Source of the DNA: a virus
Lineage: Duplodnaviria > Caudoviricetes
IMG/VR virus record: IMGVR_UViG_3300020045_002275
Coordinates: 1 to 46,187 of that record
DNA: 46,187 bases
Reading direction: 5' to 3' (one strand)
Shown: positions 1 through 46,187 of the stretch, in pieces
Numbering within the stretch: the first letter of the stretch is position 1
Layout of the letters: every line of letters starts with the position of its first letter
Notes under the pieces: model-generated
What the model saw: the letters and a program-made list of their open reading frames with translations, nothing else
Databases searched by the model: none
Told to the model about the DNA's origin: nothing
Position numbers and translations under genes: made by a program

Positions 1-64
1 CCACCACACGAAAAAAACGGAAACGGCCAATCCACACATACGAATCTATGTAATCTTCCAGGGA

Positions 65-280
65 GTGGATTTGATGAATGAAAAAACCTGGTTTCTCTCT
101 AAAACAATTTGGTTTGCTATTTTAACAGCATTATTACCATTTGTTGATGCTCTACAAGCAAATTTGCGTACAGTTGATCCTATTTTCACAACTGAAACAT
201 CTATTAAGATATTTGCAACAGTAGTGGCTTTAATTAATATAGTTTTACGGTTAGTCACCACCAAACCTATAAAAGTGTAA
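65..280 (+). CDS. small membrane protein, holin-like (segment X; ATG at 74 is an alternative start)
   Basis: Two hydrophobic stretches. N-terminal KTWFLSKTIW and C-terminal LRLVTTKPI resemble small phage holin-like proteins. Stop is TAA. Confidence 0.55.
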   Translation: MDLMNEKTWFLSKTIWFAILTALLPFVDALQANLRTVDPIFTTETSIKIFATVVALINIVLRLVTTKPIKV

Positions 281-300
281 AAAGCAAACACAGGTATAAA

Positions 301-648
301 ATGTCCCCACTCGAAAAATTCGTATCTGCAACCGCTGCAAAAGTAGTTCCACAAGAGAATAGTGGTGGATTAGGTGTAGACTGGATTACACTGATTACAC
401 TGATTACATCAGTTATCCAATCTATTATGCAAAATTGTCCAGCAAAATCCAATGAGGCAATTGCGTCAATTCGTAAACCTAGTTTTCTCCAGAGAGTGCG
501 ACTTTTCCGCGAAGTAAAAGATAATTGCGATTGTTGTGGTAATCGTTATCGAGTAAGAGCAAATGAAATCACACGAGCATTAGAAGAAATTGCGAGCAAT
601 ACATCTGATGAGGAATTAGAGCAAATATTAGATGAGGCATCTGCGTAA
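301..648 (+). CDS. hypothetical protein (segment X)
   Basis: 115-aa ORF tightly packed with neighbours: the stop abuts the next ATG at 649. Contains one hydrophobic helix and a CDCC cluster. Confidence 0.7.
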   Translation: MSPLEKFVSATAAKVVPQENSGGLGVDWITLITLITSVIQSIMQNCPAKSNEAIASIRKPSFLQRVRLFREVKDNCDCCGNRYRVRANEITRALEEIASNTSDEELEQILDEASA

Positions 649-1332
649 ATGCACTACCTAGCAACACTACTACTCTTTTTCCAGCTTATACCGCCGCTGG
701 AACAAAAAGTTTTTCCATCACCTGGAAAAGCTGTAGGAATGGTAATATCAGATGATCCGGCTGGATGGGTAGTAGTAACTAAAGAATTTGAACCAGTTAG
801 TTTAATACTAAAAGATGGAAACGATACAGACGGATATAAAGTTTGTGCATTCGAGGGACCATCAGGTGTTTATGGAGTTTTCCAGTTTCCAAAAGGAAAA
901 TTACAACCTATAGTTACAAAAGTAACTATAGGGCCATTAGTACCTATTCCGCCTGATCCTGATCCTATTCCGCCGGAACCAGACCCTAAACCACCCATAC
1001 CAGTACCTACTGGGGATTTATGGGTTATATTTGTTTATGAAACGGCCGAACCATTAACTAGAGAACAACAAATAGTTTTTGGTTCATCTACTATTACAGC
1101 TTACCTCAATAGTAAGTGTGTAAAAACTTCTGATCGCCCTGCTTGGCGAAAATGGGATAAGGATATAGATGTTTCCAAAGAAACGCCAGAATGGCAAGCT
1201 CTTTGGAATCATGTTAAACCTTCTATAACATCCCTTCCAGCTATGATTGTAGTTTCTAAGAATAAGGCTACGGTTTATGCTGTCATAGATGAAAAAACCA
1301 CTTTAGAAGCTCTAAAGAAACATGGTGGATAA
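649..1332 (+). CDS. secreted or membrane-anchored protein with Pro-rich linker (segment X)
   Basis: Signal-like N-terminus and a PIPPDPDPIPPEPDPKPPIP linker. All 6 Trp codons are TGG. Confidence 0.7.
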   Translation: MHYLATLLLFFQLIPPLEQKVFPSPGKAVGMVISDDPAGWVVVTKEFEPVSLILKDGNDTDGYKVCAFEGPSGVYGVFQFPKGKLQPIVTKVTIGPLVPIPPDPDPIPPEPDPKPPIPVPTGDLWVIFVYETAEPLTREQQIVFGSSTITAYLNSKCVKTSDRPAWRKWDKDIDVSKETPEWQALWNHVKPSITSLPAMIVVSKNKATVYAVIDEKTTLEALKKHGG

Positions 1333-1348
1333 TAAAATTAGGTAAAAC

Positions 1349-1940
1349 ATGGGATTTTCTTCCAGATTAAAGCCGGGCGAATTCATTATCAATGATTCTA
1401 CGCCATTTGACAAATGTATTCCTCCAGAGGGAATGTCAACTGGTTTAATGTTGTTTTCCAGGAAAACGGGATTTGGAGCAATTAGAAATGCTCCGGCTTT
1501 TCCAAAAGAACTTTTAATACCAAGAAGTGAATGGCAAGCCCGAATACAAGAACTGGAAGAAAGAAAAGCTAATCTTAGTGATTTAGTAGATCAAGCTGGT
1601 TTACCTTGTAAAGACCAAAATGGAACAAATTATTGCTGGATAAATGCTCCTACGCATTGTGTGGAAATATTACGAGTAAAACAAAATCAAAAAATGGTAA
1701 TACTTTCTCCAGCTAGTGCTGGAGGACCAATAAAAAACTTTAGAAATGATGGTGGATGGGGACAAGAAGGATTAGAATGGATTGTCGAACATGGATTAGT
1801 TCCAGTAGATAAATGGCCTGCTAATGCAATCAGTAAACAATATTATACAGAAGAAAATAAAAAAATAGCATTAGATTATCGAGTAACAGAATGGAATGAA
1901 TTAGTACCAAGAGATATGGATGAATTAATTTCATGTTTGC
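1349..1940 (+). pseudogene. N-terminal part of a papain-like (C1) cysteine peptidase, truncated at a probable chimeric junction
   Basis: KDQNGTNYCW matches the Gln...Cys-Trp catalytic motif, followed by LSP and GGW. The His/Asn half is absent, and the sequence switches to a crAss-like protein at DELISCL. Confidence 0.65.
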
Positions 1941-2779
1941 GTAATGAAAAAGTGGTAGTAAAATTTGCTCCACGACCAAATAAAAATATAACCGACCCTA
2001 AGCATGAGGTTTATGGAGGTATGGCAAATGGTGCTGTAAGAATATTTACAGTTCAGATGCAAAGAAACTTTCAATTAACCAATCCACTTACTGATTCTGA
2101 GAAAGCATTCTTAGAGGAATATATGGGTATGGAAAAGAATTCATTATCAATTTATAAAAAGGTTGATAATTTTTGGCGTAATCAAAAAGTTATTTTAAAT
2201 AAGTCTAATACATATTTAGATTTATCAATTCCAGAAGATTACATTAAATATAAAATTTTACTTACAAATAAGGATTTAATTTGCCCATCATTAAAAGAGT
2301 TTACTAATGCGCGTAAGGAAACTTATCAGTTCTATATAGTAAATGAAGATGAAGAGATGAAACAATCTAATACAAGTATGACATCTAAGATGGAGGCTAT
2401 GCTTGAACTTGGTAAAATCCTTGAGAATAAACAACTACTTAAATTCGTTATTGAGTCAGTCACTGGTCGTGGACTATCTAAAGCATCTAAACTTGATATG
2501 ATTCAATCAGAAGCATTTAAGATTGTTGAGGCTAATCCTCGCTCATTTTTAGACGCTGTAAAGGATCCAAATCTAAAAACCAAGGTATTACTATCTGAAT
2601 GTGTGGAAAGTGGCGTAGTAGTCATTAGAAGTGGTCTATATTATACTCATGATGGTCAGCCATTGTGTGAGAATAACGAAGATTCAAACCTATCATTTGC
2701 AGTTAAATATTTAAATAGTCCAAAGCGACAAGAAATGCGTATGACACTTGAAGCCAAACTTAAATCTAAAAAAGAATAA
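1919..2779 (+). CDS. 5'-truncated conserved crAss-like protein that normally follows the major capsid gene
   Basis: ISCLRNEKVVVKF...ITDPKHEVYGGMA...LDLSIPEDYIKYKILL resembles, from memory, the post-capsid gene of Crassvirales. Ring and auxiliary-capsid genes follow it. Confidence 0.65.
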   Translation, partial: DELISCLRNEKVVVKFAPRPNKNITDPKHEVYGGMANGAVRIFTVQMQRNFQLTNPLTDSEKAFLEEYMGMEKNSLSIYKKVDNFWRNQKVILNKSNTYLDLSIPEDYIKYKILLTNKDLICPSLKEFTNARKETYQFYIVNEDEEMKQSNTSMTSKMEAMLELGKILENKQLLKFVIESVTGRGLSKASKLDMIQSEAFKIVEANPRSFLDAVKDPNLKTKVLLSECVESGVVVIRSGLYYTHDGQPLCENNEDSNLSFAVKYLNSPKRQEMRMTLEAKLKSKKE

Positions 2780-2784
2780 ATTAA

Positions 2785-3480
2785 ATGGCAAATAACATAG
2801 TAATTGATTCAACTTGAGTCAGGGATAGATTTAATCTACAATATAACAATATATTCAGTAATCAAGCTCCTGGTCTTGTAGATTATGAAATTTCTATGTA
2901 TTTGACTATGGCTCATATTGAGATAATTGATGAATATTCTGATAATGTAGACTTATTTGAAAAGAATAGGTCTTTACTTACAGCCTATTTAATAAATGAC
3001 AAAATAACTGGAGAGATAGCCACTACTCAAGATAGGGGTATAGACTACCAAGTGTTTGAATTCTCTGAGAACTATTGGAAGATAATGAAAGAGTATGCTA
3101 TTACGGACTCAAATCCAACAGGCATTCCTATTAAGCCAATAACGTATGATGGATTCAATACAATGTCCGTCAATCCATTTAAAAAACCTAATGGACTAAA
3201 AGGTTGGAGATTAGATATAAATGCGGATGGTGATTCTGCGAGAGACGTAAAGATACTATTTAAGAAAATAGGTGACACTGATTATATTAAAACATATGAT
3301 GTAGTGTATCTTGTTACTCCAAAGTCATTTGATCTAGAATCTGATATTATACCAAACTCGTTAGATAACAATCCATTCCTTACAGAAAAAATCATAAATC
3401 GCGCTGTGGAATTAGCTACTCGTGATTACAAACCCTCTGATTTACAGACTCAAATGGTAGTAAATAAACGATCAGAATAA
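2785..3480 (+). CDS. tail ring (head-tail connector) protein, 231 aa in code 4
   Basis: ATG 2785 is in frame with the 2896 ORF through TGA 2815. The extension restores FNLQYNNIFSNQAPGLVDYEISMYLT, typical of crAss ring proteins. C-terminus is EKIINRAVELA. Confidence 0.75.
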
Positions 3481-3481
3481 T

Positions 3482-4336
3482 ATGCAAGAAACAGTTTATT
3501 ATATATATAAAATAACCAACAATATAAATGGTATGTTATATATAGGTCAACACTGCTTTAATACTAAAAAAGATTATTATTTTGCACATGGAATATCTCA
3601 TACTGGAAAAATATATGGAGGTCATCATACGTATTTTTGTAGAGCTGTAATAAAGCATGGATTTGAAAATTTTTCAAAAGAAATAATTGAATACTGTAAT
3701 AAGGATAATATTGATGAAAGAGAAATCTTTTATATAAAACATTACAATTCCAAAAATCCAGATGTTGGATATAATTTAACAGATGGTGGCGGTTCGTTAT
3801 CTGGATATAAAATGACAGACGAACACAAAGCTAAAATAGGATTAACCAACAGTATGTGCTCCGAAGAAACTAGAGAGAAACTTAGACTTGCAAATATAGG
3901 TAAAAGACACACTCCAGAATCTATAGAAAAAATGAGACTAATTAAAACTGGGATTAGGCGCTCGGGGGATGCAAAGAGAAAAATTTCAGAGTCAAATAAA
4001 GGTAGAGTTGTATCTATGGAAACTAGAAGAAAAATAGGTGATGCAAATAAAATATCTCTTCTTGGTAAAAAACTATCAGATGAAGTAAAAGAAAAATTAC
4101 GCATATCAAGTACGGGTAGAATTAAAAGTTCTGAAACCAGATTGAAATTATCTATTGCAAATATAGGTAAGAAAGCATCGGATGATGCTAAATTAAAAAT
4201 GTCAATTGCAAAACTTGGCAAAAAACAATCTGAAGAAACAAAATTAAAAAGATCAATAGCTTTAAGAGAATCTTGAGCTAGAAGAAAAGAAAACACATTA
4301 CAATCACAAGTTCAGATAAATAAAAGGTCTGAATAA
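3482..4336 (+). mobile_element. free-standing GIY-YIG homing endonuclease with NUMOD3-like repeats (ends at 4276 if TGA is a stop)
   Basis: YIYKITNNINGMLYIGQ, EREIFYI and GYNLTDGG motifs, followed by many S(E/D)ET(R/K)xKxS-type repeats. The frame continues past TGA 4274 to TAA 4334-4336. Confidence 0.9.
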
Positions 4337-4362
4337 TATTAATTTAATACCATAAATAAACA

Positions 4363-5283
4363 ATGGCTGTTTTTTCAACCAATAGTGTTAGACATTTATT
4401 TGTCGCTAACACTTCGACAGGCGGAGCCGCTGGTCAGTATGTAGGTGCTGTAAAAACTGTAGATAATGAATTGTATCTAAAGTTTATCAATGCGAATACT
4501 CAAACAGTAGCGACCCCGTTGATTCCTATTTCAAAAATTAAAAGTGTATCTAGTAAGGCTTATGCTGCAAAAGTATTGCGCTCTGACACCATTACTATTA
4601 ATACTGCTGTTGTTGGCCAGACCTACAATATTCGTTTTGTATTCCGTAATTGGGGTAGCGGTTCTTCCGAGAATCAATATTTCAAATACAGTGGAACATA
4701 CAAATGTAAAACTGGTGATACAACCACAACTATTGCAACTGCATTAACAGCACTTGCTGTTACAAACTTTGCTCGCGAGGCAACTCCTCTTTTGACTATT
4801 ACATCTAGTGGTGCAGTTATTACTGTTACTGAAATTGCTCAACCATTTGTTAAGGGCAAACAGCAAGGTCGTCCATTGAACTATTATTTCCAATTTGTTC
4901 CTATTACTGATTCTACTGGATCTGAAAATGTTGCATGAGGAACCGTAGCTTCTGTAGCTGTTGGATATGCAGGTCAAGGTACTGCTAATTTAGCTGCTGA
5001 CCAAGAATACTTCTATCTAGGAGAACGTGGAGATAAATATCGTCAAGTTGGATTTCCATATACTTTTGATACTACTTATTTAGTAGATGCATCAAAACAA
5101 TATGATACAATTGATATTACTTATAGTTCTGCTGATTCTGGTGCTGTTGGTGTAGAAAATGATTTACGCGTTATAACTATTCTTTGCGCTAATGGAACTT
5201 CTTCTGCTATTGCAAAACTAATCGCTAGTGACGTAAATACCGCAACTGGACTTACAACTATTCCTGTCGCTCCTGCGGCATAA
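4363..5283 (+). CDS. auxiliary capsid (decoration) protein, 306 aa in code 4
   Basis: MAVFSTNSVRHLFVA N-terminus. The frame is open beyond TGA 4936 and encodes ADQEYFYLGERGDKYRQVGFP, a crAss auxiliary-capsid-like motif. Codon bias looks like that of a highly expressed gene, and a terminator follows. Confidence 0.8.
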
Positions 5284-5290
5284 TAACCTA

Positions 5291-5323
5291 AAGGGTGCGG
5301 TAAACCACCGTGCCCTTTTTTTT
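5291..5323 (+). terminator. intrinsic terminator
   Basis: AAGGGTGCGGT-aaacc-ACCGTGCCCTT followed by a T run, directly after TAA 5283. Confidence 0.9.
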
Positions 5324-5333
5324 GTTAGACATC

Positions 5334-5711
5334 ATGGAAGATAAACAAAAACTTCTGTTAGGTATTACAAACTGTCTGCTTGGTTCATACATTCGCATTA
5401 GAGAAATTCACTGAAACACGCGCAATCAAGCAACACATAACTTAACAAATACGCTTCTGCCGGAAATAATTGACTATATAGATTCTATCATAGAGTTAAT
5501 GTCTGGCGTAATAGAACGTCCTGGATACGATATACTAAAACCTATCATTCCATCAACGAAAGAACTTAAACCAATCTTACAAGCATTGGTTACTAAAATA
5601 GAGACATGCCAAGAATGTCTATCAGATCCTTCATTTAGGGGTATAAATAAAACATTAGATGATTTAATAGCGGACCTTAACCGCTGGTGTTACCTCGCAG
5701 ATAACTTCTAG
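5334..5711 (+). CDS. ferritin/Dps-like four-helix protein, 125 aa in code 4
   Basis: REIH[TGA]NTRNQATHNL gives the Dps-family HW motif when TGA 5412 is Trp. It also has D..IE and a C-terminal YL. Stop is TAG. Confidence 0.7.
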
Positions 5712-5744
5712 TAAATCAATACATTAATAAAATAATAAAAATAT

Positions 5745-6029
5745 ATGGCACTTAGAAATAGACAAGACGGTAAAGTTGAAATTTTTGTAGGAACTCAAAA
5801 AGTAGATGGACTATCTAAAAACGTAATAGAGTTTGACGAATTAGCTCTATCAGCTAACGTCACAACTGCAATAGCAGCAGCAACTACTAAACAAGCATTA
5901 CTTACGTCACTTGGAATACCTGGACCTTACGCGGATGACGCAGCAGCTAAAGCAGCAACACCAGCAGTACCTGTTGGTGGAGTTTACTATATTACAACTA
6001 CATTAAAATTAGCCACCGTAATGGCATAA
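5745..6029 (+). CDS. small virion fibre or decoration-like protein
   Basis: Ala-rich 94-aa ORF with an A-rich leader. The C-terminal YADDAAA...VGGVYY motif resembles short phage fibres. Confidence 0.6.
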   Translation: MALRNRQDGKVEIFVGTQKVDGLSKNVIEFDELALSANVTTAIAAATTKQALLTSLGIPGPYADDAAAKAATPAVPVGGVYYITTTLKLATVMA

Positions 6030-6033
6030 TATT

Positions 6034-8157
6034 ATGGGAGGATATATAAACGGAAAAGTTGAGATTTGGTGCGGAGATTCGCCTCCGTTAAATTTGAATA
6101 CATTATGGCAAAAGAGAATTACAAATAATGGTATTCAATCTACTGTGATGTATGAATATAATTCCAATCTTAATATATGACAAGTTCATAATTTGGAAAA
6201 TATTGCCCAGAATACTGGCACGTCAGAATCCATGTTAATGTCACAGAAATCTATATCCGATTTATTTTCAAATATAAATACTGATATCTATAAAAAATCT
6301 ACAACATTGGATTCCGATCAATCAATATCGTATGCAGACAATCCAACGTCTTACCAATATACTCCACTATCAATAAAATTAAATAAGAAATATATTGGAG
6401 ATGTGTCTACAAATAAAAGATATCTTGCTTGTGGGTTTGATGATTTTAGATCTTCAGATGTATCATGAGTTTCACCATTATTTGAAAAATACGGATTTTC
6501 CGCAACTTTCAATAGAATAAACTCTTCACTTCCAACAAAAAATAATATACTGGACATTTATGATGTATTTTCAAAAAATCATGAATTTGGAGATCACTCA
6601 ATATTGCACGAAATGTTTATATATTATTCACCACTATGAAATGGACAGGACCCAGCATCACCTGAGGGGGCTCAAGTTGCTTTCCCGACCAACAATGATT
6701 TTCGACAAGATCGTGGTGATGGAAAAAATATATTTGGAAAAATACTTACAGATACAATTATAATAGGTTATTTGCAACCTGACTTTGGAGAAAAAACGTG
6801 ACAGGAATTATCTGATGCTGATTGCCAGTATTTAAGGAATTGGTATTCTGTTATTAAAAACGTTGATATAATAAATTATCTTGACTTACTTTCTAACGAG
6901 ATAATTGGGACAACTGGAAGTTCTATTGATAGTTGAAGTGGAACGGAGTATTCTGGTGGTATTTTCACTGGTTGTAAGACATCTTGCAATCATGAGATAT
7001 GAGAAAGAATTTGTTTAATACAAAAACATTACTTTAAAAAATACTTAGGAATAAACCAAGATATAACTGAATGGAGTCTTCCTGGCTCTAAAAATGCTTA
7101 TTTATACCTTGAGGATAATGGCCTATATTACTATGATCGTGAAAAAACTCAGCCAGCAAATGATTCTGCGGAATTTACATCTAGCATCATCTTAGACACT
7201 AACGGAGATGGAATAAATAGGTCGTGGAGATTTGTTTTAAGAAATAATGGGTATAGAGGATTCCACGACTGTTTGTATCCAGGGAGGCATGATGGAAATG
7301 TTTTTTCTGAGATGTCAAATCAATATATAATAAATTCGTCTTATTCAAGATTAGATGGGCTTGTATATCCCACTAAAAGAGATATAGATCAAAGTTATCC
7401 AATTAATTATAGCGAAGAGTATTTTGATGGCGTTGATGATGGCTTAAAGAAAATGTATGAAGATACTAGTATTAATGGGTTTAGGCACTCTATAGAGTCA
7501 ATTAGACAATCATGCGCTAGGGGCATTATTGCTGGTGGATTATGAGATAGTAGCGACTCGTATAGTGATCAAATATACTGAGAGAATATACTGAGGTTTT
7601 GTAGACTTGCAAACATAGAAGTTGTATCTAAAGCTGAGGCGTATGATATCGCATTTAATCGGCATGTATTGAATGGTAATTTATTATATAATCCAAACTT
7701 TGATAATATTGTAGAAAAAGTAATTCCAAACGCTAGTAATATACCAACAAATCCAGATGGATGGGATGGAAGTTGCTCTGTTCTAGATGACCAAAGCTCT
7801 CCCAATGGTATAAATAAAATATTGGTTTGTACTGGGGCTGCATACATGAAACACTTTGGAGTTCCAACTGGGAATCTAACACTTACTTTGTATGCGAGTG
7901 GCAATGGATATCTACAGATTTTTAAAATAAGAAATAAGCAGAATTCATATGAAGTGCCAGATGTCTCTGAAAACATTCACTATATGGAGGTTTCAAATCT
8001 TGAATTCCAAGAGTCTGTTATAAATTTCAATATTAAAAACGAGGATGCGATTACAAGTAGTAAATCTTTTGATGGTCTAGATAATAAAATCTGCGGAATA
8101 TATATATATGTTGGAGGGAATGTAAATATAACACAACCTAAATTAATACTAAACTAA
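6034..8157 (+). CDS. 707-aa protein with polysaccharide deacetylase (NodB/CE4)-like domain, probably virion-associated
   Basis: One frame with no TAA or TAG, and TGA at 6178, 6466, 6637, 6799, 6934, 7000, 7543 and 7579. Motifs: CGFDDF, LFEKYGFSATF, HEFGDHSILH. Confidence 0.75.
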
Positions 8158-8723
8158 TGGCATTAGAAAATAAAAAATTAAGTACATACGATGATTTACT
8201 ATCATCAAATATAGATACAACGACTAAACTTGTGGTGCTAACTGGAGCTACAAAAGTAAATGCTAATCTTCCAGTAACAAGCTTTGTTGAAGACTCATTG
8301 ACATCAAATAGCGTTGTTAAACCATTGTCAGCGGCTAAAGGTAAATCACTTCAAGATACTAAAGCTCCTATTGCTAACCCGACATTTACTGGAACTGTAA
8401 ATGGTATAACTAAAGCTATGGTTGGGCTAGGTAATGTAGATAATACTAGTGACGCAGGCAAACCTATATCAACAGCCACTCAGAATGCTTTAGATCTAAA
8501 ACTTAATGCAAGTTCATTTAATGATTTTATCACACTGCCTGTTTCTGGTGATATTGGAAAATTACTTACTGCAAATGACGATGGTACTGCATCATGAGGA
8601 AATACTATTAATACTCCATTAATTACAAACCTTCAGACATTTGCGGATAATACTGCCGCAGCAGCACTCGAAACCGGCACTATATATAAAACATCTACCG
8701 GTGTTTTAATGATTAAATACTAA
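8157..8723 (+). CDS. tail fibre-like protein, 188 aa in code 4
   Basis: DSLTSNSVVKPLSAAKGKSL and KAMVGLGNVDNTSDAGKPISTATQNALDLK are fibre motifs. The frame is read through TGA 8595 to TAA 8721. Confidence 0.8.
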
Positions 8724-8771
8724 CTATTTTATTATCAATCTATATATTTTTTGAAAAAACACTCAAAAATG

Positions 8772-8803
8772 TTTGGTAGATTGAATAATTTAAATTACCT
8801 TTG
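8772..8803 (+). promoter_or_regulatory. Bacteroidota primary-sigma promoter
   Basis: TTTG (8772-8775), 20-nt spacer, TACCTTTG (8796-8803). This matches the -33/-7 TTTG/TAnnTTTG consensus and is conserved in phage B. Confidence 0.85.
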
Positions 8804-8842
8804 CCTCAATTTATAATTTAAACGTAAATTATAGGTTGGGGC
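8803..8842 (+). promoter_or_regulatory. 18-bp stem-loop overlapping the transcription start region
   Basis: GCCTCAATTTATAATTTA-AACG-TAAATTATAGGTTGGGGC, with three G-U pairs. A near-identical copy lies at 44962-45001. Confidence 0.7.
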
Positions 8843-8878
8843 ATTGTTGTAAATGAGTATTAATTTAAAATAAAATAC

Positions 8879-9832
8879 ATGACTAAAGAAGAGGTTATTG
8901 AGGTATTTAAAGAAAAGAGTTATCTATTAGAAATGGGAGCTTTTAAGATTTCAAAACAATTAAAGACCGATGTAAATATCATCAGAGAAGCACGAGCTAT
9001 TGTTCGTAAAAACATTAAAGAGCTTGGAACTACATATCATCCAAAAGAAGTGGCATTTAAACATGACAAACAAAAGATTTTATTCTTAGATATCGAGACA
9101 GCTCCACTTCGTGCATTTGTGTGGTCAAGATGGAAGCAAAATGTTGGTTTGAGTCAGACTATTTCTGAGTGGTTTATGATTTCTTGGAGTTGTAAATGGT
9201 TGAATGATGATTATGTTTATTCAGATGTATTAAGTCCAAGAGAAGCTGTTGGTGAAGATGATAAGCGTATATGTAATTCATTATGGTATATCCTTAATGA
9301 AGCCGATACCGTAGTCACTCATAATGGAATTTCATTTGACCATAAAAAGATTAATACTAGATTCTTGTTGAATGATTTAATGCCAACAAAACCATTTAGA
9401 ATTATTGATACTCTTAGAGTTATTAAAGATAATTTTGCATTTAGTTCAAATAAATTAGATAATTTATTAATTCAATTTAATCTTCCAAGAAAATTACACA
9501 CAAACTTTGAATTATGGAGTGATTGTCTTGCTGGGAGTGTTGAAGCCTTAACCGAGATGGAAACTTATAATAAGAATGATGTAGTCACTCTTGAAAAAGC
9601 TTTTGACAAACTTAAACCTTGGATTAAGAATTTTCCAAATTATGTATTGTATAATGAACTGTCAGATGCAATGGCGTGTCCAACATGTGGTGACGTTCAT
9701 TTAAATGATATTGGATATTACACTACTGGTGTGTCTAAATACAAAATGTATAGATGTAGTAATTGCAAATCTATATCAAAATTAAGAAAGTCTGAGAAGA
9801 CCAAGGTTTTACTTACAAACAATATAAGATAA
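8879..9832 (+). CDS. RNase H-like DEDD 3'-5' exonuclease with C-terminal Zn ribbon
   Basis: FLDIET, HNGISFD, IDTL and YNKNDV motifs, plus CPTC...CSNC. All 8 Trp codons are TGG. Confidence 0.85.
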   Translation: MTKEEVIEVFKEKSYLLEMGAFKISKQLKTDVNIIREARAIVRKNIKELGTTYHPKEVAFKHDKQKILFLDIETAPLRAFVWSRWKQNVGLSQTISEWFMISWSCKWLNDDYVYSDVLSPREAVGEDDKRICNSLWYILNEADTVVTHNGISFDHKKINTRFLLNDLMPTKPFRIIDTLRVIKDNFAFSSNKLDNLLIQFNLPRKLHTNFELWSDCLAGSVEALTEMETYNKNDVVTLEKAFDKLKPWIKNFPNYVLYNELSDAMACPTCGDVHLNDIGYYTTGVSKYKMYRCSNCKSISKLRKSEKTKVLLTNNIR

Positions 9833-10602
9833 TGAGAAGCTATCGCGAACTTGTGTTTAGTGTGCTTGATTCTGTTAAAATATTTAGCGATGATTCGGTT
9901 TGAGAAACCGACTATATTGCTAGCGTTTTAAATAAGTATCGAGGACTACTATTCACACAAAAATATAAAGGCAAGAAGGTAGAAATACCTTTTGCCTACT
10001 ATCAGAGATTGAATGTATATTTTGATACCACATATGGTGATGGACAAATATATCAATCAGTTAAACAACTTCCAAACATCCTTGACACTACAAATTTATG
10101 GCAATATACATTTGTTAGTAATGATGGAATGCGAAGTGATAATTTAAATTTTATTAATCCACAAAGATTCAAAAATGTTGGATATAATAAATGATTAAGA
10201 AGTCAAGTCTGCATTACAATAGACTTAGATAATCATATGTATGCTAAAAGTCCTGGAAGTAATATTAGTAATGCTGTACAATTCGTAGGAGAACCCGATG
10301 TAATTACATCTGAGACTAAATATACATTGATATCAGAAACTGGCTTAAACCAACTCGCAGCAGAGAATCTAGTAGACTCATATGTTTATTATGATACTAT
10401 ACTTGATAATCCAATAGAAGGATATAGATTTAATGACGATAATACATTAGATGTATTGGACTTTATATTCCCTTGTGAAGAATCTTTAATTCAACCGATC
10501 ATAGATTTATGTATCAAAGAAATTGCAGCTATCAATGGAATTCCTAGAGATGCCGCCAATAACGCATCAGACGATTTAAGTTTACCTAAACAACAAAATT
10601 AA
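9832..10602 (+). CDS. tail ring protein, 256 aa in code 4
   Basis: MRSYRELVFSVLD..SDDS N-terminus and LDFIFPCEESLIQPII C-terminus. TGA at 9901 and 10192. Orthologue at 43194-43961. Confidence 0.75.
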
Positions 10603-11180
10603 TGGAGCAGACATTCGAGGAGTATTTAAAAGAAGCCAAGAATGTTCATGGCGATAGAAAGCATAAAATAACTGGAAGTCAGAATACAATAGCTGGCTTC
10701 CATTATTACAGAAAGATTAGACCAAAGGAAACTAAATTTACTCTTAAAGATAAAGAATATCTCTCCATTATAAGAGAAATGAATAACTTAGTTGCTGATT
10801 ATCTTGTTGAGAATAAGTCAATTAGCCTTCCATCTGGATTTGGAAAATTAGAGATTGTTAAGTACGAAACTAAATCGTGAATAGATGACGATGGTAAATT
10901 TATATCAAGCAAGATAGTTGATATGCATAATACATTTAAGTTATGGCATGAAGACGAAGAAGCTAGATTAAATAAAACCAAGGTTAGATTTGATGAAGAT
11001 TACATATTTAGAATCAAATATCCACAAAAAGGTAGGATGTATAAATATAATGGATATTTCTCAATGCAATTTAATAGAGAATTAAGGCATAAACTTTCCA
11101 GGTCAATTAAGAATGATAATTATGATACATATATAAAACCATCTAGAAGCGCATGGCTAAAGCAAAATGGACGAACCTAA
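10602..11180 (+). CDS. HU/IHF-like DNA-binding protein, 192 aa in code 4
   Basis: SISLPSGFGKLEI motif. TGA 10878 aligns with Trp in the uninterrupted 192-aa orthologue at 42610-43188. Confidence 0.75.
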
Positions 11181-11872
11181 GAATCGTCGCAGATAAAATA
11201 TTAAGAGATCCAATATTCATTGGATTAAATTTTGAAACTATCGTTGATTATTTCATAGACTTTATAACTATTGTTGGAGTCCCGGAATTATTTGACGAGA
11301 AGTTTACTAATGCAGAAATTCCAATTACGAACTATAGGGCTATATTACCTGATGATTTCTTGGAGGAGATTACAGTGCAAATAGACCACAAAGTTGCTAG
11401 AACAGCTACTGATACTTATTTTGGAAATTACCAAGAGTATCAGGACACTAATCCTAACGAATACTTTCCAGATAAGCGTTCAGAGCCATCCTATAAAATT
11501 AAAGGTGGTTATATCTACCTGTCCAAGAAGGAAGGTAATTTGCTTTTAAAATATAAATGTATAGCAACTGAAACCGATGTAACATCTGATGATTATGGAA
11601 TTCCATTAATGCCAGACGATCCAGTATTTATTCTTGCTCTACAATCATATATAGAAGTTCAATTCTTAAAGATGTTATTTAGAGCTGGTAAAATTAATAA
11701 CCAAGTCTTACAGATGGCGCAACAAGATTACGCATGGAATGTAGGACGATACGAGACTCATAGTAGACGTTTAACTTACGGTGATATGGAAACATTATCT
11801 CGTCAGTTTAAATCAATCCTGACACGCAATAACGATTTTAAAACACGTTTTAAACACTTGGGTTCTAGGTAG
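11153..11872 (+). CDS. tail ring / tubular protein (P22 gp4-like adaptor class)
   Basis: NYRAILPDDF, YKIKGGYIY and QQDYAWNVG motifs. Lies directly upstream of the muzzle gene. Confidence 0.75.
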   Translation: MAKAKWTNLRIVADKILRDPIFIGLNFETIVDYFIDFITIVGVPELFDEKFTNAEIPITNYRAILPDDFLEEITVQIDHKVARTATDTYFGNYQEYQDTNPNEYFPDKRSEPSYKIKGGYIYLSKKEGNLLLKYKCIATETDVTSDDYGIPLMPDDPVFILALQSYIEVQFLKMLFRAGKINNQVLQMAQQDYAWNVGRYETHSRRLTYGDMETLSRQFKSILTRNNDFKTRFKHLGSR

Positions 11873-11874
11873 TT

Positions 11875-12249
11875 ATGCAAATCAAATCAACCACATACAA
11901 GGTGAAAGGGATGAATCGTGATTTGAGCTATTCCGCATTCAATCCTGAGTTTTCATGACATAATAAAAATATACGACTTACAGCAAGAGATAGTAATGAC
12001 TTATTGAGCGTTACAAACGAGAAGGGTAATTTATCCATCTCATTCAATGACTTAACGCCAGAAAGAATATATACATACTCATATGCATCTGCATTTGAAG
12101 ATTACATAGGTGAGATAATAAATGTATCATACACATATCAATCCTCATTTGGGAGATATGTGTACGAGTTGAGTGATGGTCCAGCAGCTCCTTCATATAC
12201 ATACATCACTGGATTTACAAATTATATTAACGAATTAATAGAAATTTAA
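11875..12249 (+). CDS. N-terminal fragment of the muzzle/tail stabilisation protein fused to a degenerate Tyr-rich repeat tail
   Basis: KGMNRDLSYSAFNPEFS[W]HNKNIRLTARDSNDLLSVTNEKG resembles the usual N-terminus of crAss muzzle proteins. TGA at 11956, stop TAA. Confidence 0.7.
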
Positions 12250-12251
12250 AA

Positions 12252-12824
12252 ATGGCATTTACATACTCTGGATTTAAAAAATCCTTAAATTTAGTAATAA
12301 CAAAAACGGCACATCCAACCAACGTTGAGACCGTAATAAATGAAAATGGTCAAGGAGAGTTCATCTTTGACGGAACTACATATCCACAATTAACTGATGA
12401 TGAATTTTCTAAATTAGTTTCAAATGGCACTGATGGAACGTGAGAAATTAGAAAGAATGCTTTTATAGCATATATTGCTAATAAATATTCACTTGAACCA
12501 GACTTGCTATATAGTATAACTTGGTCAGATTCAAGAATTCCAGTTGACGAGATATTAATAACTATAGCTCAGCAGAGTGGAAGCACAGAATATCACATAC
12601 AAGGAAGTACGTCATCATCAATGCAGGAGCAAGTAGATGTTGTTGTCAAAGACTATATAAGTAACAATGAATATGCTATGAGTTTCTTTGGATCTGGATT
12701 TGATTCTGTCATAATGGACGTAAATGACTCTATAAAGAACTTGGTATTAGTATCAATATCTCCTGAATATGGAACATATGCGCATTATTCAGTAAATATA
12801 GTTGGCGCAATTATACCGGTATAA
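12252..12824 (+). CDS. hypothetical protein inserted between the two muzzle gene parts, 190 aa in code 4
   Basis: ORFs 12252 and 12504 join through TGA 12441. The N-terminal half is homologous to 40865-41452. Confidence 0.7.
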
Positions 12825-12825
12825 T

Positions 12826-15800
12826 ATGTCAAATATAATCGGTAAAACTATTGGAAGTTGTGTTATTAATGAGTACTTAGTATTATTCACTACGGACAGT
12901 TCTTCCGATAGAATATATAAAATAAAGCCACCAAATGATAGTGGTGTTTCAGATATTGTAAAGCTGGTTGAATTAAACCTTGGATTTAATGAGAGTAATT
13001 TAATTCAAACTCTTCCATTCTACGAGAATGCGTCTATTCAAAAAGTTTATTGGGTTGATGGATTAAATCAACCTAGAGTAATTAATATAGCTATTGATGA
13101 TGGTCGTATATATGAATATGTAGATACATCATTTGATTTTGTTCAAAATCTTGAATTAAACGAAACCTCTCAGATAACAAAATTATATGATACTGGATTA
13201 TTTAAATCTGGTGTTATACAATATGGAGCAACCTACTTCAATAAGAATGGAGCTGAATCTAATTTGTTTTGGATTAGCGACATTAATTATATCTCAATGG
13301 ATGATAGGGCTGGTAAGGTCGATGAGATTGTCAGGAATGCATTTAAAATCAATCTAAGTAATCTTGACGAAAAGTTTGACTACGTTAGAATTTATTCTAT
13401 ATATAGAACTTCAGTAGATGCAACACCAGAACTAAAGAGTGTTGTTGATTTAAAAATCCCAACCAGTAAATCAATAACATATGTTGATGGAGGTACTAGT
13501 GGATCTATAATATCTACGGACTTTTTATTGTATGTTGGTGGCGAAGAGTTAGTACCGCAATGTATATCTCAAAAAAACAATACGTTGTTTCTTGGAAATA
13601 TAACACTCCCTGATAATGTTATTATTCCACCAACACTACAAACTTATGGAGATGAAATTATAGCTACTGGAGTTCCAGTACATAATTCAATATTTTCATG
13701 AGAAACTAACGAGGTTGATTTTGAAGGGTTATCTCAACCGACTGGAAACTCAATGTATCCGTATATACCTTTTAAATCAAATGTAAGACACTTTAAGTTT
13801 GATGAGACATATAGACTTGGATTACAAGGGCAATTTCCTAATGGCAAATGATCTAATCCTATATGGCTTGGATACGACAATAAGGTTGATAAAAGATATT
13901 CTACTCGTTATGGTTCTACTGGTCAAGTAAAACTATCTTATGTAACTGGAAAGTATTCTATAGCTCAAAATCTAGTTCAATGGATGTCAAAACCAAAATC
14001 TGATGGAGGTCTTGGATTTTCTAAGATTAGACCAGTGATGGTTCCACTTAGTTATTCTGATAGAACAATTATTGCCCAGGGCATTGTAAATAACACACTA
14101 GGCAATATGAGCAATAGGTTTGGTACTAATAAATCAAATCTACCATTTTCTTATCCAGACTATTTATTTAGAACCAATGGAAAGCGTAAGACTACATATC
14201 AAGATTTAGATGCATATGATGGCCAATACGCTCACTTTGATTTATTAAAACTAAACAATAATCTTCGTCCATCAGGAAGCGATCCTAATGAATGAATTGA
14301 AATAATGGGCAATGGTGACACTTGGGATTATCATGATGTAAATCACAATGGAACACCTCCACCTGGAACTGCAAATAATCATACTACTCCATTTGGAGGA
14401 GATTTCGATAAGGATTTCTTTTTTGTTGATAGAAATATAGTAAACTTCTGAAGTCCAGATTTAATTAATAATACAGACCAATTAAATAGCTATGTAAAAA
14501 GCATTCAATCAGTAGGTCTTTACGGATTTGCATTTCAAACAGCTTTAAATTCTAAGTTTGAAATAGATTTTGGTGACAGACCAGATACGTCTGGTAGTGA
14601 CCCATTAAGTGATAATAAAGGAAATTATTACTCTAACGAAGACTATATTGGTGTTAGTAATTTCAAAAGACTATTCCCATACTTTGAAGGAACTCCAAGT
14701 GATGGTGGAAATAAAGAGCATAGAAGTTGGCATAATATTCCAATATGAAGTCCAGAAAAATATAAAATACATTTGCCATCAAGGGATGGCTCTAATACTG
14801 GTGTCGATTACCAGGACGAGACCATTGAGATTAATTTTACTAAACTAAATAAATCTGGATATAATTACTTTGGAATAAATAGGACGTTGAATTTACCTAG
14901 CTCAAGTGAATCCATTTATAAGTATAATATAAATAATCCGTATTTAGTTTTTAATGATTCAACAATATTCTATGAAAGTAATTTTGTTGACAATACCTTA
15001 AATAATGGCAATATACTATATTCTAAGAGTGTTGAAAAAAACTATCCATCTAACACATACTTCAATGCATTTAAATATGGTACTGGCGTGTGGGATTTGA
15101 ATGCTGGTTTAAAATACTCCGATAATCTAAAATGGTATGAATACAATGGTCCACCACAAGATCCTATTGATGAACCAATAAATTCTGGATTAGCTATAAA
15201 GTATAATACCAATACGCACGCTATATTTTCATTTGGATTAAAGAATGGATTATTTAGTTGTATGCCTAGGCTTAGAAATATATCGCTAATTGGGACTTCT
15301 ACTTATGAAGACTTTTCAAATCCAACAGACACCGACTGATATAGAAGTGGATCTGCTAATTTTAGAACAGATATTATAGGTAGAAGTTATTTAAATGATA
15401 TAATGTTAGATTCGGATAAGACCAGTATCAATACACTACCAATATTTGATTTATATAGTAATGTAACAAGCGATACTAGGTATGGTGGATTAACTGCTGA
15501 TGCATTATATAGCAATACGTGGATACCGTGTGGAGATTCCATTAGAATAAATGATAGTGCGGTAGATTTAAAATATACCATTGGCGATACATTTATAACT
15601 AGATTTGATATGCTCAGGGTCTTTCCAAATGACATACTACAAATACCGCAGCATACTGAAATAGTTTCATTTATATGTGAATCATTTACAAATTCTGATG
15701 GAAGAAGTGATGTAAATCGTTATAACACTGATAGCTCATTGATGACAACTGGAAATTATGGATTATTCAATAATGTATATTCTCAGAAGAATAATTACTT

Positions 15801-16938
15801 TAACTACAATATATTAGACCCATTATTGTTTAACACAACTAGATTCAGCAATTCGATTGTATGGTCTAAAACCAAAGTGTCTGGCTCTATAAATGACACA
15901 TGAACTGATATCAATATGTTAAGTTCTATAGATTTGGATGGAGTTTATGGAGAGGTATCTTCAATAAACCTATTTAATAACGATTTATACGCATTTCAAC
16001 CGAAGGGTGTGGCTAGACTACTCTTTAATGAAAGAGTTCAACAGCAAGCTTCAGATGGAGTTTCAGTGGAGTTGACTAATGGTTATAAAGTTCCTGAATA
16101 TAGATATCTAACAAATCAATATGGTTGTAATAATAAGTGGTCAATAATTGAAGGTAAGCAAGGTATTTATTTTATAGACTATATTAATAAATCGTTGATA
16201 TCTATTGGTGATGGAATTAGAGACTTAGGATTATCTCTTGGATTTAAATCATGGTTTAATGAGAATACTGATGGTAGAAATTATACGCTATCTTACGATA
16301 GAATTAATAATGATTTATATATTCACGATGAAACTGATTGTTTAAATTATTCTGAAACTCTTGGAAGTTTTGTGTCATTCTTTGATTATGTAAATGTTCC
16401 ACAGATGAAAAACGTTTGAGATAATTTTATATCACTGAGTTATAGCGATATTCAAGGTAATACACAACAACTCTTATCAGAGAGTAGCTTAAATACACTT
16501 GGTAGTGAATCTGGCGATAATATTGTATCTGAGAATTCAGACTTGAATAGAACGTCACTTTGGATCCACAATAAGGGGGACTACAATATATTCTATGGTA
16601 ATCAAAAACCGTTCAGTGTTGAGTATTTACTTAATCCAGATCCATTAAACGACAAGGTATTTAATACATTCGAGTATAGACTTAATGACCAATTGATTGA
16701 TTGGAATAACGTAGTAGTATCTAATTGATATCAGGTTGGTAAATTAAACTCAGGTCAGTTTACGGCTAATATGAAGCGTAAGTTTAATGTCAATAGAGTT
16801 CAACTACCAAGACAGAACAATACTTTAAATAGAATACGTTCAACGTGGTCTAGATTAAAAGTATCACACGAAGTAACAGAAGTTAATAGCAATAATAAGT
16901 TTGATATGCAAGACTTGAATATCACCTATACTATTTAA
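12826..16938 (+). CDS. muzzle / tail stabilisation protein (P22 gp10-like class), main body, 1370 aa in code 4
   Basis: One frame with 9 TGAs (13699, 13849, 14293, 14449, 14746, 15337, 15901, 16417, 16726). Motifs: QKVYWVDGLNQPRVIN, QKNNTLFLGN, YGCNNKWSI, KRKFN. Confidence 0.85.
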
Positions 16939-16945
16939 AAATAAG

Positions 16946-16986
16946 ATAACCTATATATATTTATTATGTATGGGTTATTTTTTTTA
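16946..16986 (+). terminator. intrinsic terminator
   Basis: ATAACCTATATATA...TATGTATGGGTTAT followed by a T run. The phage B copy shows compensatory changes. Confidence 0.8.
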
Positions 16987-16993
16987 TTATATG

Positions 16994-17025
16994 CTTGTAT
17001 AATCCAAATACTTATTGTAACTTTG
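16994..17025 (+). promoter_or_regulatory. Bacteroidota-type promoter for the cargo operon
   Basis: CTTG, 20-nt spacer, TAACTTTG (17018-17025). Conserved at 36885-36916. Confidence 0.8.
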
Positions 17026-17084
17026 CAGAAATTTATAAAATTTGACGTAAAAATCAATTAAAACAATATAATAAATGCTTAATT

Positions 17085-18818
17085 ATGGCAAAAAAGAAAT
17101 TAAATAAATTCGTAGTGCCTAGAGAATATAATGAATCAGCTATATTTGCAAGAGGTGGAAATCTATATGGAGTCGGTGATTATTTATCAATACCAAAAAT
17201 GGGAGTTAATGTTACTGGTGGTCCAGATTTATCAAGTATAACTGCTAGTGGTGTACAAAAATTAAATGCCGCTAGCAAAACTACTACAACTATGCCACAA
17301 ACACCAGGCGTTGGAGCTTATCTAGGTGCAGCTCAAGGAGCTATGCAACTAGGTAATCAGGTGATAAATAATTTTGATACACCTGGAATTGGCAGTGAGG
17401 TTGTCGGGACTCAAGATATGTCACGCAATGACATATTAAATACTAATGTCAATGTGGATTCAAGACAGTCAAGTGTTGGCGGTCAAGCGTTAAGTGGCGC
17501 AATGACTGGTGCTCAAGCTGGTAGTCAATTTGGATTGATTGGTACTGGTATTGGCGCTGGAGTAGGATTACTTACTGGTGGAATATCATCTATAGTTGGT
17601 AATGATAAAAAGCAACAAGCTGCTGATTCAGCAGAACAAACATGAACGAATAATTTACAGGCTAAGAATAGACAATTTCAAGGTCAAGATTTAAGAACGA
17701 GTATGGCAAATTTCAATAATAATGGTGGTGATTTATTCGCTTATGGTGGACAAATGAAATCGCAACTAACTGAATTTCAAGAAGGTGGCAGTCACGAATC
17801 TAACCCAAATTCGGGTATATTGCAAGGTACTGGCGCTAACGGTAAACCCAATCTAGTTGAAGAGGGTGAAACAAAGCATGAAGATTATATATTCTCTGAT
17901 AGACTTAAAATCAATCCTAAAATATCTGGTGAGTTTAAGCTACCAAAAGGATTAAATGGCAAAACATTTGCTGATGCATCTAAATATTTATCAAGAGAGG
18001 GTAAGGATAGACCTAACGATCCAATAAGTAATAATGGAGTTAAAGCACACCTAGCTAAATTAACTGCTGCTCAGGAAGGCTTGAAAGCCAAACAACAACC
18101 ACAGCAAGGTATTCCAATGGAAGGTCAACCTAACGCTAACATATTAGAGCAAGGTCAACAGTTTGCTTATGGTGGAGACCAAACACATTATCAAAATCCA
18201 ACATTACAAGGTGCCAATATAGGCGCTGAAGGAATGGATTTGTCAAGATATGCTCCAGTAGGTGCAAACTTAGCAATGGGAATTAGTGATATGTTTGAAA
18301 AGCCAGAGCAAGTTACATTTGGTAGAGTTAATCCTGAGCGCGCAACAGCTAGAATTGATTATCAGCCAATAGATACTGAATGGATGAATAACAAAATGAA
18401 TGCTATTTATGCTGGAACTAGAGACCAAATGATTAACCAAGGTAGTGGCAATAGAGCAATTGCAATGGCTGGTTTATCTGGCATCAATCAACAACAACAA
18501 AACGCTGTTGGAGAAGCTTATATGAAAGCTCAAGACATTAACTACGGTCGTAAGAATCAAGCAACTCAATTTAATGCTGGTATAGAAGCTCAGAATGTGG
18601 CTGCACAAAATGCTGCACAACAAACTAATCTACAATTACAAATGCAAGAGATGGACGCTAATGCTCGTAATAGAGCTGCTAAGCGTAATGCTGCAAGACA
18701 AGCAATATTAAACGCTGCAAGTAATGTTGGTGATATAGGTAGAGAGAATTACTTTGGAAATATAACAACAAAATCTACTGGATATAATCCACTAGATAAT
18801 CTTAAATACAATAGATAA
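17085..18818 (+). CDS. virion cargo / ejection protein with glycine-zipper membrane segment, 577 aa in code 4
   Basis: The two ORFs join through TGA 17643. Has GAxxGAxxG hydrophobic helices, a GGSHESNPNSGI...NLVEEGET...YIFSDRL motif and a Gln/Ala-rich coiled C-terminus. Confidence 0.8.
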
Positions 18819-18819
18819 T

Positions 18820-20541
18820 ATGCCAATAAGTGCTTATGACAAAATAGATTACGCAGCATACAAGCCAATTTCATTTCAAGAGATGTGAGCTCCTGCGCAA
18901 CAACTTCGACAACAACATGATCAATTACAAGAAGAATACGCTCAGCAGGAACAGCAAGGTGGATTATCACTATTAGGTATAGACCCAGTTAGAGATAAAG
19001 CAGCTTATGATATTCAGCAAAACTTTATAATTAAAACCAAAGAAGCTGCTGACCAGTTAGCTACTAAAGGATTTATTGATTCTGGTAGACGTAGAGGCTT
19101 AATGGAAATTAAATCTTTATATACTAATCAAGTAGTTCCATTACAAAATCAATTAAAGATACGTCAAGAAAAAGCTGATATGCTTTATAAGATGAAGTTA
19201 CAGAATCCAACATATAGGGCGACTATGGATCCAAATTCAGTTTCATTAACCGATGGACTAAAAGATCCTAATGCTTTTAATTTTGATGGAGTTAGTGGAA
19301 ACGACCTATTCTCATCGGTATCTAAAAAAGCGGAGCAACTAAGCAGAGTAATTTCTCAAGATCATCCTAAATTAATATCGAGTGGTATATTTGCAAATTA
19401 CTTTACGGCATTGCAAAATGGAGCTACATTAGGTCAAATTGATAAAGCTATGAAGAGTGATGGTAAGTATAATCCACAAGATGTTGATAAGATGACTCAA
19501 ATGCTACACGGTATAGTTGGATCTACACTGGATGAGTATGGAGTTAAATCTAAATTTGCTAATAACGAGGCAATACAACAAGAGTTATGGAATACTGCTG
19601 CTCAGGGATTGTATTCCGCTGCTGGCACTAAACAGTTTGGTCAAATGCAGGATGATATGGCTTTATATAGGAAGAAAAAGGCCGAAGATGCACCTCCACT
19701 AGAACCTCCTGGGAAGCAGTTTTTACAATATGACCCATCATTTGAAAAGCAAGACTTAAAGAAAATTGATGATAATAAAAATAAATTATTAAATTCAATT
19801 TCGGACATAGACAGGGATATAGCTCACAGACAGACGCTTGTTAATTTTGGTGGAACCAAAGAAGATATAAGAACCTTAAATATTCTAAAAGAAAGAAAGA
19901 AGTCATTATTGGTTGAACACAATAATTTGCAGTCTGAATATTTAAACTTTGCAAAAGCATCTGGAATTAAAATTCCAAAAAGCAGTAACGGTAAAATGGC
20001 TAAAAGTGATTATGAGTCATTAATATCTTTGGTTTCAGAGAAAATGAAAGAAGACTATAAGTCTGCAAATAAAACAAGATATTTCTTCAATACAAAGCCT
20101 GAGACTCAACAAGAGTTTTCTTCAGCATTGAGCTCTATGGATAAAGTTGTTGACATTAATGGAGATGAACTGTCTAAATCTGATATACTGGAAAATGGCA
20201 AGCTTAAATCACCAGGGGTTTTAAAGTTTGGAACTAATGGAATGTATTTACAAATTGTCGATAAAAATAACAACTCAAAAACAATACCGTGGAATCCAGA
20301 ACATTTAGGTAATCCTGCAATGTCTTCAGATTATACGTTATTGACAAATATAAAAGACGACTCTAAAAATCTGGGTCAAAAAGATTTTGAAGTTAAATAC
20401 GGAATTCCATTAAATAAGTCTAAGACTGTAATTGAGAATCTAACAACAAAAATATCAAACGGACTAAACAGCCAGTACACACAAACAAAAACTGCTGATA
20501 TAGACCCTGGATATCAACAATATCAATATGGACAACAATAA
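18820..20541 (+). CDS. virion cargo protein, 573 aa in code 4
   Basis: ATG 18820 follows the upstream stop, with TGA 18886 at codon 23. Orthologue at 33100-34968. Confidence 0.75.
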
Positions 20542-23500
20542 CGAAAATCAAGACTATCTACCAGAAGATGGTGAATCACTAAAAGGTTTGGCTGGAATTT
20601 CCGAAAGTTTAAAAAACAAAAAGTATAAGCCATGACTTCAGGACGCTTATTCGTATTCAAGTCAAAATTTAAATAGTCCGTGAACTCAAAAACTTTCAAA
20701 TGTTGTTGGTGGGACTGATTATGGTAATAGTACATACGATGATAAAATAACTTCAATAAATCAGTTAAACGACCTTGAAGATACTCGTGCAAACATACAG
20801 CCATTTATTGATAAGCTAGGTGCTGGTATTGGAGCTTTTGCAGGTAAAACTGTAACCGCTACAGTTGGTGGATTAGGGACTTTATTCTATGGAGTTCCAA
20901 ATGCAATAGCTGAAGGTAGGTTTGCTGGCATATTTGACAATGACTTCAATAAAGCTCTTGAAAAAGCTAACGAAGGCATTGATGACACATTTAAAGTATA
21001 TGCATCGGAAGCCGAAAGAAATGGAAGTTTCTGAGATCAATCATTAGGTTCTGCTCACTGGTGGACTAAATCATTACTGGGTGATGGAATGTCATTTACT
21101 GCTGGAGCTGTATTGTCGGCTTATGCAATGGGTGGTATTGGTGGGCTTTTAAGTAAATCAGCTAATGCATTAAAACTAAGTTCTGCTGCGTTTACAGGAG
21201 CTGAAACCATAGGGGCTTTAAGAACTGCCGTTAAAATAGACCAAGCAATAGGTGGATTAACCAAAACTATTGGAATGGGCACTAAATTAGCCGTTGGTTC
21301 AATGTATGAGGGCGGTGTCGAAGCCAATGATTTTATTAAACAATCATTAGGTAACTATAAGCAACAATACGCTGAATTAAATAACGGTAAAGAACCCACA
21401 GAGGAAGAATTAGATGAATATAAATTAAAGATACTTCCAACAGCAAATACTTTATTTGCAGCTAATGTAGCATTGGTAGGAGCATCTAATCTTGCTGTAC
21501 TTCCAGGAATTTTCGGCAAAGGCGTTAATGAAACTATCAAGTCTGCAAGAAAAAATATAGTAATGCAGACTGTCGATGACGTTATTAAGCCGGTACTCAA
21601 AGATGAAACTTTAACTGGATTTCAAAAAGGTGCTAAACTTGCATTTCGAGGATTAAAGCCAATAGCCTCCGAAGGACTAATGGAGGAGGGTGGTCAAAAC
21701 TTCGCCAAGAACATGGCATTAGATTACGTTGACAAACATTACAATCCAGATGCAGCAAAGAATACTTATGACTTAATGAACTCTTTTGGAAATGCATTAA
21801 ATCAAGCTTATGGAACTGTTGATGGATGAAAGGAAATTATGGCTGGTATGGTTATTGGTGGATTTGGTTCACCTAACTTAAAAGCTATTGGTAGATTTGA
21901 AACTTCAGAAGATGGTAAGAAAAGTTGGAATCCACTTAAATTAGATTCAGAAAAGTCATGGTGGACTGGTGGTATTATTGGACAATTTCAAGACCACCAC
22001 GAGTCTAATAAACGTGCTAAAGAGATAATTGATGATTATAATGCTCAAGATAAGGATGCAGCATTTGATTACTTTAAAAATAATCTATCACAAAATCAAG
22101 GTATAGCTGGACAGATAAGTGAAATCAACCACCAGAATGCATTAGGTAAAGTTATGGATGAAGCAGCTAGAGCTGGTGATTTCCATACAGCTAAAAATGC
22201 AGAGCAAGATAGATTTCATTCATATGTAAAATCAAGAGTTGATGCTGGATATTATGAAACTTTAAATGATGAGTTAATAAATCCTATTGAAAAGTTATCA
22301 GATGAAGAATTTGGTGAGACTTTTGGATATACTAATATGTCTAAAGAAGATTTAGCCAAGCGTAAACAAAAGACTGTATCGGAAGCTAAACAATCAATTA
22401 AAGACTCTGTAGATGCAATTAATTTTGTTGATAGTAGAATGTCATTTAATTTAGGAACTGAAGAAGGTCGTAATCATAGAAATATGTTAATATACGCATT
22501 GACAACTAATAAGTCCGTTGGAAAACGTATAGACCAATTAAATTCATTTATCAAAGAAGCTACTAAAGATAAATTAAAATATACTCACAATGACGAACAA
22601 TTTGATACTATTGAAAGTGTATTTCAAAATAAGATTAATCAACTAGAAGAAAGTAAGAGTGGCAAATCTGCTGAAGAAATTTCTCAGATAGATAAAAATA
22701 TCGCCAAGCAGCAGAAAGAGATTGATGCAATTAATTATGGCAGGAATCAATCCAAGAGTGCTGAGAGATTAGTTACTGAAGGATTAACTTCACCTAAATC
22801 TGCAATAGAAGCCAGAGAATTTGCTAATCAGATATTAAACGTTTACGATGATAATAAAGATATATCTCCAGAGGCTGTTGAGAATAGAGAGAAGCTAGAA
22901 TCTGCACTACAAGATTTACCGAAGTTATTAAGGCGTAAGGAGGAAGCTTTTGAGTTATATTCAACCGCAAAAAATCCTAAAACTTGGGAAAACTTCATTA
23001 AGACTGAAAGAATTCAAGAAGCTTGGAGTAAACTTAGAGATGAGGGTGCTCAAAAGATAGCTGATGCTCAAAACGAAGAACATGCCCAGGCTGAGACTTT
23101 AGTTAATAATGGCACTGACCCAGAAACCATACATAATGTTACTGGTGCTGATATGTCAACTATTGAAAAGATTTTAAATAATAAAAAGTCAGTTCAGGAT
23201 GCCAAAATATCTAAATCACTAGATGAGTTGTTACAATCAATCAATTCTCAAGGCGATCATAAATTTGAAAGCATTCAAGACTTATTAGATACACTCGAAG
23301 AAACTATTGAAGATGATGAATCTTCAGAGCAAGAGCAAGATGCTGCACAAATTCTAGCTGATAGAATTAACGAATTAATTGAATCTGCAAGACAACCAAT
23401 TGCACCAGTAGATGAATCAGTTCCATCAAAAGATGGATTACTTGACAAGAACCAAGATATAGCTCCGGTTGGACAAAGTGATATTGATGAAACTAATGAT

Positions 23501-24544
23501 ATTAACGATAAGGCTAATCAAGACTTAAAGAGTGATGATAAAACTACTTCTACAAACGTTGAAAGTGATTTATTGATAGATGCATCTAATCATATTGCAT
23601 GGAATAATGTATCTTATGATAATAAAACTGGAAAGTTTATTTATTCTGGGATTAATCCAAAAGCAAGTAAAATATTACAGGATTATACTAAAATAAAAGT
23701 TGGTGATAAAGTTACATTCAAAGTTAATCCAACAGCAGAATTCCCAGCAGAAGATTTAGGACATATCAAAATTGATGTATATATTAATGGAGAGCCAGTA
23801 GGACAAATTCATACAACTGACTATATTAATCCAAATAGAGTCGTTGATACAGATGGCAATCTTGAGAGAAATATTACTGAATTAAAAGACTTACGAAGTG
23901 CAATTCTATCTGGTCAAATCAAAGACTCTCAAATTGAAAAAGTTGGTAATGGTAGATTAATTACTGCAAGAGAATTTGGTGGCAATAAAACTGATAACAT
24001 TCCAACAGTTCAAGCACTACCAGATAATAGTGTATTTATAACTGTAGTTAATAGTGGTAGTATTGCAACCAAACCTAAGAATTCAATTATAATTAATGAA
24101 GGTAAGATTGCAACTGGTCAAGGTAATAATTTCAGAAATGGAATGTTTGTATTACTCCCAATAAATCAATCAACCGGTGGAACTAATGCAACTAAATACA
24201 TTGCAGCTCCATTAAGCCCAATGACTCTAAATGAATCTCAAGCGCAAACACTATCAACTTTAATTGAGTTGTTCCTTAGGAATCAATCTAGCCAGATAGA
24301 TGGTGAAACTAAAACTATATTTGACACTATTGCAAAATCAATGCAAGGCAAGATGGGTTATAGGGATGAAATTTCTGACCAAGAAATGAATTTTAACCCA
24401 CAATCTTTAAATGGACTTAGAAATATCATTAAGTTGTTTACTTACGATAGAGTTAGTTTAAATGATAATTTAAATGAGGCTGGTGAAGCTAGATCTGATA
24501 AAAAGATATTTGGTATTAATGGAAATGAAGATGTCTTTATATAA
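20528..24544 (+). CDS. very large virion cargo protein (RNA polymerase-associated cluster), 3'-truncated near 24520
   Basis: One frame with TGA at 20633, 20681, 21032 and 21827. Has a SEGLMEEGGQ motif and Gly/Ala-rich hydrophobic segments. Homology to 27899-33094 stops abruptly at KKIFGIN. Confidence 0.75.
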
Positions 24545-27500
24545 TTTCTAACACCAATAGATTGCTTATTTTTAGTCATAACCTGCCTGTTATTGGCATA
24601 TATCGGTTTAGTTGGCTGTAGGATAATCTCCCACTCTCTGTCAGTAAAGTCAATATCCTTATCCTCTGGCTTATCCTTAATTTTTCTTTTTAGTTGATAA
24701 TACTCTTTCTCAGTAATGTTTTTATTGCCAAAATTAAATAATGTATCAATATGAAAGTCTAGCGATGTCCATGATTGAGCATCTGATGAATTGATATCTC
24801 CATAAGCTTTAATAGCAGCTTTTTCAGCAGCAGTTCTATTTTGCTCATTCTTACGATAAATCTTTTCGATATAATCCATAGAAAGGGATTTCATCTTTCT
24901 ATCTCTAGATACAGTTACTTTAATAGTTTGTTTATCGCCAAAATCAGCTTCATATCCTGGAGCTAAATCAGCAGCCAAGCGTTTACCTAAGTTATCAAAA
25001 GTTGGCTTAATTAGATTGTATGCATCAACTATTGTGTGGTCAGCCTTATTGAAGAAGTTAGTTTCAAATTCGCCATGAACCCCACTATCTCTTTTTGGAC
25101 CCTTGCCAAAGTCACCTTTAAAGTATTGAGCATAATCGCCATGAAACATTTGAGCTACATTGGCATTATGTATAAAGTAGTTAATAGCAAAATCAGCAGC
25201 TACAGCATCAGATAATTGTTTTTGTGATAGATTACCGCCATACCAACCTGAAACGTTTACAGCATGAGTTTTATCAATGAATTGTAATGTCTTTTCGCCA
25301 TCAACAGCACCAATCTTATTATCTTTAAATTCTTGAATTTGCTTAGCAATCATTAAATTTAAAGAGTTTTTGATTGTAGACTTGATTAATTCAAGGTTTT
25401 CCTGAGTTAATTCATCTTCAGTCTTTAAAACTCTATTACCATTTTGAGCTTTTTTAAATATACCTTGAATGATATTTAACTCTGGGACTGTATAAAAATA
25501 TTTAGCACCATCATTATATCCTTCAATATTTATTTTTGTAGAATAGTTGTTAGTTTCTTTCTGAACTTCCCACATTCTATTCATTTCGGATTTCACAACT
25601 CTGTCATAAATAAAACTTACAGTTGACTCATCAATACTACCATCGCGATAAATAATATTATCTCTGATAATACTTTGAATATTTATCATATTAGTCTTAT
25701 CGGACATTGTTGGATAAAATAACTTACCAACACGTCTGGCAGTAACTCCAGTACCAACTTTTGAATCATTATTGTGTAATAATCCAAGTTTAAGAGCTAT
25801 TATTTCCTGTGGAGATAAATCAGTCAATCCTCTATCGGAAGCTTTACCATTGGCTTGTTTTAAAGCATCTAGCGATAGATATCCGAATTCAAACGCTTCT
25901 GAAAAAGCTAATTGTTCTGGGGTTGGATTGTCACTTTTAGCTAATAATAATTGATTTAACCAATAGGAGTTATTCGCAAATACATCGGTCTTTAAATCAT
26001 CTAACAGTTTAAAGTTAGACTCAACACCAGTTCTATATCCACGAGTCAATTCATACATTCTATCAATAATAAACTTATCATTAGTATATGAAAATACAGT
26101 TTTATTTCCAGAATTATGGGAATTACTATATAGATGCTTAGAGTTTTTAGCCTCTAAATCAGCCATAGCCTTTACTGAACCGGCATTGAACACATTTAAA
26201 CTATCATCGGTACCAACTTCTTTGGTTCCGTCAGTAGCAGCTATTTTAATTAGTACGTTATATATATTTGTTATCGGAGAAAACTTATCGCTTTTTAAGA
26301 ATAATTGATTTACACCAGTCTTTTTAAATTTACGACTACCATACTGGAATCCATCATTAAGAATTCGTTTAATAGTGGTGTATGATAATTTCATTCCAAT
26401 AGAATTTAATGCATCAAACAGTTGGCTTTCAGTTACGTTTTGATTGCTTTTAAATAGTTCTTCAAACTTAGTTATAACTTCATTTGCATATTCAGGATTA
26501 AAGGTACGTTTTCCAAAAAAATCAATATCTACTAAATTAGATTTCTCTAATCGTTGATTTCAATCAGTAAGAATAACTCGTTGTCTTGAATTAGCATTAT
26601 CACCCATCACTTTTAATTCACTTCCAGCAAAACTATTAATCCATTGCACGAATGACATATCAATATAATGTTTGTTCATTGCTGTAACAAACTGTTTGAT
26701 GAGTGTCATGTTATTTGGAAGACCAGTTTCATTGTTGATTGCTTTAGCTTCATTTAGTTTTGCAATTAAATTCTGAACCCACTTATAATCATTGAATTCT
26801 TTAAGTCTTTCGATCATTCCATAAATATCAGGGTCACTTCCAGCTAAAAATGCATTTAATGTGTTATAAACTGTATCAAAGTTTTCAAATAATGACTCTC
26901 CAGTTAAGTAATGACTATCACCGTTTTCAAGTGTTGATAAGAATAACTTTAATTTACCAGACAATCCAGCTTTACTATCTAAAGTTACAGCGTAATCGCC
27001 AGAATAATTACCTTGAGACTTATCCGCTCCATCCAAATCTATTTCATCATTATTAGCTTTAACCGAATCTTCGTCTTGAATAGTAGTATCATCTAATTTC
27101 TCAGAATCAATACCATTTTTAAATGATAATCCAGAGCGTCTTTTAAGTGCATTGAATACCATTTGTTCAAGATTATCCCAATTTTCAAGATAACTATTAG
27201 TGTGATTTACACCAACTTGAGAGTTATTAGCTTCGTATTCATCTTTGATATCTAAGAATGTATTATAATAAGTATCTAATTCATCTTGGATATCCTGCTT
27301 TGTTAGATTTTCACCAGCAATTACACGACGAGCAATCTTCTCTACAATAGTATCAACGGTTTGATTAACTTTTTCAGATGACACAATATTGTCAGTTGAC
27401 ATTAAAGCAAATCCCAACATTCCCTCTCCAACAAAGTTTAAAGCTTCTGTAGTTTTTTTGTCAAAATCAGCCATAAAAGACTCATTCTGTTTGATAGGAT

Positions 27501-27891
27501 TCTTAGGGTATAAATAATTGTAATTACCCCTAGTTGAATCATCGCTTATATTGCCATTTGCAGAGAATATAACAGGCTTTTTATTTGAAATGATAGATTC
27601 TATTAACTCTGGAAAGTTAGTGCCGTAATGAACATCACCGCCAGTTCTTACTTGATATATCAAATGTTTATCAAGTAGTTGTTTTATAATCTTTTCAGCT
27701 TGTAATTTAGTTTTTGGATTAGAATCTTTTAATTTATTAATGAAGTCAAGTGCCTTATTAACTTTACTATCTATATCCTTTCCTTCAAAATTATTATTAG
27801 ACCAAGCAACGGCATTTGAAGCCGCTGCATTGTCTTGTAATATATCTTGAAATTTTTGAGTGTTGTTATCCAACACGGTACATATACTCAT
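24442..27891 (-). CDS. virion-packaged RNA polymerase catalytic-type subunit, N-terminal part, truncated near 24511
   Basis: ORFs 26560-27891 and 24442-26394 join through TGA 26560. KRLAADLAPG, INSSDAQSW, LQPTKP and YIKTSSFPLIP resemble crAss-like virion RNAP motifs. The catalytic DxDxD is not reached. Confidence 0.7.
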
Positions 27892-27898
27892 ATTTTAA

Positions 27899-30800
27899 TT
27901 ATTTACATTTAACTTCAATCTCTTTATTTCTATTTAATGCAATCAAACTTCGTTTTATTTCATTAGGCTGTAATTTTGCATACGTTATAAAATCAGTTCC
28001 AAGATTAGGTGATTTATCTTTAATTTCAAAACCTGTAGATTCTTCTGATATTTCAGAAAAGTCTGGCATTAAATCTTCTTCTGATAAAGGTTTTTTACGC
28101 TCAATAGATTTACCATTACCACGCCTTTGTTGTAATTTAGGTTTTTCACGGACTTCAGGTTTTTGCTCTGGCTGTAATTTAGATAACTCTAAATCATATT
28201 TAGAATAGTCATATGCATCCCCAAGCTTCCATCCATCTTTTTTGCCAGAATTTAAATATTGTTGCAGTAGTTTTCGAGCATCATTGACTGAAATTACCAG
28301 ATTCATAGCTATATTTTGAATATCTCCATTTTGTCTACCATAATCATCATACGATCACATCTTTCTATCCGATTGAATCATATGTACTGCGAGCAATTTA
28401 TTTGAATCAAAAATATTTTTAATTTGATTTCTTTTTAATTCAACGTATTTATCAGCAATGTTTTCTTCAACATGTTCAATGGTTAGTACTTCAACTTTTG
28501 ATTTCTCAATCTTTTCTACTTTTGGAGTTGCAAAAACTATATTTCTTTGAACTGTGTATGAATAATTATCATCACCTAAATCAACTGAACGTAAGTTAGT
28601 TTGTGTATTATCTTTTAAAAACTCAGGATAAGTTTTAGTTGAGAATTTAACCGACAATTTACCATCAACATTTTCTACTGTCGGAATTTGTAAATTACTA
28701 GTTCTCATTAAGGACTTATTGTGATAAAAGAATGATTGACTCATGTGGTCCGAAATACCGACTCTTAAATCATCAAAGAATATTTCAGATTCAGCCTGTT
28801 CTCATGCGGACCTGCCTACTTGCTTAGTAAAGAATTGAAATTCTCCAGCCTCATTTTGTTTAATCTTAAATGAAGCAACATTCTTGGGTGTCCCAAAAGA
28901 TACAACTATTGAACCATCTTTTACTTTATTAATACCAAATATCTTCTTGGTAGATTTAACTTCGCCATCAACACCTAAATCGTCTTTAAGACTTACTCTG
29001 TCGTAAGTAAATAATTTAATAATATTTCTAAGTCCAGTTAAAGATGATGGGTTAAACTCAACCTTTTGGTCGGTCATTTCATCTCTATAAGATGTTTGAC
29101 CACCTATTGATTTAGATATTGCATCGAATTCTGCTTGATTTTCATTAATCCATACACCAACTTGATTTCTCAAAAACATCTCAACTAGGTTAGTTATAGT
29201 TTCTGATTGTTCGGGTTTAAGTGTTTGCGGGCTTAATGGCGCTGCAATATAGCTAATCTTTTCAACTCCGTTATCATTAACTTTGTTTACTGGGATTAAT
29301 GCAAATATACCATTTTTAAAGTTATTACCCTTACCTTGCTCTATGCCTTTCTGATTAAGTATTAAACTGTTCTTTGGTAGATTCTTTTTATCAATCTCAC
29401 CATTGTTAGCAACTGTTATAACCAAACTTTTATCAGGTAATGCATCGTTAGTTGGAATATTATCAGTTCTTTTACCGCCAAACTCTCTTGCAGTGATTAA
29501 GCGACCATTACCAACTTTTTCTAAAGTAGTTTCAGTTAATCCACTGAGAATAGCTTCTCTAAGTTTAATTAATTCTTCTTTATTTCTAACTAAATTATCA
29601 TCTTTAGTTGCAACTCTATCAGGTCTTATGTAATCAGTTGTATGAACATAACCAACAACCTCTCCATTAATTAATATATCAATCTTAATATGCCCTAAAT
29701 CTTCTGCTGGAAATTCTGCTGTTGGATTAACTTTGAATTCAACTTTTTGACCGATAGATAACTTTCTAAAATCCTGAAGTAACTTACTAGCCTTTGGGTC
29801 TATTCCAGAATAAGTAAATTGACCTGTTGATTGGTCGTATAAGACGTTATTTCATGCTATGTGATTAAATGCATCAATAAGTTTTTCACTATCACTATCA
29901 GTCTCTGTTATACCGTCATTCTTGCGTAAATCCTTGTTTATCTCATCAACATTATTAGTGTTGGTTGATATATCAGATTCATCAGATGGCTGTCTGTCAT
30001 TATCGGTCTCATCGACTAATCCTTCTTTTGTTGGAATTTTATCAGAATCTTTTGTGACTGGCTGATTAGCTTCTGTAATTAATTGATTAATTTGATTTGA
30101 TAAAGCTTCGGCAGATTCAACCTGTTCATCGGTAGAATCTTCATCTTCTATTATGTCAATCAGTTCTTCGAGCAATTCATTCTCATCTTTAAATTGGTGC
30201 TCAAATGGTAAATCCTTATTCAGTATTGATAATAGGTTTTTAATTGATTTAGCTTTTTTAGCTTGCTTAATTTTATTTTTATTATCAAGTATTTGAGTTA
30301 CAGTTGACATTGGTGCACCAGTCTTTTTTGCAATAACTTCTGGTGGAGTTTCCTCATCTTCATCTATTAATTTCTCAGCCTCAGCATGTTCTTCATTTTG
30401 TGAATCAGCAATCTTTTCAGCAGCCTCATCCATGCGCTTTTTAATAAGTTCGGAAACTCTTTCAGTCTTTCAGAAGTTGTTAAATGCTTTTGGGTCTTTA
30501 GCAACAGCATACAGCTCAAGAGCTTCTTCTTTGCGTCTAAGTAATTTAGGCAAGTCTTGTAGCGCTGATTCTAATTGCTCTTTAAGTTCTAACTCCTCGA
30601 CTGAATTGTTTTTCAACTTATATCTTTTAAGAATCTCATCTGCAAATTTTTTAGCTTGAATGGTTGTTGGCGGAGCATCAAATCCACTCTCAGATAATTT
30701 TTCAGCTTCTTTTGAAGCTCGTCTTTCAAAATTCAAATTATCAATAACATCTTGATGAGATTTAATTTGTTCATTTATCTCTGCAATCTCAGACTCAGAT

Positions 30801-33094
30801 TTATCTTTTTTAGAATCCTCAAGTTCTTGAATCTTACTTTTTGGAACACTTTCAATTAAATCAAAATACTTATCATCATGTTTATGTGAAACTCTTCCAG
30901 CGGTAGCATTCTTAATTACTTCATTTAATTGATCAATTCTCTTATCAACAGATTTGCTTGTAGCGATTGCATAAACATTTAAATCTCTACGCATACGACC
31001 TTCTTCGGTTCCAAGATTAAATGACATTCTACTATCTACAAAATTAATTGCTTTTGCAACATCACTTAAAGATTCTTCAAATTGTTTTACTTGCTTTGAT
31101 CTCCTAGCCTCCAATTCCTCCTTTGACATATTTTGATATCCAAACTGTTCAGCATAATCCTCTATTGGCATGCTTTTTATTGGATTTATTACCTCATCTT
31201 TTATTACATCAAACATTCCAGCATCAATTCTTGATTTTAAATACATAAATATCTTATCCTGTTGAGCGTCTTTTGCTGTTTTAAAATCACCTAATGCGGC
31301 AGCCTCATCTAGCACACCCCCAAGTGTATTCATGTGGTTTATATCACTTATTTGGCCAGCTACACCTTGATTATCCCGTCTATTTGCATGGTAATATTCC
31401 ATAGCATGTTCAAGTTTATTTGCATCTACGTTATCAATTAATTCTTGAGCACGCTTATTGTTTTCTCTATGAGTTTGAAACTCGCCAAAAATTCCACCAG
31501 TCCACCATGATTTATCCGCATCTAAGCTTAATGGATTCCATCTAGTTTTGCCATCTTCAGTCTTTTCAAACCTACCAATTTTTTTAATATTAGGTGAGCC
31601 AAATCCACCAATAACCATACCAGCCATAATCTCTTTCCATCCATCAATCGTACCGTAGGCTTGATTAAATGCATTTCCTAAAGAGTTCATCATGTCATAA
31701 GTATTCTTAGCTGAGTCAGGATTGTAATGCTTATCGACGTAATCTAATGCCAAATTCTTAGCAAAGTTTTGGCCACCCTCCTCCATCAGTCCTTCAGAAG
31801 CTAATGGTTTTGCGGCTCGCCATGCTAATTTAGTGGCTTTTTGAAATCCAGTTAAAGTTTCATCCTTAAGTACTGGTTTTATAACATCATCAACAGTCTG
31901 CATTACTATATTTTTTCTCGCAGACTTGATGGTCTCATTGACTCCCTTGCCAAAGATTCCAGGAAGAATAGCAAGATTAGATGCTCCAACGAGTGCTACG
32001 TTAGCTGCAAATAAGGTATTTGCTGTTGGAAGTATTTTTAATTTATACTCATCAAGCTCTTCCTCCGTTGGCTCTATACCATTGTTTTGTTCGGTATACT
32101 GCTGTTTATATCTATCAAGTGATTGTTTAATGAAATCATTAGCTTCAACTCCACCCTCATACATTGAGCCTACAGCAAATTTGGTAGCTAATCCACCAAG
32201 CTGCTTGGCCCCACCGACTAATTTATCTCATGCCGCTGCATTTCCTATTGCTGATATTTTTTCAGTTCCAGTAAAAGCTTGAGATGCCCCCTTTAAAGCA
32301 TTAGCCGCTTTTGATATTCTGCCAGTATTTTGCATTTGATTTAATGCAAACTCTGGAAGATTTCCACCAAGTAATGATTTGTTGGTTAAACTTCTAATTG
32401 CAAATCCAGCATCATCTATAAGGCCGCCAGTTGCTACAGCTCCTTTCTGTAAAGCTCCGGTTAATCCGATAGCTTTACTTCCAGCGCCAATAGCTGAGCC
32501 AATACCACCCATTGCATAGGCTGATAATATAGCACCAGCAGTAAATGACATTCCATCACCAAGCAGTGATTTAGTTCACCAATGAGCAGAACCTAACGAT
32601 TGGTCTCAAAAACTACCATTTCTTTCAGCTTCTGAAGCGTATACTTTAAATGTATCATCAATACTATTATTGATAGACTCTAGCGATTTGTTTAAATCAT
32701 TATCAAATATAGATGAGAATTGACCATCTACTATAGCTTTGGGAACTCCATAGAATAAAGTACCCAATCCACCAACTGTAGCTGTTACAGTCTTACCTGC
32801 AAAAGTTCCAATACCAGCACCAAGTTTGTCAATAAATGGTTGTATGTTTGCACGAGTGTCTTCAAGGTCATCAAGTTGACTTATATTTACAATGTCTTCA
32901 TCATATATACTTTCACCATAATCACTAGTACCTACTACATCTTTTAATGGTTGAATCTGAGATGAATATAAATTATCTCTCGATTGCTTTTGCTGAATTT
33001 GTCTTATATTTGTCGGAGAATTATAATTTAACCCCCTAAATAAATCCATACTAAGTGGTGTTGGTTTTAATTCATTTTCATATACCTCTGCCAT
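27899..33094 (-). CDS. very large virion cargo protein, 1731 aa in code 4 (orthologue of 20528-24544)
   Basis: Seven track ORFs fall in one frame, joined by TGA at 32606, 32576, 32228, 30470, 29852, 28802 and 28355. Confidence 0.8.
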
Positions 33095-33099
33095 AATTA

Positions 33100-34968
33100 T
33101 TATTGATTGTTATACAAATTCGTACTGCTTATTTTTCTATTTTCAGTCCAAGAATTTATATTCATTCCTGAGTTTTGAGTAGCAAATGTTGGAAACATTT
33201 CAGATAATGCAGTTGCGTTTTGTATTTGCGATATTAATTTAAGATATTCTTTAACCTCCGTACTATTTAGTTGTGATGGAGTAAATGATATGTTATTTGG
33301 CATTTCATACCGGCTTAAGTCAACACCGTAGTTTCTTGCATCAATAGTATAGTTTCCGGATAAATCTTTTTGAAATGTTGATTTATTTTTTTCTGGATCC
33401 ATTATTGCACCACGTATAGACTTGCCAGCTTCTGATAAATATTTTAATCTATTTTCCATCTCTGGATTTTGGAATATAGAACCATCGGCTTTGTATGCAT
33501 TCCCATCTCCAAACCTTATTTCAACACCGGAACCCATTGGGGCGTATGTTATTACTGGATTTCCATAAGTTTTTTTGAGTTCATTGAATTTATTAATATC
33601 CAATTCCGTAGATCCACTCTTAGGGAGTGTAACTGATCCAGACTGTATTGCCTGGTAAACACTTTTTGATATATTGTCATCCCCGGTAGCTATAGTATAT
33701 ACTGGACTAACTGATTTTAATTTCTCCTTCTCGGCCTTTATTACATTATCAACTAATTCATTGTATTGTATTTTTGTCATCTTACCAGTTGAACTCAAAT
33801 TAAATTTTATTCCATTTTTTTTAGCAAGTGACATAATTTCCATTTTAGCTTCATCCCTCTTTTTATTTATATTTGATGGACTTAATTTTGGATCAACATA
33901 CCAGACATCTCTATTAGTTCCACCAGTTGAAGTTTTTAGTTGACCATATTTATCAACAGATGCAACTTTATCAACCTTTTCGCCCTTTGCGTATTTGCTT
34001 AAATTTTCTAATTTATCGTAAGCATCTTTATCTGATATGTCTGGGGCATAGTTCATTGGAAATTTTGGAATTATTGGTGGCGGAGTATTTTTTGGAGTCT
34101 CTAATGATTTTTGCCATAAATGCATTCCAGCCTGATCTGTTACATTACCAAATTGTTTAGTTCCAATAGCATTATAAGCTGCCTGTGATGTTGAATCCCA
34201 TAACTCATTAATAGCCTTATCGTTGCCTTTAAACTTATCATAAACGCCAAACTCCCTCATAGTACTATCAATAGTTCCGTGAATCATATTGGTCATTTTA
34301 TCAACTACTGCTGGGTCATATCCTTCACGCTTCATGGCGTTAGCCGCTTGGTCTGGTGTAGCACCACTTTGAATAGCTGTGAAATATAGAAAACTTAACT
34401 TAGGCATTTTCTTTAACTCAGGAACATCCTGATTAATTGTCTTAGATAATTGCTCAAGCTTTTTAGCTGCGGTTGAATATAATTGATTACCACTAACCCC
34501 ATCATAGTTAAAGGCTGTTGAGCTTTTAAGTCCTTCAGTTAATGAAATGTCGTTTGGATTAATTGTAGCTCTAAACGTTGGGTCTTGTAATTGTATTTTC
34601 CTCAATTCCTCGGCACGTTCTTGACGAATCTTTAATTGATTTTGTAATGGAACTACTTGATTTGTATATAAAGATTTAACCTCCATTAAACCTCTACGTC
34701 TACCAGAATCAATAAATCCTTTAGTTGCCAATTGGTCAGCAGCTTCTTTAGTTTTAGTTATAAAGTTTTGCTGAATATCATAAGCTGCCTTATCTTTAAC
34801 TGGGTCTATTCCCAACAATGATAAGCCACCTTGTTGTTCTTGTTGAGCATATTCTTCTTGCAGTTGGTCATGTTGCGCCCTTAATTGTTGTGAGGGCGCT
34901 CACATTTCTTGAATGCTCAAAGGTGTAAATTGAGCGTAATTCATTGTATCGTAAGCACTTATCGGCAT
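33100..34968 (-). CDS. virion cargo protein, 622 aa in code 4
   Basis: MPISAYD start at 34968 with TGA 34900. The N-terminus is nearly identical to that of the 18820 gene. Confidence 0.75.
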
Positions 34969-34972
34969 CTTA

Positions 34973-36826
34973 TTATTTTTTATATGTTATGTTACCTTGA
35001 GCATCTGTCTTATATCCGTACATAGCTTGACCAGTTTTACTAGCCCAATTCTCCCTACCTATATCACCAACATTATTTGCTGCATTTAATATTGCTTGTC
35101 TTGCAGCGTTACGCTTGGCAGCTCTATTACGAGCATTAGCATCCATCTCTTGCATTTGTAATTGCAAGTTAGTTTGTTGTGCTGCATTTTGTGCTGCAAC
35201 ATTTTGAGCTTCTATACCAGCATTAAATTGAGTTGCTTGATTCTTACGACCATAATTAATGTCTTGAGCTTTCATATAAGCTTCGCCTACAGCATTTTGT
35301 TGTTGTTGATTTATACCACTTAATCCAGCCATTGCTATCGCTCTATTACCACCTGCATTATTAATCATTTGGTCTCTAGTTCCAGCATATGTAGCATTCA
35401 TTTTATTATTCATCCATTCAGTATCTATTGGCCGGTAATCCATTCTGGCAGTTACGCGTTCAGGAGCAACTCTACCATATTTAACTACTTCTGGTTTTTC
35501 AAACATATCGCTAATACCCATTGCCATATTGGCAGCAACTGGTGCGTATCTTGAAAAGTCAGTAGATTGTATTTCTTCTTGTTGATATGGATTTCTTTCT
35601 CTAAATGCAGCATATTCTTTAAGGGCTACATTTATATCTTTTACATTTGATAACGGATTAACTTTCCAATCTACACCTTGTAATTTCATACTTCTAGCAT
35701 AAGCATTTTGGTCGATTCCAACTAGTGGGGTATTTAATTTAGTCAATGGCATTCCCTCAGCACCTATATTGGAACCTTGCAATGTTGGATTTTGATAATG
35801 AGTTTGGTCAATGAACCCACCATTAGCATATCCTTGAGCTAACATATTAGCATTTGGTTGTCCTTCCATTGGAATACCTTTTTGTGGTTGTATTTGCTCT
35901 TTTAAACCTTCTTGAGCAGCAGTTAATTTAGCTAAGTGTGCCTTGACTCCATTCTTGCTTATTGGGTCATTAGGTCTATCCTTAGCTTCTCTATTTAAAT
36001 ATTTAGAAGCATCGGCAAATGTCTTACCATTTAATCCTTTAGGTAGTTTAAAGTCTTTGGATATTTGTGGATTAACTTTAAGTCTATCAGAAAATATGTA
36101 ATCTTCATGTTTAGTTTCACCCTCTTCAACTAGATTGGGTTGACCGTTAGCTCCAGTACCCTGTAAGATTCCTCCGTTTGGGTTGCTTTGATGTGAACCC
36201 CCCGATTCAAAGGAAGTTAATTGCGATGGCATCTGTCCACCATAAGCATAAGCGTTTAAATCTCCACCGAATGCGTTAAAATTTTCCATTGATTGTCGTA
36301 AGTCTTGTTGATTAAATTGTCTATTCTTAGCTTGTAAGTTATTGGTTCATTGTCGCTCGGCTTGCTCAGCTTTATTTTGCTTAGCTTCGTTGCCAAAAAT
36401 ACCTGTAGCTATTGGCACCAACCCAGCTAATGCGCCTCATGGTCCAGCCACTTGCATGCCAGCCATAGCTGCACTGGCAGCATCTCCAGCAATAGCTCCA
36501 AATCCTTTCTGCTGAGTATCCACATTTACATTGGTATTTAATATATCACTACGAGTCATGTCTTGAGTACCAACAACTTCTTTGCCAATACCTGAAGTAT
36601 CGAAGTCTTTAATAGTACTATTAGCTAACCCCATAATTCCAGGAGCAGCTCCTAAAGCCCCAGATAATCCAGCACCTACATTGCCAGCCGCAAATTGTCC
36701 AGCAGCAGATGATTTGAAGTCCGTGGGTAATCCACCTAGTTTATATAGATTTCCACCTTTTGCAAATATAGCTGATTGATTATATTCTCGTGGAACTACA
36801 AACTTATTTAATTTCTTTTTTGCCAT
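34973..36826 (-). CDS. virion cargo / ejection protein, 617 aa in code 4
   Basis: TGA at 36437 (AGP[W]GA) and 36347. Orthologue of 17085-18818. Confidence 0.8.
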
Positions 36827-36884
36827 AATTAAGCATTTATATTGTTGTTTTAATTGATTTCTACATTAATTTTTAAAATTCTTG

Positions 36885-36916
36885 CAAAGTTACAAATAGT
36901 TTTTTGATTATACAAT
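36885..36916 (-). promoter_or_regulatory. Bacteroidota-type promoter
   Basis: On the minus strand: ATTG, 20-nt spacer, TAACTTTG. Confidence 0.75.
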
Positions 36917-36935
36917 AGTAAATACCATTTATAAC

Positions 36936-36977
36936 AAAAAAAGCAACCTATACATAAATAAATATATATAGGTTGCT
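36936..36977 (-). terminator. intrinsic terminator
   Basis: On the minus strand: AGCAACCTATATATA...TATGTATAGGTTGCT followed by a T run, just after the muzzle stop. Confidence 0.85.
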
Positions 36978-36982
36978 CTACT

Positions 36983-39900
36983 TTAAATTGTATATGTTAC
37001 AGTCAAATCCTGCATATCAAATTTTTTATTAATATTGATGTCTGTTTTATTATGAGATAATTTTAATTTAGCTCATGTTGAACGTATTCTATTTAAAGAA
37101 TTTCTAGTATCAATCATAACTAGTCCAGTACTATTATCAAGCGTTTTTGATTGCCTTGGTAGTTGAACCCTATTTACATTAAACTTTCGTTTAAGAGAAT
37201 TCAAATACTGTCTATCATTTAGTTCTCCATACTGATACCAGTTTGCTATCTCAAGACTATTCCAATCTATGAACTGATCGTTTAATCTATATTCAAGCGT
37301 ATTAAATACCTTATCTGATAGTGGCTCTGGATTAACTAAATACTCAACACTAAATGGTTTTTGAACTCCATAAAACATATTGTAATCACCCTTGTTGTGT
37401 AATCATACAATGGACTTATTTACATCTGACTCATCCTCTGCTTCTGAATATCCTATTGATATAAAGCTATCTCAGACGTTTTTCATTTGTGGAACATTTA
37501 TGTAATCAAAGAATGACACAAATGATCCGAGTGTTTCAGAATAATTTAAACAATCAGTATCATCATGAATATATAAATCATTATTTACTCTATCATAAGA
37601 TAAATTAAAATCTCTTCCGACTGCGTTTTCATTAAACCAGGATTTAAATCCAAGTGATAATCCAAGATCTTTAATGCCATCTCCAATAGATATTAAGGAT
37701 TTATTTATATAATCTACGAAATAAATGCCCTGCTTTCCTTCGATTATAGACCACTTATTGGATGCTCCATATTGATTTGATAAATATCTATACTCAGGAA
37801 CTTTATATCCATTTGTAAGCTCCACCGAGACGCCATCAGAGGCTTGCTGTTGAACTCTTTCATTAAATAATAATCTAGCTACTCCCTTTGGTTGAAATGC
37901 GTATAAATCGTTATTAAATATGTTCAATGAAGATACTTCTCCATAAGTTCCATCCAGGTCTATTGAATTAAGCATATTTAAATTAGTCCAAGAATCGTTT
38001 ATAGAGTCAGACACTTTAGTCGATGTTCAAACTATAGTGTTTTTATAGTTGGTCGTGTTAAACAACTCTGGATCTAATATATTATAATTGAAGTAATTAT
38101 TTTTTTGAGAATATATGTTATTAAGTAGACCATAATTTGATTGAGTCATTAAAGAGCTATCGGTGTTATATCTATTAACGTCAGATCTTCCATCTAAATT
38201 TACAAAAGATTCGCATATAAACGATATAACTTCATTGTGTTGCGGTATTTGATTTATATCATTTGGGAATACTCTAAGTAAATCAAATCTCTGAATGTAA
38301 GTATCTCCATCTGTAAAATCAATAACAACTCCAGGTGTTAGCTTCTTGGCTGGTCCACATGGTATTCAATTGTTACTAAATAATGCATCATCGGTATTTC
38401 CACCATATTTAGAATAGTTTGGATTTGCTGGATCTGAAATGACATCAGAATACATATCAAATATTGGTAATGAGTTGTATGATCTATAGTTGTTTCCAAC
38501 ACTATTTAACGGTATTACATCGCACGAATACTTATCAGTTGAAGTTCTATAATATGGTTTATCAAATAATTCTGGACTTACATATCCATCATAATAATCA
38601 ATCGTATTTTCAAGCCTTGGCATTGTAGAGAAATATCCACCATTTTTTTTGAATGAAAATATAGCATGACTTGCCGTGTTATACTTCATTGATAATCCAT
38701 AGTTTGCAAAATCAGTATAATTAACGCTGCCAACTACAGATTTTAAATTCTTATAACTACCACCAGGATATGATTTATCTACATTTTTTGAATATAAAAT
38801 AGACCCACTACTATCTTCTTGATTTGTAGAATAGAATATACTTAAATCATTTATAAGTACATTCGGACTATTTATGTTTAATTCATATCTATATGAATTA
38901 TCGGATAAATTACTATTTATTCCGAAATAAACATTAGATGATCTCAATAGCTTGGTAAACTGAATATCCTTATCGCTATCATCGTAGTGCTCTGGGGTTC
39001 ACATAGGGAAGTTGAGTTTTGATTGAGCACCATTTATAGTTGCAGTTGATAGGATGCCTTTTTTGTAATCCCAACCATCTGTAAGCGTAGAATTATCATA
39101 GTTCTCTAATACTGTAGTTGTATTTTTAATATCTAATTCAACTCCGCTATCAATTGAAAAATTAAAATTTAATCCTGTTGGAAATGAAAATCCATATAGT
39201 CCAACCTTTTTAACCGAATTAATATATGAATTTATCGAGTCATAATTGTGAGTTATTTCAGGACTTCAGAAATTAACTGTGTTTTTATCAATAAACAAAA
39301 GATCTCTATCGAAATTACCATTTAATGCACCACCAGAAACATTTGATGGATCAGGTGAGTATATGTCATGAAATTCAACAGCATCATAATTTGCCATATT
39401 CTCTATGTGTATATTCGGAGCGTCAGGAGATTGTCTATTAAAATTATTATTTATTTTTAATAGATCAAAATGACAATACCTACCGTTATAACTAACCGCT
39501 GGATATGTTTGCTTTGTTTCCGTCTCGGTCCTAAATAGATAGTCTGGATATGAGAAATATGAAGTTCTTACATTGCCGGAGAGTCTATTTTTCATTGTAG
39601 CCAATGTATTGCTCAATATACCCTGAGCTATAATAGTTCTATCTGAGTTTTTCAGTGGAACCATTACTGGCCTAACTTTTACAAACTTAGAGTTTAAATT
39701 GTTTAATTGATTGTATAACGAACTATTTACTGTATATACGCCTTTTATTTTATTTATTAATACGTAGTTTAAATCTTCAGAATATCTAATTGAATACCTT
39801 TTATCAACAGTCTTATCAATACCAAGTCATATTGGTGTTGATCATTTGCCATTTGAATATTGGCCCTGTATACCAAGCCTGTATGTTTCATCAAACTTAA

Positions 39901-40858
39901 AATGCCTTATCTTATCACTATCGCTAAGTGATTTTGGCCTATATGGATATGATGTATCACTACTTGACTGAATACTCTCTAATACAGAATCTGCATCTTC
40001 TACCCACGAAAAATTATCACTAGAATTTGGATATATTAAATTTAAAGATGATGGAATTGCATCGTTTTTAATTAATTTTATATTTCCAAGAAATAAAGTG
40101 TTATTCTTCTGCGACATACACCGAGGAACTAATTCCTCTCCACCAATATATAGCAATAAATCAGAAGACACTATTGAACCGTAATTACCATTGTCGATGA
40201 ACATTAGACTGTTGGAAGTACCAATTTTCAAATCAATCAAACTCTTTACTTCTGGTGTTGTATCTATAGACGTTCTATGTATTGAGTATATTCTTACATA
40301 TTCAAACTTATTTTCAATTCCGTTTAATTCAATTTTAAATGTATTATTTACAATCTCATCAACCTTCCCGGCTCTATCTACTGGCGATACATAATTTATT
40401 GGTGTTATATAAAATATGTTTGACTCCGCCCCATTCTTATTGAAGTAAGTAAATGCATATTGTATAACTCCAGATTTAAATGAACCACCACCATATTGCT
40501 TTGTTATATTGACAGATTCGTTTAATTCTAACTCTTGTACAAAATCAAATCTGGATGAACCTGAGTTGTTATAAACTGACTCTGCAATATTTATTACGCG
40601 AGGTTGATTTAATCCATCTATCCAATATACTTTCTGGATTGATTCATTTTCATAAAATGGAAGGGTCTGTATTTTGTTGTTATAATTAAAATTAAGATTT
40701 CCTTCAAATAACATTGCTGTATTTGATATTTTTGAAACATCATCTGGCCTATCAATCCTATATATTCTGTCGGTTGATTCATCATGCGTAAATAATACTA
40801 AGAAATTATTAAGGACACAAGATCCAAGTGTTTTACCTCTTATTTTTATTGTTGGCAT
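36983..40858 (-). CDS. muzzle / tail stabilisation protein main body, 1291 aa in code 4
   Basis: One frame with 9 TGAs (39842, 39827, 39266, 38999, 38366, 38027, 37472, 37403, 37073). Colinear with 12826-16938. Confidence 0.85.
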
Positions 40859-40864
40859 AGTTTA

Positions 40865-41452
40865 TTAATATGGTAATGGATATTGAATTGGGCCTATGTT
40901 AAGATCGGAAAAATTCACATAATACATATCATTTCTTAAATAACTTTTTGTTAATTCAGTTATGTTTATTGAATACTGATCAATATCTACGGCAGTAGAT
41001 GTGGATCCCGCATCTAACGTAATGATATTAGAACTATGAGAACCTTCAGGTATCTCCATAACATAAGTTATATTATCAAATGGATCTTCTATTGTGATTG
41101 CTAGATCTTGTAATGCGATAGATGGATATATTGTTGCTTGATATTGTTTATCTGCTGGGTTTACGAGTCTAACAACTTGACCTTTTGCGTATTTTCTTGC
41201 AATATAAGCTGAATCTCCAAATGTTTGACCGAGACTATATTCAGATTCAACATGAAGTAGTCAAGTATCAAGTCTTATATCAAAGTCATAGTCCGACATC
41301 TTTTGCATATCATCTTCTGTAATAGCAGAAAATGTTCCAAATGCACTCTTTCCGTCAAGAACTAAATATGGGTCAGAGATTGATCCATCATTGCCAGTCC
41401 TTTTTATAGTGAGATTTAAGGTTCTCAATTTACCTGTTTTTACAAATGCCAT
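40865..41452 (-). CDS. hypothetical protein inserted between the muzzle gene parts, 195 aa in code 4
   Basis: Joined through TGA 41261. MAFVKTGKLRTLNLTIK is homologous to MAFTYSGFKKSLNLVIT. Confidence 0.7.
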
Positions 41453-41453
41453 A

Positions 41454-41912
41454 TTATATGCTTTCTATTAATGTGTCTGAGTAGCTTGAGAATTGTAATT
41501 GATAACTATATGCTAGAGGCTCTAATACATCCTGATATCCAGAAAAAGATAATGAATAATTGTATGCTAGAGGCTCTAATACATCCTGATATCCAGAAAA
41601 AGATAATGAATAATTGTATGTTGGAGGCTCTAATGTATCTTGATATCCAGAAAATTGTAATTGATAACTATATGTTGGAGGCTCAAGAACATCAGAATAT
41701 CCACCAAATAATAAATGATAACTATAAACCACATTTGAAAAGAAGCTTATTGATGTATTACCTCTTTCATTTGTAATACTTAGAAGGTCATTGCCATCTC
41801 TAGCGGTAAGTCGTATGTTCTTATTGCTCCAAGAATATTCAGGATTAAAGGATGAATATGAATCATCCTTTCTCATTCCTTTTATTTTATAGACTGATTG
41901 CTTAATTTGCAT
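41454..41912 (-). CDS. muzzle N-terminal fragment fused to five 18-aa repeats
   Basis: KGMRKDDSYSSFNPEYSWSNKNIRLTARDGNDLLSITNERG followed by the repeats. Confidence 0.75.
   Translation of the reverse strand: MQIKQSVYKIKGMRKDDSYSSFNPEYSWSNKNIRLTARDGNDLLSITNERGNTSISFFSNVVYSYHLLFGGYSDVLEPPTYSYQLQFSGYQDTLEPPTYNYSLSFSGYQDVLEPLAYNYSLSFSGYQDVLEPLAYSYQLQFSSYSDTLIESI
41457..41726 (-). repeat. 54-nt coding tandem repeat, 5 units
   Basis: Units: YSYHLLFGGYSDVLEPPT, YSYQLQFSGYQDTLEPPT, YNYSLSFSGYQDVLEPLA twice, YSYQLQFSSYSDTLIESI. TGCTAGAGGC recurs at 41511 and 41565. Confidence 0.95.
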
Positions 41913-41917
41913 GATAT

Positions 41918-42637
41918 TTAACGATTACCAAGGTTTTTGAATCGTGCCCTAAACTCATTATTGCGCGTCAGGATTGATTTGAACTGACGAGACAATGATT
42001 CCATGTCGCCGTAAGTTAAGCGTCTACTATGGGTCTCATACCGCCCCACATTTCATGCATAATCTTGTTGTGCTAATTGCAAGACCTGGCCATTAATTTT
42101 ACCAGCCCTAAATAGCATCTTCAGAAATTGAACCTCTATGTATGATTGCAATGCAAGTATAAATACCGGATCATCTGGCATTAGTGGAATTCCATAATCT
42201 TCAGATGTTTCATCAGTCTCTGTAGCTATGCACTTGTATTTCAAAAGTAAATTACCCTCTTTCTTAGATAGATATACATATCCACCTTTGATTTTATATG
42301 AAGGTTCAGTGCGTTTATCTGGAAAGTATTCGTTAGGGTTGGTATCTTGATATTCCTCGTAGTTTCCAAAATAAGTATCAGTTGCTGTCCTAGCGATCTT
42401 ATGATCAACCTGAACTGTAATCTCCTCTAAAAAATCATCCGGTAGTGTAGCTCTGTAATTTACTATTGGAATTTCTGCATTAGTAAACTTTTCATCGAAT
42501 AATTCAGGAACCCCAACGATAGTTATAAAGTCAATAAAGTAATCAATAACAGTTTCAAAATTTAACCCAATAAATATTGGATCTCTTAATATCTTATCTG
42601 CGACGACTCTTAGATTCGTCCATTTCGTTTTAGCCAT
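41918..42637 (-). CDS. tail ring / tubular protein, 239 aa in code 4
   Basis: Reading TGA 42053 as Trp gives exactly the length and C-terminus of orthologue 11153-11872. Confidence 0.85.
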
Positions 42638-43188
42638 GAGCTTTTAGGTGGTTTTAAATATGTATCATAATTACCAGCATGTATAGCTAGTTTTAATTTT
42701 TGCTGAAGTTGTCTATTGAATTTTATCGAATAGTATCCGTTGTACTTATACGTTCTACCGTATTGTGGATAGTTAAATCTAAAGACAAATTCATCATCGT
42801 ACCTAACAAGTGTCTTGTTTATCCTAGACTCCTCATCTTCATACCACAACCTAATAGTGCTATTCATATCAATTTTTTTTGTTGATATAAATCTACCGCT
42901 TTCGTCTATCCATGATTTAGTTTCGTATTTAACAACCTCTATCTTTCCAAATCCATCAGGTAATCTTATTGATTTATTTTCAATAAGGTAATCTGCAATA
43001 AGATTATTCATTTCCCTTATTATAGATAGATACTCCTTGTCTTTAAGCACAAATTCTTTTTCTTTTGGACGTATTTTTCTATAATAACCAAAGCCAGATA
43101 TCGTGTTCTGACTTCTAGTTATTTTATGTTTTCTATTACCATGTACATTTTGGACTTCTTTTGCGTAGTCTTCAAATGATTGCTCCAT
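42610..43188 (-). CDS. HU/IHF-like DNA-binding protein
   Basis: SIRLPDGFGKIEV motif. Orthologue of 10602-11180. Confidence 0.75.
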   Translation of the reverse strand: MEQSFEDYAKEVQNVHGNRKHKITRSQNTISGFGYYRKIRPKEKEFVLKDKEYLSIIREMNNLIADYLIENKSIRLPDGFGKIEVVKYETKSWIDESGRFISTKKIDMNSTIRLWYEDEESRINKTLVRYDDEFVFRFNYPQYGRTYKYNGYYSIKFNRQLQQKLKLAIHAGNYDTYLKPPKSSWLKRNGRI

Positions 43189-43193
43189 TAATT

Positions 43194-43961
43194 TTATTGT
43201 TTTGGTAGACTAATATCATCAGTCGCATTATTGGTTACATCCCTGTGGATTCCATTGATTGCGGCAATTTCTTTGACACACAAATCTATAATTGGCTGAA
43301 TTAACGACTCTTCACATGGAAATGTAAAGTCTAATACATCTAGTGTATCATTATCATTAAATTTATATCCATCTATTGGATTATCCAATATAGTGTAATA
43401 ATATATACATGAATCCGAAAAACCATCTGATACCAATTGATACAATATATCTTCAGATATAAGTGAATATTCTAATTCAGGTGTTGTTGTGTTTGTTTCT
43501 CCTATTAATGGAATTGAGTTATTGGAATTTATCCCAAGATTTTTAGCATACATTTTATTATCTAAGTCTATTGTTACATAAACTTGGTTTCTAATTCATT
43601 TATTATATCCAATTGTTTTAAATCTTTGTGGATTAATAAAATTCAAATTATCACTTTTCATTCCATCGTTACTAACAAATGTATATTGTCATAGATTTGT
43701 TACATCAAGTATGTTTGGAAGTTGTTTTATTGATTGATATATTTCACCATCTTTGTATGACGTATCGAAATATACATTCAATCTTTGATAGTAGGCAAAA
43801 GGTATTTCTACCTTTTTGCCTTTATATTTTTGTGTGAATAGTAACGAACGCATCTTGTTCGCAATATAGATAACATGCTCTACTTCAAGCAAAGCATCAT
43901 CACTTATTGTCTTAGTACTGTCAAGAATTGCATACACAATTTCCCTGTAGGTGTGTGCCAT
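43194..43961 (-). CDS. tail ring protein, 255 aa in code 4
   Basis: TGA at 43689 and 43596. Orthologue of 9832-10602. Confidence 0.75.
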
Positions 43962-43962
43962 T

Positions 43963-44925
43963 TTATCTTATATTATTTGTAATAGTTATTTTAGTATTTT
44001 CAGCCTTACGACGTCTTGATATATTTCCACAATCACCACATCTATATAACTGATATCTATTAGTAATGGTGGTGTATATTCCATCTTTTAATAAATGTTT
44101 ACCACCACATGTTGGACAAACATCAGTATCATCCACGTTATTATACAAAACATAATTTGGAAAGTTTTTAATCCATGGTTTTAAGCGTGAGAATGCTCTT
44201 TCAAGGCTTATGACATCCCAATCATTATATTCCGACATTCTAGCCAGGGCTATTGAATCGCCGGCCATGCAATCTTTCCACAACTTAAAGTTAGTATCAA
44301 GTTTTCTATCTAATCCAAATTGAATTAACAAATTATCGAGTTTATTTGAACTAAATGCAAAATTTTCTTTAACAACCTTCAGGGTATCTATGATGCGAAA
44401 AGGACGTGTGGGCGGTAATCCATTAAGAATGAAACGAGTATTAATTTTCTTATGGTCAAATTTAATTCCATTATGTGTAACAACACAATCGGAAATATTT
44501 AGAACGTTCCATAAATCTAACATTATTCTTGAATCATCTTCGTTTTTGGCTTCATCTGATGTGAGAACTCCATTATACATCTTATCTTCTCCTCCAAACT
44601 TTGCCGACCAACTCAATATAAACCATTCAGATATAGTTTGGTCTAGTCCAAGATTTTGATTCCATCTAGTCCACCAATAGCCTATCATGGGCGCAGTCTC
44701 AACGTCTAAGAATAAGACTTTCAATGAGTTAACTGTTGGTTGATTAAACGCTACTTCTTTTGGGTGGTATGTTGTTCCAAATTCCTTAATGTTTTTACGA
44801 ACAATAGACCGCGCTTCTCTAATAATATCTATATCTGTTTTTAACTGAAATCCAATCTTTTTTGCACCCATTAAAAGTAAATATGGTTTTTCTTTAAATA
44901 CCTCAATAACCTCTTCTTTAGTCAT
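43963..44925 (-). CDS. RNase H-like DEDD exonuclease with Zn ribbon
   Basis: FLDVET, HNGIKFD and YNDWDV motifs, plus CPTC...CGDC. All 9 Trp codons are TGG. Confidence 0.85.
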   Translation of the reverse strand: MTKEEVIEVFKEKPYLLLMGAKKIGFQLKTDIDIIREARSIVRKNIKEFGTTYHPKEVAFNQPTVNSLKVLFLDVETAPMIGYWWTRWNQNLGLDQTISEWFILSWSAKFGGEDKMYNGVLTSDEAKNEDDSRIMLDLWNVLNISDCVVTHNGIKFDHKKINTRFILNGLPPTRPFRIIDTLKVVKENFAFSSNKLDNLLIQFGLDRKLDTNFKLWKDCMAGDSIALARMSEYNDWDVISLERAFSRLKPWIKNFPNYVLYNNVDDTDVCPTCGGKHLLKDGIYTTITNRYQLYRCGDCGNISRRRKAENTKITITNNIR

Positions 44926-44961
44926 GTATTTTATTTTAAATTAATACTCATTTACAACAAA

Positions 44962-45031
44962 GCCTCAACCTATAATTTACGTTTAAATTATAAATTGAGG
45001 CAAAGGTAATATAAATAATTGGAATATCAAA
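44962..45031 (-). promoter_or_regulatory. Bacteroidota-type promoter plus conserved 18-bp stem-loop
   Basis: On the minus strand: TTTG, 19-nt spacer, TACCTTTG, overlapping GCCTCAATTTATAATTTA-AACG-TAAATTATAGGTTGAGGC. Confidence 0.8.
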
Positions 45032-45073
45032 ACTTTTTATGTATTATTTTTAGAAATATGTTACAATTAATAT

Positions 45074-46090
45074 CTATATACTTGATTTATAACCTGAAAT
45101 TAAATTAATCACCTCATTTTCATTATCAAATTTAAAACATTCCGTTCTTCCCTTGAATTTTATTTTTGGAAAATATGAATTTGATGCGAACTTTCTATGT
45201 AACACTATTTCTAAGTCGTAAATAGAACTAGCATCTCCATTAATTTCCATTAGAATAGTAGACCTATATGGTATCTTCATAATCCTAGATTTTATAGAAA
45301 CGGATGTTATTCCTATTTTATAAAATATCTCTGAATCTGATTCGCACTTTAATAAATACAAAATTCCATCAATACCATTAGTCTTACATCTATCTATAAA
45401 TTTTCCTCTGTTGAACCCTCTTTTCTCAAGAGAACATCCGTTACATCCACATCCGCGATTTAATGTATTTGAAACTGTTATTTCAAAATCTCCGTGAATT
45501 GGACATGTGACAATTGCTTTTGATTGGGAATTATCACATTTTGTTTTGGAGTAGTCGTAAAAATTTCCTAAAGATAATTTTATCCTATCTAAATATTTTG
45601 AATTTTTAGTGGTTTGTGATATTAATCTTTTAATATTTGGATTTGTAAAGCTTAAGCAAGAAGAAGATTCATTGGTTGCTATGTTTTCAATTCTTATTAA
45701 TGGTCTATTGTTTATGTATTCAATATTAACAGCACGCAAATCAGTATTAAAAAACGAGTTTTCATTCATAAATTTAAGTTTAGATTTATGCGTCATTGTT
45801 TTAACGCCACCTTTAAATCTACTTATCTCTGAAAATGGTATGATATGATTATATCCATTGCTTTCTATTTCAATTAGATTGCTATATTTTCTAACAATCC
45901 TAAATCCATATCTTTCTTCTGGTGATTGTGCATGCTTTATGTATTTTGAGTTTTTTACATTGGCAAGAATTAGGTATTTTTCTGAAATAGCGTAATCCTC
46001 GCCAATGTCTAATTTTACTTCATTACATTCTTCAATATCATTAATTGAAAAATCCAAACACATCTCTAAGTTTAATTTTGTTTTTATCAT
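45074..46090 (-). mobile_element. putative free-standing homing endonuclease (Zn-binding CPIHG repeat plus C-terminal GIY-YIG/T5orf172-like domain)
   Basis: YDYSK...VTCPIHGDF...GCNGC, LYLLKC...FYKIGIT and GRTECF motifs. Absent at the equivalent site in phage A. Confidence 0.7.
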
Positions 46091-46114
46091 TATTCGTACT
46101 TATTATAAACTTAT

Positions 46115-46145
46115 GCAAGATACGAATAAGTTTTGAATTACACAA
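46115..46145 (-). promoter_or_regulatory. variant Bacteroidota-type promoter upstream of the endonuclease
   Basis: On the minus strand: TTG, 20-nt spacer, TATCTTGC. The spacer closely resembles that of the 16994-17025 promoter, but the -7 box is imperfect. Confidence 0.45.
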
Positions 46146-46187
46146 GCTTTTTATCAAAAAGTTTAGCTTGATAATAAAATAGTTAGT

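Follow-up and report, generated by a model that had tools for sequence, protein, structure and literature searches.

Late virion genes of two crAss-like phages probably use TGA as a tryptophan codon

We found that the late (virion) genes of two related crAss-like phages, very likely joined artificially in one metagenomic contig, carry TGA at tryptophan positions. We consider it probable (roughly 0.85) that these codons would be read by a phage tRNA(UCA) encoded upstream of the terminase gene and charged by the tryptophanyl-tRNA synthetase (TrpRS) of the host, with the recoding acting as a gate on late genes. The analyzed stretch, hereafter the window, comprises the 46,187 nt of IMG/VR record IMGVR_UViG_3300020045_002275, positions 1 to 46,187. 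Its first part (1..1921, + strand) is non-crAss-like foreign DNA with three small genes, a papain-like (C1) peptidase gene represented by its first ~191 codons, and no in-frame TGA. This is followed by segment A (1922..24520, + strand), a crAss-like late gene block with 33 in-frame TGAs, and by segment B (24511..46187, − strand), which belongs to a second, related phage with the same gene order and holds 24.

The Crassvirales virion block, including the rings, auxiliary capsid, muzzle, cargo and IHF-like proteins, was identified by Pfam crAss families in A and B and by tblastn to crAss001. Segment A, read on the + strand, begins with ring protein 3/4 (2785..3480; PF25710), whose TGA at 2815 lies in a column with TGG in six and TGA in three of nine relatives, and continues with a GIY-YIG/NUMOD3 homing endonuclease (3482..4336; one TGA), which is missing in a related contig among the matches listed. 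The auxiliary capsid protein (4363..5283; PF25650) has its TGA at 4936, where all seven relatives and all five RefSeq phages have TGG. Next come a 707-aa gene matching no family (6034..8157; eight TGA, six TGG), an RNase H-like exonuclease (8879..9832; PF13482, phrog_403; no TGA, eight TGG) and the ring 2, IHF-like and ring 1 genes (9832..11872; TGA at 9901, 10192 and 10878). The muzzle gene (11875..16938; PF25731) is interrupted by an unrelated gene, which separates a short N-terminal piece from the main part; the whole stretch has 11 TGAs. Cargo 1, cargo 2 and a giant ejection/RNA-polymerase-associated gene (17085..24520; PF25725, PF25712; phrog_32390) complete the segment; the last of these is truncated at the A/B junction, and its B copy encodes 1731 aa. 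On the − strand of B, the muzzle protein (36983..40858; PF25731; nine TGA, eight TGG) has its top GenBank phage matches in Steigviridae, at 30-40% identity, and the exonuclease (43963..44925) again holds no TGA and nine TGG.

The preliminary description, made from the sequence of the window, had counted about 33 and 24 in-frame TGAs, and both counts were borne out when gene starts were corrected to those of homologues (taking the longest upstream starts instead gives 35 and 24); the same 30 genes contain 97 TGG codons. Its proposed comparison of genetic codes also came out as expected: ORFs of at least 100 aa cover 76.6% of the window under table 11 and 97.8% with TGA as sense. With TAG or TAA as sense the cover was 76.3% and 87.2%, respectively, and these two readings were rejected on that basis. 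In the non-recoded sister G018, table 4 raised the coding density from 80.3% to 81.1%. Reading through TGA indeed merges the ORF fragments into full genes, as had been claimed, while the further claim that these genes end only in TAA or TAG is circular when TGA is called as sense; non-circular support comes from the read-through genes abutting one another and matching full-length homologues. TGAs in these late genes showed no 5' clustering (median relative position 0.39 versus 0.46, p = 0.11).

We also compared ten A/B orthologue pairs with TGA masked as X, which gave five columns with TGA in A and TGG in B, nine with the reverse, eight TGA/TGA and 20 TGG/TGG. All nine reverse swaps listed earlier were thus recovered, the earlier positions being the low coordinates of minus-strand codons, 2 below ours, and the lengths of two pairs (192/192 and 239/239 aa) were correct. 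Among the six A-TGA/B-TGG swaps, those at 10878, 11956, 15901, 16726 and 21827 held; TGA 13699 lies one column off the tryptophan of B and aligns with TGG in both long relatives. Since A and B are very likely two artificially joined phages, these swaps compare two genomes, not paralogues within one.

The tryptophan assignment was supported by alignments to both close and distant homologues. Among the 86 cells that close relatives contribute to the TGA columns, 84 hold TGG or TGA. Five standard-code RefSeq Steigviridae have tryptophan as the commonest residue at these columns (37 of 91 cells, 41%), against a benchmark at this distance of 71 of 129 cells (55%) at the TGG columns of the window. 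Glycine (table 25) was rejected, with only 3 of the 91 cells. We likewise rejected selenocysteine: the tRNA of the relatives, described below, has 7/5 stems and no 13-bp acceptor domain, and cysteine does not rank among the seven most frequent residues of the TGA columns.

We then searched for the decoding machinery. Neither ARAGORN nor Rfam detected a tRNA in the window or in its record, and relaxed ARAGORN runs with introns, which returned dozens of hits per 20 kb, were dismissed as noise. A UCA tRNA outside the window, as previously suggested, does exist in relatives, while no direct link ties one to A and B themselves. It is encoded in all seven contigs of the recoded lineage that reach at least 5 kb upstream of TerL, an identical pair among them, and invariably has G73 and an acceptor stem of 7 bp. 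Since the records G001-G007 do not include the DNA upstream of TerL, searching them gave only a single weak match, which was non-UCA. The search for TrpRS and RF1 that had been recommended yielded no tRNA-synt_1b or RF-1 family match in any of five related records, in which controls were detected. These records cover two complete genomes, namely G012 and a closed genome of ~92.5 kb established by 127-nt overlaps at both ends of G001 and G011. In the TerL tree, all 15 TGA-containing rows group together (98/99); the four remaining rows have no TGA in TerL, and the part of their DNA that was scanned contains no UCA tRNA. A point against a phage tRNA is that Borges et al. (bioRxiv 10.1101/2021.08.26.457843) could detect a suppressor in only 35% of the TGA-recoded phage genomes. 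In its favor, tryptophan was the residue inserted by phage tRNAs(UCA) in E. coli extract in all 13 of the mass-spectrometry tests of PMC12636597 (section 7).

The tRNA of the closest complete relative has a second hairpin displaying CCA, and five of the seven lineage tRNAs are short-armed. Across 21 aligned second arms the CCA is invariant while the stem covaries. The tRNAs(UCA) of PMC12636597 belong to the same two-armed family, some IMG/VR hits being identical by eye to tested ones (L181, tRNAUCA-3), and its text leaves the second arm unmentioned; no tRNA of the present lineage is among the recognized tested ones. When we re-read that cell-free screen, UGA suppression in E. coli extract without added synthetase was seen for 13 of 13 two-armed tRNAs versus 2 of 14 short-arm tRNAs. 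Which type would apply to A varies with the stretch compared: it is nearer to the two-armed G001 in one (88.5%) and nearer to G005 in another (90.9%), and the G005 portal is nearest to a short-arm carrier (89.3% versus 86.2%).

The second arm carried by some relatives may help the host enzyme to load the tRNA. We tentatively propose, at somewhat under even odds, that the lineage represents an independent, non-gut origin of opal recoding in Crassvirales, which switches its code by one RNA, a UGA-decoding loop with a CCA hairpin shown to the host TrpRS, and uses no phage synthetase or release factor. If so, functional support for a CCA handle, the first of its kind, is already present, unnoticed, in the published screen. 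A serious competitor, which we regard as doubtful on balance, is that the hairpin is an anticodon-nuclease decoy, a stabilizer or a relic of arm duplication; in its favor, the short-arm carriers (five of seven) also lack TrpRS where checked (G012, G015), and two short-arm tRNAs were active in the screen. Against it are the constancy of the CCA despite stem covariation and the activity split between the two arm types. Borges et al. do not settle by what route a phage without a synthetase has its suppressor tRNA charged; the conserved CCA hairpin, together with the split in the screen, makes this question testable, and we regard the two-armed tRNA as the weightier lead than the recoding itself.

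As for the structure of the contig, both ends of segment A point to an artificial join. Homology to crAss-like relatives begins at 1922, and at junction 1 (1922..1936) the peptidase, whose stand-alone homologues are ~265 aa long, many with PF00112, is fused in frame to a crAss cargo gene at a common ELISC-type stretch. Contigs from at least three runs diverge from the window at 1922 into the natural start of the cargo gene, which is present in G001 and G002. At junction 2 (24511..24520), A (+) meets B (−) at the 10-nt microhomology TGGTATTAAT, with both genes cut, and among the matches listed a contig from run X2 passes from 24516 to the homologous position of B, 28917. A genuine rearranged head-to-head genome is improbable. 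The reading frame kept across junction 1 would fit it, and usual assembly word sizes exceed 10 nt, so that the overlap is too short for them and recombination in vivo could be considered. However, conserved genes are cut at both junctions while other contigs, among the matches listed, run on naturally past both, and the joined product has no crAss-type capsid (MCP), portal, terminase or replication genes in the window, the first three of which were all found in close relatives. Furthermore, according to the abstract of PMC1855051, chimeras from MDA typically show inverted joints primed on 2-21 nt; they lie mostly within one molecule, unlike the two-phage join here. The record should therefore be split at the junctions.

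That A and B have no suppressor tRNA, with host tRNA-Trp(CCA) reading UGA once a phage protein weakens RF2, is highly unlikely. The tRNA-free window is in line with it, and T follows in-frame TGA more rarely than TGG (7/57 versus 28/97, p = 0.018), as leaky contexts would predict. Nevertheless, every informative relative carries the tRNA, and the bias is weak in relatives (p = 0.077); we rejected it as evidence, since it cannot be separated from GATC avoidance (72 occurrences, 140 expected), CGA dropping likewise.

The timing of expression was addressed through the early genes of relatives, the window consisting of late genes only. In the early blocks of three relatives, TGA ends 1 of 43, 2 of 39 and 4 of 50 ORFs and is almost excluded from coding sequence, which holds 125, 94 and 134 TGG, respectively; one early-gene TGA falls where two homologues stop. 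Recoding in the relatives is thus concentrated in late genes, with an early-block homing endonuclease of G002 recoded by five TGAs. These data bear on a host that itself reads TGA as tryptophan (table 4), with the phages following, to which we assign a very low probability. No A or B gene is seen ending in TGA, a point in its favor that is partly circular. In phages of natively recoded hosts TGA would never be a stop genome-wide, whereas the relatives' early genes show TGA stops, the relatives have their own tRNA(UCA), and sister lineages lack TGA in TerL. Of the 29 pattern matches obtained in GTDB genomes while looking for the host, not one came with an encoded capsid relative, a negative result that also counts for the recoded-host reading. 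In the preferred reading, in which a phage tRNA(UCA) decodes the late genes, the host would use the standard code and the early genes, judging from gene position only, would be made first. The tRNA, whose gene is predicted to lie upstream of the terminase gene in the part of each genome that is missing here, and which host TrpRS would likely charge, would then accumulate and compete with RF2, and full-length virion proteins would appear only after this build-up.

Sequencing errors or nonsense mutations in decaying genes are negligible as an explanation, even in a contig made structurally unreliable by two junctions: at these columns, other contigs have TGA in 41 of 86 cells, which excludes the consensus error raised earlier as a possible refutation, and the TGAs fall at tryptophan columns of genes uninterrupted by TAG or TAA.

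Recoding of TGA to tryptophan in Crassvirales is already published, and this lineage extends a known habit. As in this lineage, late-gene TGA stands for tryptophan and a suppressor tRNA(UCA) is present in the phages of Yutin et al. 2021 (PMC7886860) and in phage Lera (PMC12386605). The 39 TGA|w genomes listed in Supplementary Data 1 of PMC7886860 belong without exception to the Zeta group, at 158-177 kb, whereas the present lineage has genomes of ~91-93 kb and is non-Zeta, closest to Steigviridae, so that the recoding now reaches a Steigviridae-like, non-gut lineage. Its pieces occur in groundwater, aquifer and landfill runs among the matches listed, with no RNA holder among the runs listed for the stretch searched. 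The recoding itself is chiefly of consequence for annotation, most virion genes here being broken by table 11. The code-4 phages Agate and Jade (bioRxiv 10.1101/2021.08.26.457843) similarly have recoded late genes, standard replication genes and a recoded early-block homing endonuclease, as in G002; Jade has TrpRS and RF1 beside its tRNA, and neither was found in the five related records. Steigviridae (crAss001, IAS, cr111_1, cr112_1, cr126_1) share the late gene order and the best protein matches with the window, at 25-47% identity; they have no TGA at aligned columns, and some of their late genes end in TGA. In the unrooted ring-1 tree, whose rows include no other families as an outgroup, the recoded lineage branches separately (100/100). 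Finally, as far as excerpts of PMC7609411 and PMC5389517 go, tRNA-Sec and allo-tRNAs share the UCA anticodon, long variable arm and G73 with the relatives' tRNA. They differ in having 8/4 or 9/3 stems or a 13-bp acceptor domain instead of its 7-bp acceptor and 5-bp T stems, and the codon columns here are those of tryptophan, not of cysteine or serine.

We counted in-frame TGA codons with gene starts set by homologues and found 33 in segment A (1922-24520, plus strand) and 24 in segment B (24511-46187, minus strand), beside 97 TGG, in agreement with the numbers in the preliminary description. Coverage of the window by ORFs of at least 100 aa rose from 76.6% under table 11 to 97.8% when TGA was read as sense (76.3% for TAG and 87.2% for TAA), so that the coding-density comparison proposed there favors recoding. 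The reciprocal TGA/TGG swaps were also recovered: ten orthologue pairs aligned with TGA masked gave 5 A-TGA/B-TGG and 9 B-TGA/A-TGG columns, along with 8 TGA/TGA and 20 TGG/TGG, while the other window TGAs lay opposite gaps or non-Trp residues, mainly where the alignment was poor. One reported swap site in A, 13699, fell one column off in the pair alignment, but is opposite TGG in two relatives. The absence of TGA at the ends of the read-through genes, all TAA or TAG, was not counted as evidence, because the argument is circular.

The window TGA columns were then compared with those of 12 related contigs, and 84 of 86 well-aligned cells contained TGG (43) or TGA (41), with one Tyr and one Phe. 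Against five RefSeq Steigviridae, Trp was the most common residue (37/91, followed by Phe 12, Leu 9, His 7, Tyr 6, Asn 5 and Gly 3), as compared with 71/129 at the window TGG columns; the cells in these comparisons are not mutually independent. Consensus error as the source of the TGAs is ruled out, because TGA occupies the same columns in other assemblies. Judged from these alignments, the residue at the window TGA codons is Trp.

No tRNA was found within the window. A terminase (TerL) search yielded 40 loci of relatives, 19 of which were placed in a tree; one copy of locus L042 was excluded from it, as were five more rows at 55-56% and 15 more at 43%. The 15 TGA-bearing rows formed one group (98/99), and TGA was absent from the TerL of the other four. 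A tRNA(UCA) was present in 7/7 recoded rows with at least 5 kb upstream of TerL (the tRNAs of L047 and L048 are identical); in the remaining 8, the upstream DNA is shorter than 2.9 kb and ends before the tRNA position. A suppressor tRNA of the kind predicted to lie outside the window was thus found in every informative relative. RF-1 and class Ib synthetase families, which cover the RF1 and TrpRS likewise named for checking, matched 0/5 related records (controls positive in 10 and 14 of 14). In all of these tRNAs(UCA) the acceptor stem is 7 bp long and the discriminator base is G73; bacterial Trp determinants include G73 and the CCA anticodon, according to PMC9976931. The label 'SeC' given by ARAGORN reflects nothing but the anticodon. 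The non-recoded sister G018 has 11 tRNAs, none with UCA, and its coding cover is almost unchanged under table 4.

Two related records, G001 and G011, share 127 identical bases at each end of G001, and the pair therefore covers a closed genome of ~92.5 kb, 41-95% identical to the matched proteins of A; G012 is a complete relative of 90.8 kb. Among the early-block ORFs, 1/43, 2/39 and 4/50 end in TGA, with 125, 94 and 134 TGG codons within them, and one such stop coincides with the stop position of two homologues; a homing endonuclease (5 TGA) and a handful of small, ambiguous ORFs depart from this pattern. A single genome therefore uses TGA both ways. The host would use the standard code, its TrpRS would charge the tRNA(UCA), and the recoding may act as a late-gene gate. 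Inside the late block, the exonuclease genes (8879-9832 and 43963-44925) use TGA for 0/8 and 0/9 Trp codons (binomial 0.025 and 0.016, uncorrected; relatives 0/5, 1/4 and 0/8), and TGA is likewise missing from the genes for the major capsid protein in G001 and G002; these products may be needed earlier, or faster, than suppression permits.

Two of the seven lineage tRNAs (L042 and L073) are 94 nt long, with a long arm bearing a TCCAA loop, and five are short-armed. A long-arm scan that did not demand this motif gave 50 loci, 27 of them called tRNA(UCA), with TCCAA in 26/27 and CCA in 23/23 distinct arms. Among 21 aligned two-armed sequences, CCA was invariant and each of the four arm pairs varied on both sides in 5-13 rows. 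A literature search, mostly outside subscription journals, found no paper describing this second CCA arm. The anticodon arm of short-armed tRNAs (L039, L045, L047, L050) aligns to the second arm of L042, L073 and L125, both loops ending in AAC, which hints that the two-armed form may have arisen by arm duplication or insertion. We also re-read the values in PMC12636597, in which 31 phage tRNAs(UCA) were assayed in E. coli extract without added synthetase, and sorted the tRNAs by eye: 13 were two-armed and 14 short-armed, and the 4 that looked doubtful or intron-like, all at background, were left out. Signals exceeded 25,000 units (background 5,403; wild type 69,124) for 13/13 two-armed and 2/14 short-armed tRNAs, the latter two working well (Fisher p = 6e-6; 2e-4 with near-copies collapsed), these being single representative values from related sequences with unmutated arms. 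By our count 11 tRNAs exceeded half of wild type, versus 9 in its text. Since the extract strain was made for UAG suppression, the activities do not measure competition with host RF2. Mass spectrometry reported there detected Trp insertion by 13/13 tRNAs tested, not necessarily the 13 two-armed ones.

The window is itself the IMG/VR record, a linear virus record of 46% estimated completeness, and is very likely a chimera. Bases 1-1921 are unrelated to the relatives, and a 476-aa ORF across 1922, where homology begins, fuses a papain-like peptidase (homologues ~265 aa) to a crAss cargo gene; among the matches listed, contigs from at least three runs depart there into a natural gene start. A and B carry the same crAss virion block (paired proteins 26-91% identical). 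Their joint is a 10-nt microhomology, at which A's giant gene and the polymerase-like gene of B are both truncated; unlike the window, a contig of run X2 passes from 24516 into the homologous position of B. No piece spanning either junction occurred among the matches listed. Multiple displacement amplification produces inverted joints on 2-21 nt, according to PMC1855051. The best GenBank matches are Steigviridae (30-40%), and short pieces 90-100% alike occur, among the matches listed, in metagenome runs from groundwater, aquifer and landfill samples and in one further run that carries no label.

Several genes showed further peculiarities. At 20528-33094, the giant ejection gene and the polymerase-like gene in A and B have their matches in the distant G012 (42-46%) and none in G001, although it is closer; they barely match G002, where one 4879-aa frame takes their place. 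This suggests module exchange. In A, B and G001 the N-terminal piece of the muzzle gene (11875-12824 and 40865-41912 in the window) stands as an ORF of its own, with an unrelated gene of ~190 aa behind it; G002 has a single 1886-aa muzzle frame. B's piece has 54-nt tandem repeats at its end (41442-41711). The homing endonuclease at 3482-4336 shares the end residues NKRSE with the preceding ring gene, and 871 nt are missing there from a related contig, which points to an insertion that seems to have produced a second copy of the gene end. Several capsid genes of relatives (L022, L023) are split around homing endonucleases, and the G003/G011 terminase (L035 1-3093) is ~330 aa longer than in relatives, with an intein-like insert. 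The 707-aa gene at 6034-8157 has 8 TGA, resembles relatives at its N-terminus only, and had no Pfam or PHROG match. GATC occurs 72 times in the window (1-46187) versus 140 expected, which suggests restriction or methylation avoidance. G002 61015-61088 (L003 1500-1573) is a degenerate tRNA-like element between early genes (Rfam 34.5 bits, no ARAGORN call). In a more distant relative, L109, a tRNA with a CUA anticodon (4337-4409) and several genes lengthened by TAG read-through point to putative amber recoding adjoining the opal lineage.

The in-frame TGAs at Trp positions are real, and TGA-to-Trp recoding in crAss-like phage late genes has already been published (PMC7886860, bioRxiv 2021.08.26.457843, PMC12386605 and PMC10136315). 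The supplements of the Borges preprint may list non-Zeta code-4 crAss phages, and the ring-1 tree is unrooted. The present lineage, smaller and Steigviridae-like, likely has an origin separate from the Zeta phages, because 39/39 TGA|w genomes in Yutin's Supplementary Data 1 are Zeta.

Follow-up and report, generated by a model that had tools for sequence, protein, structure and literature searches.

A promoter-proximal exonuclease gene avoids the reassigned TGA codon in recoded crAss-like phages: a likely gene-level variant of the dual code

Introduction

Recoding of late genes and the presence of suppressor tRNAs have been described in crAss-like phages (Yutin et al., 2021, PMC7886860; Mgcod, 10.1101/2022.06.29.495998). 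A few non-gut crAss-like phages without a polymerase have been reported (PMC7886860), and in an RNA-seq study of crAss001 the structural half of the genome was classed as late (PMC8375218). Bias at the level of single genes has been reported by Borges et al. (10.1101/2021.08.26.457843): integrases avoid and lysis genes prefer the recoded codon, which was read as translational timing. In phi14:2, middle promoters precede g070, g075, g108, and g110 and are read by the host polymerase (10.1101/2020.03.07.982082). The question touched by these studies is whether stop-codon recoding serves regulation in phages or is drift that a suppressor makes tolerable; published support for regulatory recoding is mostly at the level of blocks.

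In this study, an exonuclease gene that stands at the head of a tail gene unit was compared among recoded and standard-code relatives. The window, i.e., the whole stretch of DNA that was analyzed (46,187 nt), spans the entire record IMGVR_UViG_3300020045_002275.

Materials and Methods

Relatives were gathered by scans with the exonuclease and with the neighboring ring genes, and 164 sequences were screened. One of the two exonuclease search patterns contained a Trp, giving a bias towards TGG; L001, G002, G004, and G005 were recovered again via neighboring genes, and L081 and G003 (L006) were found only via the exonuclease. A further ring-gene scan brought in six relatives of G003 with the standard code and no additional recoded one, and a single-protein scan of viral contigs gave no match. 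The scored set comprised the TGA-recoded sequences with the gene in the slot seen here, behind the promoter and ahead of the tail ring genes (phages A and B of the window, L001, G002, G003, G004, G005, and L081); L103 was excluded as a near-copy of G003. Two near-identical contigs, L211 and L210, were counted as one event. The second tree was built with FastTree. The numbering of phi14:2 genes differs once between preprint and RefSeq (IHF, gp074 versus g073), and g074 is named ring 2 by synteny only.

Results

Composition of the window

The window resolves into long genes under translation table 4, and table 11 breaks the same genes. It is a chimeric contig in which two TGA-recoded crAss-like structural regions are wrongly joined, phage A (plus strand) head-to-head to phage B (minus strand), at about 24520 (Table 1). 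The cargo protein of A aligns to the copy in B only up to residue 1393 of 1731, and the polymerase gene of B aligns to that of G002 only to 1114 of 1492. At a second misjoin (about 1922) unrelated DNA is fused into a crAss gene: the DNA from 1 to about 1921 is unrelated and TGA-free, and homology to relatives begins at 1922. The open reading frames at 1349-2779, 20528-24544, and 24442-27891 are artefacts of fusion or truncation. The likeness of A to B within aligned blocks is about 65-80%. The two are related genomes and therefore not independent trials, a caution already voiced in the initial annotation.

Pfam matches in the window include CrAss_Ring_1, CrAss_Ring_2, CrAss_Ring_3_4, crAss_AuxCP, and crAss_MUZ. 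The ring, auxiliary capsid, and muzzle genes follow the order of crAss001, which is that of a Steigviridae-like structural module (Crassvirales); the best named matches of ring 1 are Steigviridae (25-39%), and the window is without terminase and major capsid genes. No tRNA was found in the window fragment, and no tRNA, synthetase, or release factor gene adjoins the exonuclease within it. A Dps/ferritin-like gene (DUF5856, phrog_858) lies in the capsid block at 5334-5711, a GIY-YIG/NUMOD3 homing endonuclease at 3482-4336, and a T5orf172 endonuclease at 45074-46090, directly upstream of the promoter of the B exonuclease.

Table 1. Positions of the features discussed (coordinates of the window unless a contig is named)
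Feature	Position	Strand	Description
Bacteroidetes-type promoter (A)	8772..8803	+	TTTG-N20-TACCTTTG; -33 TTTG, -7 TACCTTTG
Hairpin, 19 bp	8802..8843	+	Overlaps promoter end; -24.5 kcal/mol, z -5.7
Exonuclease A	8879..9832	+	317 aa; PF13482, phrog_403; 0 TGA, 8 TGG; N-terminal helical domain, DEDDy core D71 E73 D154 Y230 D234, four-Cys zinc ribbon
Tail ring protein 2 of A	9832..10602	+	PF25702; TGA at codons 24 and 121; start overlaps exonuclease stop
IHF-like gene of A	10602..11180	+	TGA at codon 93; named by synteny with crAss001 gp42
Tail ring protein 1 of A	11153..11872	+	PF24228; 0 TGA of 2 Trp
Muzzle protein of A	12826..16938	+	PF25731; 9 TGA of 24 Trp
Second promoter, same type	16994..17025	+	Ahead of cargo protein 1, which comes first and carries TGA (control)
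Misjoin of phages A and B	24442..24544		Near 24520; truncated genes on either flank
Tail ring protein 2 of B	43194..43961	-	TGA at codons 91 and 122
Exonuclease B	43963..44925	-	320 aa; 66% identical to A; 0 TGA, 9 TGG
Promoter of B exonuclease unit	45001..45031	-	TTTG-N19-TACCTTTG; same hairpin then follows
Exonuclease and CUA tRNA loci	L007:10001-11097; L013:2488-3577; L099:9236-10326; L124:16-829		Portal upstream in 3 of 4

Use of TGA in the exonuclease and in neighboring genes

The TGA and TGG counts of the initial annotation were all reproduced, namely TGA at 0 of 8 and 0 of 9 Trp in the two exonucleases, at 8 of 14 in the gene at 6034-8157, and at 9 of 24 in the A muzzle. The recount also agrees that the next gene has two TGAs in both phages (the first at codon 24 in A) and that the shorter genes 11153 (0/2) and 42610 (0/3) are TGA-free; gene 41454 (0/1) is TGA-free likewise. 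Against the late-gene background of the same genome (22/58 in A, 23/60 in B) the P values of the two exonucleases were 0.022 and 0.013, which is weak once the approximately 17 genes of each phage are considered. Among the 40 of 979 variant places listed for contigs of four DNA runs over 8700-11900, none falls on the third position of an exonuclease Trp codon and one is a TGA-to-TGG variant at codon 121 of ring 2.

Comparison of the per-gene TGA share across relatives, a check proposed in the initial annotation, bears out the pattern. Over the eight recoded sequences the exonuclease in the slot has one TGA in 56 Trp codons, versus 125 of 243 in the four genes that follow (ring 2, 14/25; IHF-like, 5/21; ring 1, 4/16; muzzle, 102/181). 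The share was 22/35 in cargo 1, 19/35 in the terminase, and 10/26 in the portal. In addition to the values for A and B, the per-genome P was 0.0034 for L001, 0.047 for G002, 0.0056 for G003, 0.08 for G004, 0.68 for G005, and 0.039 for L081, the last resting on a background of 3 codons. The combined P over five lineages picked one each (A, L001, G002, G003, and G005, with L001 taken over B and G005 over G004) was 7.6e-5. The sole TGA is found in G005 (1 of 4 Trp) at Trp110, upstream of two catalytic motifs.

Other A/G third positions of the gene are close to saturation. Third positions of Lys, Glu, and Gln codons differ at 16 of 47 sites between the exonucleases of A and L081, at 14 of 36 between A and B, and at 16 of 40 between B and L001, and the Trp residues shared by these pairs are encoded by TGG in all cases (8/8, 7/7, and 6/6, respectively); in the muzzle gene, Trp codons differ between A and B at 8 of 16 sites. 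Time has thus sufficed for TGA to arise, and we infer selection against TGA in the exonuclease of this slot. Conservation of the Trp residues was rejected as the cause, since conserved Trp residues of the muzzle (55/93) and of ring 2 (7/15) have become TGA and the same conserved exonuclease Trp residues are encoded by TGA in L211.

Some late genes of the recoded sequences were also found to be poor in TGA: the major capsid gene has 0 of 32 Trp as TGA, the auxiliary capsid gene 1 of 16, and the Dps-like gene 1 of 12. Avoidance alone, therefore, does not show early need. The major capsid genes of L001, G002-G005, and L209 avoid the recoded codon in both codes (0/32 Trp; 0/18 Gln), which suggests leaky suppression; in L211 the major capsid gene has TGA at 1 of 6 Trp. 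The share of C-ending codons was 0.19 of 715 in the exonuclease, 0.17-0.22 in ring, muzzle, terminase, and portal genes, and 0.33 in the major capsid gene. The exonuclease is without high-expression codon bias by this measure, which is a blunt one (the scaffold gene also gives 0.19).

Promoter and hairpin ahead of the exonuclease

The initial annotation had placed the exonuclease first behind a host-type promoter, and this stands in both phages: the two promoters match the Bacteroidetes consensus TTTG/TANNTTTG (PMC6847099), and later genes of the unit carry TGA. A scan for sigma-70 promoters was uninformative (10 matches versus 8.9 expected). From the consensus, we infer a transcription start near 8808. 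An RNA that begins there would lack the base of the hairpin stem, and its folding energy is -9.9 versus -24.5 kcal/mol for the whole hairpin. It is thus likely that the hairpin ends read-through from upstream, that transcription is restarted by the promoter, and that the hairpin is mostly lost in promoter-born RNA. Compensatory changes were seen in 4 of the 19 pairs across six sequences.

The promoter also precedes the exonuclease in standard-code relatives, where both promoter and unit are present, and it is older than the code. In crAss001 the promoter lies directly ahead of gp40 and there is no exonuclease gene; in phi14:2 a similar sequence lies ahead of g075, a metallophosphoesterase gene in the same slot. 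The same type of promoter precedes the TGA-rich cargo 1 gene and the tRNA(UCA) of G002. A polarity rule, by which the first gene behind the promoter avoids TGA, was rejected: cargo 1 follows the same promoter in five sequences with TGA at 22 of 35 Trp, and the portal gene does so with 7 of 12 (G003) and 5 of 18 (L211). First place in the unit therefore does not explain the avoidance. In some relatives the promoter is found within a long palindrome and in others just ahead of a terminator-like hairpin (L002:4190-4267, L003:9925-10003, L183:9975-10083, L006:9915-10003, L015:6570-6657); attenuation or binding of a factor is possible at these loci.

Dual code and suppressor tRNAs

TGA is predicted to be read as Trp in the late genes of A, B, and the recoded relatives, in which in-frame TGA is present at conserved Trp positions. 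In G002 (complete, 90821 bases), genes on the opposite strand have TGA at 0 of 105 Trp, and TGA serves as the stop codon in 3 of 33 early genes. The early arms of G003-G005 have 4-6 TGA versus 82-112 TGG; these counts are uncurated and may include read-through stops. G002 encodes a tRNA(UCA) with A1-U72 and G73, which we take to confer Trp identity. This tRNA lies 130 nt behind a promoter of the same type and approximately 23 kb from the exonuclease. Because of the shared promoter type, the delay between nuclease and suppressor may be short, and the two are likely switched on together. In G003 (complete, 103544 bases) no UCA tRNA was found among the seven tRNAs detected, and the late arm is heavily TGA-recoded; ring 1 of this phage is 82% identical to that of standard-code relatives. 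L003 is a standard-code phage nested among TGA-recoded ones; recoding would then have been reversed or have arisen more than once. Neither PolA nor PolB was matched in G002 and G004, in agreement with the non-gut phages mentioned above; PolA is present in G003, cr111_1, and DAC15.

Exonuclease genes in other positions and other codes

L211 and L210 represent a separate TGA-recoded lineage, and L211 encodes a tRNA(UCA). Of the 8 Trp in each of their exonucleases, 7 (L211) and 6 (L210) are encoded by TGA, with the catalytic residues intact, a share that exceeds the background of their own terminase and portal genes (P about 0.002 and 0.003). Here the gene is the fourth after the portal, preceded by a spanin gene (phrog_739) and followed by a DUF5675 gene, and no promoter match of its own was found. 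This shows that recoding does not oblige the exonuclease to be free of TGA and that its codon content follows its position. With so many TGA codons, the nuclease of L211 and L210 depends on the code and cannot start the switch there.

TAG-recoded relatives were also considered. In L209 (L097 and L208 are identical) the exonuclease in the same slot has TAG at 0 of 8 Gln versus 22 of 50 in the muzzle, and the major capsid gene has 0 of 18. In L100, a contig that does not include the promoter region, the exonuclease in the slot has TAG at 4 of 9 Gln, and in L016, where the gene is located elsewhere, at 2 of 4. In a TAG-recoded crAss-like lineage, a tRNA with a CUA anticodon lies approximately 110-130 nt behind the exonuclease in four loci (Table 1). 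The exonucleases of these loci have TAG at 0 of 22 Gln; the TAG share of the portal gene in this lineage is 3-10 of 62-68, so low that 0 TAG in the 6-7 Gln of each exonuclease is expected. A Pistol ribozyme match just over the gathering score was found at L099:3671-3745 (minus strand).

Family, fold, and core exchange of the exonuclease

The exonuclease belongs to PF13482 (RNase_H_2) and phrog_403; 1610 records match it, and it is common in standard-code phages. D71, E73, D154, Y230, D234, and the four Cys are invariant in 105 sequences, and seven of the eight Trp of the A protein are at least 90% conserved. No solved relative was found by sequence. The structure model (pLDDT 90) has a DnaQ-like fold with the proofreading domains of family B polymerases as best matches (Z 17.0 to 5mdn, rmsd 2.6, 164 aligned), and a Foldseek search gave a similar result. 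RNase T ranked 35 (Z 12.2) and RNase D ranked 44 (Z 11.4). Fold alone shows no function; the model makes DNA the likelier substrate. The DEDDy motif also occurs in RNase D, an enzyme that carries HRDC domains. No HRDC domain was found in the exonuclease, for which Pfam gives RNase_H_2 only and which ends in the four-Cys ribbon. A search without a positive control gave no exonuclease match in crAss001, phi14:2, IAS, cr112_1, and cr126_1 (0/5).

Three types of catalytic core are found among A, B, L001, L161, and L162, four of which (A, B, L161, and L162) share 90-92% identity in ring 1. G004 and G005 align to A only in the promoter and the first approximately 60 codons, and their core comes from another clade; in the comparison of 8879-9061 with these two, the exchange of the core falls at about codon 60, and the promoter, hairpin, and N-terminal helical domain are retained. 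A, B, L001, L081, and G002 have cores that form one group (support 97/89). A tRNA lies within 3 kb of the exonuclease in 25 of 164 sequences, a count that includes duplicates and has no control gene, and in DAC15 the gene is inside a tRNA array. The tRNA link is still a lead, but most of the proximity would be accounted for equally well by a place that both genes share where the late arm begins.

Discussion

Gene by gene, the recoded codon likely governs the timing or the level of production. The reading that we prefer, with moderate confidence, is that the exonuclease of this slot, a predicted DNA 3'-5' exonuclease, avoids TGA as a middle-stage protein needed before the TGA-reading tRNA is available, and that the tail genes further along the same predicted transcript wait. 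Host RNA polymerase would start near 8808, with the hairpin stopping read-through from upstream. The nuclease could then be made at once, as host ribosomes read all of its codons, and translation of ring 2, the IHF-like protein, and the muzzle would be ended at TGA by the host release factor as long as the suppressor has not accumulated. The nuclease would be a passenger of the code switch and not its cause; its likely job would be in phage DNA metabolism (trimming of replication or recombination ends, or DNA recycling). The timing reading is favored by the difference between 1/56 and 125/243, by the effect of position in L211 and L210, by the near saturation of other A/G sites next to unchanged Trp codons, by the lack of high-expression codon bias, by the TAG-free exonuclease of L209 (0/8 Gln), and by the middle promoter of phi14:2 in the same slot. 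It is weakened by the late capsid genes that avoid TGA, by Trp110 of G005, by the 4 of 9 TAG in L100, and by the promoter type of the tRNA, and further by core swapping, the nested standard-code L003, and the late class of the crAss001 structural half. It had been proposed in the initial annotation that one transcript yields the nuclease before recoding is active and the tail proteins only afterwards. Part of this proposal stands, in that the avoidance is specific to the gene here and the unit is led by a promoter and followed by TGA-bearing genes; the timing itself is rivaled by dose, as the capsid genes avoid TGA too. A wider scheme is possible, though we consider it doubtful: the reassigned stop may be a gene-by-gene timer inside single transcripts, with a mobile nuclease near 0% TGA when it is needed before suppression and about 80% when it is silent until lysis, which in one TAG lineage travels with, and may mature, the suppressor tRNA.

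The pattern could also reflect dose: if TGA is read poorly throughout infection, proteins needed in quantity would lose it, and with 8-9 Trp the loss of yield would multiply. We regard this as unlikely by itself, yet worth serious weight, given the low TGA counts of the major capsid (0/32), auxiliary capsid (1/16), and Dps-like (1/12) genes, the absence of TAG from the 18 Gln codons of the L209 major capsid gene, and the promoter type that is common to tRNA and nuclease. Against it stand the nuclease's lack of the capsid gene's codon bias, the intact L211 homolog with 7 of 8 Trp as TGA, and the low copy number usual for enzymes. Timing and dose may act together. Frequent replacement of the catalytic core from standard-code phages, which would reset TGA to zero, is an improbable explanation. 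Cores are indeed exchanged, as seen in the three types found despite the ring 1 identity of 90-92%, in the short alignment of G004 and G005 to A, and in the nesting of L003. However, the pairs with the same core (A-L081, B-L001) are both recoded and near saturation at other A/G sites, the tree places the cores of A, B, L001, L081, and G002 in one group, and the sole TGA sits in the most clearly imported core, that of G005.

The initial annotation had further suggested that the nuclease helps to establish the recoded state through RNA or tRNA processing. Such an RNase, maturing the suppressor tRNA or degrading host RNA, would fit the DEDDy motif, the tRNAs within 3 kb in 25 of 164 sequences (duplicates included, no control gene), the array in DAC15, and the CUA tRNAs within about 130 nt of TAG-free genes (0/22) in four loci. 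The comparison did not support the suggestion, and we consider it very improbable: most exonuclease Trp codons are TGA in L211 (7/8) and L210 (6/8), promoter and gene are present in standard-code relatives and the family is common there (1610 records), the DNA proofreading domains (Z 17.0) score above RNase T (12.2) and RNase D (11.4), the absence of TAG is expected at the low portal share (3-10 of 62-68), and the tRNA of G002 is about 23 kb distant. Chance, or conservation of ancient Trp residues, is hardly credible and largely refuted. The P values of single genomes are only 0.01-0.05 and seven of eight Trp are at least 90% conserved, but conserved Trp residues have become TGA in the muzzle (55/93), ring 2 (7/15), and the L211 exonuclease, and the pattern replicates across lineages.

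One enzyme family that passes from 1/56 to 13/16 recoded codons with genomic position provides a natural experiment, and the unit of promoter, nuclease, and ring 2 is a small reporter able to separate timing from dose. The pattern also marks this conserved, uncharacterised phage exonuclease as a protein that is required early or in quantity. The literature searches showed nothing on the codon use of this gene, and the word exonuclease is absent from the main texts of PMC7886860 and 10.1101/2021.08.26.457843.

Among known systems, the stand-alone PolB-like phage exonucleases (PHROG 403, RNase_H_2) share with the predicted enzyme the family, catalytic residues, zinc ribbon, and fold; the exonuclease of the window differs in its place at the head of a tail unit. 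In phi14:2 the P075 slot (10.1101/2020.03.07.982082) has a similar promoter and an enzyme of nucleic-acid type, followed by a virion protein, IHF, tail tube, and muzzle, as here; there, however, the slot is occupied by a metallophosphoesterase, and the phage gave no match to the exonuclease. The code-change module of Jade phages (10.1101/2021.08.26.457843) likewise has standard-code genes upstream of recoded ones. In contrast to that module, no tRNA, synthetase, or release factor lies beside the gene of the window, present evidence gives the nuclease no necessary part in the switch, and the exonuclease is not always in standard code (TGA at 7/8 Trp in L211, 6/8 in L210, 1/4 in G005). The biases of Borges et al. 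are similar in that avoidance and enrichment occur per gene, and the TGA-rich exonuclease copy follows a spanin gene; they differ from the present case, which involves a lytic crAss-like phage, a nuclease, and a single family with both extremes. There is also a resemblance to the dual-code crAss-like phages. As in the kin of A and B, TGA encodes Trp in the late arm, the early arm is compatible with the standard code, and a suppressor tRNA lies at the start of the late arm (G002). In those phages whole blocks switch with the coding strand, whereas here a single non-structural gene is exempt inside a recoded block and its status flips with position. From its sequence, the locus is likely a gene-level variant of the known early/late dual-code scheme, with timing as the likely role.
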